Assembly: GCA_026393675.1 (NCBI GenBank)
Contig: JAPKZQ010000019.1
Coordinates: 14,333-78,332, forward strand
Source: Acidobacteriota bacterium
GTDB lineage: Bacteria; Acidobacteriota; Vicinamibacteria; Vicinamibacterales; JAKQTR01
DNA: 64,000 nucleotides
Reading direction: 5' to 3'
Part shown: positions 1 through 64,000 of the stretch, in pieces
Layout of the letters: each line of letters opens with the position of its first letter
Numbering within the stretch: position 1 is the stretch's first letter
Notes under the pieces: generated by a model
Told to the model about the DNA's origin: nothing
What the model saw: the letters and a program-made list of their open reading frames with translations, nothing else
Database searches by the model: none
Made by a program: the position numbers and the translations under genes

Positions 1-861
1 GAGGCACTTGGCATGTCAAGCGGGCCGGCTGACTTCGACGCAGAGGGAGAAGATGTCGCGATTCCCGAGTCGTTGAGCCAGTCCTTCGTGGGAGCCTCGC
101 TGGAGGCGGAGGAGGTGCGGCGGCGCATCGTGATGGCCTCGCTCACCGGGCACCCGGTCCTCATCATGGGCGAGACCGGGACAGGCAAGGAGATTGTCGC
201 GCGCCAGATCCACCAACTGGGCAGGCGCTGCCACGCAAGCTTCATCACGGTCAACTGCGCGGCGATCGCCCACGACCTCCTCGAGTCCGAGCTCTTCGGC
301 CACCTCAAGGGCGCCTTCACCGGCGCCACGTCGAACAAGAAGGGCCTCTACGAGATGGCTCAGGACGGCACGCTCTTCCTTGACGAGGTGGGCGATCTGC
401 ACGCGGCACACCAGGCCAAGGTGCTGCGCATGCTGAACGACGGGGACTACCGGCGCGTCGGCTCGCACAAGCGCCGGAAGGGCAACGCGCGGATCATCGC
501 GGCGACCAACCGGAACCTCCCGCAAATGGTGGAGGCCGGGACCTTCAGGGACGATCTGTACTACCGGCTGCTCTCGTTCGTCATCGAAACGCCCGCGCTG
601 CGCAGCCATCCCGACGACATCCCGATGATCGCAGCGTTCCTGTGGCCGAGGGTCACCGAGGGCACCGCGTGCGATGCCAAGCTGTCGCGCACCGTCGTCG
701 ACATGCTCAAGGACTACCCATGGCAGGGCAACGTGCGGGAGTTGCGCGCCTTCCTGGCGAACCTTTCGACACTTGCCGGCCCGCGCCCGCTGACCCCATC
801 GCTCGTCAGCAAAGCCTTCCTGGCGTGGACGCGCATCAAGACACGCGGAGAAGATCGGTAG
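1..861 (+). CDS. sigma-54-dependent AAA+ transcriptional activator (bEBP), central domain. The 5' end probably lies outside the window. No recognisable C-terminal Fis-type HTH.
   Basis: Walker A GETGTGKE, sigma-54 contact loop GAFTGA, Walker B LFLDEVG, GNVRELR sensor II region. The frame is open back to base 1. Only about 40 aa follow GNVRELR. Confidence 0.85.
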   Translation, partial: EALGMSSGPADFDAEGEDVAIPESLSQSFVGASLEAEEVRRRIVMASLTGHPVLIMGETGTGKEIVARQIHQLGRRCHASFITVNCAAIAHDLLESELFGHLKGAFTGATSNKKGLYEMAQDGTLFLDEVGDLHAAHQAKVLRMLNDGDYRRVGSHKRRKGNARIIAATNRNLPQMVEAGTFRDDLYYRLLSFVIETPALRSHPDDIPMIAAFLWPRVTEGTACDAKLSRTVVDMLKDYPWQGNVRELRAFLANLSTLAGPRPLTPSLVSKAFLAWTRIKTRGEDR

Positions 862-1083
862 GGACACCCGCTCGGCAGGGATGCCGACCTACGGCCCTCC
901 GTCGTGCGCTCTGGAGAGCCAGACCTTCACGGCCTCGACTGTCTGGGCCGATGGCTGGCTGTTGCACTTCGTCTTGAGCTCGCTGATCACCCGGCGCACT
1001 CGGCGCTCCCGCCGCCTGTCGAATGTCGGGTAGGATCTACAGGAGAGCTGTCAACGACATCGCGAGCCATAAAGGAAGGTCAC

Positions 1084-1455
1084 GTGCCTGTTCGAGGTAT
1101 TCGCGGCGCCATCAATGTGAGCGCCAACACCCGCGACGCCATCCAGGAAGCCACCACACGCCTGTTGCTCGCGATGTGCGAGGCCAACCGCCTCGATTCG
1201 TCAGCCATCATCTCGGCGTTCTTTACCGTCACGACCGATCTCAACGCCACGTATCCGGCTGCTGCGGCCCGGGCCCTCGGATGGCTCGATGTGCCGCTGC
1301 TCGACGCCCAGGAAATCGAGGTGCCAGGCGGCATGGCGCGAGTGGTCCGTGTCCTGCTGCACGTCGAAATGAGCATCCCTCGCAGCCAGGTCCAGCACAT
1401 CTATCTGGACGACGCCGTGGCGCTTCGCCCTGACCTTCCGCAGACCCTGTGGTGA
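1084..1455 (+). CDS. aroH: chorismate mutase, AroH (monofunctional B. subtilis) type
   Basis: VRGIRGAINV...AFFTVTTDLNA.YPA...VPLL.AQEIEVPGG..RVVRVLLH...HIYL..A..LRPDL resembles B. subtilis AroH along its length. GTG at 1084 is preceded by AAGGAAGG. The ORF-track start at 904 looks like an upstream extension. Confidence 0.8.
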   Translation: MPVRGIRGAINVSANTRDAIQEATTRLLLAMCEANRLDSSAIISAFFTVTTDLNATYPAAAARALGWLDVPLLDAQEIEVPGGMARVVRVLLHVEMSIPRSQVQHIYLDDAVALRPDLPQTLW

Positions 1456-2360
1456 TGGTGAGCCGCCGGCGTTCGACCGTGAGCCCGCGCCCCGCGAGAC
1501 CCCGCCTGTTGAAGGGCGCGGAGGTGGGCATTGTCGGGACGGGGCAAATCGGCGGGTCGGTTGTCCGGTGCTTGAGCCGCCTTCGACCTGACATCACGGT
1601 GTGCGCCTTCGATCTCGACACGTCGCTCGGCGCGAAGATCCGGCCGTTCGCGCGTTTCTGTCGCACGCTGGAGATCCTGGTCCGCCAGTCGGATGTCGTC
1701 ATGTTGGCGGTTCCCGTCCAGGCGGTTGTCCGCCTGTTGCCCCGCATCGCGAAGCTCGCGGGCCAGCGTCCATCCCGCCGCAGACTCATCGTGTGCGATA
1801 CGTCCACAGTCAAGGCGACGGTGGTCGCGGCTGCCGTGCGACACGAGGCCGACTTCGATTTCGTTGGTCTGCACCCGCTGGCCGGAACGGAAGGCCAGGG
1901 TTGGGAGGCCGCCGATGCCGCCCTGTTCAAAGGTCGCCCAGTGGTCATCTGTCCAGCCGGTCAGCGGGCCGGCCGCGTCGCACGAGAGCTGATCGGGTTG
2001 CTCGGCGGGAATCCGGTGGCCATGAACCCGCGCGATCACGATCGGCTCGTGGCGGAAGGGATCGGACTGCCTCACATCCTGGCGTTTGCGGCGGCTGGAA
2101 TGGGCACTCGCGCTGTCGGTGGAAACCTGCTCAAGGGGGGCTCGTGGCGGTCGCTCACACGCGTGGCGGCGTCAAGTCCCGCGATGGTGGCGGGATTCCT
2201 TCATGAGAATCGCGACCACCAGCTTCGTGTGCTGGCTCGGTTCAAGAAGGACCTCGATGCTGTCGCAGGGGCCCTTCGTCAACCAGCGGTCGGCGCACTG
2301 GAACGGCAGTTGGCGGCGTGGCAACGACGGGTGACGACCACAAGCAGCGGAAGAGGCTGA
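1449..2360 (+). CDS. tyrA: prephenate/arogenate dehydrogenase (TyrA family)
   Basis: Rossmann motif VGIVGTGQIGGS, HPLAG motif (GLHPLAGTE), HDRLVA..IGLPHILAFA. It overlaps the aroH stop (GTG 1449, or ATG 1455 in a TGATG overlap). Confidence 0.8.
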   Translation: MVMVSRRRSTVSPRPARPRLLKGAEVGIVGTGQIGGSVVRCLSRLRPDITVCAFDLDTSLGAKIRPFARFCRTLEILVRQSDVVMLAVPVQAVVRLLPRIAKLAGQRPSRRRLIVCDTSTVKATVVAAAVRHEADFDFVGLHPLAGTEGQGWEAADAALFKGRPVVICPAGQRAGRVARELIGLLGGNPVAMNPRDHDRLVAEGIGLPHILAFAAAGMGTRAVGGNLLKGGSWRSLTRVAASSPAMVAGFLHENRDHQLRVLARFKKDLDAVAGALRQPAVGALERQLAAWQRRVTTTSSGRG

Positions 2361-2377
2361 CGGGAAGAAAGGCCGAC

Positions 2378-3283
2378 ATGGCGATCGTGTACTTCGGGGA
2401 TGGTTTCGTGGACGAGGCGGACGCGCGGATTCCAATCACGACGCATGCGCTACATTACGGCACGGCCGTGTTCGAGGGCATTCGTTCCTACGGCGACGGG
2501 ACGTCGGCCTCGCTCTTCCGTCCCCACGATCATTACGAGCGCCTGCTGCGAAACGCGGCGTGGCTGGAGATGAAGCCGCGATGGGATAGCGCCGCGCTTA
2601 CGAAGCTCACTATCGAACTGCTCCGACGGAATCGGTTCTTCGACGATCGCTACATTCGTCCGTTGTTGTACAAGACGTCACAGACGATCGGGGCCGGGCT
2701 TCCCGACGGCGAGGCGCTCGCGATGGTGACCGTGCCGATGCCGCGTGGGCCCGTGCTGCGACCGGCTGTCCGGGCGACCTGGTCGAAATGGAGGCGGTTT
2801 CCGGCCGCGGCGTGTCCGGCTGGCGCCAAGATCACCGGACTCTACGTCAACTCGTCGCTGGCCAGGGCCGACGGCCTGGCGCGCGGATATGACCAGCCAA
2901 TCCTGCTCAACATGTCTGGAGATGTGGCCGAAGGGTACGGCGCCAATATCTTCATCGCGCACGGGAGCCGGGTGGCCACGCCGCCGGTCGAGGCCGACAT
3001 CCTCGGCGGCATCACGCGCGATGCACTTCTGCGCTTCTTCGGCGAACAGTCGGGTGTGTCGGTCTCGACTGATCCGCTCAGCCCCGCTGACCTCCTGCGC
3101 GCCGATGAGGTGTTCCTCTGCGGCACCGGGATGGAGATCCTGCCCATCCGCGAGATCGAAGGCCGGACCATCGGTGACGGCACCGGCCACGGCCCGCTTC
3201 TTCGACGCGCCGCGGACTGGTATCGGCGCATGGTGTCGGGTGAGGCCGACGCCCCCAAAGGCTGGCTCGTGCCGGTGAGCTAG
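2378..3283 (+). CDS. class IV (branched-chain/D-amino-acid type) aminotransferase
   Basis: N-terminus MAIVYFGDGFVDEADARIPITTHALHYGTAVFEGIRSY is typical of IlvE-like fold-type IV PLP enzymes. GITR and EVFLCGTG motifs are present. ATG 2378 was chosen over the ORF-track start 2318. Confidence 0.75.
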   Translation: MAIVYFGDGFVDEADARIPITTHALHYGTAVFEGIRSYGDGTSASLFRPHDHYERLLRNAAWLEMKPRWDSAALTKLTIELLRRNRFFDDRYIRPLLYKTSQTIGAGLPDGEALAMVTVPMPRGPVLRPAVRATWSKWRRFPAAACPAGAKITGLYVNSSLARADGLARGYDQPILLNMSGDVAEGYGANIFIAHGSRVATPPVEADILGGITRDALLRFFGEQSGVSVSTDPLSPADLLRADEVFLCGTGMEILPIREIEGRTIGDGTGHGPLLRRAADWYRRMVSGEADAPKGWLVPVS

Positions 3284-3352
3284 ACTCGTCGGCGAGACCC
3301 GTGAGCCAGATAGCGTCACCAGGCCCGGAGTTTTTTTGTTATCCTCGGGCCA

Positions 3353-5368
3353 GTGACTTCCCGCAAATTGTGGATGACGCTGGCGATAGGCGCGGTGGCT
3401 GCCGCCATCGCTGCGGCCGCCGGCCGCCTGCCTCTGGTCGACACCCTCGAGTGGAAACTGTACGACCAGCGCGTGCGTTGGGCGGCCAATCCCGCCACGG
3501 CCCGCCAGGATATCGTCATCGTCACCATCGACGAATCCAGCGTGCGCCGCCTCGAGCCGGAGGTCGGGCGCTGGCCCTGGCCCAGGGTCGTACATGCTGA
3601 CGTCATCGACTTTCTCGCCGCGGCCGGCGCCAAGACGATTGTTTACGACGTGCTCTTCACGGAACGGGATCGCCGAACCGGATTCGACGTCGGGGGCACA
3701 AGCTGGACTGGCCAGGAATCCGACCGCGCGCTTGCGGAGTCGGTGGCCCGCGCCCGCAACGTCGTCGTGCTCGCCGACGCCACCTTCGAAGGCATGGTTG
3801 GCGACACCAAAAGCCGCCCGGTCAATCCAGGCCCGTTCGAATCGCGGCCAGACGTGTTGCTGCCATACGACGAACTCGCGCGCGCCGCACGCCTGATTGG
3901 GCACAACTACTTCGTGCTCGATCCGGATGGACCGGTGCGTCGTGCCGTGACCTTTATCGATCACGGCGGCCGCCTGGTTCCCTCGCTATCAGCTGCCGGC
4001 TGGATGGTCGCCGCATCGCTCGATCCCGCCAGCGCCAGGGCCGGCGGGCGAGGTGTCATCGTCGGGAGCCATGACATTCCGCTCGTGACCGACGTGTTGC
4101 CGGCATTCGACCGCGCCCAGCCGCGGAGGACCGCCCGACGCCTGCTCATCGACTTCCGAGGGCCCGCCGTGCTCGAGGACGGGAAACGGACCACGTACAA
4201 GTGGTATTCGTTCTACGACCTGTTCTACGCGCGGCAGGAACAGCTTGCCGGCGTCGCACCCTCAGTCTCGCCGGCGCTCTTTCGCGACCGGATCGTCGTC
4301 ATCGGGACGACCGCCGCCGGCCTGCACGACGTGTTTACCGTGCCCTTTGCGAGTGGCGGCAAGATGCCGGGATCCCAGATTCACGCAGCCGTCATCGACC
4401 AACTACTCTCGTCGCGGTTCATCGAGCCGGCGACGACGACACTCCGCGCGGCGCTGGTGGTCATGACGGCGCTCGTCACCGCGCTACTGATCGTATTTCT
4501 GCCGCTGCGCTGGGCTGGTCCCTGCGTGCTGCTGGTGCTGTCGACCGTGATCGTCATGGCCTTCCACGCATTCACACGCGGCGCGTGGTGGCCGCTCGCC
4601 CAGCCCGGGATCGGCTGGATGACAGCCGTCGTCGGCGGCCTCGGCTATCAGTACTTCGTCGAAGGACGGGACAAGCGCGCCGTGAAGCGCTTGTTCTCGC
4701 GCTACCTCTCGCCCGACGTGTACGCGCTGGTGCTGGCCAACCCCGCACTGGCCGAACTGGGCGGCAAGCGGCGCGAGATGACCGTGCTGTTCTCGGACAT
4801 CCGCGGCTTTACGACCATGACCGAGCGCGGCCAGCCCGAGGCAATCGTCGAGCAGTTGAACACGTACTTCTCGGCGATGGTGGATGTGCTGTTCGCCCAT
4901 CGCGGCACGCTCGACAAGTTCGTCGGCGACATGGTCATGGCGTTGTTCGGCGCGCCGCTTGCAGACGACGAACATGCCGATCACGCGGTACAGGCGGCGC
5001 TGGCGATGATGGCGAGGCTCAACGAGTTGAATGCCGAGTGGAAGGCGTTGGGCCTGCCCGAACTCGCGATCGGCATCGGCATCAATTCCGGCGAGATGAT
5101 CGCGGGCACCATCGGATCGGATCAGGTGAGGAGTTACACGGTCATCGGCGATGCCGTCAATCTTGGTTCCCGGATCGAATCACTGAACAAGCAGTACGGG
5201 ACCTCCATCCTCATCAGCGAAAGTACGGTCAGACAGCTCAAACACCAGTATGATCTGCATACACTGGGCGATGTGGTCGTGAAGGGCAAGAGCCAGGCGG
5301 TGGCGATCTTCGAGGTGCGGCCGCCGCGTGCGGACGGGCCAACTCAGCCGGTGAAGGGACGTTCATGA
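3353..5368 (+). CDS. CHASE2 sensor-domain class III adenylate/guanylate cyclase
   Basis: N-terminal TM, then a periplasmic CHASE2-like region (IVIVTIDE..., RWPWPR), then a TM cluster. C-terminal cyclase domain: MTVLFSDIRGFTTMTE, FVGDMVMALFGAP, IGINSGEMIAGTIGS, YTVIGDAVNLGSRIES. Confidence 0.85.
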   Translation: MTSRKLWMTLAIGAVAAAIAAAAGRLPLVDTLEWKLYDQRVRWAANPATARQDIVIVTIDESSVRRLEPEVGRWPWPRVVHADVIDFLAAAGAKTIVYDVLFTERDRRTGFDVGGTSWTGQESDRALAESVARARNVVVLADATFEGMVGDTKSRPVNPGPFESRPDVLLPYDELARAARLIGHNYFVLDPDGPVRRAVTFIDHGGRLVPSLSAAGWMVAASLDPASARAGGRGVIVGSHDIPLVTDVLPAFDRAQPRRTARRLLIDFRGPAVLEDGKRTTYKWYSFYDLFYARQEQLAGVAPSVSPALFRDRIVVIGTTAAGLHDVFTVPFASGGKMPGSQIHAAVIDQLLSSRFIEPATTTLRAALVVMTALVTALLIVFLPLRWAGPCVLLVLSTVIVMAFHAFTRGAWWPLAQPGIGWMTAVVGGLGYQYFVEGRDKRAVKRLFSRYLSPDVYALVLANPALAELGGKRREMTVLFSDIRGFTTMTERGQPEAIVEQLNTYFSAMVDVLFAHRGTLDKFVGDMVMALFGAPLADDEHADHAVQAALAMMARLNELNAEWKALGLPELAIGIGINSGEMIAGTIGSDQVRSYTVIGDAVNLGSRIESLNKQYGTSILISESTVRQLKHQYDLHTLGDVVVKGKSQAVAIFEVRPPRADGPTQPVKGRS

Positions 5369-6486
5369 AACGGATGTGGCTTGCAGGCGTGCTGGTGTTG
5401 ACCGTGACTGTTCCGGCGGCTGCCCAGATCGGCGGAATCCTCGGCAAGGCGAACAAGGCCGTCGAGGTCGGCAAGAAAGTGGCCGACCTCAGGATCAGCG
5501 ACGAAGACGAGCGTGAGATTGGCGCCGCTGTGAGTCAGAAGGTGCGGCAGCGGTACGGCGTGGTGCAGGACCCGGCCGTCCACAGATACGTGAGCCTGGT
5601 TGGCGCCGTCGTCGCGCATGCCAGCACGCGTCCCGGCATCGCGTGGCAGTTCATCGTGCTCGACACCGATGGCGTGAACGCCTTTGCGGCGCCCGGCGGA
5701 TTCATTCACATCACCCGTGGAGCGCTCGCGTTGATGGGGAGCGAAGCCGAACTGGCCGGCGTGCTCGCTCACGAGGCGATCCACGTCACCGAGAAACACA
5801 CAATCAACGCCATCCGCAACAACAAGCTGAAGGATTTGGGCCTCGAGATGGCTCCGGGTGGCGGCCTCACCAAGGAAGCCATCAACAAGATTGCCGGCGA
5901 GGCTTACAACCTGATCTATGCCGGATACTCACGCGGCGAAGAACTCGAGTCCGACCGGCTCGGCATCGTGCTGGCTGACAAGGCCGGCTACAACCCGAAG
6001 GGACTCGGCGGCTTCCTGACCGCGTTGACGGCGCGCAATAAGAGCGCGAGTGAGAAGCAGGGCCTGTTTGCCTCGCATCCGGAAATGAAGGAGCGCCTCG
6101 AGAAACTCGACAAGATGATTGTCGACCAGAAGCTCACGGCCACAGCCGTGCTGGCCGATAGGTATCGCGCGGCCATCAGCTACAAGCCGGCGGCGCAGAC
6201 CGAGATCGCGCAGGTGGCGGCCGGCACGTCGGGCCTGACGGGCGGCGCCAAGGAAGAGCCGAAAAAGGACGAGCCGGCACCCCCGAAGAAGCGAGGCTTC
6301 GCCCTTGGGGGCCTGTTGAAACCGGGAGGCGAGGAGAATAAGACGGCGCAGGTGACCGGCTCGGGCGGCTCCCGCGGTGTGGATACCGAGCGTGGTGCCA
6401 AGGGCGGCGGCAATCCGGCCATCGTGGTCGTGACACTGACGGCTGCCGACATCGAGCAGTTCAAGAAGGACGGCAAGCTCAGGTAA
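5365..6486 (+). CDS. secreted M48-family zinc metalloprotease
   Basis: Signal peptide MKRMWLAGVLVLTVTVPAAAQ. HExxH appears as LAHEAIHV with a downstream GEELESD. ATGA overlap with the cyclase stop. Confidence 0.75.
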   Translation: MKRMWLAGVLVLTVTVPAAAQIGGILGKANKAVEVGKKVADLRISDEDEREIGAAVSQKVRQRYGVVQDPAVHRYVSLVGAVVAHASTRPGIAWQFIVLDTDGVNAFAAPGGFIHITRGALALMGSEAELAGVLAHEAIHVTEKHTINAIRNNKLKDLGLEMAPGGGLTKEAINKIAGEAYNLIYAGYSRGEELESDRLGIVLADKAGYNPKGLGGFLTALTARNKSASEKQGLFASHPEMKERLEKLDKMIVDQKLTATAVLADRYRAAISYKPAAQTEIAQVAAGTSGLTGGAKEEPKKDEPAPPKKRGFALGGLLKPGGEENKTAQVTGSGGSRGVDTERGAKGGGNPAIVVVTLTAADIEQFKKDGKLR

Positions 6487-6491
6487 CCACG

Positions 6492-7940
6492 GTGCCCACG
6501 CTCACGTTTCACATCGTCGCCGATATCGCCCTGTTGGCGCTGGCCGTCGCGGTCCGGGTCGTGACCGTCAATCGGCTCGTCCAGCGAAAGCTGCTGCTGA
6601 CGCTGATAGCCGGTTTTGCGTCGCTGGCAGCATCGGCCCTTCGCGTGGCCGGTCTGGTCCCGCCGGATCTCGTGGCCGACGTCACGGGTATCGACAACCT
6701 GCTCGCCGCGCTCGCGGCCATCAACTTTGTGGTGGTCGTTTCCATCAACCCGCTGCGCGAGGATCGAATCCCGGGCCGGTTTCCCAACATCGTCCAGGAC
6801 GCGATCATTGTCGGGCTATTCCTGGTCGTCGCCACCGCGGTGCTGCAGGAGAAGTTCCTGACGACCTCGGCCGTTGGCGCGGTCGTCGTGGGCTTTGCCC
6901 TGCAGGATACGCTCGGGAACGCGTTCGCCGGTCTCGCGATTCAGACCGAGAAGCCGTATCGGGCGGGGCAGTGGATCCGGGTTGGCGAGCACGAGGGGCG
7001 CGTCGAGGAGATTACGTGGCGCGCGACCAAACTGCGCACCAAGGCGGGGACCTTCGTCATCGTGCCGAACAACGTGATGTCGAAGGAGGCGATCGTCAAT
7101 TTTTCTGAGCCCATCATTCCGACGCGGATGTTCATCGACGTGGGCGCGTCGTATCATGCGCCCCCCAACGAGGTGAAGGCGGCGATTGCCGAAGCGATGA
7201 GGAACGCCCCGCTAGTGCTGGCGTTGCCCGAGCCCGATGTCGTGCTGCTGGACTTCGGTCCGTCGGCCGTGACGTATCGGGCCCGTTTCTGGATCGACGA
7301 TTATGCCCGCGACGAACCCGCCAGAAGCCAGGTGCGGACGTCCATCTGGTACGTCTTCCGCCGGCGGAACATCGAGATTCCATGGCCGATCCAGGTTCAG
7401 TACGGTCGTGAGGAGGTTCCCGGGCGTTCGCCCGACACGACCCCGCGCATCGCGGCCTCGCTCGCGCAGGTCGAACTGCTGCAGTCGCTCACCGACGCCG
7501 ATCGCCTCGAACTCGCAGCTCTCTGCGATGGGCGGCTCTACGCGGCGCACGAGGTCGTCGTGCGGCAGGATGCGCCAGGGAACTCGATGTTCGTCGTGTC
7601 GAGCGGTAAGGTCGAGATCGTGCTCGAGCCGGATGGACGCCCGCTCGCGGTCACCGGGGCGGGTGGCTTCTTCGGTGAGATGTCGCTGCTCACGGGGAGT
7701 CCTCGCACGGCGACGGTTCGCGCGCTCGAGGACTGCACGCTGGTCGAGTTGACCTCCGAGGCATTTCGGAGATTCGTGCTCGAGAAACCCGCGGTGCTCG
7801 ACGTGATTGCGGCGGCCGTGATGAAGCGCCGGGGCGAGATCGACCAGCGGCGTTCGGAGACAGCCACTCCCGCCGCGCCGGCGGAATCGGCGACGAGCTT
7901 CCTTGGACGTATCAGGAAGTTCCTCAGAATTCCCACCTAA
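6492..7940 (+). CDS. MscS-family mechanosensitive channel with a C-terminal cyclic-nucleotide-binding domain (bCNG-like)
   Basis: N-terminal TM helices, then the MscS core (GFALQDTLGNAFAGLAIQTEKPYRAGQWIRV...GRVEEITWRATKLRT..G..VIVPNN). C-terminal cNMP fold with FFGEMSLLTGSPRTATVRA. Confidence 0.8.
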   Translation: MPTLTFHIVADIALLALAVAVRVVTVNRLVQRKLLLTLIAGFASLAASALRVAGLVPPDLVADVTGIDNLLAALAAINFVVVVSINPLREDRIPGRFPNIVQDAIIVGLFLVVATAVLQEKFLTTSAVGAVVVGFALQDTLGNAFAGLAIQTEKPYRAGQWIRVGEHEGRVEEITWRATKLRTKAGTFVIVPNNVMSKEAIVNFSEPIIPTRMFIDVGASYHAPPNEVKAAIAEAMRNAPLVLALPEPDVVLLDFGPSAVTYRARFWIDDYARDEPARSQVRTSIWYVFRRRNIEIPWPIQVQYGREEVPGRSPDTTPRIAASLAQVELLQSLTDADRLELAALCDGRLYAAHEVVVRQDAPGNSMFVVSSGKVEIVLEPDGRPLAVTGAGGFFGEMSLLTGSPRTATVRALEDCTLVELTSEAFRRFVLEKPAVLDVIAAAVMKRRGEIDQRRSETATPAAPAESATSFLGRIRKFLRIPT

Positions 7941-8077
7941 CGGCACGCGGGTCGCGTCGCGCTCGTGCTTGCCCTGGGCGCGCGACAGCGCGGCTGGGCT
8001 GAACATTCTGAACTGCCAATACCAAAACCGAAATAAGCACATGTTAATACACATCCAGATAGTATCAATGCTAGAAA

Positions 8078-8106
8078 TTGCTATTTATGAACCCATGAAC
8101 TAATAT
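8078..8106 (+). promoter_or_regulatory. putative sigma-70-type promoter of the defence operon
   Basis: TTGCTA (8078-8083), 17 nt spacer, TAATAT (8101-8106), inside a 35% GC stretch. GAGG at 8114-8117 lies upstream of the GTG start at 8128. Confidence 0.4.
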
Positions 8107-8127
8107 TGCTTCTGAGGTGACACACAG

Positions 8128-11100
8128 GTGGCCGACGTGTCAGCTTCGTCCGGCAGAATCAGGGGATTGCGAGATCGGCTGGAGCTCACGCAGGCCCAAC
8201 TCGCTGATCGGCTGGGAGTCTCGTTCGTCACCGTCAACCGGTGGGAGCGCGGCCACGTTCAACCTTCGGATCTCGCCGTCAAGCGCCTAAGAGAACTGGA
8301 GTCAGAACTAGGTCCGGCTCACGTTGCCAGTCCAGCTGCTCACCAGAGTTCCACCCCTCCAGTGGTTGACTACCTTGGCGATCCAGATCGCGTCCGGCTT
8401 GTCGTGGAGGCCGAACGCCTGTCGTTTGGACACCTCGCAAACCCCGTGTTCGCCATCGAGACGTCGCTGATTCACCCGCTGCCACACCAGCGGCTCGCGG
8501 TGTACGAGCACATGCTCATCTTGCCGCGCCTCCGTTTCCTTCTGGCAGACGATGCGGGCGCGGGCAAGACGATCATGGCAGGCCTTTACATTCGGGAGAT
8601 GCTCGCACGCCGATTGTTAAAGCGAGTCCTGATCGTCGTTCCCGCCGGCCTGGTTGGGAACTGGGAACGAGAACTTCGCCGGCTCTTCAACCTCGGTTTC
8701 GGGATCGTACGCGGCTCGGACGCAAAGCGCGAGAATCCGTTTACTGGACAGGCTGGCGATCAGGTCATCTGCAGCCTCGACACGCTCGCCGGCCAGCCCA
8801 TGTTCAGCCGACTTCAGGACCCGGCCGTTGAACCCTACGACCTCGTCATCTTCGATGAGGCGCACAAACTGTCCTCGTCGAGAGACGCTGATCTGACAAT
8901 TCATAAGACGGACCGTTACAGGCTCGCTGAAGCGCTTGCGGGTGCGGTATCCGATGACGATCGGTGGACGTTGCACTGGTCGGTGCGGCACCTGCTGCTC
9001 CTGACGGCCACCCCTCACATGGGGAAGGACTTTCCCTACTACGCCTTGTGGCGGCTGCTGGAACCCGAAGTGCTCTCGACCTCTGACGCCTTCGCCTTGT
9101 TTCCCACAGAGGAACGAGCCAAACGGTTCATTCGGCGAACCAAGGAAGAGATGGTTCGTTACGACGGCACGCCACTCTACACGGAGCGACGGTCCGACAC
9201 GCTTGGGTTTGATCTGACCCCAGGCGATGTCAGCGAGCAGGCACTCTACGACCGCGTCACCGCATACATGCGTGGGTTCTACAACCGCGCTGGCATCTTG
9301 AACAAGTCGGCGGCCCGCCTGGCTCTCAGCGTGTTTCAGCGGAGACTGGCCAGCTCTACGTACGCCGTGCTCAGATCCCTCGAGCGCCGCCTCGAATGCC
9401 TCGACGAGATCGTCGCGCAGGTGCGCGAGGGCCGCCTGTCTGTCGAGCAGATCCGTGCGGCGCAACAGAAACTGTCCGGGCTTGAAGACCCGTTTGACAC
9501 GAGCACCCCCGATGATGAGTCCGCCGATGGGGACCGCGAATCGCATGAGGGTGAGGAAGACAAACTGCTCAGACTCGTGCTCGTCACGTCGATGTCCGAT
9601 CTTCAGGCGGAGCGACAAGAAGTGCAGAGCCTCATCCACCTTGCTCGCGGCGTCCTGGCGATTGGACACGAGTCGAAGTTTGAGACCCTACGCGAACTGA
9701 TCCTGGGCGCCGACTTCAAGGACCAAAAGCTCATTGTCTTCACCGAGCACCGTGACACGCTTGCGTGGCTCATTCAGCGCTTCGAGGCGATGGGTTTCAC
9801 CGATTCGGTCGCCTCCATCCATGGAGGGATGGGCTACCGTGAACGCGACGCCGAAGTCGAACGCTTTCGCAAGCCCGGAGAGGAGGGTGGGGCTCAACTG
9901 CTGGTCGCCACTGACGCGGCTGGAGAAGGTATCAACCTGCAGTTCTGCTGGCGCATGGTGAACTACGACGTGCCCTGGAATCCCGCCCGGCTCGAGCAGC
10001 GGATGGGGAGGATCCACCGATACGGCCAGGAACACGATGTGGTCATCGTCAACCTCGTCGCCAACCAGACGCGCGAGGGGCAGGTGATTGGGACCCTTCT
10101 GCGCAAACTCGAGGCCATTCGTCGCGAGATGCGATCCGACAAGGTGTTCGATGTCGTTGGGCGCCTCTTCGAGAATGTGCCCATCGCCGAGTACATGGCG
10201 CTGGCAGCCATCGACGGGGATGCGACACCGGGTGTCTCACGAATTGAAGGAGTGCTCACGCGAGCCCAGGTTGAAGCGATAGACGCGCGCGAACGGACCC
10301 TCTTCGGCGAAGGCGGTGACGTCAAGCCACATCTCGCGCGTCTCCGAGCGGTCACCGCGCGCGAGACGCTGCGACGGCTTCTTCCCGGCTACGTGCGTCA
10401 GTTCATTAACCATGCGGCGCCCGTGATGGATCTCGGCATCCATGGGGATCTCGAAGGCGTGTTCGCGCTGCGTCCCTTGCGAGCTGGAGCCACCGACAGG
10501 ATGCTGGAAGCCATGGAATCGTACCCGGCGTCGGTGCGTGGGCGACTGAGCGTCGCGCGACCGGACCCGACGTCTCCCGCGATCTTCCTCCATCCCGGCG
10601 AGCCCGTGTTCGAATACCTCCGTCACGCGGTGCTCGGGCGTTGTGCAACCGACGCTGCTCGTGGGGGGGCGTTCGTGGACCCGTGTGCGCGAGAACCGTA
10701 CCTCCTGTTCGTGGCGGAATGGCAGCTCGTCGAGGCTGGCACCGACGCCGTCTCACTGGCTTCCCAAGCCAGCACACTTCAGACCGAAGTCACTGCGGTG
10801 CGGGTGCTTCTGAACGGCTCAGTTGAGACAAGCCCGCTCGAGCAGATTCTGCTGCTACGCGGAGCGGACCGTTTTCCCACCTCAGCCAGCAGATTGGCAT
10901 CACGATCGGCGGACATGCAGACGCTGGCGGAGGAACACCTACGGACCCATCTGGTGGAACCGGCGGCAGACGGGCGCAAGGACGAGATCCTCCGCACGTT
11001 GAGCCAACGTGAGGACCTCCTGGTGTCCGCCTACGACCTGCAGGCTGCTGACCTGGCCCGCCAGCGGGCAAGGCTGACGGAGAAGGTTCAGCACGGCCAG

Positions 11101-12003
11101 CTTGGTGCAAGGGTCGTACTCGACCGCGTCAAAGAGCAGCAGCGCGCGGCCGAGGGTCGCAAGGCGGCTGCGCTCGCCGAGTTGAGATCCGAACCGGAGC
11201 GGGTGAAGGCGGGTCCGTTCAGGATCCTGGCGAAGGCGCTCGTCGTGCCGTCGAGCGTTCCCGAGGATCAGAGGCACTACGACGCCGAGGTCGAGGCGGC
11301 CGCCATGGAAGTCGCACGCGCTTGGGAGGAGGCTGCCGGCGCCGTGGTCAAGGACGTTTCGACGCCTCCCCGCGCCAGGGCTCTTGGGCTGGGCGACTAC
11401 CCGGGGTTTGACCTGCTCGCGATCTACCCAGGCGGTGAACAGCGGGCCATCGAGGTGAAAGGGCGCGCCACGCAAGGCGATGTCGAAGTATCGGAGAACG
11501 AATGGGCGCGTGCGTGCAATCTGCGGTCAGGCTACTGGCTGTATGCCGTCTTTGATTGCGCCTCCGCCCGCCCACGACTCGTCCGGGTACAGGATCCCTT
11601 TGCCCAGCTGCTGGTGCGCTCGCGCGGTGTCACCATCGACGATGCCGCCATTCTGGCTGTGGGCGAAGTGGCCGACATGTCGGCGTCTGCGTCGAAGGTG
11701 TTGCCTGAGACGTTGCGTCCGCTGTTCTGGGACCACGCCTTCGATGCGCTTCGATGGCCCACTGACCGCGATCTCGTCGTCGGCCGTGTGCTCCAGCACG
11801 GAGGAGACGACGCCGTTCGATGGATCCGGGACACAGCCGGGGACGCGGCGCTAGCCGACTGGATTCGTCTACGCCAGGGCCGCGGCATCGACCAACGCCA
11901 GCTTCGCTTCTGGCAGGCCGTTCTTGGTTTGTCGGCCGCTGAAGTGGATCCGTGGGTTGAGATAGCGCGTGAGAGTGCCTGGGGCGCAAGGAGCCAGCAG
12001 TGA
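8128..12003 (+). CDS. defence helicase: N-terminal XRE-type HTH + SNF2 ATPase + DUF3883/PD-(D/E)xK-like domain + C-terminal antitoxin-like extension
   Basis: HTH: LTQAQLADRLGVSFVTVNRWERG. SNF2 motifs: DDAGAGKT, IFDEAHKL, LVATDAAGEGINLQ, WNPARLEQRMGRIHRYGQ. DUF3883-like: GFDLLAIYPGGEQRAIEVKGR...WLYAV. C-terminal about 100 aa carries LFWDH...RFWQAVLGL. Confidence 0.9.
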   Translation: MADVSASSGRIRGLRDRLELTQAQLADRLGVSFVTVNRWERGHVQPSDLAVKRLRELESELGPAHVASPAAHQSSTPPVVDYLGDPDRVRLVVEAERLSFGHLANPVFAIETSLIHPLPHQRLAVYEHMLILPRLRFLLADDAGAGKTIMAGLYIREMLARRLLKRVLIVVPAGLVGNWERELRRLFNLGFGIVRGSDAKRENPFTGQAGDQVICSLDTLAGQPMFSRLQDPAVEPYDLVIFDEAHKLSSSRDADLTIHKTDRYRLAEALAGAVSDDDRWTLHWSVRHLLLLTATPHMGKDFPYYALWRLLEPEVLSTSDAFALFPTEERAKRFIRRTKEEMVRYDGTPLYTERRSDTLGFDLTPGDVSEQALYDRVTAYMRGFYNRAGILNKSAARLALSVFQRRLASSTYAVLRSLERRLECLDEIVAQVREGRLSVEQIRAAQQKLSGLEDPFDTSTPDDESADGDRESHEGEEDKLLRLVLVTSMSDLQAERQEVQSLIHLARGVLAIGHESKFETLRELILGADFKDQKLIVFTEHRDTLAWLIQRFEAMGFTDSVASIHGGMGYRERDAEVERFRKPGEEGGAQLLVATDAAGEGINLQFCWRMVNYDVPWNPARLEQRMGRIHRYGQEHDVVIVNLVANQTREGQVIGTLLRKLEAIRREMRSDKVFDVVGRLFENVPIAEYMALAAIDGDATPGVSRIEGVLTRAQVEAIDARERTLFGEGGDVKPHLARLRAVTARETLRRLLPGYVRQFINHAAPVMDLGIHGDLEGVFALRPLRAGATDRMLEAMESYPASVRGRLSVARPDPTSPAIFLHPGEPVFEYLRHAVLGRCATDAARGGAFVDPCAREPYLLFVAEWQLVEAGTDAVSLASQASTLQTEVTAVRVLLNGSVETSPLEQILLLRGADRFPTSASRLASRSADMQTLAEEHLRTHLVEPAADGRKDEILRTLSQREDLLVSAYDLQAADLARQRARLTEKVQHGQLGARVVLDRVKEQQRAAEGRKAAALAELRSEPERVKAGPFRILAKALVVPSSVPEDQRHYDAEVEAAAMEVARAWEEAAGAVVKDVSTPPRARALGLGDYPGFDLLAIYPGGEQRAIEVKGRATQGDVEVSENEWARACNLRSGYWLYAVFDCASARPRLVRVQDPFAQLLVRSRGVTIDDAAILAVGEVADMSASASKVLPETLRPLFWDHAFDALRWPTDRDLVVGRVLQHGGDDAVRWIRDTAGDAALADWIRLRQGRGIDQRQLRFWQAVLGLSAAEVDPWVEIARESAWGARSQQ

Positions 12004-12638
12004 TCGAGTTCCACGAAGAGATCCTGACCGGAACCCAGCAGGGGATGATCGCCCAGCTCGGGGCGGTCGCTTCAAAATTCGGTTATTACCTGGCCGGTGG
12101 TACTGCGATCGCGCTGCACGTCGGTCATCGTCGATCGGAGGACTTCGACTGGTTCGTCCCCACTCCTGGGCCGGTATCGCAGGCCGTTGTCGAGGCAATT
12201 GGGACTGGGGGCCTTGCGCTGGAGATCGACGACGTGGCCTCGGGCACGTTGCTGGGACGCATTCAAGGCGTGAAGGCGTCGTTCTTCGACTATCCGTACC
12301 CGCTGCTCGACGAGACCCTGGACTGGCCTGCGGCGAACGCCAGGATCGCGTCAGTGCGCGACCTGGCTGCCATGAAGCTGTTGGCGATTGCGCAACGAGG
12401 CTCTCGCAAGGACTTCGTCGACATTTACGAACTGCTTCGCCGCGGCGGCGACCTGAAGGTCATGCTGGCGGATTTCCAGGCGAAATTCCGAATGACAGAA
12501 ACGATCTCCGTCAAGCGCGGCCTCGTGTACTTCGACGACGCGGAGAGAGAACGAATGCCGGAGATGCTGGTGGCGCTCTCGTGGCCCGATCTCAGGAACC
12601 GTCTTCTCGCCGAACTTCAGGCCCTGACACGTTTGTAG
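12000..12638 (+). CDS. AbiEii/AbiGii-family (DUF1814-like) nucleotidyltransferase, short form
   Basis: Pol-beta NTase signature YLAGGTAIALHVGHRRSEDFDWF, plus LAAMKLLAIAQRGSRKDFVDIYEL. GTG 12000 overlaps the helicase TGA (GTGA). AAGGAG lies 6 nt upstream. Confidence 0.8.
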   Translation: MIEFHEEILTGTQQGMIAQLGAVASKFGYYLAGGTAIALHVGHRRSEDFDWFVPTPGPVSQAVVEAIGTGGLALEIDDVASGTLLGRIQGVKASFFDYPYPLLDETLDWPAANARIASVRDLAAMKLLAIAQRGSRKDFVDIYELLRRGGDLKVMLADFQAKFRMTETISVKRGLVYFDDAERERMPEMLVALSWPDLRNRLLAELQALTRL

Positions 12639-12656
12639 GCACCGGATTACGTCCTC

Positions 12657-15600
12657 ATGACTGACCGACCCCGGCTAATCGAAGTCGCGTTTCCTCTGGA
12701 GCAGACGTCGATTGACTCCGTGCACGAGAAGAGCGTTCGGCACGGGCACATCTCGACGCTGCACATCTGGCCCGCCCGGCGGCCGCTGGCGGCTTGTCGC
12801 GCGGCCCTGATCGCCACACTGCTGCCTGACCCGGGTACCTCCGAGAAACGTCGCGAGCTGTGTGAGCGAATCGGTGGCCGCGTCGAGGAAGTGTTGATGC
12901 GCAAGCCCGGCCCGGGCGGCGCCTCGGAAGAACGCATTGTCAAGCAAACCACGGGCGGCATCCTTCATTGGGGGCGTGAGACCGAGAACAAGGCCGACCT
13001 CGACTTCTTCCGGGAGGAAATCAGGAAGGCCTACGGTGGACGTGCGCCGCGTGTCCTGGACCCCTTCGCCGGCGGCGGGGCCATTCCCCTGGAGGCGATG
13101 CGCCTTGGATGCGAAGCCACGGCGATCGATATCAACCCGGTTGCCTGGTTCATCCTGAAGTGCACGCTGGAATATCCACAGAAGCTGGCTGGACAGAAGC
13201 GACCACTGCCGGACTTCGTGAGGACCGACCGCGAATTCATGGAGTCGTTCTTCAAGGCTCAGGGCTTGAAGGGCGCCATGCTGCGCACGCAACTCAGGAA
13301 GCTCCACCTCGACGACGCCAGCAACGCCAGCGGTTCGGTCCCGGCCAGGAGGACTCGAAGAATCACAAACGACGATCATCCCGTTCTTGAAGGGTTGGAG
13401 ATCGAAGAACACACACTCGAAGCAGATCTCGCCTGGCACGTTCGGGCCTGGGGTTGGTGGGTACTTCGGGAAGCGCGCCGCGACTTGGCGAAGTACTACC
13501 CGGTCTACGCGGACTGGCAGCCGTTGAGAGATGTCGCCGAATGGCGTGAGAAGCACCCAGACGAGTGGCGGCCCCTGACGTTGATCGCCGCGAAAGACGA
13601 GGGGACGCCGGACGTTGCATCCATGAACGTGGACCTGACGCCGGAGTTTCTCGAGGACGAACGGAACCCGCGTTGGGTGGCGAAGCCTCCAGTGGCTTAC
13701 CTGTGGGCCCGAACAGTCACGTGCAAGAACTGCCGCGCCACCATTCCGCTCCTCAAGACGCGCTGGCTCGCCAAGAAAGGCACCAAGCGCGTTCTCCTGA
13801 CGATGATCCCGAACGAGGACAGGACTGGCGTGGTCTTCGGCGTGGCATCTGGCGTCGCTTCGACGGGGGGCAACAACGCGCAGAAGCGCGAGCACGACCG
13901 CAAGTTGGGCCAGGGAACGATGAGTCGCGCAGGGGCGTGGTGTCCGTGCTGCGGAAAGCCCGATACCGTGGCGATGGAGAGCGGCGACCTGAGGGCCGAA
14001 GCCTCTGCTGGCCGGATGGGGTCGCTCATGACCGCCGTTGTCGTCGACGGTCCCTCGGGGAAAGAGTATCGACTCCCAACCGAGCATGAGCTCTCAGCAG
14101 CGGTGCCGCATGATACCGAAATCGAGAGGATCTTCGCCGAGATCCCATTCGGCATTCCGGACGAGCCCGTCCCGAAAGGAGGCAGTCGGGAGACCGGCGG
14201 CTCGCCTTTCACCGTTCATCTCTACGGACAAACCAAATGGCGCGACCTCTTCGGAAAACGCCAACTCCTGGCGCTAGGCTCGTTTGTTCGAGCGAGTCGC
14301 GCGATGCAGCGGACAGAACTGTTTGGGATGTGTGGGCCCGAGTGGCAGCAGGCCATCCGCGCGTACATTGCCGTGTGCACTGACAGACTTGCCGACTACA
14401 GCAGCGCAGTCTGCAGTTGGCATATCAGTGGGGAGAAACTCAGCCACACCTTTGTTCGGTTTGCCTTACCCATCCTATGGGACTTCACGGAGGTGAATCC
14501 AATTGGCGAAACGACAGGGGGATACAGCGGCGCGCTTGAATGGGTCACCCGCTTCATTCCGCACGCGCTCGCGTCAGGTCAGACCGCGCCGGAACCGACG
14601 GTTCTCGCTCAGAGCGCCATGAGCTCAGTCGGTGCCGGCTTCGATCTGGTTCTCACCGATCCACCCTACTACGATGCCATTCCGTATTCGGATCTCATGG
14701 ACTTCTTCTATGTCTGGCTCCGTCGTTCCCTCTGGGGCCTCGCGCCGGACATCGACGCAGTGTTTTCAGGTCAGCTCTCGCCCAAGTGGGACCACGCGAC
14801 CAACGATGGGGAGTTGATCGACGATCCCAGTCGGCATGGCGGCGACGGAGCCAAGTCGAAGCAGGTCTACGAAGACGGTATGGCGCGAGCGTTTGCGGCG
14901 GCCGGGAACGCACTGAACCCCGACGGTCGTCTTGTTGTGGTCTTCGCCAACAAGCAACCCGCTGCGTGGGAAACGCTGGTATCAGCTCTCATCCGAACAG
15001 GGTTCACGGTCGTGGGTTCCTGGCCAATCAGGACGGAGATGAGCAACCGGACCAGAGCGCTGTCTTCCGCTGCGCTTGCCTCGTCAGTGTGGCTCGTTTG
15101 CCGCAAGCGCCCCGAGGCTGCTCGTCCTGGCTGGGACAACCTCGTGCTCCAGGAAATGCGCCAGAACATCGGACTGAAATTGCGGGAGTTCTGGGACTCG
15201 GGCATCAGTGGCCCCGACTTCGTCTGGGCAGCGACGGGCCCCGCGATGGAAGCCTTCAGTAAGCACCCCATCGTCAAGAAGGCCAACGAGCAGGGCGCCG
15301 TCATGTCAGTGTCGGAGTTCCTGCGCGCCGTCCGGCGCCTCGTGGTGGAGTTCGTCGTCGGCCGTGTGCTCGGTGAGGCCAGCCACATCGACGCGCACGC
15401 TGCGGAGTCGGCGGCCGCGAGCCTGGACGACGTCACGACGTATTACCTCTTGCATCGTCACGACTTCAAAATGGACGATGCCCCCGCAGGTGCATGTATC
15501 CTCTACGCCGTGTCCTGCAACCTCTCCGAACACGAACTGGCAGACCGGTACGACATCCTCGCGCGTACCGGCGGAGTTCAACAGGACCAGGACGAGCCAG

Positions 15601-16067
15601 ACGAAGTCGACGATGCCGGAGACGACGAAGCACCTGAAGGCACAGGCAGTACCTTCAAACTCAAGAATTGGAAACATCGCCATGGATCCAATCTCGGCCT
15701 CGATCCGGTGGCCGAGCGGGCCCGCACCAGACGCGAACGCGACGAAGAGTTGGGCGGCAGGTTGTTCGACAGCGGTCCGGGACCGACCGCCAACGAATCG
15801 ACCCGCCCGCGTGTCGTCCCTCTCATCGACATGGTGCACCACCTGATGCACGTGTGGGTCGAGGGCGACGTCACCAAAGTGAACGAGTACGTGGACCGGC
15901 AGGGTCTTCGCAGAAGCGAGGTCTTCCGGCAGGTGCTGCAGGCCCTGGTCGAACTGTCGACGGACGGCGGGGAAGAACGCCGGGTCCTGGAGGCCGTTTC
16001 GAATCACCTCCAGGCCCGAGGCCAGGCTCCCGAATCGCTCCTGGATCGGCTGGGAGACCAGGAGTAG
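12657..16067 (+). CDS. DUF1156-domain DNA methyltransferase (COG1743-like, N6A/N4C DPPY class) with a Zn-ribbon
   Basis: DUF1156 N-terminus PRLIEVAFPLEQTSIDSVHEKSVRHGHISTLHIWPARRP. SAM motif VLDPFAGGGAIPLEA. Catalytic LVLTDPPYYD. CxxC pairs CKNCRA...CPCCGK. Confidence 0.9.
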   Translation: MTDRPRLIEVAFPLEQTSIDSVHEKSVRHGHISTLHIWPARRPLAACRAALIATLLPDPGTSEKRRELCERIGGRVEEVLMRKPGPGGASEERIVKQTTGGILHWGRETENKADLDFFREEIRKAYGGRAPRVLDPFAGGGAIPLEAMRLGCEATAIDINPVAWFILKCTLEYPQKLAGQKRPLPDFVRTDREFMESFFKAQGLKGAMLRTQLRKLHLDDASNASGSVPARRTRRITNDDHPVLEGLEIEEHTLEADLAWHVRAWGWWVLREARRDLAKYYPVYADWQPLRDVAEWREKHPDEWRPLTLIAAKDEGTPDVASMNVDLTPEFLEDERNPRWVAKPPVAYLWARTVTCKNCRATIPLLKTRWLAKKGTKRVLLTMIPNEDRTGVVFGVASGVASTGGNNAQKREHDRKLGQGTMSRAGAWCPCCGKPDTVAMESGDLRAEASAGRMGSLMTAVVVDGPSGKEYRLPTEHELSAAVPHDTEIERIFAEIPFGIPDEPVPKGGSRETGGSPFTVHLYGQTKWRDLFGKRQLLALGSFVRASRAMQRTELFGMCGPEWQQAIRAYIAVCTDRLADYSSAVCSWHISGEKLSHTFVRFALPILWDFTEVNPIGETTGGYSGALEWVTRFIPHALASGQTAPEPTVLAQSAMSSVGAGFDLVLTDPPYYDAIPYSDLMDFFYVWLRRSLWGLAPDIDAVFSGQLSPKWDHATNDGELIDDPSRHGGDGAKSKQVYEDGMARAFAAAGNALNPDGRLVVVFANKQPAAWETLVSALIRTGFTVVGSWPIRTEMSNRTRALSSAALASSVWLVCRKRPEAARPGWDNLVLQEMRQNIGLKLREFWDSGISGPDFVWAATGPAMEAFSKHPIVKKANEQGAVMSVSEFLRAVRRLVVEFVVGRVLGEASHIDAHAAESAAASLDDVTTYYLLHRHDFKMDDAPAGACILYAVSCNLSEHELADRYDILARTGGVQQDQDEPDEVDDAGDDEAPEGTGSTFKLKNWKHRHGSNLGLDPVAERARTRRERDEELGGRLFDSGPGPTANESTRPRVVPLIDMVHHLMHVWVEGDVTKVNEYVDRQGLRRSEVFRQVLQALVELSTDGGEERRVLEAVSNHLQARGQAPESLLDRLGDQE

Positions 16068-16090
16068 CTGTACGGAAAGAGGGTGAGGCG

Positions 16091-19000
16091 ATGACGAAGC
16101 TGCCGTGGACGCCGTGGCACAAGGTGGTGACACTGCGCGAGGACATCAAGACGGGAGAACTCGCGCTCAACGAGTTCGCGGCGGATCTCTACGACGTAGT
16201 GATGAAGCGCGGGACACGGCGCATCTACGAAGATCCGGCCGAGTTTTTTGCGCTGACGTTTCCGACGCTGGCCCTCCGAGAACTGGCCAAGGACGTCGTT
16301 CAGCGCCTTGCGGCGAAGAACCAGAAAGCTGTCCGACAACTGGAAACCACCTACGGTGGCGGGAAGACGCATGCGCTGATTACGCTCTTTCACCTGGTCA
16401 ACGACCCCGCGCGGCTGCCCGACCTCCAAAGCGTGAGGGAGTTCCGCGCGCACGTCGGGATCGACGCGCCCGCCACACAGGTGGCCATGCTTCCCTTCGA
16501 CAAGTTCGACGTTGAAAAGGGCATCGAGGTCCGAAGCCCCGAAGGCAACGTCCGAATGCTCCGCCAGCCCTGGAGTGCGCTGGCATGGCAGTTGGGGGGG
16601 GCGGACGGGCTTCGAATGCTCCACAGGGACAGCAAGGACGAAGAACGCACGTCGCCGCCGGCCGAGAACACGCTTGCCGACCTGCTCAAGATGCCGCTCA
16701 CCCGCGGCAAGTCCACACTGCTCCTGATTGACGAAGTGCTGATGTTCGCCCGCGTGGCGGTGGACGTTGACGGAGGCTGGCGCGAACGGTTGAAGAACTT
16801 CTTCCAGTACCTTACCCAGGCGGCTACCAAGGTCGACCGGTGCTGCATCGTTGCCTCTTTGCTGGCCACCGATCCGGACCGCAGCGACTCGGTGGGAAAG
16901 GAAATCACCGGCGAGCTGTACGACATCTTCAGGCGCGAGCGCGAGGCAGGTGTCGAGCCTGTCGGGAAGAAGGACGTCGCCGAGGTGCTGCGACGCAGGT
17001 TCTTCACTCCCGAGTCTCTCGAGAACCCAGCCAAGTTCCGTTCGCACGTGATCAACGCGCTCAAGGGCGTTATTGATCTCGACGACGAGACAAAGAAGTC
17101 TCAGAAGGACGCTGAAGAGCGGTTTCTGGCGAGCTACCCGTTCCATCCGGACCTGACGGAGGTTCTCTACAGCAAGTGGACACAACTCCAGGGTTTCCAG
17201 CGAACCCGTGGTGTGCTCCGCACCTTCGCGCAGGCGCTCCGGGACGCCGAACGGTGGGGTGACTGGTCGCCGCTGGTCGGTCCGAGCGTGTTCCTCGGAC
17301 CAGCCGATGGTGACGTCGTTTCCCAGGCTGCGCGTGAGTTGACGCAGGTCGCGACTGTCGAAGTCTACGAAGGCAAGCGCCAGGAATGGACCGCCATCCT
17401 CGCCGGTGAGCTCGACAAGGCGCAGCGGGTCCAGACCGACTACACCAGCCTCAAACACCGGGAAGTCGAACAGGCCGTCATTGCCACCTTCCTGCACTCC
17501 CAGCCGTCCGGACAAAAGGCCCAGTTGCGAGAACTTCTCGTTCTTGTCGGTACGACGCGTCCCGACAAGATCGAACTCCGCAAGGCGCTGTGCGGATGGT
17601 TCGATACGTCATGGTTCCTTGATGAGACGGTATCTGCCGGTGGTGTCGACGATGCCGGGCTGAAGCCGCCTCCATCGGTGTGGCGGCTGGGCTCGACGCC
17701 AAACCTGAAGCAGATGCACGCGGATGCGAAGACCCGCGTGTCAGAGGAACTTGCAGAAGACCGCCTGCTTGAGGAGATCCGAAGGACCAAGAGCCTGACC
17801 GCTACCGCAACTCAGGCTGGCGCTCGTGTCCACAACCTCCCGGAGAAGCCGGCCCTGGTCGAAGACGACGGGCAGTTCCGCTTTGTCGTGTTGGGCCCCG
17901 CAGCTGCATCTGAATCGGGGAAGCCCAGCCCGGAGGCGCGGCGGTTTATTCAGGAAACCACGGCGTCCGATCGTCCCCGCAAGGAACGCAACGCGATCGT
18001 TCTGGCGGTGCCATCTCGCGACGGCATCATGGCAGCCCGCACAGCCGTGCGAGACCACCTGGCGTGGCTAGGTGTCGGGGACACACTGACAAGCGGAGGC
18101 CACAAACTCGACGCCATCCGCCATCAAAACCTCTTGTCCTACACCGCAGCGGCCCTCGGTCGGGTGACGGACACCATCCAGCAGGCGTATTGCATCGTCG
18201 TCACGGTCAGTGAGAACGACGAGATTCAGGCGTTCAAACTACAGCCACCGAGCGGCCCGCTGTTCAGTGCGATCAAAGCTGACAATCGCTCGCGAATCGA
18301 GGAAACGGCGATCAGTGCTGATGCGTTGCTTCCTGGCGGGCCCTATCAGTTGTGGCGCGAAGGCGAGGACTCGCGTTGGGCCAAGGACCTGATTGGGGCA
18401 TTCGCACGTTTTCCACACCTGCCAAAGATGTTGCGGCGCGATGCGATCGTCGAGACCATTGCCCATGGATGTTCCGAGGGCTTCTATGTCGCGCGCCTGC
18501 TGCGCCCGGACAAGTCTCTGCGGACGTGGTGGCGCCAGACGATTGAGGCAGACGCGCTGGAGGATCCACGGCTGGAACTGGTGCTGCCGGACAAGGCCGA
18601 ACTCGCGGGCATCTCGGCGGACTTGGTGTGTCCTGGTGCGATTGACGACTTGTGGCCCGTTGGTGTGTCGGCTCCCGTAACCGTCGGAACCGTGCGGCAG
18701 TTCTTTGACGGCCGGCATACGATGCGCGTGTCGCGTGGAGGATATGACGAACCGGTGCCGGTTCCGAAAGCCGATTCCACGGTGGTGGATGAGGCAATTC
18801 GTTCGTCGGTCGGTGACGGGCGATTGTGGCTCAGCAACGGGCCAGCCAGCCTGTTCGAAGAGGATGTGCCCATTGGGTTGGTCACCGACTCGGCAGAACT
18901 CCGGCGACCGCCGGCGCCGTTGTCTCCCTTGTCGCTTCTCCCCGAACAGCTGCCCGAGGCGTGGCGAGACGGCTGTATCGACGGCTGGTCGTTGACGGCC

Positions 19001-19396
19001 GCGCTTTCCGATGAGACCGGGCCCGCACTGCCATGGAAGACGGTGGCTGCCGCGCTCGACTCCGCGTTCCGTGCGGGGCTGCTCGAACGAACCCCGGACT
19101 CCGGACCCTGGCCATGTGATTACGCGGGTGCGAAATCGCTCAAGGTCTCGATGGTCAGGCGGTCGCCCCAGTCGAGAGAATCCGTCAAACAAGAGCCCGA
19201 AGTGGTGTCGCTACGGGCGGATCAACTGCAAGATCTTGTTGACGTTTTGCCGGAGTTGCTCAAGGTAACAGCCGGGCACGAACTCCGCTTCAGAGTTACC
19301 GTGGAGATCAGCGGTAAGAAGGTACCAGACGCCGTCGTCACGAGCGCCGTAAACGCGATGCTGGACAAGATCGAACCGGGACTCAAGACTCGCTAG
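16091..19396 (+). CDS. DUF499-family (COG1483/BrxC-like) P-loop ATPase
   Basis: N-terminus MTKLPWTPWHKVVTLREDIKTGELALNEFAADLYDV. Walker A YGGGKTHALITL. Walker B TLLLIDEVLMF. ATG 16091 has an upstream GAGGGTGAGG. The ORF-track start at 15668 overlaps the methylase in another frame. Confidence 0.9.
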   Translation: MTKLPWTPWHKVVTLREDIKTGELALNEFAADLYDVVMKRGTRRIYEDPAEFFALTFPTLALRELAKDVVQRLAAKNQKAVRQLETTYGGGKTHALITLFHLVNDPARLPDLQSVREFRAHVGIDAPATQVAMLPFDKFDVEKGIEVRSPEGNVRMLRQPWSALAWQLGGADGLRMLHRDSKDEERTSPPAENTLADLLKMPLTRGKSTLLLIDEVLMFARVAVDVDGGWRERLKNFFQYLTQAATKVDRCCIVASLLATDPDRSDSVGKEITGELYDIFRREREAGVEPVGKKDVAEVLRRRFFTPESLENPAKFRSHVINALKGVIDLDDETKKSQKDAEERFLASYPFHPDLTEVLYSKWTQLQGFQRTRGVLRTFAQALRDAERWGDWSPLVGPSVFLGPADGDVVSQAARELTQVATVEVYEGKRQEWTAILAGELDKAQRVQTDYTSLKHREVEQAVIATFLHSQPSGQKAQLRELLVLVGTTRPDKIELRKALCGWFDTSWFLDETVSAGGVDDAGLKPPPSVWRLGSTPNLKQMHADAKTRVSEELAEDRLLEEIRRTKSLTATATQAGARVHNLPEKPALVEDDGQFRFVVLGPAAASESGKPSPEARRFIQETTASDRPRKERNAIVLAVPSRDGIMAARTAVRDHLAWLGVGDTLTSGGHKLDAIRHQNLLSYTAAALGRVTDTIQQAYCIVVTVSENDEIQAFKLQPPSGPLFSAIKADNRSRIEETAISADALLPGGPYQLWREGEDSRWAKDLIGAFARFPHLPKMLRRDAIVETIAHGCSEGFYVARLLRPDKSLRTWWRQTIEADALEDPRLELVLPDKAELAGISADLVCPGAIDDLWPVGVSAPVTVGTVRQFFDGRHTMRVSRGGYDEPVPVPKADSTVVDEAIRSSVGDGRLWLSNGPASLFEEDVPIGLVTDSAELRRPPAPLSPLSLLPEQLPEAWRDGCIDGWSLTAALSDETGPALPWKTVAAALDSAFRAGLLERTPDSGPWPCDYAGAKSLKVSMVRRSPQSRESVKQEPEVVSLRADQLQDLVDVLPELLKVTAGHELRFRVTVEISGKKVPDAVVTSAVNAMLDKIEPGLKTR

Positions 19397-19483
19397 AAGC
19401 CCGAATGCGTCCGAGCGCAACCGGGACGCCATCCTGATCGTGACGGCTCGTGACAGTGTGTCCCGACCCCCTGGCGCCCTTGG

Positions 19484-19801
19484 CTACCGGACGACCGGAG
19501 TCGGCGGTCTCGTCAATCCCAGGTTCTTGTACACCATGTCGAGGTACTGCTCGATCGCCCTGGCCTCTGCCGGGTTGCTCGCCGTCGCCGCGCACGGCAG
19601 GCCGTAGACTTCCCGGCCGGCCTCACCCTTGCTGACGCGACTCTCGTAGTTGTTGTTCAGCCTCGCCACCGCGTTGAACAGCTGATCCTGTTTGGCGTTC
19701 TGAGCGCACTGCGATTCCACCAGCAGCTCAAACCATCGAAGGAGCTTCGAGCGCTGAGGCAACTTGGCTTCAACGTCAGGGCATGGTACCAGAACCGCCA
19801 T
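19484..19801 (-). CDS. hypothetical small protein (about 105 aa) at the distal edge of the defence island
   Basis: This is the C-terminal part of the 463-aa chimeric ORF. From MAVLVPCPDVEAKLPQRSKLLRWFELLVESQCAQNAKQ... the composition looks protein-like and less GC-biased. No family recognised. Confidence 0.35.
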   Translation of the reverse strand: MAVLVPCPDVEAKLPQRSKLLRWFELLVESQCAQNAKQDQLFNAVARLNNNYESRVSKGEAGREVYGLPCAATASNPAEARAIEQYLDMVYKNLGLTRPPTPVVR

Positions 19802-19924
19802 CGCCGGGGAGCGCCGGGCGGTGACACCCCGGCGACGGTTGTCCCAATCGTGCAAACCGGGAACCAGGCAGGCGTCACTCGATTCAGCATCTGATCCCCG
19901 CCGTTGGCACAAGGAGCGTCTGAC

Positions 19925-20480
19925 ATGATCACTCGACCCTCGCGACGAAGCGCACTGAAGTTGCTGGCGGCCGGCGGTCTGGCAACGGCGGCGGCTGCTC
20001 GCGCGACTGGAGCAGGACCCGTGCTGCATCCGCAGACACCCGCCTCCGCGCCGGACTCGCCCGCGCAGGCGGCGGACCGCGCCCGCCGCATCAAATGGTG
20101 GCACGACGCGCGCTTCGGGATGTTCATCCACTGGGGCGTGTACAGCGTTATTGGACGCCACGAATGGGTGATGGAAAACGAGGCGATTCCGGTTGCCGAG
20201 TATGAGCAGTTCGCCAGACGATTCCAGCCGAAGCCAAACGCGGCGCGCGACTGGGCGAAGCTCGCCCGCCGGGCCGGCCAGAAGTATATGGTGATGACGA
20301 CGAAGCACCACGAAGGCTTTTGCCTCTTCGACACCCAGACGACCAGCTACTGCGCGCCCAAACAGGGACCTGGCCGCGATCTCGTGCGCGAGTACGTGGA
20401 TGCCGCGCGGGCCGAAGGACTGCGCGTCGGGTTCTACTACTCGCTCATGGATTGGCATCACCCGGATGGCGCGCGCTGCG
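19925..20480 (+). pseudogene. alpha-L-fucosidase (GH29) 5' fragment, 3'-truncated
   Basis: AAGGAG RBS and TAT signal SRRSALKLLAAGG. GH29 motifs: WWHDARFGMFIHWGVYSV, KHHEGFCLFDT, GFYYSLMDWHHPD. Similarity stops after about 190 aa, where full-length enzymes are about 430-480 aa. End coordinate is approximate. Confidence 0.6.
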
Positions 20481-20812
20481 CGACCGATGAGGCCGCGCGG
20501 CGACTTGCTCAGTTCAGGGACCAGCGACTCCACCCGGCTCAAGGCGCAACGACCGGTGAGTCCCGTGCCGATCGGAATGCGGTGGCCGATGATGCCTTCT
20601 GGGTAATCGGTGACCGCTCGAATGACGAGGTCCGTCCCTTCCTTCAGCAGGATTGCGCAGGTGGAGTACTTGAGCGACTCCTTGATGGCCTGCACGGTGA
20701 GATTCAACAGCCGGTCCACATCGTGCTCGGCGTTGATCTGCAACCCAATCTGGAGGATCAGGTCGATATCGTGTTGCAGGACGTGGGCGTGTCGCGGTCC
20801 GTTGTCATCCAT
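20481..20812 (-). pseudogene. GAF-domain protein 5' fragment, 3'-truncated
   Basis: MDDNGPRH...DLILQIGLQINAEHDVDRLLNLTVQAIKESLKYSTCAILLKEGTDLVIRAV...IPIGTGLTGRCAL...LVPELSKSPR is the first part of a GAF fold. It then runs antisense into the fucosidase fragment. Boundary is approximate. Confidence 0.5.
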
Positions 20813-21142
20813 GAAACACCCGCAGTCTTCGCGGCGAGGGCGCAAGTCGGCAGTGGAGTGAGGACCATATTGCACGACTCCGGGTCATCCAGAGACGACG
20901 TGTTGGGTCGGCGACGGGAAAGGAGGTCCGCCCTCGCCCCTCAGGCTTCGGCGTGACATCGGTCGCGCGTCGCCAGTTCGCGAGGTTGTTGGTGGAGGAG
21001 TCCTTCGACTCGCTTCGGCCCTCGAGAGCCTCGGGCCGCGCTGAGTTCATCGAAGGGCGCTTGCTCCCCTCGATCTGGCCGACAACCGCCGGCGAACCAG
21101 CGTCAGCGTTCACCCAGCGGCGTCCGAGATGACCAAGCCCGA

Positions 21143-21598
21143 TTAGAAATGTACGACTTGCACGGTGTAGGTGACTGAGGTGCTGTCAGGAATATTGCCG
21201 GAATCGTACACCTGCACGCAGAAGTTGCCTGCGACCGCCGTGCCGCTCAACGCCACGAGTCCGGCCTTCGAGTTGTCGTTTTTCGCGATCAACGTGCAGG
21301 TGGTGCCATCCCATGTGCCGATGCCGACGCCAATCGATAGGGTCGCGAGCGGGCCCACGGCGGTCAGACCAATAGTCATGGCGCCCGTGACCGTGGCAGC
21401 GAACGGGTAGGTATCAACGCCCGTTTGCGCGAGTGTGCCGGAATAGGTTTCCGTCGTGCTGACGGGCGTGGGCGCCGTCAAAGTGGCGGCGGTTGTCAAA
21501 GCGGCGGCGGTTGTCCCTCCGCCGCAAGCCGCGGAAAGCACGGATACAGCCATCGTGAGTATGCCCACGACGAACGCGCGCGCAGCAAAGCGTGTCAT
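21143..21598 (-). CDS. putative lipoprotein, function unknown
   Basis: Signal plus lipobox MTRFAARAFVVGILTMAVSVLSAAC. GGAGAG RBS. Thr/Ala/Gly-rich, beta-rich mature part. Confidence 0.6.
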   Translation of the reverse strand: MTRFAARAFVVGILTMAVSVLSAACGGGTTAAALTTAATLTAPTPVSTTETYSGTLAQTGVDTYPFAATVTGAMTIGLTAVGPLATLSIGVGIGTWDGTTCTLIAKNDNSKAGLVALSGTAVAGNFCVQVYDSGNIPDSTSVTYTVQVVHF

Positions 21599-22097
21599 GT
21601 TGCTCTCTCCAAGCGAACAATTGTTCAGAGTCGAGCGTCCGGGCTGCAAGAACCACGCCGCGGGCTCAGGCGTGTTTGGTGTGACCGAAGGGGCTTGCTG
21701 TGTGGCACGCCGGTGGCATCGCCATGACACATTGGTTCTTCCAGGCTGTGGTTCGTCACAGTGGGAGGACAGGAGCGTCTCCGGGAGGTGACAAGGAGAA
21801 CCCTGCCGATTGGCCCGGATGCGGAGTCCCCACGCGTCTCCACGACGCGCGTGCGCGTCACGCCATTGAATCGGCTTGAAGATCGGAGACAGCGTGTGAG
21901 CTGGTGCATTCCTTGCAGGTTTGGCGAGGCCTCCCGCCGTTCAGGGTTCGGACGCGGTGTGCCTTGACAAACACTGTGCGCGGATCGCTCCTGGCGGCGA
22001 TCGACGTGTCGTCGGACGTGCGCTTGAGGCCCCCGCAGGCGTGGTTGCGGTGCGGAAGGTGAGGCCGTCCAAATCTGCGATCGAGGGAATGATTGGC

Positions 22098-24824
22098 ATG
22101 TGGACCAAAGTAATGCTGAGCGTTGCGGTGGCGCTGACATTCGCCAGCGAGGCAGTGGCGCAGTGCCGAGTGGAGGGTGTGGTGCGGAGTCTTACCGGCG
22201 CGCCAGTGGCCGGAGCCATGGTTGTGCTCGACCCGCCGATCCGAAAGACCTCCACGGACGCAGAAGGCCGCTACGGATTCGATGATGTGAAGGCGGGCAG
22301 CCGCGTCAAAGTCACGGCGTTGCAGGGCGGACGTGAAATGGCCTGGGCGTTCTCGCTCGTGTCCCGCTGGGTCGAGCAGATTGATCTCCAGGAGAGGCCT
22401 CTGCCTCCCGTACTGAGCGCGGTCTCATTCAACGACGTCCGAGGCATCGTGCGTACGATTGATGGCCGGCCGCTCGCCGCAGTCAGTATCACGGTCGACG
22501 AACCGAAATTGAGCGTCATGACAGATGCAGCGGGTCGATATGTCTTGACGGGCATGCCGTCCGGCGTTCCCCTTGTGGTTCACGCCGGTACCACGGGCTT
22601 CAAGACGGCCACACAGGAAGTGGTGGTGCCGGCTGCGCGGGTGTTCGATGTTGATTTCAGCCTCACAGAGGCCTCGGCAACGCCGTCCGAGTCCGGGTCC
22701 GCAGGAAAGTCGAATCTCGACACCTTCGGAGAATCCGATGGCAGAACCCTCCGTCCCGAGCAGGTGAAGGGTCTGCCCAGCCTCGTTGAGAAGGACGTCT
22801 TCCGCGCCGTGCAGTTGCTGCCGGGCGTGGCGGGAACGCAAGAAGCCTCAACCGACCTCATGGTTCGCGGGAGCACGTCCGACCAGACGCTCATCACCTA
22901 CGACGGCATCACGCTCTACAACGTCGATCATCTGTTCGGCTTCTACAGCGCCGTGAACATGGAAGGCATCCAGGCAGCGGACTTCACGAAGAGCAATGTC
23001 ACCGCCGGCGACGGCGGTCGGCTGTCAGGAACCCTTCGCCTGACGGGCCAGTCGAAGGCCGCGGCCGGGCCGACTGGATTCGTGGACATGAGTATGCTCG
23101 GTCTGGGAGGCCTTGTCAGTGTGCCGCTCGGCGACCGTGCGTCCCTCCTTCTGGCAGCCCGACGATCCAATCCGAGTTCGCTCTACGACAATGTCCTCGA
23201 TTTGATGGACATCGGCGGCAAACAAGCGGCCCGTGGTCGCCCGGTCGCATGGAGCGGCGGGATTCTCCGAGCCCCGTCGGAGTCCCAGTTCCACGACTTC
23301 AACGGCAAGTTCGAACTGAAAGCCAGCAGCACGGACCGCCTGTCAGTCAGCGTGTACGACGCCATGAGCGTTCTCGATCGTTCCCGGGATCTGCCGGTGG
23401 ATAGCTCGACCATCACCGCCCTGGCGAACGAGGGAATGGCGCTGCCGTCCACCGCCGTCTCACAGAGCGCTGATGTGCAGGACTGGACGTCGCGCGGCGT
23501 CGGCGGCAGTTGGGCTCACCAGTGGTCGTCTTCTACGACGACAACGCTCACCGTCGGCCGCTCGGAGTACTCGGACCATCGAGATCGGGCGTCCATGGTG
23601 ACGGATCCCTCCACCGGCGAGGACTTTTCGATGGCGGTCCGTCGAGGCGGGAACAACGCGTCGACTGACGCCACCCAGATTCGCGACACCACCGTGCGAC
23701 TCGATTCGTCGATCGCTCTCGGATTCGCGCACGCGCTGTCGCTCGGCGGGGAGATGACGGCGCTCGACATCGGCTATGCCGCCACGCGGGAAGCCATCAC
23801 CGGGAGGCGTCCGGACGGGGGGTACGATGAGCAACTCGGTCCCCTGCTCGACCGGTCTGGCACCGGCCGACTGACGACGGTTTTCGCACAGGATGGCTGG
23901 CGTCCGAGTGCGCGGTTCATGTTGTCGCCAGGTGTGCGCGTGACGCATTACGACGTCACGGGATCATCGTATGTCGAGCCTCGGCTCAGCTTCAGCTACC
24001 AGGCGACGTCCCTGGCACGAGTGAAAGGCGGGTGGGGGATTGACCACCAGTTCGCCAATCGTGTGACGCACGAGGATCTGGTGCAAGGCGACAGTGCTTT
24101 CTGGACGCTGGCCGACGGAACCACGGTGCCCGTGGAGCGTTCCCGACAGATCTTTGGCGGCGGCAGTCTCGAGACGTCGACCTTCCTCATGGACGTTCAG
24201 GTGTACTACAAGGCGCTCGACGACCTGGCGATCTTCGCCCCTCGATTGATGGCCGGGGCGCCTCTCGACGATGGCGCAAACGCGATGCACCTGGGGTCGG
24301 GAACGTCGCGGGGGATGGAAGTGCTCCTCCAGCAGAAATCGAGTTCGAACAACGCCTGGATCAGCTACACCCTCAGCAAGGCCGAGTACGCATTTCCGAC
24401 GCTCGAGGCCAACGTGTTCCCTGGGTCTCAGGATCAGACGCATGAAGTCAAGGTCGCGGACATCGCGCGCATCGGCGCGCGATGGACCGTGGGCGCGACG
24501 TGGGTGTATTCCTCCGGGCGGCCGACCACACCAGTCAGTGGGGTTGGGCAGGCGTGGTGGCCGAGCGGGCTGGTGGTCTACCAGCCCGCCTTCGGCGCGA
24601 AGAACTCAGAGCGGTTGCCGGCGTATCACCGGCTTGACCTCTCGACACAGCGCGAATTCCGAATGGCCGGCGTCAAGAGTACACTTGGCGTGTCCGTGCT
24701 CAACGTCTACAACCGAAGCAACGTCTGGTTCCGCGACTACCAGGGGCTGGGCAGCACGTCGATCGTCAACGACGTGACGCTGATGGGCCGGACAGTCAAC
24801 TTCTTCGCAAAGATCGGTTTCTGA
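22098..24824 (+). CDS. TonB-dependent-receptor-like outer-membrane protein with N-terminal carboxypeptidase-regulatory-like domains
   Basis: Signal MWTKVMLSVAVALTFASEAVAQ. Two CarboxypepD_reg-like repeats (GVVRS.TGAPVAGAMVVL.., GIVRTIDGRPLAAVSITV). Plug motifs DVFRAVQLLPGVAG and LMVRGSTSDQTLITYDGITLYN. C-terminal aromatic residue ...AKIGF. The start (22089 or 22098) is uncertain. Confidence 0.8.
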   Translation: MWTKVMLSVAVALTFASEAVAQCRVEGVVRSLTGAPVAGAMVVLDPPIRKTSTDAEGRYGFDDVKAGSRVKVTALQGGREMAWAFSLVSRWVEQIDLQERPLPPVLSAVSFNDVRGIVRTIDGRPLAAVSITVDEPKLSVMTDAAGRYVLTGMPSGVPLVVHAGTTGFKTATQEVVVPAARVFDVDFSLTEASATPSESGSAGKSNLDTFGESDGRTLRPEQVKGLPSLVEKDVFRAVQLLPGVAGTQEASTDLMVRGSTSDQTLITYDGITLYNVDHLFGFYSAVNMEGIQAADFTKSNVTAGDGGRLSGTLRLTGQSKAAAGPTGFVDMSMLGLGGLVSVPLGDRASLLLAARRSNPSSLYDNVLDLMDIGGKQAARGRPVAWSGGILRAPSESQFHDFNGKFELKASSTDRLSVSVYDAMSVLDRSRDLPVDSSTITALANEGMALPSTAVSQSADVQDWTSRGVGGSWAHQWSSSTTTTLTVGRSEYSDHRDRASMVTDPSTGEDFSMAVRRGGNNASTDATQIRDTTVRLDSSIALGFAHALSLGGEMTALDIGYAATREAITGRRPDGGYDEQLGPLLDRSGTGRLTTVFAQDGWRPSARFMLSPGVRVTHYDVTGSSYVEPRLSFSYQATSLARVKGGWGIDHQFANRVTHEDLVQGDSAFWTLADGTTVPVERSRQIFGGGSLETSTFLMDVQVYYKALDDLAIFAPRLMAGAPLDDGANAMHLGSGTSRGMEVLLQQKSSSNNAWISYTLSKAEYAFPTLEANVFPGSQDQTHEVKVADIARIGARWTVGATWVYSSGRPTTPVSGVGQAWWPSGLVVYQPAFGAKNSERLPAYHRLDLSTQREFRMAGVKSTLGVSVLNVYNRSNVWFRDYQGLGSTSIVNDVTLMGRTVNFFAKIGF

Positions 24825-25058
24825 TCGGCTTGCCGGGGCAAGTGCCCAAACCAATTCCTCACGCCTCGTTGACGAGCGCACCGCAGTTCGACCGCGAGCG
24901 CGCCGAGCCGCGTTGTTCGATTCTCGACGGTACCCCGTCGCAAAGGCCCACGCGCAAGTCCCTTGACGAACGTCCCAAGGACGAACTGAACTGGGATCGG
25001 TGGTAGGATTCGCCGTGCCAATCAGAGGAGTCCTGGAGGCCGCAAAAAAGGTAGACGT

Positions 25059-26435
25059 GTGACCGCGTTGTGGATGGCCTACCTCTTCGTCCTGCCGTTT
25101 CACCGCATCTGGTCGCTGCCGTGGCTGGGCACGAAGCTCCAGCCGCCTGAAATCCTGTTCCTGGCACTGGCTACCGCGGCCGCCGTGCGGTGGTGGCGGG
25201 GGCAGGCGCGCTGGCAGCCCGTGCCGAGTGACGCCGCCGCGGTGGCTTGGCTCATCGCCAATGTGGTTGCCGTCGTGACGCCCACCGGCCGCCTGCGTTT
25301 CACCGATGCGGGGGCGCTCAGCGAAGCGCTCGGCGCCGTGTCGCTGGTCGGCCTGTACGCCGCCGTCCGACTCACGGCGACGCCACAACTGGTAAGCCGA
25401 GTTGGCGAATGGTATGGGAGGTCGGCAGCCGTGGCTGCGGTGCTCGGCCTCATCGGAGTGGTTCTGGCGTGGTGTGGCGCGCCGACCCGGCTGGCGACGA
25501 TCGTGTGGACGCTCGTCCCGTACCTGCAGCACGCCCCGCGTGCGCAGGCCTTCACGGCAGGTCCCCAGATGCTCGCCAGCATCCTCCTGCTGGCGGTACC
25601 GCTGTTCATCGGCAACCGGCTGAACCACGGATGGCGTCGACGCGACACGGCCGTGATCCTGTTGATCATCCTCGGGCTCGCCGCCACCCTGTCGAAGACG
25701 GCGCTCTGCGCGGTGGCGGCGGTGGCCGTGATGTGGGCCTCGGGTCGACGCCCGGGCGCAGCCGATCGCGGCGCCCGGGCTCGACGGCGCATGTGGCTGG
25801 CAGGCGCCGTGTCGCTGGTCGTGGCTGTCGTCTTCACGGCGGGCTCGCACCTGATGCTGGTGCGCGGAGCCGAGGTGGAGCGGTGGCGCGTTGGACAGGT
25901 TGTCGGCGGCCGGCCGGTCGCGTCGTTCGAGTGGTCTGGAGAGTCGTGGCTGCTGATGCCCACGACCTACGCCTACAACAAGCAGGCGAGCCTGATCGCG
26001 ATTGAAGAGGCCTGGCCCGCGGGCGTGGGCCCGGGTCAGCAGCCCGCCTTCGCGGCGCGTCTGCAGCGCGAGGGGCGATTCCCCACGTCGATGTGGATCA
26101 CGTTCCCGCACTCCACCTACCTGGGGCCGGTGGCGGAGCTTGGCGCGCCTGGACTGCTGGCGCTCGCGCTGCTGTTGGTGACGGGGGGCCTCGCCATCAG
26201 ACGGCTGCTCAGGTCGCCGCAGCTCCCGCGATGGGAGGCCGCTGCCTACGCGGGAGCAGGGGCCGCCTTGCTCATTGAGGCGATCTCGACCGACCTGCTC
26301 AACTGCCGTCACTACTGGTGGTTCTTCGCGATCATGGCGGCGCGTGTGGCGGAGGTGAGCCGGGTCGACCGCGTCGCACCACGCAGCGCCGTCTCTGATG
26401 TCGAGCCGCCCCATGACCTGCAGACAGGCGTATGA
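25059..26435 (+). CDS. polytopic membrane protein, O-antigen ligase/polymerase (Wzy_C)-like
   Basis: At least 10 predicted hydrophobic helices. A central loop region follows ...LGLAATLSKTALCAVAAVAV.... Envelope gene context. Family assignment is tentative. Confidence 0.5.
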   Translation: MTALWMAYLFVLPFHRIWSLPWLGTKLQPPEILFLALATAAAVRWWRGQARWQPVPSDAAAVAWLIANVVAVVTPTGRLRFTDAGALSEALGAVSLVGLYAAVRLTATPQLVSRVGEWYGRSAAVAAVLGLIGVVLAWCGAPTRLATIVWTLVPYLQHAPRAQAFTAGPQMLASILLLAVPLFIGNRLNHGWRRRDTAVILLIILGLAATLSKTALCAVAAVAVMWASGRRPGAADRGARARRRMWLAGAVSLVVAVVFTAGSHLMLVRGAEVERWRVGQVVGGRPVASFEWSGESWLLMPTTYAYNKQASLIAIEEAWPAGVGPGQQPAFAARLQREGRFPTSMWITFPHSTYLGPVAELGAPGLLALALLLVTGGLAIRRLLRSPQLPRWEAAAYAGAGAALLIEAISTDLLNCRHYWWFFAIMAARVAEVSRVDRVAPRSAVSDVEPPHDLQTGV

Positions 26436-26497
26436 TTCTAGGAGCGTTCCGGAGGCCAGTGGGGCTTTTGCAGGGCGCGGATCAAAGGAGACAGACC

Positions 26498-27088
26498 ATG
26501 CGTGTTCGTTTCGGATTCCTCATTCTTGTTCTGGGTCTTGCCGTGACGGTGGGCGGATGTGCCACGCCCCCGACCGCGGACATCGAAGCAGCGAAGACCG
26601 CAATCACCAACGCCGGCACGGCGGGCGCGGGTGAATACGCCGCCGCGTCGTTCACGGCCGCCCAGGATGCCCAGGCCGCGCTCGACGCCGAGTTGAAGGC
26701 CCAGGAAGGCAAATCGTTCAAGTCTTTCGACAAGGCCAAGGCACTTGCGGTCGCCGCAAAGGCCGCAGGTGAGAAGGCCACGACGGACGCCGCCGCCGGA
26801 AAAGAAAAGGCCAAGGCGGATGCCACCCTGGCGATCGCTGACGCCAAGACCGCGCTCACCGAGGCCCAGGCCCTGCTCGACAAGGCGCCGAAGGGGAAGG
26901 GCTCGGCCGCTGACATCGCCGCCATGAAGACCGATCTGACCACCGCGGCGACCACGATCTCCGAGGCCAAGGCGGCCCTCGGCAACGTGAAATACCTCGA
27001 CGCCAAGGTCAAGGCGGAGTCGGCCAAGAACGCGGCCACGACGGTCAAGACGGCCGTCGAGGCAGCCATGGCGGCCAAGAAGAAGTAG
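26498..27088 (+). CDS. DUF4398-like alanine-rich lipoprotein
   Basis: AAGGAG RBS. Lipobox LAVTVGGC. Helical Ala/Lys-rich repeats (A..A..A...EYAAASF.AAQ.A..AL) are typical of DUF4398. Confidence 0.6.
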   Translation: MRVRFGFLILVLGLAVTVGGCATPPTADIEAAKTAITNAGTAGAGEYAAASFTAAQDAQAALDAELKAQEGKSFKSFDKAKALAVAAKAAGEKATTDAAAGKEKAKADATLAIADAKTALTEAQALLDKAPKGKGSAADIAAMKTDLTTAATTISEAKAALGNVKYLDAKVKAESAKNAATTVKTAVEAAMAAKKK

Positions 27089-27185
27089 CACTCACCTGAA
27101 GGGACCCGGTGCAGAGGCGTGATTCTCCGCCTCTCCCGGGGTTCCTGATTCCCGCAGGACAGCAACGACGTGCGGAGAGAGCCCC

Positions 27186-28358
27186 ATGCGACGCGGTGAC
27201 CGCCACATGTGGCGCAGGCTGGCCGTGGCGGTTGTCGGCGTACTGCTCCTGGGAGGGGCGTACCTCGCCGTGCGAACCGTGGCCTCGCGCCGGGAGACGG
27301 TAATGCAGACGGCGGCGGACGCCGCGCGTGCCGCCGTACGGTCCGCCCGCGCCGAGGATGCCATGCGCTGGGCCCCCGACGAGCTGGCGGCCGCCGAGCT
27401 GGCGTCACGTGACGCGCTCACCAGCCAAAGGGTTGAGCAAGTGCGCGCCTGGCCGATACCCGACGCGGCACCGGTGGTCGACGCCTGGTTTGCCGCCGAA
27501 CGCGCAGCACACGCAGCAGCGACATCGGCGCGCAGCCGCCGCACCGAGGCGGCCCGCTCCGCGAGCACGCAGATTGAAGAGGCCCGCGCGGCTTTGTCGG
27601 CCAGCGAACTGGTGGCGGCGACGATTCACCTTGGGCCCGGGCGATGGCTGCTGGCCACGGCGCGAACAGTGCTCGATGAGGCACGTGCCTACCAGCGTGC
27701 GGGCGCGCTCGAGACCGCAGCGGCGCGCGCGCGGGATGCGGCATCGCTGGCCGAGAGGGTGCGCGACCACGCCGCCGCTGTCGCGGCGCGGTATGCCGAC
27801 GCCGAGACCGTCGCCCGATGGCAGCGCTGGAAGAGCGAGACCATCGCCTGGTCGCGGCGCGAGGGGCGCGCGGCCATCGTGGTCGTGAAAGACGCGCACC
27901 TGATGACGCTCTTCGTGCATGGCGAGCTTGTGAAAAGCTATACCGTCGAGCTCGGCTTCAACTGGATCGCCGACAAGCTCCAGGAAGGGGACGGCGCCAC
28001 GCCCGAGGGACGGTACCGCGTCGTGGCGCGCATGGACCACCTGGCCTCCGACTACTACAAGGCGTTGCTCATCGACTATCCCAACGCCGAGGATCGTGCG
28101 GAGTTCGGCCGTGCGCACCGCCGCGGCGAGATCCCGGCGTCGGCCCGGATCGGCGGGCTCATCGAAATCCATGGCGGAGGCGGCCGCCAGTACGACTGGA
28201 CCAATGGCTGCGTGAGCGTGACCAACCCGGACATCGACAACCTGTTCGGCCGCGTGAGCGTGGGCACACCCGTGACCATCGTTGGGAGCGACACCTATGG
28301 ACCCATTGCCGAGTTTGCCAACCAGCACCGGCGCGACGCCACCAACCGCAGGCCCTGA
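27186..28358 (+). CDS. L,D-transpeptidase (YkuD) domain protein with a helical N-terminal region
   Basis: TM anchor. C-terminal YkuD motif LIEIHGGGG...WTNGCVSVTNPDIDNLF (His/Cys catalytic pair). Confidence 0.75.
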   Translation: MRRGDRHMWRRLAVAVVGVLLLGGAYLAVRTVASRRETVMQTAADAARAAVRSARAEDAMRWAPDELAAAELASRDALTSQRVEQVRAWPIPDAAPVVDAWFAAERAAHAAATSARSRRTEAARSASTQIEEARAALSASELVAATIHLGPGRWLLATARTVLDEARAYQRAGALETAAARARDAASLAERVRDHAAAVAARYADAETVARWQRWKSETIAWSRREGRAAIVVVKDAHLMTLFVHGELVKSYTVELGFNWIADKLQEGDGATPEGRYRVVARMDHLASDYYKALLIDYPNAEDRAEFGRAHRRGEIPASARIGGLIEIHGGGGRQYDWTNGCVSVTNPDIDNLFGRVSVGTPVTIVGSDTYGPIAEFANQHRRDATNRRP

Positions 28359-29088
28359 GCCCGGTCCGGTCGCCGCGCCTCCGGTGGCCGGTTTGATCAC
28401 GCGGGCGCTGCGCCGCCTCGTCCAGGTCCGATTCGACCGGCGCGCGGTGGTCGCGGTAGCGATATCCGCGCTGTTCGTCGGCATCGCGTGGGCCGGCACC
28501 GGCTACCGCTACCAGCCATTCATCGACGGGCCTGCGACAATTTCGGGCAAGGTCCCGACCGGCGATGGGGAACTGAAGCCACTTGCCGCGCGCCTGGATC
28601 GGCGGTTTCGCGAACTCACCGCGCGACTGAAAACCACCGCCCCTCGAGGTGTCTACATCGTCATCGACCAGACCCAAAACCGGCTCTACCTGAAACGCGA
28701 TGACGACACGCTGCTCGAGGCGAGGTGCTCGGCCGGATCGGGGATGGTGCTGAAGGAGACAGGCGGCAAGAAGCGCGAATGGGTGTTCGACTCGCCCCGC
28801 GGCCGGTTCGAGGTCCTGGCGATGTGGCGCAATCCGGTGTGGGCGAAGCCCGACTGGGCCTTCATCGAAGAGGGCCAGCCGATCCCGATCAACCCGGCGG
28901 ACCGGCTCGAGTCGGGATCGCTCGGCGAGTACGCCCTGTATTTCGGCAACGGCTTTATGATCCACGGCACGCTCTACGAGCGCCTGCTGGGCCGGGCCGT
29001 GTCGCACGGCTGCGTCCGCGTCGGACGTGACGACCTGCGGAAGGTCTGGGCGAATGCGCGGCTCGGCACGCGCATCTACATCTACTGA
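28297..29088 (+). CDS. L,D-transpeptidase (YkuD) family protein
   Basis: FMIHGT....LGRAVSHGCVRVGRDDL catalytic motif. N-terminal TM. Start is uncertain (28282, 28297 or later). Confidence 0.75.
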   Translation: MDPLPSLPTSTGATPPTAGPEPGPVAAPPVAGLITRALRRLVQVRFDRRAVVAVAISALFVGIAWAGTGYRYQPFIDGPATISGKVPTGDGELKPLAARLDRRFRELTARLKTTAPRGVYIVIDQTQNRLYLKRDDDTLLEARCSAGSGMVLKETGGKKREWVFDSPRGRFEVLAMWRNPVWAKPDWAFIEEGQPIPINPADRLESGSLGEYALYFGNGFMIHGTLYERLLGRAVSHGCVRVGRDDLRKVWANARLGTRIYIY

Positions 29089-29094
29089 CACGTC

Positions 29095-29892
29095 ATGACG
29101 AACCATCGAGCGTTCATGCGAACCTGTCTGGCAATGATCGTCGCGGGAGCCGCCGGCCTCGCGGTTACGACGTGCGCGAAGGGCCAGGCGACGCCGTCGC
29201 CTTCGGAGATCCGGCCACAGGTGGCGCGGCTCCAGCGGATCAACAGTGTCCTGCAGCGGCAGATCGAGCTGGCCGGGGGCAAGCAGTTCTACCTGGTGCT
29301 CGACTCTGGTGCCTCAGACATCACCCTGATGCTGAGCGGCGCCGAGCTCCAGCGTTATCCCGTACTCGGGCTGCAGGTGGGCCAGCCGCGGGTCTCGTGG
29401 GTCAGACGCCGTGATCCGCGGCCGTGGCAGGACGTCGTCTGGTCACACGGTGAGCTCGACCCGCCGCGCCAGATTGATCGGCTCGTGATCGAGGCCGCTC
29501 CGCCTGGCAAGGACACGGCCGAGCCGGAGGCTCCACCCGTGCCTTCCACGCCCGAGGAGTTATATCCGGTGCCGTCGCGGTACCACGTGCGATTCGACGA
29601 GGGGCGATCCATTGAGGTTCGCCCGTTGGAAGCCGATGCACAGGCGGGAAGGCTGGCGCGCCTGCGTGCCTGGTGGAGCGCGAAGTGGCACGACGTGGTC
29701 GCGGCTGTTTTCGGCACGGACCGCGACGCCGTCCGGTTGCGCATCGTGCTGAATCCCAAAGATGCGGCGTCGCTGTATCGATCCCTGCCGCCCGCCGTGC
29801 ACCTGGTCATCCTCGCGCAGGGCCGCCCGCCAGCGCCGGGAGGCACGCCGCGCCCGTCCCCCGCTCGCACACCGACAGAGGGAAAGGACTAA
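29095..29892 (+). CDS. hypothetical exported protein, possibly a degenerate YkuD-like scaffold lacking the catalytic Cys
   Basis: Signal MRTCLAMIVAGAAGLAVTTCA. YLVLDSGASDITLMLSGAELQRYPV resembles the N-terminal strand pattern of L,D-transpeptidases, but no HxxxxxxGC motif is present. Confidence 0.45.
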   Translation: MTNHRAFMRTCLAMIVAGAAGLAVTTCAKGQATPSPSEIRPQVARLQRINSVLQRQIELAGGKQFYLVLDSGASDITLMLSGAELQRYPVLGLQVGQPRVSWVRRRDPRPWQDVVWSHGELDPPRQIDRLVIEAAPPGKDTAEPEAPPVPSTPEELYPVPSRYHVRFDEGRSIEVRPLEADAQAGRLARLRAWWSAKWHDVVAAVFGTDRDAVRLRIVLNPKDAASLYRSLPPAVHLVILAQGRPPAPGGTPRPSPARTPTEGKD

Positions 29893-30002
29893 AGGTGACC
29901 GCCCGCCGCTGCGGCTTGTGACTGGTTTCGTCGTGTGCGCGGCGTTCGTGCTGGTGGTCCCGTCGCCAGCAGCAGCGCTTCCGCCACAACAGGGTCGCTG
30001 TC

Positions 30003-30836
30003 CTATCGGGACAGCCGCTTGCGCTGGACGGCTTTCTTGCCGTCGGCCGGCGGGCTCCAGAAGTCCTGGGAGCGAAGATCGCACTCGCGGATCATCCGGG
30101 CGCAGTACTCGTTGTGGCCGAGATCGGCGGCGCCCGTGTTGTTGGTGCCGCAGGCAAACTTGATCCCGGACTGTTTCGCGAGCCTGATGAAGGCGGCGCT
30201 GGGGATGCGGTAGCGGTTGTTGATCTCCATCGCGATGCCGTTCGCGGCAAGGCCCTTCACGATCTTCTTCATGCGTGCGGGCGTCCAGAGCGTGTCGTAG
30301 TCTGCCGCGATCTGTTCGGGGAGGAAGGTCGGGTTGACGTAGATGTCGATCGGCTCGTTGTCGAAGATGCCGGTGGCCCGGTTGACGAGCGTGTCCATGA
30401 ACTTCTGCGGGTCGGCGATGACCCCGACCTCGTCCTTGATCCACAGCCGCATGCGCTTGCCGTTCTCGTCGGTCCAGGTCATCGAGTCGGTGAAGACGTA
30501 GTCGAATTTCTCGAGCGTCTGTCTCGAGAAGAGGCGCACCCACTCGCGGCCCTCGGCCTGGAACGCGGTGAAGGCCGGCTTACCACGCATCTCGCGCAGA
30601 AAGGCCTCAAGCCCGGCATCGCTGTTGACGGGGACGTTGAGGCCCCCGTTGATGGCGATTCCGTAAACGATGCCTGTCTCGCGCGAGCGGCGGAGGGCGT
30701 CTTCGAGGGTGAGGTCGCCCTTGACGTGCACGTGGTAGTCGACCCTCGCCCCGGTGGCGGCGCCGGGCAGAGGGGGCTGGGCGAGAGCAGGACTGGAGAT
30801 CAACGCCAGGCAGGCGAACGCTCGGAGAAGGGACAT
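30003..30836 (-). CDS. secreted PHP/amidohydrolase-like metal-dependent hydrolase
   Basis: Signal MSLLRAFACLALISSPALAQ. VDYHVHV metal-binding start. A TIM-barrel-like pattern follows. Weak family call. Confidence 0.5.
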   Translation of the reverse strand: MSLLRAFACLALISSPALAQPPLPGAATGARVDYHVHVKGDLTLEDALRRSRETGIVYGIAINGGLNVPVNSDAGLEAFLREMRGKPAFTAFQAEGREWVRLFSRQTLEKFDYVFTDSMTWTDENGKRMRLWIKDEVGVIADPQKFMDTLVNRATGIFDNEPIDIYVNPTFLPEQIAADYDTLWTPARMKKIVKGLAANGIAMEINNRYRIPSAAFIRLAKQSGIKFACGTNNTGAADLGHNEYCARMIRECDLRSQDFWSPPADGKKAVQRKRLSR

Positions 30837-30940
30837 GCGGGCTCCTTTGGCGGATATGCTAGCCTACTCCCGCTTCGCCGACGCGGACGAAGAACAGAGG
30901 CGGCAGGGCATCAACATCACCTGGCAAGAGTGGAGGCATC

Positions 30941-31786
30941 ATGAACGAACATTCCCGACGCGATTTCGTGAGGCTCGCCGCGGTCACGGCGGCACTCGGT
31001 GCGATGTCGGGTGCCGGGGAGCGCGCGTTCGCCGCCGCAGGCGCCGCGGCCCCTCGTGCGCCGTTCGATCTCGGCATCGCCTCTTACACGTTCCGCTCGT
31101 TCCCATTGGACCAGGCGATCGCGATGACCGCACGCCTGCGCGTGCGGAAGCTCACGTTGAAGGACATGCACCTGCCGATGGCCATCACGGCCCAGGAGAT
31201 GGAGGCGGTGCGCGCGAAGATGAAGGCCGCCGGCGTCGAACTCTCGTCGTGCGGCGTCGTCTACATGAAGACGGAAGAGGAGGTCCACAAGGCGTTCGCG
31301 TACGCCCGGTTGGCAGGCATCAGCATGATGGTGGGCGTGCCGGACGCGCCGCTGCTGGGACTGGCCGAGCAGAAGGTGAAAGAGACCGGCATCGCGATGG
31401 CTGTCCACAACCACGGCTCCAACGATCAGCGCTTCCCGAGCCCCGAGAGCGCCTACCGGCTGATCGAGAAGATGGATCGCCGCGTGGGGCTCTGCATCGA
31501 CGTGGGCCACACGCAGCGTCTGGGCCTGGACCCGGCGGTCGAGGTCGAGCGGTTTTTCGATCGGCTCCTCGACGTGCACATCAAGGACGTCAGCTCCGCT
31601 GATGCGAAGGGCACCACCGTCGAGATCGGGAGCGGCGTCATCGACATCCCGAAGCTCCTGAAGACCCTCGTCAGGCTCGGGTACTCGAACACGATTCACT
31701 TCGAGCACGAAAAGGACGAGAAGGACCCGTTTCCGGGCGTGGCCGAATCGGTCGGTTACGTGCGGGGCGTGCTGGCGGCCGTGTGA
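30941..31786 (+). CDS. TAT-exported sugar phosphate isomerase/epimerase (xylose isomerase-like TIM barrel)
   Basis: TAT signal SRRDFVRLAAVTAALGAM. Motifs: IASYTFR, MAVHNHG, CIDVGH, IHFEHE. Confidence 0.7.
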   Translation: MNEHSRRDFVRLAAVTAALGAMSGAGERAFAAAGAAAPRAPFDLGIASYTFRSFPLDQAIAMTARLRVRKLTLKDMHLPMAITAQEMEAVRAKMKAAGVELSSCGVVYMKTEEEVHKAFAYARLAGISMMVGVPDAPLLGLAEQKVKETGIAMAVHNHGSNDQRFPSPESAYRLIEKMDRRVGLCIDVGHTQRLGLDPAVEVERFFDRLLDVHIKDVSSADAKGTTVEIGSGVIDIPKLLKTLVRLGYSNTIHFEHEKDEKDPFPGVAESVGYVRGVLAAV

Positions 31787-31909
31787 TGTCTCGCGTTGTC
31801 AGACGACGGTAGGGTCGAGAGAATCGGGGCTCTCCTCCCGCCGCTACGGTTTGACATCCCTCATCTGGCTTGGAGGTGCGCCTTCGTGCTTTCATTGTAA
31901 TACATGTAA

Positions 31910-31938
31910 TTGACATATGTGTCTATAACGAGTATTAC
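31910..31938 (+). promoter_or_regulatory. putative promoter of the abiEii-abiEi pair, with adjacent 8-bp palindromes
   Basis: TTGACA (31910-31915), 17 nt spacer, TATTAC (31933-31938). Palindromes TACATGTA (31901-31908) and ACATATGT (31913-31920). Local GC is 30% over 31891-31950 (18/60 counted). Confidence 0.4.
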
Positions 31939-31954
31939 TAGTTTCGGAACAGCA

Positions 31955-32719
31955 ATGGACGCCGTCACACCCATCCGATTCGTCGAACAGTTTCATCTCC
32001 TGTTTCTCGTCCAGCTCAGCCGACGTGTAGACAAGAAGCTCTTCGTCGTCAAAGACGGATGCAATCTCCGCTTCTTCCACCGGAGCATCCGCTACTCCGA
32101 GGACATGGACCTCGATCTGGGTGACGTGGACACCCACGTCTTCCGGGACAAGGTGCGAGAGATTTTCGCTTCGCGGCCCTTCGCCCAGATCCTCGAGGCC
32201 AGGGCTATCCGCATCGACCACGTGACCGAGCATAAGCAGACCGACACGACCCAACGCTGGAAACTTGCACTCCGCGTAGAGGACGCCGCCGTTCCGCTTC
32301 CGACGAAGATCGAGTTCTCGAGGCGCGGCCTGGACGAAGGCGTGACGTTTGGCAGCGTCGATGCGAACGTGGCGCGCATGTACCAGTTGCCGCCGCTGAT
32401 GGTGAGTCACTACGATGCCGCGACGGCGTTCCGCCAGAAGGTTGGTGCGCTCGCGGGACGTCGCGAAACCCAGGCGCGCGACGTGTTCGATCTGCACCAC
32501 CTGCTCGCGACCGGTGGAGCAGCGGGCGCGGTGGAACAACCCGACCGGCGGGTGGCCGAGCGGGCGAGCGCCAATGCGATGACGGTCGACTTCGGGATGT
32601 TCAAGAGCCAGGTGCTGGCCTACCTTCCACCCGACGATCAGGCGCGCTACGACTCATCGTCGGTCTGGGAGACCATCGTGCTGGAGGTGGTCGAGGCGCT
32701 CAGGATGGGCCAGCCATGA
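31955..32719 (+). CDS. AbiEii/AbiGii-family nucleotidyltransferase toxin (type IV TA)
   Basis: FVVKDGCNLRFFHRSIRYSEDMDLDL NTase signature. Length and the C-terminal helical region fit DUF1814/AbiEii. Confidence 0.8.
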   Translation: MDAVTPIRFVEQFHLLFLVQLSRRVDKKLFVVKDGCNLRFFHRSIRYSEDMDLDLGDVDTHVFRDKVREIFASRPFAQILEARAIRIDHVTEHKQTDTTQRWKLALRVEDAAVPLPTKIEFSRRGLDEGVTFGSVDANVARMYQLPPLMVSHYDAATAFRQKVGALAGRRETQARDVFDLHHLLATGGAAGAVEQPDRRVAERASANAMTVDFGMFKSQVLAYLPPDDQARYDSSSVWETIVLEVVEALRMGQP

Positions 32720-33333
32720 CGCTCCTGGACGCGCTCTCGGCGATCGCGTCGATGGACGAGACCGTGTTCACCACGAGCGACGCCGCCGCCCGTCTGCGAG
32801 TCCTGAACGGCCACGCCAGCGTCATGCTCGCGCGCCTGGCGGCCTCCGGCCAGGTGATCCGCCTCAGGCGCGGTGTCTGGGCCCTCCCGAACCGCGTCGA
32901 TCCGCTCGCACTGCCCGAGTACCTGACATCTCCGTTTCCGGCCTACGTCTCGCTCCAGAGCGCGCTCTATCTTCACGGCATGATCTCGCAGATGCCCGCG
33001 GTGACCTATGCCGTCTCGCTGGCGCGGACGCGGCGGTTCACGACTCCGCTCGGCACCGTGTCGATTCATCACGTCCAGCCGGCGTTCTTCTTCGGCTTCG
33101 AGGACGCCGGTCGCTCCGGTGGTCGTCTCGCGACGCCGGAGAAGGCCCTGGTTGATTTTCTTTACCTCGCACCGGCGCGGTCCAAACTGTTTCGCGCGCT
33201 CCCCGAGCTGGAGTGGCCGAAACGTTTCAGCGTTCGCGAAGCGCGTTCGATCGTGAAGCGGATCGAGCCGGTGAGAAGACGGACGCTCGTGTCCCGCGCG
33301 TTGGACCGATTACTGGAGGAGCGAGGGAGATGA
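32716..33333 (+). CDS. AbiEi-family (COG5340-like) antitoxin/transcriptional regulator
   Basis: N-terminal wHTH pattern FTTSDAAARLRVLNGHASVMLARLAASGQVIRLRRGVWALP. C-terminal PEKALVDFLYL. ATGA overlap with abiEii. Confidence 0.7.
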   Translation: MTLLDALSAIASMDETVFTTSDAAARLRVLNGHASVMLARLAASGQVIRLRRGVWALPNRVDPLALPEYLTSPFPAYVSLQSALYLHGMISQMPAVTYAVSLARTRRFTTPLGTVSIHHVQPAFFFGFEDAGRSGGRLATPEKALVDFLYLAPARSKLFRALPELEWPKRFSVREARSIVKRIEPVRRRTLVSRALDRLLEERGR

Positions 33334-33418
33334 GGGTCCGAATCGTGGCCAGGAGTTGCCGAGGGGCTGTAGAAGCCCGAGGACAAGACCGCGTCACGGG
33401 GTTCCCGCGGCCGGGTCG

Positions 33419-33454
33419 TTGACGGCGACAGGCGTGTGGTGGGATAATCCCACC
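33419..33454 (+). promoter_or_regulatory. vapBC-1 promoter with an overlapping palindromic operator
   Basis: TTGACG (33419-33424), 18 nt spacer, GATAAT (33443-33448). The 17-nt perfect palindrome GGTGGGAT-A-ATCCCACC (33438-33454) abuts ATG 33455. The whole arrangement recurs at 44447-44481. Confidence 0.55.
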
Positions 33455-33682
33455 ATGATCGTGACACTGGACGCGAAACGCCGACTCACAGTCCCCACCT
33501 CGCTGGCCCCGGCTGCGCCGGGCGAGTACTTCGACGCCCGCTTCGACCCTGAGGAAGATGCGATTGTCTTCCGCCGGCTTCCCGCACGTGGGGATTGGTT
33601 CACGATCCTCACCGAATGCCCCGTCAGTATGGACGACCTGCCCGCGCGTCGCCGTGAACCCGCTCGGAGGAGAAAACTGTGA
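33455..33682 (+). CDS. vapB: AbrB/SpoVT-type antitoxin (VapB-like), copy 1
   Basis: MIVTLDAKRRLTVP is a typical SpoVT/AbrB swapped-hairpin N-terminus. 75 aa. It overlaps the downstream PIN gene (GTGA). Confidence 0.75.
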   Translation: MIVTLDAKRRLTVPTSLAPAAPGEYFDARFDPEEDAIVFRRLPARGDWFTILTECPVSMDDLPARRREPARRRKL

Positions 33683-34107
33683 GCTGGCTGCTCGACACAG
33701 ACGTCCTTTCACAACCAGCCAAGCATCACGGCGATCGCAAAGTCGTCGCGTGGCTTGAGCGTGAGAAAGACCGGTGCTACACAAGCGCCGTGGTGATCGC
33801 GCAACTGGCTTACTGGGTTCGCACGAAACAGGGACGTCAACGGGAACAGTTACAGGCGTGGCTCACGCGGTTGGTCGAGGCGATGCAGGGCCGCATCCAC
33901 GGGTTCAACGTGTCGGTGGCGCACGTCTGGGCGGAACAAGAGTACCTGCTCGCAAAAGCCGGCCATCGCATGCCTGTGGAGGACAGCTACATCGCGGCGA
34001 CGGCCCACCGCTATGGCTTGACGATCGTCACAGGAAACGACCAGGACTTCCGTCGGCCGGGGCTGAAGGTGCTGAATCCATTCACCGAGCTCGCGGATCT
34101 GGAGTAG
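33679..34107 (+). CDS. vapC: PIN-domain ribonuclease toxin (VapC/FitB-like), copy 1
   Basis: LLDTDVLS (first acidic residue), ...EDSYIAATA..., TIVTGNDQDF. 142 aa. Confidence 0.85.
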   Translation: MSWLLDTDVLSQPAKHHGDRKVVAWLEREKDRCYTSAVVIAQLAYWVRTKQGRQREQLQAWLTRLVEAMQGRIHGFNVSVAHVWAEQEYLLAKAGHRMPVEDSYIAATAHRYGLTIVTGNDQDFRRPGLKVLNPFTELADLE

Positions 34108-34190
34108 GCACGCGACAGAATCGAGCCTCCGATTGTCTTCGCCTGAGTTGTATCGCGCGCAACCTCGGCCCACGTGCTACACTGTCTTAC

Positions 34191-34409
34191 ATGCCTGGAA
34201 CACTTACCATCCGATTGGACAAGGAACTCGAACGCAGTCTCGACCGGGTCTGCGAGCGGTCTGGCCGCACTCGCAGCGCGGTCATCCGTGACGCGCTGCG
34301 CAGGCAATTGGCTCTGTCGAGGTACGAAGACCTGCGGCGCCGCGTGATGCCATTCGCCGAAGCGCGAGGCTACCTGGTAGACGATGACGTGGTGCGAGAC
34401 ATCTCGTGA
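34191..34409 (+). CDS. ribbon-helix-helix (CopG-like) antitoxin
   Basis: MPGTLTIRLDKELERSLDRVCERSGRTRSAVIRDALRRQL is a classic RHH. It overlaps the PIN gene start. A TACACT -10-like box ends 7 nt before the ATG. Confidence 0.75.
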   Translation: MPGTLTIRLDKELERSLDRVCERSGRTRSAVIRDALRRQLALSRYEDLRRRVMPFAEARGYLVDDDVVRDIS

Positions 34410-34822
34410 GGATCCTGCTCGACACAAACGTCCTGGCCAGCGCATTCGCCACTCGAGGCCTGTGTGCCGACGTGCTCCGAGTGGTGCTGTCCGACCACAA
34501 ACTGGTCGTGCCGGAGGTTGTGCTCGACGAACTGCGCCGCGTGTTGCAGAAGCAGTTCAAGGTTCCGCGGCCCCTGGTTGCGGAGATCGAGGCCTTCCTG
34601 CGCGAGCACGACGTGATTCCAAAACCCAAGAGGCCTGGCCCGGTTCGGTTGCGGGACTTGTCAGATGAGTGGGTTGTTGCGTCCGCGTTGGCCGGCCGCG
34701 CGGATGTTATCGTCTCTGGCGACGGCGACCTGCTGGTCCTCGGTGACACCGGCCCGGTTCCGGTCTTGTCGCCGAGACAGTTCTGGGAGTGGCTGCAGCC
34801 GGGTGCGAAGGTAAAGCGCTGA
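34406..34822 (+). CDS. PIN-domain toxin (second, unrelated family)
   Basis: MRILLDTNVLASAF... and ...VSGDGDLLVLG are typical PIN_3/VapC-like acidic motifs. Confidence 0.8.
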   Translation: MRILLDTNVLASAFATRGLCADVLRVVLSDHKLVVPEVVLDELRRVLQKQFKVPRPLVAEIEAFLREHDVIPKPKRPGPVRLRDLSDEWVVASALAGRADVIVSGDGDLLVLGDTGPVPVLSPRQFWEWLQPGAKVKR

Positions 34823-34924
34823 TGACGCCTGTCGGAAGCTCGCGAGGGCGTCGGTGGCTTGGAAGTCTGCCTTCGCCCTTCGGCGGACATCCGCCATAGC
34901 CCCTGGATCGCATCCGGGCGACGG

Positions 34925-34962
34925 AGGATGGTGCGGAAGGGGGGCTTCGGAACATCACACAG
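34925..34962 (-). repeat. tRNA-Leu 3'-end fragment (att-like relic A)
   Basis: TGGTGCGGAAGGGGGG (34929-34944) is identical to 54855-54870, the acceptor 3' strand plus T-stem of the intact tRNA-Leu. Degenerate similarity continues on both sides (agg upstream; cTTCGgAAC..CACAC downstream). Same orientation as the tRNA. Confidence 0.6.
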
Positions 34963-35004
34963 ATTCTAAAACTCGACACGGTGACACAAGGGCTCAGGTA
35001 ACTT

Positions 35005-35682
35005 ATGCAGGCGCCATTGAAGAGAACACCAGCCAATCGTAGGCGGCCGCTGAGGCGTACGGCAGGCCCCTCACGAACCCGCGCGCTCATCACGCTGACT
35101 CTCGTCCTCGTGGCCGTGCTCGGGGTATCGGCGCGGCAGCGTACGAGTGGGCAGGTTGTCGCCGGTACCGCCGTGGATGCGACGGGCGCCGTGCTGCCTC
35201 GCGCACAGGTCACGCTGACCACGACCTCGAACGCCGCGGTGCAGACCACGACCACCGACGCGGCCGGCACGTTTCGGTTCGAGGGTGTGGTGCCGGGTCG
35301 GTACGAGATCCGGGTCAGCTTCGAAGGATTCCAGCCGACCATCGCGCAAGTGACCGTTGGCTCTCGGGCGCCTTCAAAGGTTCGCATCATGCTGCCGCTG
35401 GCGAACGTCAAGCAGGAAGTCACGGTTAGCAATCAGGCGCGTGAGGTGAGCACGAGCGCCGCGACGAATTCCGATGCGGTCACCGTCGACAAGAACTTGC
35501 TCGAGAGCCTGCCGGTGTTCGATCAGGATGTGGTCGCGACGGTGTCGCGATTCCTTGATGCTGGCTCGCTTGGCAACGGTGGCGTCACCGTGGTGGTCAA
35601 CGGCATGGAAGTGAGCGCGCTCGTGTCATCGTTCCTGGCGCATAGCGGGCCGTGGCGCCCACAGGACTCGATTGAGCAGTAG
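35005..35682 (+). pseudogene. N-terminal fragment of a CarboxypepD_reg/TonB-receptor-like OM protein (truncated)
   Basis: VAGTAVDATGAVLPRAQVTLTT...TDAAGTFRFEGVVPGRYEIRVSFEGFQP is a CarboxypepD_reg domain. It is followed by the start of a plug-like region (LLESLPVFDQD...GGVTVVVNGMEV). The ORF then ends after 225 aa and overlaps the 3' end of the convergent M20 gene. Confidence 0.55.
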
Positions 35683-36975
35683 TGCTGCGCGCTTCGTGAT
35701 CGCCGCCATCTCTTCAAGGTCCGTGTATTCGCCCGGGGCGTGCTCCTGGGCGCCCAGCCCGCCGAGGCCATCGAGTCCCGAAAGCAGCGTGGCCACAAAC
35801 GAGATGTCGCCCGCGCCGCGCTTGGACGGATCGTGCGCGGTGATGGGGCCCGTGCCGAGATCGCGCGACACCTGATCGAGCGTCGCGAGCAGCGCGCGAT
35901 TGCCGTCGGTCGGCTCCATCGACGGCATGCCATCTTCGAACGTGATGCTCGCCGACGTCTTCGGCAGATTCGCCGCGACAATTGCCCGCATCTTTCCGCG
36001 GGCCCGCTCCAACTGCTCGCGCGACAGGAAGCGCATGTCGCCCTCGACGATCACCGAGCGGGGCACCACGTTGGTCTTGCCGGTCGCCGTGCCGGTGAAG
36101 GTTGCCGAGTCGTACTTGACCTCGGTGCCCCCGATGACCACGCTCGGGTTATAGGTGAGATACGGCTCCCGGAGTTCGGCGTGAAAAGCCTGGAGGATGC
36201 GCGCGGCTTCGAAGATCGCGCCGCTGCCGCGGTCATCGCCGAAAATCGTGGACGAGTGCCCCTGAGACCCTGCGACCTCGAGCCGCCACGAGCTGAATCC
36301 GCGGCGGCCCACGACCGCCGTTCCGGGTTCGTACCCCTCGAAGGCCAACGCGACGTCGCTGCGTTTCGCTGCCTCGACAAGCGCCGACCGGCTCGACTCG
36401 TACGGCCTGCCCGTGTCCTCCTCGTCGCCGGTGAGCACCACGATGACCTGGCGATCGGTGAGGCGCCCGGCAGCGTGAAGCGCACGAAGCGCTTCGACGA
36501 TGATGACGTTGCCGGACTTCATGTCGGACGAGCCGCTGCCATAGCCACGCCGGCCATCGCGTCGGAACGCCTCGCCCTGCAGCACGGTGTCGAGATGGCC
36601 AATCAGCAGAACCCGCGTACCCTTCGTTCCCCGGTGCTCCGCGACCAGATGGCCCGCACGCCCAACCTCCTTCTGGTCAACCCACGTCGTCTCGAAGCCG
36701 AGAGACGCCAGTTCCGCGGCGTACAATTCGCCAACCCGTTTCACACCCTCGTGATTCTCGGTGGCGCTCGGGATGTTGACGCAACGCGCGAGCAGGTCGA
36801 CGGCGGCTTCACGGCGCTGGTCGATAAACTTGAGAACCTGCTGCTCGGCCGACGTGAGTTCGCTGGCTGAGAGATGCACGCTCATCAACAGGCCGACGAA
36901 GACGAGGGAACGGCGGATGGTCACAACAACTCCTTTGCGGGTGTCTGGCGTACCGGACGCTCGCACAACATCCAT
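35626..36975 (-). CDS. M20-family metallopeptidase (carboxypeptidase G2/glutamate carboxypeptidase-like)
   Basis: LLIGHLDTV, SDMKSGNV, VLTGDEEDTG, and the dimerisation-domain pattern. N-terminal signal-like segment. Start is uncertain. Confidence 0.8.
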   Translation of the reverse strand: MDVVRASGTPDTRKGVVVTIRRSLVFVGLLMSVHLSASELTSAEQQVLKFIDQRREAAVDLLARCVNIPSATENHEGVKRVGELYAAELASLGFETTWVDQKEVGRAGHLVAEHRGTKGTRVLLIGHLDTVLQGEAFRRDGRRGYGSGSSDMKSGNVIIVEALRALHAAGRLTDRQVIVVLTGDEEDTGRPYESSRSALVEAAKRSDVALAFEGYEPGTAVVGRRGFSSWRLEVAGSQGHSSTIFGDDRGSGAIFEAARILQAFHAELREPYLTYNPSVVIGGTEVKYDSATFTGTATGKTNVVPRSVIVEGDMRFLSREQLERARGKMRAIVAANLPKTSASITFEDGMPSMEPTDGNRALLATLDQVSRDLGTGPITAHDPSKRGAGDISFVATLLSGLDGLGGLGAQEHAPGEYTDLEEMAAITKRAALLLNRVLWAPRPAMRQER

Positions 36976-37137
36976 CTCGAATCAGCTTCTCACAGTAGAA
37001 CGTCCACGTCAGCTCCGGTGAAGAAATCGCCTGACACGTGTCACCGAAACCCGACCGCGACGTCGCCCAACGGCATCACACCTGCGGCTGCAGATTCCCA
37101 CACGCGGAAATGCACCGGGTGCCACGCCGCCAGCAAA

Positions 37138-38217
37138 TCACCGGAGTTCGTACCAGACACCACGCCCGCTGCCGTGCTGGTTCAGGCTTCCACGATCGAC
37201 CAGCGCTCGGAAGTGCTGTTTCAGGGTGTTGCGACCTGCGCCTGTCAGGCGGATGGCCGCGCCCATCGTCACACGACCGTGCTCGCGTGCAACTTCCACG
37301 ATCCGCAACGAGAGTTCAGGCAGCGACGCCAGCACCAGTTTCTCGCGCTCGACCTTCTTCTCCAACCGTCGCACCTGTTCAGCCAGAGAGAACAAGAAGA
37401 ACTCCAGCCACGGCTGCCAGTTCGGGGCGTCGGTACGGATCGTCGCCTGGGTGAGCCGCAGGGCCAGGTAGTAGGCTTCCTTGTTGTGCTCGATCACGCT
37501 CTCCAGGGAGCTGTACGGGACATAGGCATAGCCCGCTTGCAGGAGCAGCAGCGTGGTGAGCACCCGGGAGAGCCGACCGTTGCCATCCTGAAACGGGTGG
37601 ATTTCAAGAAACACAACGACGCACAGGGCGATGATCAGCAGGGGATGCAGACGTCCTGCATCGCGTTCCTCCTGAACCCAGGTGACCATTTCTGTCATCA
37701 GCCGCGGCGTGTCAAAAGGCGTGGCGGTCTGGAACACGATGCCGATCTGGGCGCCGTTCTCGTCAAAGGCAGCAACGCTGTTGGCGTTCGTTTTGTAGTT
37801 GCCACGATGCCAAGTGTCCTTCTCGCTGTGGCGGAGCAGGATCTGGTGCAACTGCTTGATGTGGTTCTCAGTGACGGGAATGTCCTGCCACGAGCTGAAC
37901 ACCAGATCCATCAACTCGGCGTAACCGGCCACCTCCTGCTCGTCGCGGGTTGCGAAGGGCGTGATCAGCAGATTCGATAGGAGGCGCTCCACGTCCCGGT
38001 CGGAGAGCTTGCTCCCCTCGATCCGCGTGGATGAACCGATGCTCTCGATGGTGGCAACCCGGCGCAGGGCCGACAACCGATCGGGCGCAAGTGTGCCCAG
38101 AGCACGCCAAGCGCCCTTGAATTCGTCGATCCTGGCGATCAAGGCCAGAATCTCCTGCGTGATTTGGATGGTGTCAGACCGGATCACGAAACCAATATTA
38201 CACCCAATTACACCCAT
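37138..38217 (-). CDS. Fic/DOC family protein (class II, with N-terminal inhibitory motif) and a C-terminal wHTH
   Basis: Canonical Fic motif HPFQDGNGRLSR. N-terminal SSTRIEGS matches the (S/T)xxxE(G/N) alpha-inh motif. The C-terminal ...RNTLKQHFRALVDRGSL... is wHTH-like. Confidence 0.85.
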   Translation of the reverse strand: MGVIGCNIGFVIRSDTIQITQEILALIARIDEFKGAWRALGTLAPDRLSALRRVATIESIGSSTRIEGSKLSDRDVERLLSNLLITPFATRDEQEVAGYAELMDLVFSSWQDIPVTENHIKQLHQILLRHSEKDTWHRGNYKTNANSVAAFDENGAQIGIVFQTATPFDTPRLMTEMVTWVQEERDAGRLHPLLIIALCVVVFLEIHPFQDGNGRLSRVLTTLLLLQAGYAYVPYSSLESVIEHNKEAYYLALRLTQATIRTDAPNWQPWLEFFLFSLAEQVRRLEKKVEREKLVLASLPELSLRIVEVAREHGRVTMGAAIRLTGAGRNTLKQHFRALVDRGSLNQHGSGRGVWYELR

Positions 38218-38254
38218 TTAGGCCCGTATCCACAAAGACACCCAATTACACCCA
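38201..38254. repeat. 16-bp direct repeat x2 at the Fic gene 5' end
   Basis: CACCCAATTACACCCA occurs at 38201-38216 and 38239-38254, in an AT-richer stretch. Confidence 0.7.
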
Positions 38255-38354
38255 CTCGGCGTCCGTGATCCGTCCGTACCACACACTCCGGATTCACGCC
38301 GCTGCTCATGTCGGTGCCGAGCAGGGCCGCTGGGACACACACCGGCGCGGTCGC

Positions 38355-38639
38355 TCAGTCGTCGGACGGCAGAACGTAACGCTCTTTGGGGGTCAGATCC
38401 TTGGGCTGAACGAATCCGACTTGGCGCCTTCTTGCATCCGTTCTCAGAATCCAGGCGATGTCTTCCATCTCGCGAATGGATGCATGCTGCCGGCTGACGT
38501 GCTCGGTGCAGAAGGTAACGGAGAAGGTGATCCGGTTGTGGCCACGAACGGCTCGCGACGATGGGCGACGTTGCGCGTCGTCAGCGATGTCAGTCAGAAT
38601 GAGTCTCTGCCGGAACATCGGTGGACATGGCAACGACAA
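38355..38639 (-). pseudogene. 5'-replaced/truncated paralog of the small ORF at 43807-44133
   Basis: The C-terminal 62 aa (GHNRITF...KERYVLPSDD, nt about 38355-38543) differ at 4 positions from residues 47-108 of the 108-aa ORF. The N-terminal 32 aa are unrelated and lack the CxxC region. Confidence 0.5.
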
Positions 38640-38651
38640 CGCGAGGTATCC

Positions 38652-39704
38652 ATGATGAACAGGACGATCGGATATGCGGCGCAGAGCGCGACGACGCCGC
38701 TTGAATCATTGTCTTTCGAACGCCGCGAACCTGGATCGAGCGATGTGGAGATCGAGATTCAGTACTGCGGAGTCTGCCATTCAGACTTGCACACGGCGCG
38801 CAACGAGTGGATGAACACCGTCTATCCTGTGGTCCCTGGTCACGAAATCGTCGGCCGGGTCAGCCGCGTGGGCAGCGGCGTGACGCGCTTCGCGGCCGGC
38901 GATCTGGTGGGCGTGGGCTGCATGGTCGATTCCTGCGGCATCTGCTCGGACTGCATCGAGGGCCTGGAACAATACTGCCAGGGTGGCTTGACGCTCACCT
39001 ACAACAGCGCCGACAAGCACACCAGGACGATGACCTACGGAGGCTACTCGAAGCGCATTGTCGTCGACGAACGTTTCGTGTTGCGTGTTCCGGACACGTT
39101 GAGCCTTCCCGGCGTGGCACCGCTCCTCTGCGCGGGGATTACCACCTACTCACCCTTGCGCCACTGGGGAGTGGACAGCGGGAAGAAGGTCGGGATCGTC
39201 GGGCTCGGCGGGCTTGGTCACATGGGCCTGAAGTTCGGGCACGCGTTCGGAGCCCACGTCGTGCTGTTCACGACCTCTCCCGGCAAGGCGGCCGATGCAC
39301 GCCGGCTCGGTGCCGACGACGTCGTGATTTCAACGAACCCCGACGAGATGAAGCGCCACGCCGGCAGTTTGGACTTCATCCTGGACACGGTCGCTGCCCC
39401 GCATGACCTGGACGCGCTCACCGCGCTCCTCAAGCGTGACGCGACGCTGTGTCTGGTGGGCGCACCGGCTCACCCGCATCCGTCTCCGGCCGTCTTCAAC
39501 CTGATCTTCCGGCGACGGCAGATCGCGGGCTCGCTGATCGGCGGCATCCGCGAGACCCAGGAGATGCTCGACTTCTGCGCCGAACACGGCATGACATCGG
39601 ACGTCGAAGTGATCCCGATGCAGGACATCAACATCGCTTACGAACGCATACTCAAGAGCGACGTGAAATACCGTTTCGTGATCGACCTCGCGTCGTTGCG
39701 CTAG
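38652..39704 (+). CDS. zinc-dependent NAD(P) alcohol dehydrogenase (YahK/cinnamyl-ADH-like)
   Basis: GVCHSDLH, GHEIVG, structural-zinc Cys cluster CGICSDCIEGLEQYC, and GLGGLGH Rossmann motif. ATG 38652 was chosen (MMNRTIGYAA...). Confidence 0.85.
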   Translation: MMNRTIGYAAQSATTPLESLSFERREPGSSDVEIEIQYCGVCHSDLHTARNEWMNTVYPVVPGHEIVGRVSRVGSGVTRFAAGDLVGVGCMVDSCGICSDCIEGLEQYCQGGLTLTYNSADKHTRTMTYGGYSKRIVVDERFVLRVPDTLSLPGVAPLLCAGITTYSPLRHWGVDSGKKVGIVGLGGLGHMGLKFGHAFGAHVVLFTTSPGKAADARRLGADDVVISTNPDEMKRHAGSLDFILDTVAAPHDLDALTALLKRDATLCLVGAPAHPHPSPAVFNLIFRRRQIAGSLIGGIRETQEMLDFCAEHGMTSDVEVIPMQDINIAYERILKSDVKYRFVIDLASLR

Positions 39705-39967
39705 CGGGATCGAATCAGGGTGAAGCAACTCGACCGGGTGTTCCGAGCCGGTTCCGAGCTCGACGCGAGAGTAGCCGCGTGGCGAGCCCAGCGACGACGA
39801 CGGACGTTCAAGCCGCCGTCGCTGGAAACAAGGACGCAGTCGTCTTGCGGTTGAAGAAGTAGACCAGCCGCAACGCACCGCTGTTGCGGAGGCATCACCG
39901 AAGAGGAAAGCCGCACGTTCGCACTCCGCGCCGACCGCGAACAGCGCACCGTCTCCCAGCGCGTTGC

Positions 39968-40471
39968 CTACTGCTTGTCGTAGACCGCCACAGCGTTGAC
40001 GGTTTGTCCCTGGGCATTCGTGCCAGTGGCCGTGATGGTCATCGTCTTCCCATCGCTGGACACGACAGCGTTCTGAGTGATGGTGACCTTCCCACCCTTC
40101 TTGTAGATGTTTCTCGTCGTATTTGCGTCGACACGCGTGATAGCCACGACTTCGCCGTACGGGCTGTTGCCCGTGATGGGGTAGTCCTTCCCGTCGTAGT
40201 TCGCGCTGTATGCCCAGTGCTTCACTGTGTCGTCGGCAGCCACCGAATCAACCGAAACCTTGGCGCCTGCGCCCGCGGCCTCGACTGTGAAGGCGGCACT
40301 CTTTGATGCGGCTGCCGTGCCAGGACTGACCTTCGTCTTCGCGACGTTCAGCTTCCAGGTGCCAATATTTGTTGGACTGCTGGACTGAGCGAACGTCGTG
40401 CCTGCGAGCACGACAACCAACCCAAGTGCGACGACCGCGAAAAGACACGTCTGCCGGATTCTTGCCTGCAT
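39968..40471 (-). CDS. secreted beta-rich protein of unknown function
   Basis: Signal MQARIRQTCLFAVVALGLVVVLAGTTFAQ. GTWKLNVAKTK lipocalin-like start. No family assigned. Confidence 0.55.
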   Translation of the reverse strand: MQARIRQTCLFAVVALGLVVVLAGTTFAQSSSPTNIGTWKLNVAKTKVSPGTAAASKSAAFTVEAAGAGAKVSVDSVAADDTVKHWAYSANYDGKDYPITGNSPYGEVVAITRVDANTTRNIYKKGGKVTITQNAVVSSDGKTMTITATGTNAQGQTVNAVAVYDKQ

Positions 40472-40566
40472 GGATCCCTCTCTGTCTCTGGTGCCGAGGT
40501 TTATAGTGAGTTGTGACGGATGGGCGAGTCTACCCCAGTCTCAGCGTGTGAGCGGAGGAAATCGGA

Positions 40567-42354
40567 CTACTTCTCTTTCTTTAACGTCGCGATCCAGATA
40601 TCACCCTCGGTGCCGGTCTCCGTGTACGTAATCCACTTGTCGTCGCGCGACAGGCCGACGCTTCGGCCACCGACGTACCCGCCCACGGTAATGAGCTGGC
40701 GCCAGACCTGAGTGTCCGGATACACAATCCAGATGCCGCGACCGTCGCGGACGATCAGACGATGGCCGTCGCTCAGCCAGGCCATTGCCAGCCAGTTCGC
40801 GCTGCCCGGTTGCGTCACATACTGCCGCGAGGCCAGCGTGAGTACACCGAGGCGCATACCCGACGGGCCCTGGATGCCGCCGGCGAGGCGCGTGCCGTCG
40901 GGCGACCACGCCAGCGGCCAGAAGAAGTTCGTGGCATCGATCGGCGGCTGCAGTTCCAGCGTTCCGCCAGACTCGCCCGGACGCAGGATGTACCAGCCTC
41001 CTGGCGTACCCGCCTTCGGGAGTTCCGAGAACGCCACCCGGCCATCCCGCGCCCACGCCGGAATGCTGACAGCGATCCGCGGCGTCGGGATCAGCGTCAG
41101 CTCGGTGCTGTCGGGCCGAACGGTCCACATTTGATAGGACCCGGAGCGATCGGAGTAAAAGAGGATGCGCTGCCCATTACTCGACCACACCGGCGAGCGG
41201 TTGCGGAACGCGTCATCGGTGAGCCGGGTGTAGTGCGTGCCGTCGATTCTCGCGACGATCACGTCTTCCTGCGCGCCAATTTCCGTGAACACGACCGACT
41301 GAACGTCGGGCGACACCTCATGATCGCGAATCGTACGGGTGCCCTTGAGCACGGACACGGCGGGGCCGACGACCGCTTCGCGCGCCGGATCGAAAGCGAC
41401 CTTAAGCAGGGTCGAGCGCCAGTCGAGACTCGCATAGGCGAGCTTCGTGCCGTCGCGGGAGATCGAGTAGTAACCGCTCCAGTTCGACGGCGTCGTCAGC
41501 GGCTCGGCGGCGCCGCGCGTGCGTCCGCTCGCCTCGTCTATCGGCACGCGCCACAGGTTCATGGGGCCGCCGCGAGTGCTGGAGAAATACAGGAACGTTC
41601 CGTCCGGTGACCACGTCGGACTCCAGTCGACGGCGGGATCATCGGTGACGGACACCCCGCCGGTGGCCGCCTCCGAGCCGTCGGCGGCGACCGTCCAGAG
41701 GTCGCGCTGTCCGCCGGCGCGCAGTCCCCAATAGGCGATCCGCGTCCCATGCGGTGACCAGTTCGGCTGCATCGCGTCACCGACGCCGACGACGACGCGC
41801 CGGACTCTGGTCGCAACATCGACCGCCGAGAGCCCGTCGGCCCTGGTGGCGCGATCGGTCGGCGAAAAAAAGGTCCCGTGGCTGACCGCGATTTCCCGAC
41901 CGTCTGGCGACCACGCCGGGTGGTACCCGAAGTCGGTGATCCGCTTCACCGATTCACCTGTCGCGCTCATCACGAAGATACCGCCGGGGTCCCGCTCGGA
42001 CCGAAACGCGATTCGCTCGCCCTCGGGAGAGAAAGCCGGCTGCGAGTCGTTGAAGCGAGAATCCGCAGTCAGCCCGACGGCATTGCGACCGCCCACGTGC
42101 ACGCTGTAGATGTGAGAACTACCCGACGCGCCAGCCGCATAGACGACGGTGCGTCCATCCGGCGAGATCGTCGGCTGCGTCTCGACGCCGGGGCTGTCGG
42201 TGACCTGCTGAAACGAGACGACCGTTGGCCCGCCGGACGAGCGTCCCGCCGGCGCGACGTATCGTCCTGCGACAAACGCCGCGCCCGCAAGCAGCAGCCC
42301 CGCCGCCGCGAAGGCGATGACGGGCGCGCGAGCGCGACGAGGCGCTGGCGCCAT
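40567..42354 (-). CDS. membrane-anchored PD40/TolB-type beta-propeller repeat protein
   Basis: TM anchor APVIAFAAAGLLLAGAAFVAG. Repeated PD40 motifs (P.ISPDGR.VVY, PAFSPEGERIAF, PAWSPDGREIA, PNWSPHGTRIAY, PTWSPDGTFLYF, PVWSSNGQRILF, LAWSPDGTRLA). Start chosen at 42354; the ORF-track extension to 42807 is unsupported. Confidence 0.75.
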   Translation of the reverse strand: MAPAPRRARAPVIAFAAAGLLLAGAAFVAGRYVAPAGRSSGGPTVVSFQQVTDSPGVETQPTISPDGRTVVYAAGASGSSHIYSVHVGGRNAVGLTADSRFNDSQPAFSPEGERIAFRSERDPGGIFVMSATGESVKRITDFGYHPAWSPDGREIAVSHGTFFSPTDRATRADGLSAVDVATRVRRVVVGVGDAMQPNWSPHGTRIAYWGLRAGGQRDLWTVAADGSEAATGGVSVTDDPAVDWSPTWSPDGTFLYFSSTRGGPMNLWRVPIDEASGRTRGAAEPLTTPSNWSGYYSISRDGTKLAYASLDWRSTLLKVAFDPAREAVVGPAVSVLKGTRTIRDHEVSPDVQSVVFTEIGAQEDVIVARIDGTHYTRLTDDAFRNRSPVWSSNGQRILFYSDRSGSYQMWTVRPDSTELTLIPTPRIAVSIPAWARDGRVAFSELPKAGTPGGWYILRPGESGGTLELQPPIDATNFFWPLAWSPDGTRLAGGIQGPSGMRLGVLTLASRQYVTQPGSANWLAMAWLSDGHRLIVRDGRGIWIVYPDTQVWRQLITVGGYVGGRSVGLSRDDKWITYTETGTEGDIWIATLKKEK

Positions 42355-42570
42355 CGAGGCCGGCGACCGCCCGCTCGGCGGACGATCAGACGCGCCACGA
42401 GCAGGACCGTCAGCAACAGAACGGTCGCAAAGGTCGCGACGACCAACGTCTCGATCCGCAACGCGACGAAGGATCGGCCGCTCGCTGCTGTGCTTCTGGC
42501 CGCTCGCGGCGGATTGTGGTAGTGCTATCGTGATATACATGTGGTAGCGTTTTATGTATACTACGAGAGC

Positions 42571-43701
42571 ATGGTCCAGCGTCCGTTCTGGCAGCATCGC
42601 CTCGAGCAGGCATGGCGCGACGCCCCGATTGCCTGGCTCTGCGGGGTTCGTCGCTGTGGGAAAACGACGCTCGCCCAAAGCCTCGGCTCCAAGCGAACGC
42701 TCTATGTGAACTGTGACCTGCCAACGACGGAAGACATGGTCCGCGACCCCCAGGTCTTCTTCCGCTCCGTCGGCAAGCCCGTGGTGGTCTTTGACGAGAT
42801 CCACCAACTGCGGGACCCGGCCCGCGTGCTGAAGATCGGAGCCGACGCGTTTCCGAAGCTGAAGATCCTGGCGACGGGTTCATCGACGCTCGCCGCCAGC
42901 AAGAAGTTCCGCGACACGTTGACGGGGCGAAAGCGGACGATCCACATGCTCCCTGTCCTGTTGGAGGAACTTCCAGCCTTCGGCGTGACCCTGAACGATC
43001 GGCTCTTTCGCGGCGGTCTGCCGTCGGCGCTGCTCGCCGACGCCAAGACTCCGGCGTTCTACCGGGAGTGGCTGGACTCGTTCTTCGCGCGCGACATCCA
43101 GCGCCTCTTCGGGTTCCGGGACATCAATCGGTTCAACGCCTTTTTCGAATACGTCCTGCGTCAGAGCGGCGGCCAGTTCGAAGTGACGTCGGCCGCGAGG
43201 GATCTCGGCATCACGCGGCCCACCGTCGAGAGCCATCTGCGCGCGCTGGAAATCACGCACGCGGCGTCGGTGGTCCGCCCATTCCACGGCGGCGGGCAGA
43301 ATGAGCTGGCCAAGCAGCCCAAGGTCTACGGGTTCGACACCGGGATGGTGAGCTTCGCGCGCGGGTGGGACCCGCTCCGGCGCGACGACCTCGGCGTCCT
43401 CTGGGAGCATCTCGTACTCGAACATCTGCAGGCGCACTTTCCACAGACGCCCGTTCTCTATTGGCGGGACAAGGCCCAACGCGAGCTCGACTTCGTGCTC
43501 GCGCATCGGCGGAATGCCGTGGATGTCGTCGAGTGCAAGTGGGACCCGGCCGCGTTCGACGTCGCGGCGCTCCGCGTGTTTCGCGGGTACTACCCGAACG
43601 GCCGGAACTACCTCGTCACGCCGTCTGGCGATCCGACCTACACCAGGCAGTTCGGGAGACTGGACGTGCGCGTCTGCACGCCGACCGAGCTGCACGCGTA
43701 G
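42571..43701 (+). CDS. AAA ATPase with a DUF4143 domain (COG1373-like)
   Basis: MVQRPFWQHRLEQAW....IAWLCGVRRCGKTTLA P-loop, VVVFDEIH Walker B, and a C-terminal RELDFVL...VECKW restriction-endonuclease-like DUF4143 pattern. Confidence 0.75.
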   Translation: MVQRPFWQHRLEQAWRDAPIAWLCGVRRCGKTTLAQSLGSKRTLYVNCDLPTTEDMVRDPQVFFRSVGKPVVVFDEIHQLRDPARVLKIGADAFPKLKILATGSSTLAASKKFRDTLTGRKRTIHMLPVLLEELPAFGVTLNDRLFRGGLPSALLADAKTPAFYREWLDSFFARDIQRLFGFRDINRFNAFFEYVLRQSGGQFEVTSAARDLGITRPTVESHLRALEITHAASVVRPFHGGGQNELAKQPKVYGFDTGMVSFARGWDPLRRDDLGVLWEHLVLEHLQAHFPQTPVLYWRDKAQRELDFVLAHRRNAVDVVECKWDPAAFDVAALRVFRGYYPNGRNYLVTPSGDPTYTRQFGRLDVRVCTPTELHA

Positions 43702-43806
43702 GCGACACGGCATCGCTCCAGCCGGATCGATGGCCCGATGTGACGGTGGCGTCGAGACGCTGGAAAGGCCCGTCCATCTCGACTCTGATTCAGCCGGCGC
43801 AGTCGT

Positions 43807-44133
43807 TCAGTCGTCTTCCGGCAGAACGTACCGCTCTTTGGGCGTCAAGTCCTTGGGCTGGACGAATCCGACCTGGCGCCTTCTCGCATCGGTTCTCAGG
43901 ATCCAGGCGATGTCTTCCATTTCGCGGATGGATGCGTGCTGCCTGCTGACGTGATCGGTGCAGAAGTTAACGGCGAAGGTGATCCGGTTATGGCCGGACG
44001 TCAGCATGCCGCACTCCACGATTTCGTCCCGAAGGCGAACGCCCTTCGCGACGATCGAGTGCCGACAACTGAGGCACAGAGACGGCTCGCCCGGGCGTGC
44101 GGTGCTGCCCTCAATCTTGATGCGCATCGACAT
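43807..44133 (-). CDS. small Cys-rich hypothetical protein (108 aa)
   Basis: CLSCRH...C...C.DH suggests a possible zinc ribbon. The conserved C-terminal half is shared with 38355-38543. No family recognised. Confidence 0.5.
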   Translation of the reverse strand: MSMRIKIEGSTARPGEPSLCLSCRHSIVAKGVRLRDEIVECGMLTSGHNRITFAVNFCTDHVSRQHASIREMEDIAWILRTDARRRQVGFVQPKDLTPKERYVLPEDD

Positions 44134-44446
44134 GTCCTCCTACAGGTGCGTCATGCAACACCTCCTTTTTGCGAGCATGTGACGACGATGCCATCGTCGA
44201 ACGACGCGAGTCAAGTGGTGGGGGCGTGGTGTGGGGCCGAGATGCTCACCGCCCCGATCGTGGCGGAAGCGACGCGGGATCTTGGCTCACGGCTCCATGC
44301 CGGCAGCCGTGAGCGCAGCAAGGCCGCGGCCCAACGGCCCGGACCCGGCGGCGCTTGAGAGCTGTTCAGCGCCGCGGGTCAGGCCCGAAGGTGACCTTGC
44401 CGGAGGAGGGCCCCTCGCGCTCCCACGGTCCGCGCGGGTTGGGTCA

Positions 44447-44481
44447 TTGACGACGATGATGCCGGGTGGGATAATCCCACC
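44447..44481 (+). promoter_or_regulatory. vapBC-2 promoter with an overlapping palindromic operator
   Basis: TTGACG (44447-44452), 17 nt spacer, GATAAT (44470-44475). The palindrome GGTGGGATAATCCCACC (44465-44481) abuts ATG 44482. Confidence 0.55.
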
Positions 44482-44709
44482 ATGATCGTGACACTGGATG
44501 CGAAACGCCGACTCACTGTTCCCACCTCGCTGGCCCCGGCTGTGCCGGGCGAGTACTTCGACGCCCGCTTTGACCCTGAGGAAGACGCGATTGTCTTTCG
44601 CCGACTTCCCGCACACGGGGATTGGTTCACCATCCTCACGGAATGCCCCGTCAGCATGGACGACCTGCCCGTGCGCCGCCGTGAGCCCGCTCGGAGAAGA
44701 AAGCTGTGA
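44482..44709 (+). CDS. vapB: AbrB/SpoVT-type antitoxin (VapB-like), copy 2
   Basis: 72/75 aa identical to copy 1. Confidence 0.75.
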   Translation: MIVTLDAKRRLTVPTSLAPAVPGEYFDARFDPEEDAIVFRRLPAHGDWFTILTECPVSMDDLPVRRREPARRRKL

Positions 44710-45134
44710 GCTGGTTGCTCGACACTGACGTCCTCTCACAACCAGCCAAGCGTCACGGCGATCGTAAGGTGATCGCGTGGCTGCAGCGTGAGAAGGACCG
44801 GTGCTACACAAGCGCCATCGTCATCGCGCAACTGGCCTATTGGGTCCGCACGAAACAGGGACGTCAACGGGAACAGTTACAGGCGTGGCTCACGCGGCTG
44901 GTTGACGCGATGCAGGGCCGCATCCACGGGTTCAACGTGTCGGTGGCGCACGTCTGGGCGGAACAAGAGTACCTGCTCGCAAAAGCCAGCCATCGCATGC
45001 CCGTGGAGGACAGCTACATCGCGGCCACGGCCCGCCGGCACGGATTGACGATCGTGACCGGAAACGACCAGGACTTCCGCCGGCCGGGATTGAAGGTGCT
45101 GAATCCATTCACCGAACTTCCCGACGAGAAGTAG
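44706..45134 (+). CDS. vapC: PIN-domain toxin (VapC/FitB-like), copy 2
   Basis: 131/142 aa identical to copy 1. The acidic PIN residues are retained. Confidence 0.85.
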   Translation: MSWLLDTDVLSQPAKRHGDRKVIAWLQREKDRCYTSAIVIAQLAYWVRTKQGRQREQLQAWLTRLVDAMQGRIHGFNVSVAHVWAEQEYLLAKASHRMPVEDSYIAATARRHGLTIVTGNDQDFRRPGLKVLNPFTELPDEK

Positions 45135-45260
45135 GCTCGGGGTGTGCCTCCGGCAGCAACCGGGCCGCAGCGCTGGCGTACCGAACGGAATTGCCGGATT
45201 GATCCGGTTCAGAGAATGAAGAGGGGGTCCACCTTCGCGCCTCCGCTCTTCGAGCTTCGG

Positions 45261-45310
45261 CGTCGGAAGCGAACCCCCACACTCTTGCGAGTGCCAGCCC
45301 CTCAAGCTGG
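45261..45310 (-). repeat. tRNA-Leu internal/3' fragment (att-like relic B)
   Basis: 45270-45310 is identical (41 nt) to 54874-54914, from the T-arm through the variable arm to the anticodon stem. The preceding cgtcggaag is a degenerate copy of the acceptor 3' strand, with an 8-nt deletion. Confidence 0.7.
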
Positions 45311-46033
45311 CGAAATAGGTATGCACACATGATCAGACGCGGACTGTATTGACGGATCCTGATCACACGTGATCTCAAGCGTGCGCCCGTGACGACTTTA
45401 TTCGCACATATTCGCACACGCTGGGAGCCGCGCTCAGAGACATCACGCCCGGGCTGGAGATTCTCTCGCTTTCACGGATTTCGTGAATGCCAGGACCAGG
45501 GCGGCTATCCCGTTGACATCTCAACCGGCGTTGGGACAGCGGGCCGGAGAGCGTCCCTACCGGCTTGTGCAAGGAGAGCCACGCGGAGCCACGTGCCGCT
45601 GTCGGTATGGTTCCCTCGGCCACGCGCCTTGTCCGCCGTCGCCCGTCGTGAGCCGGTGCAGGGACCTGTGGACCTTGGGCGCAGAGCCGATCGGGGGGGC
45701 GCGGGCAGCGTCGTCTGAGGGGTCTTCTGTGTACCTGGTGAGCCGCGCCCCGCTAATCCGGCCTGTCGTCCGGCGTCAGGTAAACTATCAGGCGTCGCGG
45801 GTCGTAGGTTCCATAGTCAGGGGGTTGCGTTTTGGGTGGAGATCGCGGGTGAGGAGCGCGTGGGTGCGGCCGTTACGACGAATCGCGTCGTTGAGGCTGA
45901 CGGCTGTCTCCGCGGCCCCCTCCCTCGATTCGCCCGACCGCGGCATAGATCGTTCCAACGGCTCGCACTCGAATTCGCGAGCCTTTACCCCGCCACAACT
46001 GTCCATCGGATTGCTTGGAGCCCATCTGTGTTC

Positions 46034-47407
46034 ATGATTCCTCCGCACGTTCTCGAGGATGTGAGCGTCGCTCGTCGGTTCGGCCTCCCTTGTCTCGCGT
46101 TTCTGGCGGTTTCGCTGCTGGCGATCGGCTGCAACGGAACCCCGGCCCAAAGCACAGGGAGCGGCGGTCGCGGTGGACGTGGGGGCCGCGGTGGTGGCGG
46201 TGCTCCGCAACCGGTCGTTACCGCCAAGGTCTCTCAGAAGAACGTGCCGGTCGACATCGCCGCGGTCGGGAACGTCGAGGCCTACACCACCGTTTCTGTC
46301 CGCTCGCAGGTTACCGGCCAGCTGCAGAGGGCTTTCTTCCAAGACGGCGACGTGGTGAAGAAGGGCGACCGGCTTTTCACGATCGACCCCCGGCCGCTCG
46401 AGGCGGCCCTGAAGCAGGCCGAGGCCACATTCGTCCGGGATCAGGCGCTGCTCAACCAGGCAGAAGCGCAGATCGCTCGTGACGGCGCCAACGCGGAATA
46501 TCAGCAGATCGCGGCCGAACGCCAGGCGCAGTTGGTCGCCAGAGGCCTTCTGTCGAAGGACGCCGGTGACCAGTCTCGTGCTGCAGCCGACGCAACGCTC
46601 GGGACAATCAAAGCCGACAAGGCGGCGTTCGAAAGCGCGAAGGCGCAGCTCGCCGTGCAGCAGTCGGTGGTCGACAACGCCAAGGTCCTGCTCAGCTATA
46701 CGGACATCCGCGCGACAATCGATGGCCGAACCGGCAGCAACACCGTCAGGCCCGGCAACCTCGTCACCGCCAACTCCACCGAGCTCGTGACGGTTTCCCA
46801 GCTGCAGCCGGTGTATGTCACGTTTGCGGTCCCGGCCGTGCACCTGCCAACTATCAAGGGTCACGCCGGCGCCGACCAGCTGATGGTCATGGCGACAACG
46901 CCTGAAGTCGGCGGCCAGCCGATCGAGGGACGCCTGACGTTTGTTGACAACGCAGTCGATCAGACGACCGATACGATCAAGCTCAAGGCGACGTTTCCCA
47001 ACCACGATCTCCGGCTGTGGCCTGGTCAGTTCACTCGCGTGAGCCTGCGGCTCACAACGCTCATGAACGCGACGGTCATTCCGAGCCAGGCCGTTCAGAC
47101 CGGCCAGAACGGTCAGTTTGTCTTCGTCGTCACGCGTGACGCCACCGTGGAACAGCGCCCCATCACCGTCGCCCAGCGGATGGGCGAAGTGGTCGTCGTC
47201 GGCAAGGGGGTATCCGTCGGCGAGACGATCGTAACGGAGGGCCAGCTTCGTCTTGAGCAAGGGACACGCGTGCAGAGCTCGGATGGCGTTGGCGCGGCCG
47301 GGGCGGGCGCGAGCGGAGGTCGGAGCGGCCGTGGCCGGGGCGGGCGGGGTGGTCGCGGCCGAGGAAGCGATGGGCGGAGTGGAACAGGCCGGCAGGGCGC
47401 TCAATAG
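46034..47407 (+). CDS. RND efflux periplasmic adaptor (MFP) lipoprotein
   Basis: Lipobox LLAIGC, a Gly/Arg-rich linker, then HlyD-like motifs (V.A.V.G.L....F..G..VKKGD.LF.IDPRP..A.L..A.A). Gly/Arg-rich C-terminus. Start is uncertain. Confidence 0.8.
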   Translation: MIPPHVLEDVSVARRFGLPCLAFLAVSLLAIGCNGTPAQSTGSGGRGGRGGRGGGGAPQPVVTAKVSQKNVPVDIAAVGNVEAYTTVSVRSQVTGQLQRAFFQDGDVVKKGDRLFTIDPRPLEAALKQAEATFVRDQALLNQAEAQIARDGANAEYQQIAAERQAQLVARGLLSKDAGDQSRAAADATLGTIKADKAAFESAKAQLAVQQSVVDNAKVLLSYTDIRATIDGRTGSNTVRPGNLVTANSTELVTVSQLQPVYVTFAVPAVHLPTIKGHAGADQLMVMATTPEVGGQPIEGRLTFVDNAVDQTTDTIKLKATFPNHDLRLWPGQFTRVSLRLTTLMNATVIPSQAVQTGQNGQFVFVVTRDATVEQRPITVAQRMGEVVVVGKGVSVGETIVTEGQLRLEQGTRVQSSDGVGAAGAGASGGRSGRGRGGRGGRGRGSDGRSGTGRQGAQ

Positions 47408-47416
47408 GGCGGCGCC

Positions 47417-50400
47417 GTGAATATCTCCGAAACGTTCATCCGGCGTCCGATCGCCACCAGCCTGCTGATGGCTGCGATCGCCCTGTTCGGCGTCGTGGCG
47501 TACCGAGAGTTGCCGATCAGCGACTTGCCGACCGTAGAGTATCCAACGATCAGCGTGCAGGCCAGCCTGCCCGGCGGCGACCCGGTCACGATGGCGGCGG
47601 CGGTCGCCAGCCCGCTCGAAAGACAGTTCACGACGATCGCGGGCATCGACGAGATGACCTCGCGTAGTGGCACGGGCAGTAGCTCCGTCACGCTGACCTT
47701 CGACCTGAACCGCGACATCGAGAGCGCGGTTACCGACGTGCAGACGGCCATCGCTGCAGCGATGCCCCTGCTGCCGCCCACATTGACGGCGCCACCTTCG
47801 TTCCGCAAGCAGAACCCGGCCGATCAGCCGATCCTGCAGATCAACCTGACCTCCGATACCCTCGACATGACGACGGTCGACGAGTACGCGGAAGACGTCC
47901 TGGCCCCGCGCATTTCCACGGTGACCGGAGTCGCCCAGGTCAACGTGCAGGGCGCCGCGAAGTATGCCGTGCGGGTCCAGGTGGATCCCGACAGGCTGCA
48001 GGCGCAGAAGATAGGCATCAACGAAATCGACACCGCCCTGCAGAATTGGAATGTGACGCAACCCACCGGACAGCTGTTCGGGCCACTGGCCACTTACAGC
48101 ATCGCGGCCAAGGGGCAGCTCAACAACGCCGACGAATTCGGGCGAATTGTCGTCTCGTACCGCAACGGCCGGGCCGTACGGCTGAATCAGGTCGCCAACG
48201 TGATCGACAGCGTCCAGAGCGTCACGCAGCGGGCGTGGTACATCACGAAGGACGCCTATCAGCGCTCCATCACCCTCGAGGTGTTGAAACAGCCTGGCAC
48301 CAACGTGATCGAGGTGGCCGACGCGGTTCGTGCCGTGCTGCCGGAGCTCCAGAGCCAGTTGCCGCCCTCGGTGCACATCGTGATCCGCCAGGATCGTTCG
48401 GTGAACATCCGGGCGGCATTCAGGGACATCCGCGTGACGATGCTCATCACGCTCATTCTGGTGGTCGGCGTCATCTATCTGTTCCTTCACAACGCCTCGG
48501 CGACGCTCATCCCGGCGCTGGCGCTGCCGTTCTCGATTCTGGGCACCTTCGCCGTCATGCAGATGCTGCACTACAGCCTCGACAATCTGTCGATGATGGC
48601 GCTCATCCTTTCGGTCGGATTCGTCGTGGACGATGCGATTGTGATGCTCGAGAACGCCGTCCGCCACATGGAGGCCGGCGAGTCTCCGTTGCACGCGGCG
48701 CTATCGGGCTCCAGGGAGATTGCCTTCACGATCGTGACGATGACCGTCTCGCTGGCGGCGGTGTTCATCCCGCTCCTGTTCATGGGCGGCATCCTCGGCC
48801 GGCTCTTCCGCGAGTTTGCGGTGACCATCACGAGCACGGTGCTCATCTCCGGCATTGTCTCGATCACGCTCACGCCGATGCTCTGCAGCCGGTTCCTGCG
48901 CGTGGTCCTGACCAAACGCGGGTTCGCGGGGTTCATGGATCGGTGGTTCGATCGGCTGCGCTCGGCGTACGGACGGAGCCTGAGGCTGGTCCTCCGGCAC
49001 CGGCTCGCGATGCTCGGCGTGTTCGTGGCCGTGCTCGGCGCCAGCGTAGAAATGTTCGGGATTGTCCCGAAGGGATTCATCCCTGACACGGACAACGACT
49101 CGTTGAGCGTCATGGTCCAGGCGGCGCAGGGCACCTCGTTCTACGAACAGGTCGGATACGTCCGGCAGATCGCCGACGTGATCCGGCCGAACCCGTTTGT
49201 CGTTGCGCAGATGGCCAACGCGGGCGGCGGCGGCCCCGGCGGCGGGTTCAACATCCAATTGACGCCGCGCGCCACCCGGAACATGACGGCGCAGCAGATC
49301 GCGCAGCAGCTCCGGGGACCCCTCGGCCGCTTCCCGGGGTTCCGCGCCTTCGTCAACGTGCCGGCCTCGCTCCAGATTGGCGGCTTCCGGGGCAACAGCA
49401 GCTTCAACGTCAACGTCCAGAGCCTCAACTACGACGAGCTCTACGAGTGGGCACCGCGACTGGAGCAGGCCATCGGCGAACTATCCTCGATCCAGGACGT
49501 GTCGGACAACATGGAGATGAAGAGTCCGCGCGTGAACATGACCATCGATCGGGACAAGGCGGCAGCCATCGACCTGAACGCGACGCAGATCACGCAGACG
49601 CTCTCCGACGGCTTCGGCCAGAAGCTGGTCGGCACCATCTATGGCGATCGGACCCAGTACCGCGTGCTGCTGGAGCTGGATCCGAAATATCAGGAACGGC
49701 CCGAGTCGCTGAGGAAAATCTCGTTCAGGACCCCGCAGGGCGCGCTGGTCCCGCTCGAAGAGGTGATCAACATCAAGGAAGACGTAGGGCCGCAGAGCGT
49801 CAATCACTTCGGTCAGCTGCCGGCCGTGAATATCTCGTTCTCGCTGAAGCCGGGCGTGTCGCTGGGCACCGCCATCGACCAGATCAACCAAGTCTCCCGC
49901 CAGGTGCTGCCGGCCACGGTGACGACGAGCTTCCAGGGGTCGGCCAAGGTGTTTCAGTCGTCGCTGGCCAATCTCAACCTCCTGTTCTTCATCGCGATCG
50001 GCGTGGTGTACATCGTCCTCGGCATGCTCTACGAGAGCTATATCCACCCGATCACGATTCTCTCCGGCCTCCCGTCGGCGGCCCTCGGCGGCCTGCTGAC
50101 ACTGTGGCTGTTCGGCAACGAGCTGAACATCTACTCGTATGTGGGTCTCATCCTGCTCATCGGTCTGGTGATGAAGAACGCGATCATGCAGATCGACTTC
50201 GCGCTCGAGGCCGAGCGCCAGCAGGAGATGACGCCGACCGACGCCATCTACCAGGGCTGCATCGTCCGATTCCGCCCGATCATGATGACGACCATGGCCA
50301 CGCTGCTCGGCGCGCTGCCGATCGCGCTTGGATTCGGCGCCGGTGGCGAGGCGCGGCGGCCGCTGGGGATTGCGGTGGTCGGCGGCCTGATCGTCTCGCA

Positions 50401-50503
50401 GGTCATCACGCTCTATCTCACACCGGTCGTGTATACCTACATGGCCACCTGGGTCAAAACGAGCAGAATTCAGGCGACCAGCGCCTCCGCCGCGCGTGGC
50501 TAA
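47417..50503 (+). CDS. RND (HAE1, AcrB/MdtB-like) inner-membrane efflux permease 1
   Basis: N-terminus NISETFIRRPIATSLLMAAIALFG. 1028 aa. Conserved SVGFVVDDAIVMLEN and MKNAIMQIDFALE motifs. Confidence 0.9.
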   Translation: MNISETFIRRPIATSLLMAAIALFGVVAYRELPISDLPTVEYPTISVQASLPGGDPVTMAAAVASPLERQFTTIAGIDEMTSRSGTGSSSVTLTFDLNRDIESAVTDVQTAIAAAMPLLPPTLTAPPSFRKQNPADQPILQINLTSDTLDMTTVDEYAEDVLAPRISTVTGVAQVNVQGAAKYAVRVQVDPDRLQAQKIGINEIDTALQNWNVTQPTGQLFGPLATYSIAAKGQLNNADEFGRIVVSYRNGRAVRLNQVANVIDSVQSVTQRAWYITKDAYQRSITLEVLKQPGTNVIEVADAVRAVLPELQSQLPPSVHIVIRQDRSVNIRAAFRDIRVTMLITLILVVGVIYLFLHNASATLIPALALPFSILGTFAVMQMLHYSLDNLSMMALILSVGFVVDDAIVMLENAVRHMEAGESPLHAALSGSREIAFTIVTMTVSLAAVFIPLLFMGGILGRLFREFAVTITSTVLISGIVSITLTPMLCSRFLRVVLTKRGFAGFMDRWFDRLRSAYGRSLRLVLRHRLAMLGVFVAVLGASVEMFGIVPKGFIPDTDNDSLSVMVQAAQGTSFYEQVGYVRQIADVIRPNPFVVAQMANAGGGGPGGGFNIQLTPRATRNMTAQQIAQQLRGPLGRFPGFRAFVNVPASLQIGGFRGNSSFNVNVQSLNYDELYEWAPRLEQAIGELSSIQDVSDNMEMKSPRVNMTIDRDKAAAIDLNATQITQTLSDGFGQKLVGTIYGDRTQYRVLLELDPKYQERPESLRKISFRTPQGALVPLEEVINIKEDVGPQSVNHFGQLPAVNISFSLKPGVSLGTAIDQINQVSRQVLPATVTTSFQGSAKVFQSSLANLNLLFFIAIGVVYIVLGMLYESYIHPITILSGLPSAALGGLLTLWLFGNELNIYSYVGLILLIGLVMKNAIMQIDFALEAERQQEMTPTDAIYQGCIVRFRPIMMTTMATLLGALPIALGFGAGGEARRPLGIAVVGGLIVSQVITLYLTPVVYTYMATWVKTSRIQATSASAARG

Positions 50504-50511
50504 GGGGATTC

Positions 50512-53500
50512 GTGAACATCTCTGAAGGATTCATCAAACGGCCCATCGCGACCAGTCTGCTCATGGCCGCGATCGCCCTGTTCGGCCTGGTGGCGTATCG
50601 GGCGTTGCCGGTCAGCGACCTGCCCAACGTCGACTTCCCGACGCTGCTCGTCACGGCGCAGTTGCCCGGCGCCAATCCGGAGACGATGGGCGCGTCGGTG
50701 GCGACGCCGCTCGAAAACCAGTTCTCGACCATCTCCGGGCTCGAGCAGATGACCTCGGTGAACTCGCTCGGCTCGACGCAGATCACGCTCGAATTCGCGC
50801 TGGACCGGAGCCTGGACGGCGCGGCGGTCGATGTGCAGGGCGCCATCACGCAGGCCTCGCGCCTGCTCCCGCAGGGCATGCCGACGCCGCCGGTCTTCAC
50901 CAAGGTCAATCCGGCCGACCAGCCCATCCTGTATCTGGTCGTCACCTCGACGACGCTCCCGCCGTGGACCCTCGACGAATACGCCGAAACGCGGATCGCG
51001 CAGCGGATCTCGCAGGTCAGCGGCGTCGCGCAGGTGCAGGTGCTCGGCGGCCAGAAGTACGCCATGCACGCGCAGCTCGATCCCTACGCGCTGGCGGCAC
51101 GCCAGATCGGGATCAACGAGGTCGAAGCGGCGCTTCGGAATTGGAACGTCAACGTCCCGACCGGATCGATCATCGGCCCGCACCAGGTGTTCACGCTGCA
51201 GGCGAGCGGACAGCTGATGAACGCCGACCAGTACCGGAACCAGATTATCTCGTACCGGAACAACTCGCCCGTCCGGCTCGAGCAGCTCGGCGCGATCGTC
51301 GACGGGGTCGAGGACCAGCGCACGGGGTCGTGGTACTACACGTCCGACCTCAAGCAAAGCGCCATCACGCTGGGGATTCAGCGCCAGCCCGGGACCAATA
51401 CGATTGCGGTCTCAGACGCCGTCAAAGAGCTCTTGCCGCGGCTGCGCGCCGAACTGCCCGCCAGCGTTCACATGAACATGCTGTACGACCGCGCCAACAC
51501 GATCCGGGAGTCGTATCGCGACGTGCAGTTCACGATGGGGCTGACCCTGGCGCTGGTGATCCTGGTCATCTTCGTGTTCCTGCGGAACGTCCGGGCGACG
51601 GCGATTCCGAGCCTCGCGCTGCCGTTTTCGATCATCGGCACCTTCTCGGTGATGTACTTCCTGAACTACAGCCTCGACAACCTGTCGATGATGGCGCTCA
51701 TCCTCTCGGTCGGGTTCGTCGTGGACGATGCGATCGTGATGCTGGAGAACATCTATCGGCACGTCGAGATGGGCCAGGAGCCGCTCGAGGCGTCGTTTGT
51801 CGGAGCCCGCGAAATCGGCTTCACGATCGTGTCGATGACGCTCTCGCTGGCGGCCGTCTTCATTCCCGTGCTCTTCATGGGCGGGGTGCTCGGTCGGCTG
51901 TTCCGCGAGTTCTCGGTCACCATCTGCGTCGCGATTCTCATCTCCGGCGTGGTGTCGGTGACCTTGACGCCGATGCTCTGCAGCCGTTTCCTGAAGAAGC
52001 CGCGCACGCGCGGCGAGGACGGGGGACGCCCGCGTTTCTATGAGGTGACCGAGCGCGCGTTCAAGTCGTGGCTCAATGGCTACGACCGGACGCTGCAGAT
52101 CGTCATGCGGCATCGTGCGGCGACCATGGTCGCCTTCGTCGTGATGCTCGTGTCGACAGGCATCCTCTTCGTCGTCGTGCCCAAGGGCTTCATTCCAGAC
52201 CAGGACGCCTCCCAGATCGCCGTCGTCACGGAGGCCGCGCAAGGCACGTCCTATGGCAAGCTCGTCGAGTACCAGGACCGCGTCGCCGACATCATCAGGC
52301 GTGACCCCAATGTCGAGGGGCTGGTGTCGACAATCGGCGGCAGCGCCTCGATGGCGCTGGGCGGGCCGAACCTCGGGCAGATCGTGGTGACGCTGAAGCC
52401 GCATAACGAGCGGAGGCTCTCGGTCGGCGAGCTCATCGAGAAGCTGCGACCGCAGGTCGATCAGGTCGTCGGCATGCACGTCTTCATGCAGAATCCGCCG
52501 ACCATTCGCATCGGCGCCCAGGTCAGCAAGAGCCTGTACCAATTCTCGATGCAGTCGCCCGACAAGAACGCGCTGTACGCCGCCGCCCGCACGCTGCGAT
52601 CGGCGCTGGCGGCGCTTCCCGGCCTCCAGGACGTGACGAGCGACCTTCAGGTGAGCAGCCCGCAGGTCAGCGTCGAGATCGATCGCGACAAGGCCGCGGC
52701 GCTCGGCGTGACCGCCAACCAGATCGAAAACGCGTTCTACGACGCGTACGGTCCGCGCTGGGTCTCGACGATCTACGGGTCGGTCAACGAGTACAAGGTC
52801 CTGCTCGAGCTGGCGCCCGAGTTCCAGCAGGACCCGAGCGCCCTCTCGCTGCTCTACTTCAAGGGCGGTGGGGTGAACAGTCCGGTGGTCCCGCTCGACA
52901 CGCTGGCGACACTGACGCAGCAGGTCGGCCCGCAGACCGTGAACCACTACGGTCAGTTGCCGGCCGTCACCGTGTCGTTCGGGATCGCGCCGGGCGCGTC
53001 GCTCGGCGACGTGCTGAGCCGGGTGCGGCAGGTGACGCTGGACACCGTGCCCGACGGCGTCACGGGTCAGTTCCAAGGTGCGGCCGCCGCGTTCCAGGGT
53101 GCGCTCTCGAACCTCGCCGTGCTGCTCGTCATCGCCGTGCTCGTCGTGTATATCGTGCTCGGCATCCTCTACGAGAGCTACATCCACCCGCTGACGATTC
53201 TGTCAGGCCTGCCCTCAGCTGCCTTCGGCGCCCTGCTCACCCTGATCCTCTTCCACATGGATCTGAACATCTACGCCTTTGTCGGCATGATCATGCTGAT
53301 CGGCATCGTCGAAAAGAATGCCATCATGCAGATCGATTTCGCGCTGGAAGCCGAGCGGAACGGGCTGTCGTCGGAGGAGGCGATCTATCGAGGGTGCCTG
53401 ATCCGGTTCCGCCCGATCATGATGACCACGATGGCCGCGGCTCTGGGCGCGGTGCCGATCGCGGTGGGATACGGGGCGGGCGGAGAAGCCCGGCGCCCGC

Positions 53501-53652
53501 TCGGCCTGGTCGTCGTCGGCGGGTTGGCGTTCTCGCAGATCGTGACGCTCTATCTCACGCCGGTCTTCTTCACCTACATGGCGCAGTTGCAGACCTGGCT
53601 GAGGCGCGGTCGGACGGTTCCGCAGGCGCAGTCCGTCGTGGTGGGGGAATAG
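50512..53652 (+). CDS. RND (HAE1, AcrB/MdtC-like) inner-membrane efflux permease 2
   Basis: GTG 50512 follows AAGGGG. N-terminus NISEGFIKRPIATSLLMAAIALFG. Same motif set as permease 1. The ORF-track start at 49447 is an out-of-context extension over the upstream gene. Confidence 0.9.
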   Translation: MNISEGFIKRPIATSLLMAAIALFGLVAYRALPVSDLPNVDFPTLLVTAQLPGANPETMGASVATPLENQFSTISGLEQMTSVNSLGSTQITLEFALDRSLDGAAVDVQGAITQASRLLPQGMPTPPVFTKVNPADQPILYLVVTSTTLPPWTLDEYAETRIAQRISQVSGVAQVQVLGGQKYAMHAQLDPYALAARQIGINEVEAALRNWNVNVPTGSIIGPHQVFTLQASGQLMNADQYRNQIISYRNNSPVRLEQLGAIVDGVEDQRTGSWYYTSDLKQSAITLGIQRQPGTNTIAVSDAVKELLPRLRAELPASVHMNMLYDRANTIRESYRDVQFTMGLTLALVILVIFVFLRNVRATAIPSLALPFSIIGTFSVMYFLNYSLDNLSMMALILSVGFVVDDAIVMLENIYRHVEMGQEPLEASFVGAREIGFTIVSMTLSLAAVFIPVLFMGGVLGRLFREFSVTICVAILISGVVSVTLTPMLCSRFLKKPRTRGEDGGRPRFYEVTERAFKSWLNGYDRTLQIVMRHRAATMVAFVVMLVSTGILFVVVPKGFIPDQDASQIAVVTEAAQGTSYGKLVEYQDRVADIIRRDPNVEGLVSTIGGSASMALGGPNLGQIVVTLKPHNERRLSVGELIEKLRPQVDQVVGMHVFMQNPPTIRIGAQVSKSLYQFSMQSPDKNALYAAARTLRSALAALPGLQDVTSDLQVSSPQVSVEIDRDKAAALGVTANQIENAFYDAYGPRWVSTIYGSVNEYKVLLELAPEFQQDPSALSLLYFKGGGVNSPVVPLDTLATLTQQVGPQTVNHYGQLPAVTVSFGIAPGASLGDVLSRVRQVTLDTVPDGVTGQFQGAAAAFQGALSNLAVLLVIAVLVVYIVLGILYESYIHPLTILSGLPSAAFGALLTLILFHMDLNIYAFVGMIMLIGIVEKNAIMQIDFALEAERNGLSSEEAIYRGCLIRFRPIMMTTMAAALGAVPIAVGYGAGGEARRPLGLVVVGGLAFSQIVTLYLTPVFFTYMAQLQTWLRRGRTVPQAQSVVVGE

Positions 53653-53775
53653 GCAGGCCTGCGTCAGCCTCGGTGGCGCGCTGGTGTCGCGTACCGCCGA
53701 ATCCGCTGCCGGTGGCAGCCAGTCGCTCGAGCGCAACGCTGGCATCGGAATCGGCAACCCCAAAGACCTCCGCCG

Positions 53776-54519
53776 TCACGTCGCGACGGCGGCGAGGGTG
53801 CCCGCCTTGAAGCAGGTTTTGTCCCCCCAGCTTCTCTCCACGAACGAAACGATGCCGGCGGCGATCTCTTCGAGCCCGCTGCGGTCCCGGTTGTACACGG
53901 CGTGATAATGCGTCAAGTCACGGACCGACGCGCGCAGGTAGCTTTCGATGAATGCGTCGCGCTTCTGGTGGTACTCCCGCAGCATCTCGGCGGCCTCCTT
54001 CTCGGAGATCTTCAGGCGCTGAGCCGTCGAGGAGACGCAGAACGCGTCGCTCGCATCGAGACGGAAGTGATAGCAGTTCTTGAGGTGCCGGGTCAGGATG
54101 GCGCCTCCGCGGCCGACGATGATCGCGTTGCCAGCCCCGGCGATCTGCACCAGGTGCCACGCCAGGCGGCGGAAGGCCTCGTCGTGCGTGACGTGACCAG
54201 GGAACACGAAACCCAGGGAGTCGTCGGCGCGCCTGGACGACCCCAGGTCCTCGAGGAACTCCATGGAGAGGTGCTCGGCTTGGCTCACCCGCTCAAGGAG
54301 CGCCTTGTCGTAGATGATCCAGGGTTCCTCGCAGGCGGCGTCGAGCAGTTCCTTGAGCCGCAGGGCCAGAGGAAACGCCTCGCAGCCGTACTTGCGCGAG
54401 ATGGTGATGGTCGCGCCCGGCGGCGGCGCTTCGGCGTCCTTGCGTTTGTCCTTGACGGAGATCCACGCGGAAAGGCGCCGCTCGACGCTTGGGAGGAGGG
54501 AATCTTGGGACTTGGTCAT
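53776..54519 (-). CDS. cytidylate-kinase-like (AAA_28/CMK-like) family protein
   Basis: ITISRKYGCEA resembles the ITISRxYGSGG start of CMK-like proteins. GGAGGA RBS before ATG 54519. Confidence 0.5.
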   Translation of the reverse strand: MTKSQDSLLPSVERRLSAWISVKDKRKDAEAPPPGATITISRKYGCEAFPLALRLKELLDAACEEPWIIYDKALLERVSQAEHLSMEFLEDLGSSRRADDSLGFVFPGHVTHDEAFRRLAWHLVQIAGAGNAIIVGRGGAILTRHLKNCYHFRLDASDAFCVSSTAQRLKISEKEAAEMLREYHQKRDAFIESYLRASVRDLTHYHAVYNRDRSGLEEIAAGIVSFVERSWGDKTCFKAGTLAAVAT

Positions 54520-54854
54520 GGTGTCCTCCGTCCGCCGCCCGTGTAGACCGTTGCTGAGCAAAATGTAGCACGACGGCGGACATGGGGAGGTCAGGGGTTT
54601 GAGGGGCAAATCTTGGCACGTGGGACGGCTGAGGGCTCTTCACGTTCCTGCGAACCTCTCCGGGGCTAATCGGCTCGGCTACCCCCGAATTGGCCGGAAC
54701 GAGACGGAGGATTGGCTAGGCGATGGTCCGCCTCCGTCGCGGTCCAGGTGGCACGCTACTTCCCGCCACTACGGCGGGACAGCCTTCGCGACTAGCTGGC
54801 TTGCCCAGCCGAAGCTCGACCGAGGAGTATGGCAAGCCGAGGTCGAGCGAAGGC

Positions 54855-54941
54855 TGGTGCGGAAGGGGGGATTCGAACCCCCACACTCTTGCGAGTGCCA
54901 GCCCCTCAAGCTGGTGCGTCTGCCAGTTCCGCCACTTCCGC
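54855..54941 (-). tRNA. tRNA-Leu (anticodon GAG), CCA encoded
   Basis: Manual cloverleaf: acceptor GCGGAAG/CTTCCGC, anticodon stem CCAGC/GCTGG with loop TTGAGGG, a long variable arm, T-arm GGGGG-TTCGAAT-CCCCC, and 3' ACCA. Confidence 0.9.
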
Positions 54942-54959
54942 GAGGAGGGCTACCGTACT

Positions 54960-55277
54960 TTACTTCTTGACGGGCGCCGGCGGCGGGGCCGCGGGCGCGC
55001 TCTGACCAGCCGGCAGCTTGATGCCGCTCAGCGCCGTGCCCGAACCCTTCTGCCAGAAAATGGCCAGGGCGAGCGAGCCGGCCATGAACAGCACCGCCAT
55101 CACGGCCGTCGCTCGCGTGAGCAACGTCGCGCCGGACCGTGCGCCAAACGCTGTCTGGCTGCTGCTGCCTCCGAACGCCGCCGCGATGTCGCCCGCGCGG
55201 CCCTGCTGCAGCAGCACGACCACCAGCAGGAACAGACATACCAGCACGTACAGAGTGATCAACACGTAATACAGCAT
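54960..55277 (-). CDS. secG: preprotein translocase subunit SecG
   Basis: MLYYVLITLYVLVCLFLLVVVLLQQGRAGDIAAAFGG.SSQTAFGARSG. Located downstream of tpiA, as in many bacteria. Confidence 0.85.
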   Translation of the reverse strand: MLYYVLITLYVLVCLFLLVVVLLQQGRAGDIAAAFGGSSSQTAFGARSGATLLTRATAVMAVLFMAGSLALAIFWQKGSGTALSGIKLPAGQSAPAAPPPAPVKK

Positions 55278-55529
55278 CCAACTATTATACCCAAGGATGG
55301 CCCGGCCGTGAGTCTCGAACACGAATTCGCCGGGGATCGGGGCCTAATAACTCAGAACGGCCGCGCAGTCGACGAATTTCCTGGGACCGCCGGGCTCCAG
55401 CCCGGCTCGCGTTACGGCCACGCTGGAGCGTGGCGATCCCAGGGGGCCTGTCAATCCTGTCCGTTGAGTTCCCCCTCCAGTTCGACCATACTTTCGAGCG
55501 TTTCCGATTGACGGGGGAGTACTCGCGCA

Positions 55530-56384
55530 ATGAAACTGATTCGATTCGGCCATCCGGGCAAGGAGCGGCCGGGCGTTCAACTGTCCGACGGCACGCGTAT
55601 CGATGTCACGGCCTTCGGCGCCGATTATGACGAAGCGTTCTTCGGTGGCGGCGGCATCGCGGCACTCCGCAAGTGGCTGGCCCAGAAGGACGCGTCCTGT
55701 CCGCGCGTGGATTCGACCGTGCGGCTTGGCGCCCCGCTCGCGCGTCCCAGCAAGATCATCTGTATCGGCCTGAACTACCGGGACCACGCGGCGGAAAGCG
55801 GCATGGAGCTGCCGAAAGAACCGGTGCTGTTCTTCAAGTCCACCACGGCGCTCTGCGGGCCCAACGATCCGCTTATCATTCCGCGCGGCGCCACGAAGGT
55901 CGATTGGGAAGTGGAACTCGCCGTCGTGATCGAGCGCACGGCCCGCTACGTCGATCCCGTCAACGCGATGGACTACGTTGCCGGCTACGCGCTGCACAAC
56001 GATTACTCGGAGCGCGCGTTCCAGCTGGAGCGCGGCGGTCAGTGGGTCAAAGGCAAGAGCGCCGATACGTTCGCGCCGCTTGGGCCGTTTATCGCAACCC
56101 GCCACGAAATGCCTGACCCGATGAAACTGGACATGTGGCTGCACGTCAACGGCGAGGTCCGCCAGAAGGGCACCACCGCCAACATGGTGTTCGATGTGCC
56201 GTTTCTCGTGGCCTACATCAGTGAGTTCATGACGCTGTTGCCTGGAGACGTCATCAGCACGGGCACGCCCGCCGGCGTGGGCCTCGGCTTCAAGCCTCCG
56301 ATCTACCTCAAGGCCGGCGACGTCGTGGAGTTGGGCATCGACGGCCTCGGCAGTTCTCGGCAGGAGGTCAAGCCCTCGGTGTGA
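55530..56384 (+). CDS. fumarylacetoacetate hydrolase (FAH) family protein
   Basis: KIICIGLNYRDHA, PVLFFK, DWEVELAVVI, GDVISTGTPAGVG. Confidence 0.85.
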   Translation: MKLIRFGHPGKERPGVQLSDGTRIDVTAFGADYDEAFFGGGGIAALRKWLAQKDASCPRVDSTVRLGAPLARPSKIICIGLNYRDHAAESGMELPKEPVLFFKSTTALCGPNDPLIIPRGATKVDWEVELAVVIERTARYVDPVNAMDYVAGYALHNDYSERAFQLERGGQWVKGKSADTFAPLGPFIATRHEMPDPMKLDMWLHVNGEVRQKGTTANMVFDVPFLVAYISEFMTLLPGDVISTGTPAGVGLGFKPPIYLKAGDVVELGIDGLGSSRQEVKPSV

Positions 56385-56423
56385 GGAAACTGGGGCCTGG
56401 CCCCGCTTCGCGTGGCTGGCTGG

Positions 56424-56482
56424 ATTCCGGCTTTCGCCGGAATGACGAATCGAGGGTTGTAGGGGCGCGATTCATTGCGCCC
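56424..56482. repeat. two adjacent GC-rich hairpins (REP-like, possible bidirectional terminators)
   Basis: ATTCCGGC-TTTC-GCCGGAAT (56424-56443) and GGGCGC-GATTCATT-GCGCCC (56463-56482), between the convergent FAH and tpiA genes. Confidence 0.6.
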
Positions 56483-56520
56483 GGGGGCTCGGGAAAGGCG
56501 GAGTTGGAGTCAGACCCCAA

Positions 56521-57279
56521 TTACTGGCGGCATCCGGAGATGATGTCGAAAAACGACTGAGCCTTGAGGCTGGCCCCGCCGACCAGCGCGCCGTCCACAT
56601 CGGGTAGGGCCATCAACTCCCGGATGTTGTCGGGCTTGACGCTGCCTCCATAGAGGATGTGGCACTGGTCCGCGCTCTCCGGCGTGAACCGGTCGCGGAG
56701 CCATCCGCGAATGTGGGCGTGGGCGTCGCCCGCCTGCTGCGGCGTCGCGTTGCGTCCGGTGCCGATAGCCCAGACGGGCTCATACGCGATGACCAGTGCG
56801 GCCACCTGCGGGGGCTTGAGGCCGCCAAGCGCCTCGTCAAGCTGCCGGTCGAGGACCTCGGTCGTGCGATTGGCGTCCCGTTCCTCGAGCGTCTCGCCAA
56901 TGCATACGATGGCGGTCAGGTCGGCTGCCAGCGCAGCCAGCAGTTTCTTGTGCACGGTCTCGCCGGTGTCACCAAAGAGCCGCCGGCGCTCCGAGTGGCC
57001 GATGATCACGTAGCCCGCGCCAGCGTCCTTGATCATCCCGGCGCTGACCTCGCCGGTAAACGCGCCTTCGCGTTCCCAGTACAGATCCTGGGCGGCAATG
57101 CCGATCCGGCTGTTGCGCGCCGCGTCGGCGGCGGCCTGGATCGCGGGGAACGGCGGCGCCACGACGATCTCCGCGTCGGTGACGCCGCTGACCAGTGCCC
57201 GGAGTTCGTGGAGGTAGGCGACCGTCTCGCCGACGGTTTTGAACATCTTGAAGTTGGCCGCGACGAAAGGAATACGCAT
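56521..57279 (-). CDS. tpiA: triosephosphate isomerase
   Basis: FVAANFKM, IIGHSERR, AYEPVWAIGTG, ILYGGSV. Confidence 0.95.
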   Translation of the reverse strand: MRIPFVAANFKMFKTVGETVAYLHELRALVSGVTDAEIVVAPPFPAIQAAADAARNSRIGIAAQDLYWEREGAFTGEVSAGMIKDAGAGYVIIGHSERRRLFGDTGETVHKKLLAALAADLTAIVCIGETLEERDANRTTEVLDRQLDEALGGLKPPQVAALVIAYEPVWAIGTGRNATPQQAGDAHAHIRGWLRDRFTPESADQCHILYGGSVKPDNIRELMALPDVDGALVGGASLKAQSFFDIISGCRQ

Positions 57280-57293
57280 AAGGATAATCTTTC

Positions 57294-58487
57294 TTACCGA
57301 TCCGTGAGCGCCTCCACGCCGGGTAACTTGCGCCCGCCAAGGAACTCGAGCGACGCGCCGCCGCCCGTCGAGATGTGCGTGATGCGGTCGGTGACGCCCG
57401 CCTTCGCGACGGCCGATACGGAATCGCCGCCGCCGATGATGGTCGTGCCGTTCACCCCGGCCACTGCCCTGGCGACCGCCGTCGTGCCGGCATCAAACGG
57501 GCTCGTTTCGAACACCCCCATCGGGCCGTTCCACACCACGGTCTTCGCCGTCTTGATCAGGCCTGTGTAGCGCTCCACAGTCTTCGGCCCGATATCCAGA
57601 CCCATCCGATCGCCGATGGCCGCATCGGTCACATTCAGCGTCTCGGTCGCCACCCCCGCCGCGATCTTCGCGGCCACGACGTGATCCACCGGCAACTCGA
57701 GCAGGATCTTCATCTCGGCTGCGCGTTTCACAATCTCCCGAGCGGCATCGAGCTTGTCGTCCTCGACCAGCGACTTGCCGACCGGCAGCCCCTGGGCCTT
57801 GAAGAAGGTGTACGCCATCGCGCCGCCGATGAGCAGCGCGTCCACGCGACCAAGGAAGTTCTCGATGACCTCGATCTTGTCCGAGACCTTTGCTCCACCG
57901 AGGATCGCGACAAACGGGCGCTCCGGCGATTCGAGGGCGTGGCCAAGGTACTTAAGTTCGTCTTCCATCAGGAAGCCCGCGGCGGCTCGCGGCATCAACC
58001 GGGCCATCCCTTCGGTCGACGCGTGCGCGCGATGGCTCGAACCAAAAGCGTCGTTCACGTAAGTGTCCGCCAACTCCGCCAGTTGCTTCGCGAATGCGGG
58101 GTCGTTCTTCTCCTCCTGCGGGTGGAACCGGACATTCTCCAGCAGCACGACGCGATTGCCTGCGGCCTGGGCCTGCGCGATCGCCTGGCGGGCCGGCTCA
58201 CCCACACAGTCGTCGGCGAACGTGACGGCGCGGCCGAGGAGCGTCGCCAGGTGCTCACCAACAGGCTTCAGACTGAACTCCGGGCTCGGCCCTCCCTTGG
58301 GCCGGCCAAGATGTGACGCCAGAATCACGGTCGCGCCATGCTCGAGCGCGTAGGTGATGGTCGGCAACGACGCTCGGATGCGCGTGTCATCCTTGATGCG
58401 CCCTTCCTTGATGGGCACATTGAAGTCGACGCGGATGAAGACACGCTTGCCCTGGAGGTCGAGATCACGGATGGATAGCTTCGCCAT
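57294..58487 (-). CDS. pgk: phosphoglycerate kinase
   Basis: [55 protein letters not shown] at 58487. Confidence 0.95.
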
Positions 58488-58756
58488 ATGACACACCCCG
58501 AATCCCGAACACCGCTTCTCTGGGTTCTCCCGAGAGCCCCGTGCCAGCGGGACAGCGGTTCCTCCGCGTCCCCGCTCACACAAGCCGGCAAAACATGCCT
58601 TGCCAGGACATGTTGCCGACCTTACGAACGGGGCCCCTATCCCCCAGCTTGTCTTGGCCCTCCCGGCACGTTTTGCGAACTGACGCTGTCGGCTTGGTTC
58701 GAGGGGCCGCTCCGGAAGCCGCCTTCCCGCCGGCATCAAGGCTCTGTGCAGCTCCG

Positions 58757-58787
58757 CCCAAACCCCGAACCCCAAACCCCGAATCCC
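58757..58787 (-). repeat. G-quadruplex-type G-tract repeat on the gap/pgk sense strand
   Basis: Minus strand reads GGGATTCGGGGTTTGGGGTTCGGGGTTTGGG. It has five G3-4 tracts with 3-4 nt loops and starts 1 nt after the gap TAG stop. Confidence 0.7.
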
Positions 58788-58788
58788 G

Positions 58789-59877
<1,089 letters not shown>

Positions 59878-59879
59878 TT

Positions 59880-61220
59880 ATGTACGCGTTCTACAGCGTG
59901 GCGACCCTGCTCGTCTTCGTCGTGGCGATGCCGTACTTTGTCTACCAGGCCATTCGCTACCGGAAGTACATCGGCAGCCTGCCTGAGCGGCTGGGCTTCC
60001 TGCCGCTGTCGCTCAATCTCGACCGGGACCGCTCGATCTGGATTCACGCGGTGTCGGTGGGTGAGGCGCTCACGGCGCGGGCCATCGCGGGCGAACTCAA
60101 GGAGCGATATCCCGGTCTTCGGCTCTTCGTGTCGACGACGACGATGACCGGCCAGGAGGTGGCCCGCCGTAGCTTCCAGATGGCCGACGGCATCTTCTAT
60201 TTTCCGTTCGACCTGTCGTTCATCGTGAATCGGGTGCTCACGGTTCTTCGGCCGCGCCTGTTCGTCATGATGGAAACGGAACTCTGGCCGAACCTGTTGC
60301 GCGCGTGCCACGAGCGCGGCGTCAAGACCATCGTGATCAATGGCCGCATCTCGGCGCGGTCGTACCCGCGGTACCGGCTCGTGCGGCCGCTGTTCAGGCG
60401 TGTGCTGGCGCTAGTGGACCGTTTCTGCGTGCAGGGCGAGGAGACGGCCGGGCGGCTGATTGAACTGGGTGCACCGGCCGGGCGCATCACGATTACGGGG
60501 AGCCTCAAGTTCGATTCGCTGCACGCGACGGGTGGCGCGGCGGCGTTTGGCAGAGGCGCCGAACGGGTGCTGCGCTTCTTCCGGGTGCCAGCGGGACGAC
60601 CGGTCGTCGTGGCTGGCAGCACGATGCCCGGCGAAAGCGAGATCGTGCTGGGATGCTTCGAGCGCATCCGCACGCTGACCCGCCATCCATTGCTCGTGAT
60701 TGCGCCCCGCAAGCCCGAGCACTTCGACGCGGTTGAACAGGCGGCGCGGCAGGCCGGGTTCCGGACCGTCAGGCGATCGGCGCTGACCATCGACGAGGAA
60801 CCGAAGGCCGACGTCGTGATCCTCGATACGATTGGCGAGCTGGCGCATGTGTATCTGGCGGCGACGGTCGTGTTCGTGGGCGGCAGCCTGGTCGACGTCG
60901 GAGGGCACAACATCCTCGAGCCGGCCATCCATGGCAAGGCGATCGTGTTTGGTCCCTACATGCAGAATTTCGCGGAGATCGCGCGGTCATTTCTGGAGCA
61001 CCACGCCGCCATCCAGATCCACTCCGCGCGCGAACTGGAAGATACGCTCCTCGACCTGATCTCGAACCGCGACCGCCGGGAGCGACTTGGCGACGCGGCA
61101 CGGGCGTTGGTCGAGGCGAACAGAGGCGCGAAGGATCGGAGCCTCGAGGCCATCGCGACGCTGTTGCCCTTGCCATCGGCGGCGTCGGACAATGTCGTGC
61201 CGTTTCCGGCGGCACGCTGA
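59880..61220 (+). CDS. waaA: 3-deoxy-D-manno-octulosonic acid (Kdo) transferase
   Basis: IWIHAVSVGE, FVSTTTMTG, ETELWPN, and a GT30-like C-terminus GGSL...GGHN.LEPA. Start is ATG 59880 or TTG 59868. Confidence 0.85.
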   Translation: MYAFYSVATLLVFVVAMPYFVYQAIRYRKYIGSLPERLGFLPLSLNLDRDRSIWIHAVSVGEALTARAIAGELKERYPGLRLFVSTTTMTGQEVARRSFQMADGIFYFPFDLSFIVNRVLTVLRPRLFVMMETELWPNLLRACHERGVKTIVINGRISARSYPRYRLVRPLFRRVLALVDRFCVQGEETAGRLIELGAPAGRITITGSLKFDSLHATGGAAAFGRGAERVLRFFRVPAGRPVVVAGSTMPGESEIVLGCFERIRTLTRHPLLVIAPRKPEHFDAVEQAARQAGFRTVRRSALTIDEEPKADVVILDTIGELAHVYLAATVVFVGGSLVDVGGHNILEPAIHGKAIVFGPYMQNFAEIARSFLEHHAAIQIHSARELEDTLLDLISNRDRRERLGDAARALVEANRGAKDRSLEAIATLLPLPSAASDNVVPFPAAR

Positions 61221-61231
61221 AGCATCAAGCT

Positions 61232-62281
61232 GTGTTGAATTCCCTGTACGCGCAGATCGCCCGTGCCAGACGGCGCGCCTACCAGCGTGCTGATCGACAA
61301 CGCCATCTCCGCCGCCCGGTGGTGAGCGTGGGCAACCTGCGCGTCGGCGGCAGCGGGAAGACTCCAACTGTGGCGTGTATCGCGCGCACGCTTGTCGATC
61401 TGGGCGAGCGGCCATCGATTCTGAGCCGCGGGTACGCGAGGCGCCACGCGCCGGATGGCGTCGTCGTCGTGTCGGATGGCCATCGAATATACGCGGATCT
61501 CGACGCGAGCGGCGACGAACCGCTGATGCTGGCGCGCGCGCTTGAAGGCGTTCCGGTGCTGGTCGCTCAGGATCGTTATCTCGCCGGCGTCGTGGCCGAG
61601 CAGCACCTGGGTGCCACCGTGCACGTGCTCGATGACGGGTTTCAGCATTTGCCACTCGCTCGCGATGTTGATCTGCTGATTGTCAGCGAGGACGATCTCG
61701 CCGACCCACGAACCCTGCCCGGCGGCCGTCTGCGCGAGCCGCTGTCTGCCGCCGCTGCCGCCGACGCGGTGCTGGTGCCAGGCGTGTCGCCCGACGCGGC
61801 GCAACCGATCGGGGCACGTCTTGGTGTGGCGGCGACATTCGGGATCACGCGCGTGGCGGAGGAGCCGCGGAGGCTCGATGTGCTGTCGGCTGCCGTGCGG
61901 GCTTCACGGAACATTCCCGTCTACGCCGTGGCGGGAATTGCGCGCCCCGAGTGGTTCTTTCAGGATTTATCGGGTGACGGATGGTCGCTGGTGGGGACGC
62001 TGGCGTTTGCGGACCATCATCGGTACGACGTTCGCGATATCGCACGCATCGTGCGTGCGGCGAAGTCGGCGGGTGCCGCGGCACTCGTGACCACCGAGAA
62101 GGATCTGATGCGACTTTTGCCGTTCCGGCCGCTGGCGCTGCCGGTCATCTGGGTGCCGTTGACCGTGCGCATCGAGCCGGAGCACCGCTTTCGATCCTGG
62201 CTATCAGCAAAACTGGCTGACGCGCGCCACGAGCCTGGCACGCGTCGCTCCACGGATTCGGCCGCGGAGTCGCGCATATGA
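61232..62281 (+). CDS. lpxK: tetraacyldisaccharide 4'-kinase
   Basis: VVSVGNLRVGGSGKTP P-loop, ILSRGY, DDGFQH, TEKD. Confidence 0.85.
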   Translation: MLNSLYAQIARARRRAYQRADRQRHLRRPVVSVGNLRVGGSGKTPTVACIARTLVDLGERPSILSRGYARRHAPDGVVVVSDGHRIYADLDASGDEPLMLARALEGVPVLVAQDRYLAGVVAEQHLGATVHVLDDGFQHLPLARDVDLLIVSEDDLADPRTLPGGRLREPLSAAAAADAVLVPGVSPDAAQPIGARLGVAATFGITRVAEEPRRLDVLSAAVRASRNIPVYAVAGIARPEWFFQDLSGDGWSLVGTLAFADHHRYDVRDIARIVRAAKSAGAAALVTTEKDLMRLLPFRPLALPVIWVPLTVRIEPEHRFRSWLSAKLADARHEPGTRRSTDSAAESRI

Positions 62282-63228
62282 CGCGATTCAGGTACCGATT
62301 GGAGTACTGGCTCGTGCGCCTCACCATGTGGCTGGCGCGCCGGTGTTCGTGGCGCATGACGCGAGCCATGGGGGCTGGCGTCGGCCGCCTCTTCCACGCG
62401 TTCGATCGCCGCCATCGCCGGATTGCGCTCGCCAACGTCGCCGCGGCGTTTCCGCACCGTGCCGTTGCCGACCAGCGCGCCATCGTGCGCGGCGTGTTTG
62501 TCCACTTCGGGCGTCTGCTCTTCGAGTTGATGAAGTTCAGCGGCCTCACCCGCGAGCAGATGCTGTCGCGCGTCGAGTGGGAGGGCGGGCGATGGGCCGA
62601 CGCCGCCTATGCCGCCGGACGCGGCGTGCTGTTTTTCACGGGGCATTTTGGCTACTGGGAAATCCAGGCGATCGCGCATGCCGCGGCCTCCAACCGGCCC
62701 ATCGGAGTGCTGGCGCGTGCGCTCGACAATCCAGCGCTCCACAAGCTGCTCGAGCAGATTCGAGGCTGCACCGGGAACGTCTCGATCTACCGGCGTGGTG
62801 CGATCCGGCGTGTTCTGCGCGCGCTTCAGTCGAACCAGAGCGTGGCCATCCTGATCGACCAGCACATCCAGGCTCCAGACGCCGTCACGGTCAATTTCTT
62901 CGATCGGCCCGCGTCGACGACGCTGGCCCTCGCGATGCTGGCCAGGCGCACCGGCGCCGCCGTCATCCCCGTGTTCGCGATGTCGACCGCGCCGGGCCGC
63001 TATCGTATGGTGTTCGAGCATCCGGTGGATCCGCCTCAGGACGATTCTCCGGAGGCCATTCTCGACTTCACCCAGCGATGCACCGACGTGCTGGAGATGT
63101 ACGTGCGCCGCCACCCCGAACTCTGGCTGTGGATGCATCGCCGCTGGCGCGACGAGGACGGCATCGACGCGACAGACCCCGGTATGTTTCCGCGCACTGA
63201 ACCGGACACCGGAGGCGATCAGACATGA
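62278..63228 (+). CDS. lipid A biosynthesis (Kdo)2-lipid IVA acyltransferase family protein (LpxL/HtrB-like)
   Basis: LANV..AFP, FFTGHFGYWE (HX4 motif region), ILIDQH. ATGA overlap with lpxK. Confidence 0.75.
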   Translation: MTRFRYRLEYWLVRLTMWLARRCSWRMTRAMGAGVGRLFHAFDRRHRRIALANVAAAFPHRAVADQRAIVRGVFVHFGRLLFELMKFSGLTREQMLSRVEWEGGRWADAAYAAGRGVLFFTGHFGYWEIQAIAHAAASNRPIGVLARALDNPALHKLLEQIRGCTGNVSIYRRGAIRRVLRALQSNQSVAILIDQHIQAPDAVTVNFFDRPASTTLALAMLARRTGAAVIPVFAMSTAPGRYRMVFEHPVDPPQDDSPEAILDFTQRCTDVLEMYVRRHPELWLWMHRRWRDEDGIDATDPGMFPRTEPDTGGDQT

Positions 63229-64000
63229 CGACGATGGTCTTTTCGCCCAATTGGCTGGGCGACGCCGTGATGGCATTGCCAGCCATCGTGGACATTCGTC
63301 GTCACGCATCCACGGGCCGGTTGCTCGTCGCTGCGAGGCCAGCCGTCGCCGGGCTGATGAGCCTCGTCTCCGGGGTGGACGGCGTCGTGACGCTGGCGGG
63401 CACCGGAGGTTTCGCTGCCGTTCGCCGTCTCGGGCAGGACATTCAAGCCATTCGAGCGTCCGGGGCCGACGTGGCGATCCTGCTGCCCAACTCGATGCAC
63501 GTCGCGGTGATGGCGGCTCGGGCCGGCATCGCGGAACGAACGGGCTACGCCCGAAACCTCCGTCGAGTGCTATTGTCGCGTGCGGTTGCGAGACCACCGG
63601 CCGATCTCCACCAGGTTGACGCCTATCGCCATCTTGTCGCGGCACTGGGCTTCGGGAATGGGCCGCGTGAACCGCAGTTAACGGCGCCGGCCGACGCGGT
63701 GGAATCGGCACGGCGACTGCTCGCTGGGTGCGGGTGGACCGGCGATCGCCGCCTGGTGGGCATCGCCCCCGGCGCGGCCTACGGAGGGGCAAAACGCTGG
63801 CCGCCGGAACGATTCGCGAGTGTCATCGTGGCGCTCACGCAGGACCATGGCCTCGCCTGCGCGCTTGTTGGCGGTGAGGCCGATTCGACGACGGCGATGG
63901 CAATCGAGGCGGAACTCGGTAAGATCAACAGACGGTCGCCGCCGGGCGCGGTCATCAACCTGGTGGGTCGCACCGACCTGCGACAGTTGTGCGGCGTGCT
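63225..64000 (+). CDS. ADP-heptose:LPS heptosyltransferase (GT9, WaaF/RfaF-like), 3' end outside the window
   Basis: Translated by hand: MTTMVFSPNWLGDAVMALPAIVDIRR...ILLPNS....MAARAGI.ERTGY...IAPGAAYGGAKRWP.ERF. ATGA overlap with the upstream gene. No stop before base 64000, so it is absent from the ORF track. Confidence 0.8.
   Translation, partial: MTTMVFSPNWLGDAVMALPAIVDIRRHASTGRLLVAARPAVAGLMSLVSGVDGVVTLAGTGGFAAVRRLGQDIQAIRASGADVAILLPNSMHVAVMAARAGIAERTGYARNLRRVLLSRAVARPPADLHQVDAYRHLVAALGFGNGPREPQLTAPADAVESARRLLAGCGWTGDRRLVGIAPGAAYGGAKRWPPERFASVIVALTQDHGLACALVGGEADSTTAMAIEAELGKINRRSPPGAVINLVGRTDLRQLCGV

Follow-up and report, generated by a model that had tools for sequence, protein, structure and literature searches.

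The window, the whole 64,000-nucleotide stretch of DNA that was analyzed, carries four co-directional, closely packed genes on its plus strand (8128–19396; all coordinates below refer to this strand). These are hmaA (8128–12003; GTG start), encoding a 1291-residue SNF2 helicase with a PD-(D/E)xK nuclease domain, an extra HTH_3 domain at its N-terminus and a DUF6922 domain at its C-terminus; a gene (12000–12638; GTG start) for a 212-residue nucleotidyltransferase (NTase) of the AbiEii/MenT (DUF1814) type; hmaB (12657–16067), encoding an 1136-residue DUF1156 DNA methyltransferase of the N6-adenine type; and hmaC (16091–19396), encoding a 1101-residue DUF499 AAA+/STAND-type ATPase. The open reading frames bear out the spacings given in the preliminary description: a 4-nt overlap at 12000–12003 and gaps of 18 nt (12639–12656) and 23 nt (16068–16090). 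In HMM searches against Pfam and PADLOC, with E-values far past chance, PADLOC labeled the trio Hma (HmaA, 4.8e-155; HmaB, 8.6e-118; HmaC, 4.6e-77, with residues 7–796 corresponding to model positions 4–770), and Pfam matched SNF2-rel_dom, Helicase_C, NOV_C (DUF3883-type), DUF1156 (2.2e-18), DUF499 (2.9e-17) and AbiEii (1.9e-14). All previously listed motifs were located, including FAGGG (137–141), DPPY (668–671) and two CxxC pairs (at 356 and 429) in HmaB, and Walker A GGGKT (89–93) and Walker B LLLIDEV (210–216) in HmaC; a PADLOC model search found no HEPN domain at the HmaC N-terminus. The searches thus uphold a helicase/methylase/ATPase operon with an additional AbiEii-like NTase between helicase and methylase.

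Hma is a PADLOC system (Payne et al. 2021), and the trio has been re-described as a DUF499-centered, BREX-related ‘Type-1 BR’ system (NAR 2026, PMC12839542). Judged by its profile matches, the locus is a complete system of this kind, a restriction-modification-like anti-phage module. The earlier remark that such systems lack mechanistic characterization is outdated: HmaA was characterized in 2024 in Halomonas meridiana, where it defends against T4 through a NOV_C nickase (PMC11232893).

Upstream of hmaA lies a spacer (8020–8127) of 35% G+C versus ~65% for the window, with a conserved TGTTAATAC at 8042–8050 and a GAGG Shine–Dalgarno sequence at 8114–8117. The motif TGTTAtAtC...CACAaA is found upstream of hmaA in at least nine homologous loci, and the TGTTAATAC element may serve as an extended −10 box, an HTH_3 operator or both. 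A generic sigma-70 scan gave no match on the plus strand, so that the spacer, confirmed as AT-rich, is a putative rather than an established promoter region. The frame from 8078, previously taken as the start of the first gene, is interrupted by stop codons; the coding sequence opens at the GTG at 8128, a start backed by hmaA homologs of 1291–1295 residues. The NCBI gene call for HmaA has a different 5′ end.

HmaA begins with an XRE-type HTH_3 DNA-binding domain (8158–8289; residues 11–54; Pfam 2.7e-09) that is present in most of its 120 closest relatives, with or without DUF6922. The SNF2 ATPase core (8482–10026), delimited by Pfam and by motifs, comprises an N-lobe (residues 119–322) with Walker A DDAGAGKT (141–148) and DEAH (243–246), and a Helicase_C domain (517–633) with QRMGRIHRYGQ (624–634). 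In the NOV_C nuclease domain (11293–11580; residues 1056–1151; Pfam 7.1e-13), D1095, E1109 and K1111 (E1109-V-K1111) and E1123/E1125 are intact; the equivalent residues of Halomonas HmaA, D1084/E1104/K1106/E1121, are required for nicking and for defense against T4 (PMC11232893). A linker of low model confidence (11581–11700; residues 1152–1191; pLDDT 50–58 over tail residues 1–29) leads to the DUF6922 domain (11701–12000; residues 1192–1291; Pfam match 1192–1289, 5.5e-08). Within this linker, an in-frame ATG (11677) marks the point at which DUF6922 genes that stand free begin, according to alignment and to the junction of an unfused locus (L046, below). The tail is collinear from end to end with free DUF6922 proteins, which usually have ~105 residues, at 45–60% identity; it keeps all 11 family-invariant residues and is modeled as all-alpha with pLDDT > 90. 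A search for structural relatives of DUF6922 in the PDB found none. Neither HTH_3 nor DUF6922 appeared in the preliminary description.

DUF6922 and the NTase are strictly linked. In species-representative genomes, 79 of the 80 top-ranking NTase loci encode DUF6922 directly upstream of the NTase (tblastn found 63 free copies and a profile HMM another 11; four are fused, and one is free but abuts hmaA), from which we infer that the NTase is one half of a toxin–antitoxin (TA)-like pair whose other half is here fused in frame to the helicase-nuclease. Three of four free DUF6922 genes examined overlap the downstream NTase gene, and the fourth is adjoined by an NTase remnant. Free DUF6922 can also bear a DNA-binding N-terminus, either FitA-like RHH (L021) or HTH_3 (L061), as in classical type II antitoxins, and DUF6922–NTase pairs on a Hymenobacter plasmid stand among other TA genes. 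We propose that the DUF6922 tail of HmaA acts as an NTase-neutralizing, antitoxin-like module; as the domain lacks a PDB relative and is unrelated to AbiEi, MenA1 and MenA3, no known neutralizing mechanism can be transferred to it with confidence. The NTase-bearing variant of Hma had been thought undescribed, and no description was found in the searchable literature or PADLOC-DB 2.0; its meaning is altered, however, because the NTase is not a lone insert but has its cognate partner fused to the HmaA C-terminus.

The AF2 model of the NTase (pLDDT 95.8) finds its best PDB folds in JHP933, MenT1 and MenT4, at sequence identities of 14–18% and TM-scores of 0.5–0.64; PADLOC AbiEii models score weakly (best E 2e-05). 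Invariant residues across 31 sequences are G33, G34, R44, S46, D48, D50, K126, D138 and D141, and the spacing of R44-x-S46-x-D48-x-D50, K126 and D141 agrees with that of MenT3 S78/D80 and MenT4 S67/D69/K171/D186 (PMC7450476). S46 occupies the position of the regulatory auto-phosphorylation sites S78 of MenT3 and T39 of MenT1 (PMC11375011). The GTG start codon overlaps the hmaA TGA stop as GTGA and is preceded by a Shine–Dalgarno sequence, AAGGAG (11988–11993).

The HmaA–DUF6922 fusion recurs in 19 sequenced loci, all metagenome-assembled: 18 from independent samples, each in frame with zero stops, plus L099. Of the 120 closest HmaA relatives, 31 carry PF21956 (DUF6922) and 89 do not. All six NTase homologs at 51–74% identity lie in the same four-gene order, and identities to the window of the HmaA core, the tail, the NTase and HmaB co-vary across loci (Spearman rho 0.60–0.77). 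In L011 and L012, insertion sequence elements cut the operon 3′ of the NTase gene, which thus remains joined to hmaA. L046 is unfused: hmaA ends in a TGA stop and is followed, after 6 nt, by a separate DUF6922 gene, the NTase gene and hmaB. Neighbor-joining places the L046 NTase apart from the fused clade in 198 of 200 bootstraps; the fused clade itself receives modest support (128/200). Unfused pairs also occur within other DUF499/DUF1156 loci (L036 and L039, verified with Pfam; L030, L033 and L096, by tblastn only). We read L046 as a probable intermediate, and the pairs in other DUF499/DUF1156 loci as pointing to repeated capture.

These observations suggest the following model. HmaB would presumably methylate host DNA, the HmaC ATPase would presumably assemble or scan, and HmaA, as SNF2 translocase and NOV_C nickase, would attack foreign DNA. 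A second, TA-like module, in which a small all-alpha DUF6922 protein is paired with a MenT/AbiEii-type NTase, has been integrated into this Hma system. In the window’s lineage, hmaA has lost the stop codon that once parted it from the DUF6922 gene, which makes the antitoxin-like domain a C-terminal tail of the helicase-nuclease on a flexible linker, with the NTase gene translationally coupled to it through the GTGA overlap and its own Shine–Dalgarno sequence. An active NTase would add nucleotides to tRNA 3′ ends, as MenT1/3/4 and AbiEii do, and so arrest translation. The DUF6922 tail would silence it, whether by binding it or by inducing auto-phosphorylation of S46, until HmaA is lost, depleted or disabled, whereupon the NTase would be switched on as a second-line abortive or ‘guard’ effector; hmaA would incidentally become addictive. 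That the NTase is such an HmaA-silenced, translation-arresting backup toxin strikes us as probable, if well short of secure: that it is toxic, that DUF6922 neutralizes it, that it targets tRNA and how it is triggered are what we infer from family resemblance and gene arrangement.

The pair might instead be a selfish TA cassette that entered the hmaA–hmaB junction, where the hmaA stop was lost neutrally and loss of the tail then became lethal; it would at most stabilize the operon and play no part in phage defense. That junction is a hotspot for unrelated cassettes, so co-location alone is no proof of functional coupling: embedded genes of many kinds occur in ~63–66% of Hma systems (62.7% of 1,485 systems, bioRxiv 10.1101/2024.01.29.577857; 66.5% in another count, PMC11232893), and a close, tail-less HmaA (63% identical) bears a SIR2-like cassette at the same position. 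Some 70 of the 80 pairs are free-standing in unrelated contexts, pairs occur among other TA genes on plasmids, and the fused and unfused states, as L046 illustrates, differ by one stop codon. A TA fusion, once formed, would persist through addiction even without a role in defense. Nevertheless, at least four NTase lineages show an association with DUF499/DUF1156 loci, in three different gene orders; 10 of the 80 NTase loci sit inside BR/Hma-type systems, although Hma occurs in <1% of genomes (1,485 systems in ~234,000 genomes); and the fusion has been retained across deep divergence (HmaA identity 53–78%) and several phyla. AbiE is itself an abortive-infection system. Seven of nine tested Hma-embedded genes were, moreover, validated as defense genes (bioRxiv 10.1101/2024.01.29.577857). 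On this evidence we regard a mere passenger as unlikely, though a contender to be taken seriously.

It seems quite improbable that the NTase is a non-toxic catalytic subunit of Hma, docked through DUF6922, that extends the 3′-OH of NOV_C nicks and so blocks religation, or nucleotidylates a protein or phage nucleic acid. The HmaA nuclease is a nickase leaving 3′-OH ends, Pol-beta-fold NTases extend 3′-OH termini, and the flexible linker, dedicated binding domain and translational coupling would place the NTase on the helicase. But the pair is overwhelmingly free-standing, with neither helicase nor nuclease; antitoxin-type RHH and HTH fusions of DUF6922 fit a self-contained TA module; the nearest characterized NTase relatives target tRNA, not DNA; and most Hma systems function without an NTase. 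A misassembly, sequencing error or pseudogenized junction beside a decaying NTase might be suspected in a metagenome-assembled genome whose HmaA 5′ end is called differently by NCBI, but is already effectively refuted by 18 loci whose junctions, obtained with independent samples and assemblers, are in frame and free of stops, by an NTase GC3 (0.76) that agrees with that of the hma genes (0.73–0.75), and by the intactness of all catalytic and family-invariant residues in NTase and tail.

The favored reading, an Hma system with an integrated TA-like pair, can be set against known systems. With described Hma the locus shares an SNF2 helicase with C-terminal NOV_C, a DUF1156 N6-methyltransferase and a DUF499 ATPase in one co-directional operon, conserved nuclease catalytic residues and, as in most loci, an additional gene between hmaA and hmaB. 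It differs in the C-terminal DUF6922, which the PADLOC HmaA model lacks (its match stops at residue 1142), in the N-terminal HTH_3, in an HmaC without HEPN, and in a MenT/AbiEii-type NTase that is missing from described Hma-embedded candidates. No PADLOC-DB 2.0 candidate model matches the NTase or DUF6922, and a description of the fused arrangement, a recurring one, was not found in the searchable literature. Like HEC-01 to HEC-09 (bioRxiv 10.1101/2024.01.29.577857), the cassette is flanked on both sides by hma genes that share its orientation, a position that implies a defense role (‘guilt by embedding’); those are separate genes, whereas here half of the embedded module has been absorbed into a core Hma protein as one of its domains.

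The NTase belongs, like that of AbiE, to PF08843 (DUF1814), with pol-beta motifs I/II and motifs III/IV, and likewise has an upstream partner gene with overlapping stop and start codons, whose free forms can bear a DNA-binding N-terminus. Unlike AbiE, it is short, lacks a COG5340-type AbiEi antitoxin and is paired with an unrelated all-alpha DUF6922 of ~100 residues within a 1291-residue helicase. Its top structural matches, MenAT1/MenAT3/MenT4 (Mycobacterium tuberculosis) and JHP933 (H. pylori), are distant in sequence; it shares with MenT the R-x-S-x-D-x-D loop, the serine at the auto-phosphorylated position and the K...D pair. MenA1, an antitoxin, resembles DUF6922 in being small, non-DNA-binding and structurally unique, but neither MenA1 nor MenA3 is similar to it in fold.

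The proposed logic matches that of PrrC–EcoprrI, in which an anticodon nuclease is kept latent by a type I restriction-modification enzyme: a suicide effector is silenced by a restriction-modification component and forms a second line should the first be overcome. Similarly, in over half of Type-1 BR systems a HEPN RNase, the presumed backup suicide effector, is fused to the DUF499 ATPase (PMC12839542), tying a translation-targeting suicide effector to a restriction-modification-like component as a second line. Unlike in both of these, the presumed effector here is an NTase where theirs are RNases, and its attachment is indirect, with the antitoxin-like domain fused and the toxin a separate polypeptide, and lies on the helicase-nuclease instead of the ATPase or a restriction-modification complex. 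By fusing the partner of a toxin-like enzyme onto the Hma helicase, this arrangement may connect two layers of immunity.

The operon occupies the + strand and comprises hmaA (8128-12003), which encodes a helicase-nuclease of 1291 aa from a GTG start, an NTase gene of the AbiEii/MenT type (12000-12638; 212 aa), hmaB (12657-16067; 1136 aa), encoding a DUF1156 methyltransferase, and hmaC (16091-19396; 1101 aa), encoding a DUF499 ATPase. The ORF map bears out the positions of the four reading frames in the preliminary description, its 4-nt overlap and its gaps of 18 and 23 nt are exact, and every motif quoted there is found in the HmaA, HmaB and HmaC sequences. The beginning of the first gene has to be moved: the frame opening at 8078 holds stop codons, and the coding sequence starts with the GTG at 8128, which is preceded by GAGG at 8114-8117 and backed by homologues of 1291-1295 aa with an HTH_3 domain. 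The NCBI gene call for HmaA (P0358, 1213 aa) begins ~78 codons later, and so is without HTH_3 (window 8128-8361). The AT-rich region said to lie upstream is present, the spacer at 8020-8127 having 35% G+C compared with ~65% for the window.

We regard it as nearly certain that this locus is a bona fide member of the Hma systems, also termed Type-1 BREX-related (BR) systems, as had been proposed. HmaA is matched by the PADLOC HmaA model (4.8e-155 over aa 84-1142) and by Pfam SNF2-rel_dom, Helicase_C and NOV_C, a DUF3883-type nuclease whose PD-(D/E)xK residues D1095, E1109 and K1111 are intact; HmaB (PADLOC, 8.6e-118) carries DUF1156 (Pfam, 2.2e-18) with FAGGG at residues 137-141 and DPPY at 668-671; and HmaC (PADLOC, 4.6e-77) carries DUF499 (Pfam, 2.9e-17) with GGGKT at 89-93 and LLLIDEV at 210-216. 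All genes lie in one cluster on one strand, the NTase is the sole embedded gene, and NOV_C is fused to the helicase; Type-1 BR systems are defined by a nuclease fused to the helicase and by being without a DUF3780 gene, both of which hold here, and an N-terminal TUDOR domain on the helicase is given for Type-1 and Type-3 (PMC12839542).

The preliminary description identified the operon with its extra NTase correctly, and implied a more isolated variant than it is, because Hma has been characterized and embedding of genes in it is common. Hma was defined by PADLOC in 2021, and a 2026 comparative study renamed the trio 'DUF499-centred BREX-related systems', with Type-1 as the helicase-nuclease form (PMC12839542). 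HmaA from Halomonas meridiana shields E. coli against T4 in a manner that requires the helicase and the NOV_C nickase residues D1084, E1104, K1106 and E1121, and the cells pass into a state that resembles dormancy, without lysis; neither HmaB nor HmaC was needed for this protection, no methylation effect was observed, and over-expression of HmaB left T4 infectivity unmodified (PMC11232893). In more than half of taxa with Type-1 BR systems, a HEPN RNase is fused to the ATPase and presumed to be a backup suicide effector (PMC12839542). Embedded genes occur in 62.7% of 1,485 Hma systems, and seven of nine Hma-embedded candidates tested were active (bioRxiv 10.1101/2024.01.29.577857). The Hma and BR papers and supplements searched make no mention of AbiE, AbiEii, NTase, DUF1814 or DUF6922. 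In another respect the variant is more interesting than had been stated, because an antitoxin-like domain is built into its core effector.

Both flanks are housekeeping-like, with genes for a CHASE2 cyclase, M48 peptidase and MscS channel upstream and, downstream, an ORF that matches nothing and then a TonB receptor gene. A mobile-element origin of the locus was rejected, given these flanks and since neither an integrase nor an adjacent tRNA was found in the window. The downstream ORF (19484-20875, - strand, 463 aa) is convergent with hmaC, has coding-like codon bias and finds no match in Pfam, PADLOC or NCBIfam; it probably lies outside the Hma system, because the downstream neighbour varies in homologous loci. 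Further along, a Fic/DOC-family gene with a DUF977-like C-terminus (37138-38217, - strand) may be another toxin or AMPylase without relation to the Hma locus, and the stretch at 45836-53652, where an HlyD-type membrane-fusion gene stands ahead of a tandem pair of genes for AcrB-type RND transporters (47417-50503 and 50500-53652), resembles a standard efflux operon.

Two domains of HmaA had escaped the preliminary description: an XRE-type HTH_3 (aa 11-54) and, at the extreme C-terminus, DUF6922 (PF21956). Many free-standing proteins of ~103-116 aa are homologous to the C-terminal 129 residues at 45-60% identity, and a 38-sequence alignment shows this tail to be collinear with free DUF6922 proteins from the LPxxLRPLFWD motif through the final W..R, with 11/11 invariant residues kept. 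In an AF2 model, the tail forms a confident six-helix domain (HmaA 1192-1289, pLDDT >90) preceded by a low-confidence linker. When the DUF6922 model was compared with PDB folds, no match fell below E = 3, and a resemblance to MenA1, AbiEi or an HTH fold therefore cannot be claimed; DUF6922 has no PADLOC model, and the term is absent from the searchable literature. An in-frame ATG (11677-11679; HmaA M1184) lies eight codons ahead of the DUF6922 core. Free DUF6922 genes start at the matching position, for example at 4709 in the Armatimonadetes locus L046, and the ATG is missing in some fused homologues. It is probably a vestigial start codon; internal initiation there may also yield free DUF6922.

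That HTH_3 arrived with a toxin-antitoxin (TA) module was considered and rejected, as the domain is present in most tail-less relatives and in L046, where DUF6922 is unfused; by its distribution, HTH_3 is a property of this HmaA subfamily and not of the module. A motif, TGTTAtAtC-N3-5-CACAaA, precedes hmaA in the window (8040-8070) and in L001, L007, L009, L011, L013, L018, L019, L046 and L098, the last of which has neither tail nor NTase. The window copy reads TGTTAATAC at 8042-8050, and GTTAATAC (8043-8050) forms an imperfect inverted repeat with GTATCAAT (8062-8069). The site may serve as an extended -10 promoter, as an operator for the HTH_3 domain of HmaA, or as both. A generic sigma-70 scan called no + strand promoter, and terminator-like sites were below shuffle expectation in a terminator scan; the candidate promoter is thus proposed solely from the motif common to homologous loci.

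The probable nature of the tail is suggested by the company that DUF6922 keeps elsewhere. Scanning a single genome for each species recovered at least 576 relatives of the NTase, and in the best 80 of these loci, for which the upstream gene was scored, DUF6922 lies directly upstream of the NTase in 79: as a free gene in 63 (tblastn) and a further 11 (profile HMM), fused to HmaA in four and as a separate gene abutting hmaA in one (L046), with none detected in the remaining locus. The linkage of DUF6922 and NTase is near-obligate. Of four free DUF6922 genes examined, three are overlapped on their downstream side by an AbiEii-like gene of ~210 aa, with unrelated housekeeping genes as neighbours, and the fourth keeps an NTase remnant. 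Some free DUF6922 proteins have an N-terminal DNA-binding-type domain, namely a FitA-like ribbon-helix-helix (L021 and L086), HTH_3 (L061) or a weak wHTH (L064); type II antitoxins classically combine an N-terminal domain for DNA binding with a C-terminal one that neutralizes the toxin. In a plasmid of Hymenobacter, a DUF6922-like gene precedes the NTase with other TA genes (VbhA/Fic) around it; on the Aquifex plasmid ece1, the NTase lies among CopG and AbrB/PIN genes, and the small protein upstream of it was not recognized as DUF6922. The family comprises at least 453 clusters at 50% identity and extends over many bacterial phyla, CPR and archaea. Searching 1.84 billion representatives with the tail (window 11614-12000) gave nearly all short proteins, none of the best 150 exceeding 393 aa. 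Full-length fused helicases exist in another database; that they are missing here probably reflects how the representative of each 50% cluster is chosen, and the search is no guide to the fused fraction. We consider it quite likely that DUF6922 is the neutralizing partner of the NTase.

The NTase sequence has no match in the PDB. Its predicted structure (pLDDT 95.8) finds as best PDB folds JHP933, MenT1 and MenT4, with ANT(2'') and CCA-adding enzymes ranking next. Invariant in 31 homologues are G33 G34, R44, S46, D48, D50, K126, R133 G134, D138 and D141. By motif spacing, not residue-level superposition, S46-x-D48 equals S78-x-D80 of MenT3 and S67-x-D69 of MenT4, and K126...D141 likewise equals K171...D186 of MenT4 by spacing. 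As in MenAT-type systems, a Ser/Thr residue stands two positions before the first catalytic Asp (T39 in MenT1; S46 here). MenT3, whose toxicity needs D80, K189 and D211, puts pyrimidines on tRNA 3'-CCA ends (PMC7450476); antitoxin-induced auto-phosphorylation at S78 of MenT3 and T39 of MenT1 silences these toxins (PMC11375011), and has recently been reported for AbiEii too (bioRxiv 10.64898/2026.01.19.700257). Since the catalytic and phospho-acceptor residues are conserved, the NTase looks catalytically competent and open to regulation in the manner of the MenT toxins. It has its own Shine-Dalgarno sequence (AAGGAG) within the hmaA coding sequence, and the GTG with which it starts shares bases with the TGA stop codon of hmaA, the same arrangement as in free pairs.

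The fusion is not confined to this genome. The order HmaA (ending NOV_C-DUF6922), NTase, DUF1156, DUF499 recurs in all six NTase homologues sampled at 51-74% identity; core and tail share one frame with zero stops in 18 loci, and a fused HmaA, its tail having diverged further, is also found in L099. PF21956 is found in 31 of the 120 closest HmaA relatives, all of them top-ranked, while the others (53-63% identity, ~1190 aa, most with HTH_3) end after NOV_C. Of the 120 best NTase clusters, ~95 come closest to NTases of the fused type. The identities of HmaA core, tail, NTase and HmaB to the window co-vary across loci (rho 0.60-0.77), and the four genes therefore travel together; in L011 and L012, IS elements break the operon after the NTase, which stays attached to hmaA. 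The fusion is thus in-frame, conserved and co-inherited, a feature of the lineage. Additional genes also occur in these operons: a DUF3800 gene between hmaB and hmaC in L001-L003 (about 10798-11679 in L001), and a DUF3644 gene after the NTase in L099 (7004-8122).

Unfused arrangements occur as well. In L046, from an Armatimonadetes MAG, hmaA ends in TGA and is followed, 6 nt on and in the same frame, by a 112-aa DUF6922 gene, the NTase and hmaB; the tblastn match contains this in-frame TGA and the pair is therefore unfused, so that, as read from the two sequences, the fused and unfused states differ by one stop codon. The L046 NTase falls outside the fused clade in 198 of 200 NJ bootstraps, pointing to an independent capture, or a replacement, at that junction. 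More distant DUF499/DUF1156 systems, in which the genes are ordered differently, also contain unfused pairs: these are Pfam-verified in L036 (DUF499, 324-aa gene, DUF6922, NTase, DUF1156, SNF2 helicase without NOV_C) and L039 (DUF1156, DUF6922, NTase, STAND-TPR gene, DUF499), and seen by tblastn only in L030, L033 and L096. Overall, ten of the 80 best NTase loci are inside BR/Hma-type systems, and they represent at least four NTase lineages. In L021 and L086, an RHH-DUF6922 gene (7426-8004 and 7402-8004, respectively) and the NTase gene after it stand without Hma nearby and the NTases nest within the fused clade, which may reflect escape of the module from Hma by fission, or an ancestral form. 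The hmaA-hmaB junction also accepts other cargo: L098, whose tail-less HmaA is 63% identical and has HTH_3, carries there (12570-14178) a cassette of three genes that encode 107 aa, 350 aa (SIR2_2-like) and 79 aa, with integrase, HipA and HepT-like genes upstream. The main rival account, which draws on such traffic and on the single stop codon separating L046 from the window, is that a selfish TA module landed at this recognized hotspot for insertions, was fused by neutral stop-codon loss and is kept by addiction; we give it a lower, though appreciable, probability. Were it right, the locus would be a clean example of addiction modules welded to defence genes.

On balance we favour the overall picture of an Hma system with an NTase toxin whose DUF6922 neutralizer is tethered to HmaA, an arrangement that would form a backup or guard effector. 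The NTase would be a tRNA-directed toxin, neutralized by DUF6922 through binding or induced auto-phosphorylation of S46, and, with the neutralizer tethered to HmaA, its activity would depend on the presence or state of HmaA. The outcome would resemble that of HEPN-DUF499 fusions and of PrrC-EcoprrI, a parallel for a backup or guard effector. The guard logic itself is put forward tentatively, as rather less likely than not. Offered with similar reserve is the reading that the helicase-nuclease HmaA itself acts as the antitoxin, its presence, integrity or conformation restraining an NTase that, like the MenT toxins, blocks tRNA; if a phage degraded, inhibited or out-titrated HmaA, or stopped its synthesis, the toxin would be released and the infection aborted. 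This would constitute a hard-wired 'guard' circuit joining an R-M-like system to abortive infection, and would give DUF6922 proteins their first assigned role, that of NTase antitoxins of a new class.

The locus bears on the coordination of layered immunity, that is, on how an abortive 'last resort' learns of the failure of the first line. It is a compact, clonable four-gene test case in which the toxin family is well defined (MenT/AbiEii), the probable neutralizer is covalently part of the first-line effector, and natural controls exist in the unfused L046, tail-less sister operons and free-standing pairs; an uncharacterized Pfam family, DUF6922, is thereby given a testable function as NTase antitoxin. 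It also exposes a blind spot of software that annotates defence systems: the output of PADLOC-type tools would be 'Hma with one embedded unknown gene' without any AbiE, because the NTase has a partner other than AbiEi, concealed within hmaA.

Compared with known systems, the locus is, by gene content, neither BREX nor DISARM, because PglZ, DrmB and DrmC were not found and DrmD is under its cut-off. BREX (types 1-6) has PglZ, BrxC, PglX and BrxA/B/L; here the helicase fits BrxHI/HII worse than HmaA, the PglX match on HmaB is weak and local (PADLOC, 1.3e-06), and none of the genes scanned in the flanks, from 13-28 kb of the window, has a PglZ domain. DISARM has DrmD/DrmA helicases, DrmB (DUF1998) and DrmC (PLD), whereas the window helicase reaches 319.6 bits for DrmD against a cut-off of 610 (NCBIfam), matches PADLOC DrmD more weakly than HmaA, and has no DUF1998 or PLD domain among the flanking genes scanned. 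With AbiE, the locus shares the AbiEii DUF1814 NTase (Pfam, 1.9e-14) with pol-beta motifs I/II and motifs III/IV, which the PADLOC AbiEii models match weakly (2e-05). In AbiE, the antitoxin AbiEi (wHTH and C-terminal domain, COG5340) lies upstream, whereas the window has DUF6922 there instead, and the AbiEi family has no match on HmaA or its tail; since AbiEi is absent, the locus falls outside AbiE as strictly defined. With the free DUF6922-NTase modules, by contrast, the window shares the adjoining of the two elements with overlapping or abutting stop and start, DUF6922 ending at 12003 and the NTase GTG lying at 12000, and it differs from them in that its DUF6922 is fused to hmaA rather than being a separate gene.

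Follow-up and report, generated by a model that had tools for sequence, protein, structure and literature searches.

The window analysed here, a stretch of 64,000 nucleotides from a soil member of the Acidobacteriota (GCA_026393675.1, JAPKZQ010000019.1:14333-78332), contains a single tRNA gene recognized by ARAGORN, namely an intact tRNA-Leu(GAG) directly downstream of secG, whose identity is backed by Rfam (53.4 bits). It is followed by a structured element of about 85 nt, a cytidylate-kinase-like (CMK-like) gene, an MdtABC-like efflux operon, two displaced partial copies of the tRNA gene (fragments B and A) with a series of small gene modules between them, and an island of toxin-antitoxin (TA) genes beyond fragment A (Table 1). 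Pfam searches recovered the genes listed in a preliminary description of this DNA, which are those for an M20 peptidase, Fic, ADH, the PD40 protein, a DUF4143 ATPase, PIN/VapC proteins, MFP with two RND pumps and the CMK-like protein. That description did not include the duplication of vapBC: the stretches 33413-34088 and 44441-45115 share 91% nucleotide identity, and VapC-2 is 94% identical to VapC-1 on the amino acid level. The CMK-like gene shows a 100% match to P0001 of an NCBI Acidobacteria MAG contig, and the tRNA-CMK-RND2 junction is 100% identical in the independent Logan contigs L175-L178. An integrase gene had been reported as missing from the window, and this was borne out by Pfam searches on nearly all long ORFs (as called by a GC3 filter) and by tblastn over the whole window with the integrase of the related locus L049. 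Phage structural or conjugation genes are likewise absent from the Pfam matches for 31.9-54.6 kb, and the GC content shows no anomaly in the window.

Table 1. Features of the tRNA-Leu locus, with positions counted from the first nucleotide of the window.
Feature	Position	Strand	Basis or remark
secG	54960-55322		SecG by Pfam; tRNA-Leu directly downstream
tRNA-Leu(GAG), intact, CCA encoded	54855-54941	-	ARAGORN, Rfam RF00005
Structured element (~85 nt) directly 3' of tRNA	54769-54854	-	Conserved in relatives, RNAalifold
CMK-like gene	53776-54519	-	Pfam (PF13189); first gene after tRNA
MdtABC-like efflux operon	45836-53652	+	Pfam (HlyD_D23, ACR_tran)
RND2	50500-53652	+	ACR_tran
RND1	47417-50503	+	ACR_tran
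MFP	Longest ORF from 45836, likely ATG 46034, to 47407	+	HlyD_D23
Element-side arm, putative P arm of attR	45311-45439	-	76-94% identity to arms of relatives
Fragment B, truncated displaced 3' copy (tRNA nt 28-68)	45270-45310	-	41/41 identity
REP-like GC-rich unit fused to fragment B break	45227-45269	-	19/19 match, GCGCGAAGGTGGAC motif
vapBC-2 (vapB 44482-44709, vapC 44706-45134)	44482-45134	+	PIN domain
Mosaic of integrase-less modules	34961-44481	mixed	Pfam
Small Cys ORF	43807-44133	-	
DUF4143 ATPase	42541-43701	+	Pfam
PD40 protein	40567-42807	-	Pfam
167-aa ORF	39968-40471	-	
ADH	38265-39704	+	Pfam
Fic	37138-38217	-	Pfam
M20 peptidase	35626-36975	-	Pfam
CarboxypepD_reg protein	35005-35682	+	Pfam
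Fragment A (tRNA nt ~52-87 + ~14 nt flank)	34916-34960	-	blastn, local alignment vs shuffles
REP-like unit after fragment A	34862-34915	-	GGGCGAAGGCAGAC at 34865-34878
TA island outside fragment A	31910-34822	+	Pfam, NCBIfam
PIN_3 toxin + RHH antitoxin	34155-34822	+	
vapBC-1	33413-34107	+	
AbiEi	32716-33333	+	
AbiEii	31910-32719	+	
Wzy_C	25059-26435		

Fragment B extends from the anticodon stem through half of the T-loop and is identical in all 41 positions to 54874-54914 in the same orientation (blastn, E=1.7e-12), a type of match of which none is expected in shuffled sequences. Fragment A, also co-oriented with the tRNA, is exact for nt 72-87 (16/16 identities between 34929-34944 and 54855-54870) and shows merely degenerate similarity over nt 52-71; the complete similarity over 34916-34960 covers 46 nt at 80% identity (blastn, E=1.3e-5), runs about 7-14 nt past the 3' end of the tRNA and reaches a local alignment score of 22-26 compared to a shuffle maximum of 15. 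It is located in the intergenic region between the PIN gene ending at 34822 and the next gene starting at 35005, and no stretch of intergenic DNA between 31.8 and 54.9 kb besides the fragments scores clearly above shuffles. The tRNA gene and both fragments therefore stand as they had been described. The similarity might be fortuitous or due to a dispersed repeat that has no relation to the tRNA, since fragment A is exact over 16 nt only and G+C-rich REP-like units occur nearby, but this is extremely improbable in view of the shuffle and BLAST statistics (the expected count of the 16-mer is 0.11 even with two mismatches allowed), of the conserved arm beside fragment B and of the lack of opposite-strand matches in any of 66 related loci.

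These loci belong to a set of about 160 related Vicinamibacterales loci, taken from MAGs of species-level or greater distance and from short metagenome contigs, and represent those with at least 3 kb of downstream sequence, on which the fragments were counted. The gene order gap-pgk-tpiA-secG-tRNA-Leu is conserved in the set, with the secG-tRNA-Leu linkage kept in nearly all relatives, whereas everything downstream varies: seven upstream genes are conserved, and downstream synteny is not conserved among about 75 species. Extra 3' tRNA fragments in the orientation of the tRNA are present in 15 of the 66 loci, and 12 of the 18 fragments have their 5' ends at nt 27-29, as does fragment B; stacks of two or three fragments occur in L014, L023, and L084. 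The synteny comparison proposed in the preliminary description showed that the 20 kb following the tRNA gene are not common to the relatives, so that the main refutation test set out there did not overturn its interpretation; none of the compared MAGs and metagenome contigs represents a near-identical strain in which the site is empty. Tyrosine integrase genes are found next to the tRNA in five relatives in all, represented by the PF00589 integrase of L049, whose island ends in a fragment of nt 29-87, and its homologues in L018, L041, L122, and L158. The intact tRNA-Leu is the integration target, corresponding to the attB or attL side, and integrase-mediated insertion is supported as the best explanation of both fragments by the signature seen in the relatives, the arm they share and the adjoining integrases, as the preliminary description had proposed from the fragments.

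The DNA adjoining fragment B on its tRNA side is an arm of about 130 nt, which is shared with eight relatives. It is 76-94% identical to arms preceding displaced tRNA fragments in L010, L014 (two copies), L105, L132, L168, L173, and L179, and the non-coding arm is 85-89.5% identical in cases where tpiA shows 74% identity. The arm carries a tandem GTGTGCGAA motif, contained in the sequence GTGTGCGAATATGTGCGAAT at 45400-45419, which is unique in the window; in a MAFFT alignment, L045 and L062 show the motif at identical column positions, and a variant, GTGTGCAAC, is carried by L084 and by the L049 island, which bears an integrase. The tandem motifs may be regarded as candidate arm-type integrase binding sites, and the connection between arm and integrase is circumstantial, because the window and most of the relatives' islands do not contain an integrase gene. 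Any further movement of the modules in the window would therefore need an integrase acting in trans.

Fragment B is best explained as the core of an attR site with its 3' part missing. Its boundary at nt 28 is shared with complete fragments of nt 28-87 in relatives, and it lacks nt 69-87, with the arm and the putative crossover region kept. Locus L179 (95% identity) has retained a complete core beside the equivalent arm and the MFP gene. The variable arm of fragment B is that of the tRNA of the window itself, while that of the L179 core differs beside an equivalent arm (the comparison covers the L179 core only, as its own tRNA lies outside its contig), which fits a host-derived origin of the displaced part. 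Several breakpoints fall between about nt 34 and 44: L168 contains the arm with nt 28-40 only, a second core in L179 has its start near nt 35, and L018 and L019 contain 5' fragments that end at nt 42-44. These positions suggest that the crossover may take place in the anticodon loop. The sequence following fragment B, which had been taken for a degenerate acceptor strand, is better read as a REP-like unit occupying the place of nt 69-87: CGAAGCTCGAAGAGCGGAG matches in 19 of 19 positions the units preceding vapC in L019 and L014, rendering the acceptor reading doubtful.

Fragment A differs from this pattern, as it contains neither the conserved arm nor the crossover region of the main element family, and is best explained as a second att relic of a type ranging from the T-arm to the 3' end. 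Its analogues in relatives are weak (nt 66-87 in L086, nt 70-87 in L153, nt 49-87 in L011), and the REP-like unit following it resembles repeats downstream of tRNA-Leu in L015 and L019. Alternatively, fragments B and A may once have formed a single displaced core, made up of the arm, nt 28-87 and flank, which was cut in the T-loop by a later insertion of 10.3 kb (34961-45269), possibly via a T-loop-targeting integrase with an attP mimicking the T-arm. The fragments are indeed complementary, with B breaking off at nt 68, halfway through the T-loop, and A exact for nt 72-87, a complete core is present at the position of fragment B in L179, and a native-type REP unit follows fragment A. We nevertheless consider this rather unlikely, as an identity block is not recognizably duplicated at the B side, the insert would be a mosaic in its own right and has no integrase, and an independent deletion of its 3' end explains fragment B equally well.

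The genes between the fragments have homologues beside tRNA-Leu copies in L008, L014, L019, L090, L092, L093, L099, L105, L121, L132, and L044, where the recurring modules appear in differing order and in constant orientation relative to the tRNA. L015 and L019 have vapBC directly after the tRNA, and L014 has it after its last fragment; tRNA copies are accompanied by the small Cys ORF in L099 and L105, by DUF4143 in L093 and L090, by the 167-aa ORF in L008, L014, L019, and L092, and by PD40 in L121, L105, and L168. In L015, the tRNA is followed by vapCB and the PIN_3 TA pair with 90-93% nucleotide identity, the order being swapped relative to the window. The units of the relatives often comprise 0.9-6 kb with one to four genes.

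This modularity bears on the proposal that the DNA consists of two separate elements stacked at 45.31-54.85 and 34.96-45.26 kb, which entered the tRNA 3' end as whole units, left one relic each, and are by now old and fixed. The tRNA and both fragments are co-oriented on the 3' side of the tRNA gene, as this proposal expects, and two or three fragments are stacked in some relatives. However, relatives carry the genes of the 34.96-45.26 kb segment as no fewer than seven modules independent of one another, elsewhere no linkage exists between the CMK-like gene and the efflux operon, and largely neither segment is found intact with the same ends in other genomes, where the parts are seen separately. 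Between genomes that share 74-80% identity in tpiA and pgk, identity amounts to 85-93% for the TA modules, the DUF4143 modules and the non-coding arm, and even the closest relatives differ in island content. As this similarity exceeds that of the housekeeping genes, the region cannot be regarded as old and fixed, and the two-element proposal as a whole appears unlikely.

The structured element directly 3' of the tRNA consists of an outer stem (CAGCCTTC/GAAGGCTG) and an inner hairpin, with 22 pairs predicted by RNAalifold, seven of which show compensatory changes, and has homologues in L019, L024, L074, L088, L097, L091, L123, L140, and L167. In L088 and L097, it lies 3' of a displaced fragment and not of the intact tRNA; it may represent either a native trailer or terminator-like flank or the P' side of a mobile element. 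The hairpin and the CMK-like gene, which are close to the tRNA in the window, are distal to tRNA-Leu islands in five relatives (L167, L168, L169, L173, and L174), where the backbone continues with A_deaminase, Peptidase_S15/M61/MFS, and AFOR genes. A plain insertion event that placed DNA between the tRNA and fragment B does not account for this distal position unless gene capture or a rearrangement took place as well. The efflux operon is 88-95% identical in L179-L181, of which only L179 has the arm and core upstream of MFP; the neighbours in L180 and L181 differ and represent ordinary, unrelated contexts. The operon may be either cargo or a captured block.

These relations may also be read in the sense that the tRNA site is now unoccupied, with the tRNA, hairpin and CMK-like gene in their native arrangement, and that a rearrangement, a re-integration at a secondary site or the homologous exchange of a large block brought the arm, fragments and modules to their place beyond the CMK-like gene and the efflux operon. 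Such a course would agree with the five relatives in which CMK follows islands, a core or the hairpin and is succeeded by a shared backbone, with Wzy_C, also present in the window, following CMK and A_deaminase in L169, and with the linkage of the M20 ortholog and the efflux operon in L180 (8.5 kb apart, in a context without tRNA signature). It is improbable, since the Campbell geometry assigns the arm to the DNA lying between the core and the tRNA, which puts the efflux operon inside the element, the order of arm and 5' core followed by 3' core is the reverse of what a secondary-site insertion would produce, and the MFP-arm-core arrangement is kept in L179.

We consider it probable that the locus arose by recurrent insertion at tRNA-Leu combined with the accretion of a mosaic, with fragments B and A as att relics. 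The tRNA-Leu(GAG) of this Vicinamibacterales lineage would then be a recurrent target of elements moved by tyrosine integrases, the main family of which would carry an attP consisting of a copy of the 3'-terminal ~60 nt of the tRNA (nt 28-87) and the ~130-nt arm with the tandem motif. Insertion by a crossover in the anticodon loop would restore the tRNA, and the island would end, on the side away from it, in the arm and the displaced 3' copy, as represented by fragment B and 45311-45439. This attR would later have lost nt 69-87 and become joined to the REP-like unit before vapBC-2, whereas fragment A, comprising the part from the T-arm to CCA with a native-like flank, may go back to an element whose site was of the T-loop type, or constitute the missing 3' part of the core of fragment B. 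The DNA between and around the relics would represent an accretion mosaic of small integrase-less modules rather than two elements, composed of TA pairs, Fic, the DUF4143 ATPase, the PD40 protein, the 167-aa ORF, the CMK-like gene and the efflux operon, which recur at tRNA-Leu in relatives in other combinations. Several observations weigh against this course, namely the absence of an integrase or its remnants from the window and of integrases from most islands of the relatives, the distal position of the hairpin and the CMK-like gene in five relatives, the linkage of M20 and the efflux operon in L180 away from any tRNA signature, the shortness of fragment A and its lack of a conserved arm, and the inconspicuous GC content.

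The locus shares many features with the tRNA-gene-integrated genomic islands defined by Islander (Hudson, Lau & Williams 2015, PMC4383910), such as an intact tDNA, co-oriented displaced 3' fragments at the island ends and, in some relatives, a tyrosine integrase adjoining the tRNA. The fragments are intergenic without overlap to conserved domains, and their spacings of 9.6 and 10.3 kb lie within the range of 2-200 kb. Neither segment of the window encodes a tyrosine integrase, so the Islander filter would reject both; further differences are the truncation of fragment B and the content of shuffled modules instead of one island per fragment. Within the sublocation classes of Williams (2002), as far as they are conveyed in a later preprint (bioRxiv 10.1101/2020.11.02.365908), the complete cores in relatives resemble the anticodon-loop class, running from the anticodon stem-loop to CCA, and the breakpoints at nt 34-44 in L168, L179, L018, and L019 support this class; fragment B agrees with these cores in its start but stops at nt 68, and fragment A resembles the T-loop or 3'-end type. 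Similarities are also evident to CIMEs and their tandem accretion, as far as outlined in a review (Pavlovic 2004; Bellanger 2011; both in Guedon et al. 2017, PMC5704250), which are decayed elements with att sites that have lost their integration and transfer genes and lie in tandem at a tRNA 3' end. The window likewise lacks mobility genes, its attL (the tRNA) is intact and its putative attR incomplete, being devoid of nt 69-87, and by analogy newcomers might insert at an att site, with gene capture and cis-mobilization possible. Unlike CIMEs, no helper ICE or IME is visible, the units of the relatives are often very small, and the host belongs to an uncultured Acidobacteriota lineage. The Dehalococcoides ssrA islands (PMC3146451) and the Klebsiella Asn-tDNA hotspots (PMC4891358) correspond to our locus, to the extent that these sources describe them, in the lineage-wide use of one conserved small-RNA gene, with tandem islands between 3'-end direct repeats and variable cargo. 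Those islands are generally known to contain their own integrase, unlike most units here, whose cargo is dominated by TA or defence-like and single genes.

A resemblance to integron cassettes is seen in the small, promoter-poor modules, often TA pairs, each ending in a recombination site, and in the directional insertion at one site with the order shuffled between genomes. The modules might even constitute an integrase-less integron cassette array (CALIN) shuffled by an integron integrase, with the tRNA fragments being incidental. In L171 and L172, the CMK homologue indeed has as its neighbour a truncated integron-integrase-like gene (TIGR02249, 4e-36), which is divergent from HigBA/BrnT genes, and the modules are small and rich in TA genes. 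This is very unlikely, because intI is absent from the window, the gene orientations are mixed, inspection revealed tRNA-derived repeats and REP-like units as the only repeats and no attC-like sites, and it is tRNA cores, not attC, that delimit the modules of relatives. The site differs from those of integrons in consisting of the arm and the tRNA 3' copy, and the target is a tRNA gene instead of attI.

Genomic islands in tRNA genes and their tandem accretion are already known; no report of tRNA-gene islands of such kind in this lineage was found in the literature. As a tentative extension, the locus might represent a cassette-like system of its own, in which dozens of integrase-less modules of 0.9-6 kb with one to four genes each end in a site of about 190 nt (the 130-nt arm with the tandem motif plus the 60-nt tRNA 3' copy) and are inserted directionally at the tRNA or at earlier copies by a tyrosine integrase provided in trans from a minority of genomes or elements, the window being a decayed array. 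With directional insertion by an integrase in trans, such arrays would grow and shuffle in an integron-like manner while being anchored on a tRNA gene.

Displaced tRNA fragments are textbook island boundaries, and the preliminary description had taken the co-oriented tRNA-Leu 3' fragments of the window for relic att sites of two stacked islands. The fragments themselves proved to be real, as judged from ARAGORN, blastn and shuffle statistics. The sole tRNA gene of the window (ARAGORN, in agreement with Rfam) codes for a tRNA-Leu(GAG) and directly follows secG, which is preceded by tpiA, pgk and gap on the same strand. Fragment B is identical to the corresponding part of the tRNA in 41 of 41 positions (blastn E=1.7e-12; none expected by chance), while fragment A matches the tRNA 3' end in 16 of 16 positions within a longer similarity of 46 nt (80%, blastn E=1.3e-5), reaching local alignment scores of 22-26 against a shuffle maximum of 15. 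Both are intergenic, co-oriented with tRNA-Leu and located on its 3' side, and only these two exceeded the shuffles when all intergenic regions between 31.8 and 54.9 kb were searched for further decayed relics by local alignment. A marginal tRNA-like match was dismissed as lying within the conserved upstream region of a recurrent 167-aa ORF module. Rfam recognized nothing but the tRNA in the window, the fragments and a hairpin 3' of the tRNA matching no family, and the composition profile was free of GC or skew anomalies over 34.9-54.9 kb. The gene content previously listed was borne out by Pfam, as was the lack of an integrase: none was found in the 64 kb by Pfam on ORFs or by tblastn, nearly all long GC3-called ORFs of the window were devoid of recombinase or transposase matches in Pfam, and tblastn of the window with the integrase of a related locus (L049) gave noise only.

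Coordinates of the features discussed and their positions in related loci (L handles); positions refer to the window unless a locus is named
Feature	Coordinates (strand)	Position or remark
FAH-family gene	55530-56384 (+)	between tpiA and secG, opposite strand
secG	54960-55322	directly upstream of tRNA-Leu
tRNA-Leu(GAG)	54855-54941 (-)	counterpart of fragment B: 54874-54914
~85-nt hairpin element	54769-54854 (-)	directly after tRNA
Junction covered by four contigs	53400-54903	tRNA-hairpin-CMK-RND2
MFP	45836-47407	L180: 10001-11353
Arm	45311-45439	island side of fragment B
Fragment B	45270-45310 (-)	tRNA nt 28-68
vapBC, copy beside fragment B	44441-45115	directly after tRNA in L015, L019; after third fragment in L014
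vapBC, copy outside the TA island of fragment A	33413-34088
Small Cys ORF	43807-44133	directly after tRNA in L099, L105, there before vapBC (reverse of window)
202-nt direct repeat	38342-38543; 43794-43995
DUF4143 ATPase		directly after tRNA in L093; after fragment in L090
tRNA-like match (dismissed)	40512-40550
167-aa ORF	39968-40471 (-)	0.9-1 kb single-gene unit between tRNA copies in L008, L014, L174; tandem in L019, L092
PD40 protein		L105, L121, L168
ADH		L044
Fic		related genes in L018, L032, L109
M20 peptidase	35626-36975	L180: 175-1467
Fragment A	34916-34960 (-)	exact at 34929-34944
REP-like units	34862-34915; 45227-45269; ~20900-21070	L014: 18.3-18.7 kb; L015: 2.6-3.0 kb
65-nt REP-like unit	21002-21066	90% identical to units of L014 islands
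Wzy_C	25059-26435	homologue in L169
Second variable block	8128-19396	GC 0.58-0.63
CMK context, L167		tRNA, 9.7 kb, hairpin, CMK
CMK context, L168		PD40, arm + partial core, SCP2, CMK
CMK context, L169		tRNA, 167-aa ORF homologue, CMK, adenosine deaminase, Wzy_C
CMK context, L173		tRNA, island, arm + core, two small ORFs, CMK
CMK context, L174		167-aa ORF, core nt 28-87, CMK
5' tRNA fragments (nt 1-42/44)	L018: 10423-10466; L019: 10483-10524; L109: 1620-1661	adjoining secG
Integron-integrase-like gene	L171: 7502-8353; L172: 449-1300	truncated

The window was compared with 80 loci from species-representative genomes (L007-L086), 80 loci from JGI metagenomes (L087-L166), and the contexts of homologues of the cytidylate-kinase-like CMK gene (L167-L178) and of MFP (L179-L181), the latter belonging to the MdtABC-like efflux operon (MFP, RND1, RND2). 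All SecG relatives come from Vicinamibacterales/Acidobacteriota MAGs, and nearly all loci keep gap, pgk, tpiA and secG upstream of the tRNA, with Kdo transferase, LpxK and lipid A acyltransferase genes on the other side. Homologues of the fumarylacetoacetate-hydrolase (FAH) family gene of the window were detected only in L105 and L134 among the loci compared; tpiA and secG are adjacent in many other relatives and separated by a gap in some. A common downstream flank was not apparent, as none of the clusters formed from 564 downstream ORFs occurred in more than three genomes. An intact tRNA followed by 3 kb or more of sequence was available for 66 loci; 15 of them contain one to three co-oriented extra 3' tRNA fragments, and none has a fragment on the opposite strand. 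Twelve of the 18 fragments of relatives start at nt 27-29, like fragment B, and the spacings range from 0.15 to 7 kb (mostly 0.9-7 kb). As judged from these comparisons, the secG-tRNA-Leu(GAG) site should be regarded as a lineage-wide integration hotspot in Vicinamibacterales. Exact-protein look-ups for an empty site in a near-identical strain returned only contigs of at most 2.2 kb (TpiA, CMK) and nothing for VapC-2; the nearest relatives that proved informative are L099 (91% nt identity over secG-tRNA), L179 (95% over MFP) and L174 (90% aa identity in CMK).

On its island side, fragment B adjoins an arm of about 130 nt that is 76-94% identical to the sequences preceding the displaced fragments of L010, L014 (two copies), L105, L132, L168, L173 and L179. 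The arm carries GTGTGCGAA repeats, and MAFFT alignments revealed, some 135 nt ahead of the core (the displaced tRNA 3' copy, nt 28-87 when complete), the tandem motif GTGTGCGAAtaTGTGCGAAT, which also occurs in L045 and L062, as well as a variant motif GTGTGCAAC in L084 and the L049 island; the arm motif does not recur elsewhere in the window. Although non-coding, the arm is 85-89.5% identical to those of L014 and L132, compared with 74% for tpiA of the same genomes. The arm adjoins different genes in different loci (Ser/Thr kinase-PAS, HigBA, Fic, cupin, PD40 or MFP), so arm and core form the invariable end of a family whose cargo varies, and fragment B would be an attR with a conserved arm. 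In L179, the same arm as in the window is joined to a complete core (nt 30-87), followed by a further core 1.2 kb on, so fragment B was once complete as well. The variable arm of fragment B matches the tRNA of the window itself, and the L179 core shows a different variable-arm sequence with compensating changes, which fits with a host-derived part to the right of the crossover, the tRNA gene of L179 itself not being present on that contig.

Most islands in the relatives are devoid of an integrase. In L049, a tyrosine integrase gene (PF00589) starts 12 nt after the tRNA, and the island ends in a fragment of nt 29-87; homologues of this integrase adjoin the tRNA in L018, L041, L122 and L158. The arm is followed in L168 by tRNA nt 28-40 and then unrelated DNA, while the second core of L179 begins around nt 35. 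In addition, 5' tRNA fragments adjoin secG in L018, L019 and L109, with an intact tRNA 1.6-9.5 kb beyond in L018 and L019, the contig of L109 stopping before any second copy. The breakpoints of L168, L179, L018 and L019 would place the crossover in the anticodon loop, and the elements of L018, L019 and L109 look as if they duplicated the 5' half of the tRNA, an unusual geometry. Fic or 167-aa ORF copies are found beyond these 5' fragments.

Fragment B breaks off halfway through the T-loop, after nt 68, and runs into CTTCCGACGCCGAAGCTCGAAGAGCGGAG, which had been read as a degenerate acceptor strand. Its last 19 nt are identical to REP-like units located before the vapC stop codon in L019 and L014, and the sequence is better read as a putative deletion or insertion junction, while the six bases CTTCCG would still permit the former interpretation. 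G+C-rich REP-like hairpin units (GGCGAAGGCGGAC..., CCTTCGA...TCGAAGG) cluster near tRNA copies, forming tandem arrays with about 60-95 nt per unit in the relatives. The REP-like unit behind fragment A is of the type found after tRNA-Leu in L015 and L019, which speaks for a genuine tRNA end with its flank as the source of the fragment. Fragment A lacks the conserved arm and matches nt ~52-87, exactly from nt 72. Fragment A may be an independent relic of an element using a site in the T-loop or 3' end, and weak analogues occur in L086 (nt 66-87), L153 (nt 70-87) and L011 (nt 49-87), with no integrases near these short fragments. Alternatively, it may represent the 3' portion that the fragment B core lacks, separated from it by a later insertion of 34961-45269, as suggested by the complementarity of fragments B and A at the T-loop.

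The interpretation of 34.96-45.26 kb as a single element does not hold, since its genes recur in relatives as separate modules beside tRNA copies, with constant orientation relative to the tRNA and differing order. L015 shows the order tRNA, vapCB and PIN_3 toxin-antitoxin (TA) genes, while fragment A of the window is followed by the PIN_3 TA and vapCB-1 genes. The most recurrent cargo is the 167-aa ORF (L008, L014, L019, L092, L168, L169, L173, L174), which matches no Pfam or NCBIfam entry and often has its own hairpin arm (GGAGTGACGA...TCGTCACTCC) ahead of the tRNA core. Between L015 and the window, vapBC and the PIN_3 TA are 93% and 90% identical, compared with 76% for pgk and tpiA, and L090 and L093 share 88-89% identity with the window in DUF4143 and 76-77% in tpiA. 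Because the modules are more alike than the housekeeping genes of the same genome pairs, they must have been exchanged more recently than the genomes diverged, which contradicts the view of old and fixed elements. Within the window, vapBC is duplicated in direct orientation (91% nt identity, 94% aa identity in VapC), and a 202-nt direct repeat (89% identity) has its 38.3-kb copy inside an over-long ADH ORF, upstream of the ADH domain, where it duplicates the 3' part of the small Cys ORF in truncated form. Farther away lies a second variable, defence-like block of lower GC content, containing an HTH-SNF2 helicase-NOV_C protein, AbiEii, a DUF1156 protein and a DUF499 ATPase; given this block, variable DNA on the downstream side of the tRNA may reach well past 31.8 kb.

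The second proposed element (45.31-54.85 kb, efflux operon plus CMK) is also problematic as a unit, because CMK lies distal to the tRNA-Leu islands in five relatives (L167, L168, L169, L173, L174) and the efflux operon occurs in unrelated contexts in L180 and L181. The backbone genes following CMK are common to those relatives (Peptidase_S15/M61/MFS, A_deaminase, AFOR), and the Wzy_C proteins of L169 and the window share 73% aa identity. The ~85-nt element after the tRNA shows a conserved structure with an outer stem CAGCCTTC/GAAGGCTG enclosing an inner hairpin, without a T-run, and across 10 genomes 7 of its 22 pairs exhibit compensatory changes. In L088 and L097, the element comes after the displaced fragment, as expected of a native flank, and in L167 it precedes CMK. 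An assembly artefact at the tRNA-hairpin-CMK-RND2 junction is ruled out by four independent contigs with 100% identity. M20 (87% aa identity) and MFP share their orientation and a spacing of about 8.5-9 kb between L180 and the window, while the interval is wholly different, consisting of a second RND system and fucose isomerase in L180 and of the module mosaic plus fragment B in the window. Under Campbell geometry, the arm is part of the DNA that adjoins the core on the side facing the tRNA, so that the efflux operon would fall within an element. The hairpin-CMK flank and the efflux operon may have been captured by that element, as accreted elements are known to capture genes (PMC5704250), or the array may have become separated from the tRNA through a rearrangement.

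The best-supported scenario is a Campbell-type insertion at tRNA-Leu by a tyrosine integrase, with the crossover probably in the anticodon loop, after which repeated accretion and decay would yield integrase-less units equivalent to CIMEs (PMC5704250). The reading as relic att sites stands for the fragments, but not for two clean and long-fixed elements. The loci of the relatives share the Islander signature of co-oriented displaced 3' tRNA fragments (PMC4383910) and the identity block class "anticodon loop to CCA" (Williams 2002, as summarised in bioRxiv 10.1101/2020.11.02.365908). In contrast, the window segments contain no integrase and one of their att sites is truncated, so they are best called relics of the Islander kind rather than members still able to move. 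The closest analogues are Islander-type islands and streptococcal CIME/ICE accretions, as well as the Dehalococcoides ssrA islands (PMC3146451) and Klebsiella Asn-tDNA hotspots (PMC4891358). An integron was considered in view of an integron-integrase-like gene in L171 and L172, and does not fit the window. That gene (TIGR02249, 4e-36, N-terminal half only) immediately precedes the CMK homologue and is divergent from a HigBA and BrnT run, an arrangement that looks like a decayed chromosomal integron. A tRNA-anchored cassette system mobilised in trans appears conceivable, if rather doubtful; such mini-cassettes, if true, would usefully extend the concepts of CIME and integron.

As a finding, this is ordinary, with some value in naming the hotspot within Vicinamibacterales, an abundant and almost uncultured soil group for whose mobile elements a limited literature search yielded no description. 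The conserved arm and core could serve to map such islands in MAGs, including the integrase-less ones discarded by Islander-type tools, and the sequence comparisons show an exchange of TA, Fic, ATPase and efflux genes among these genomes in the form of small modules.
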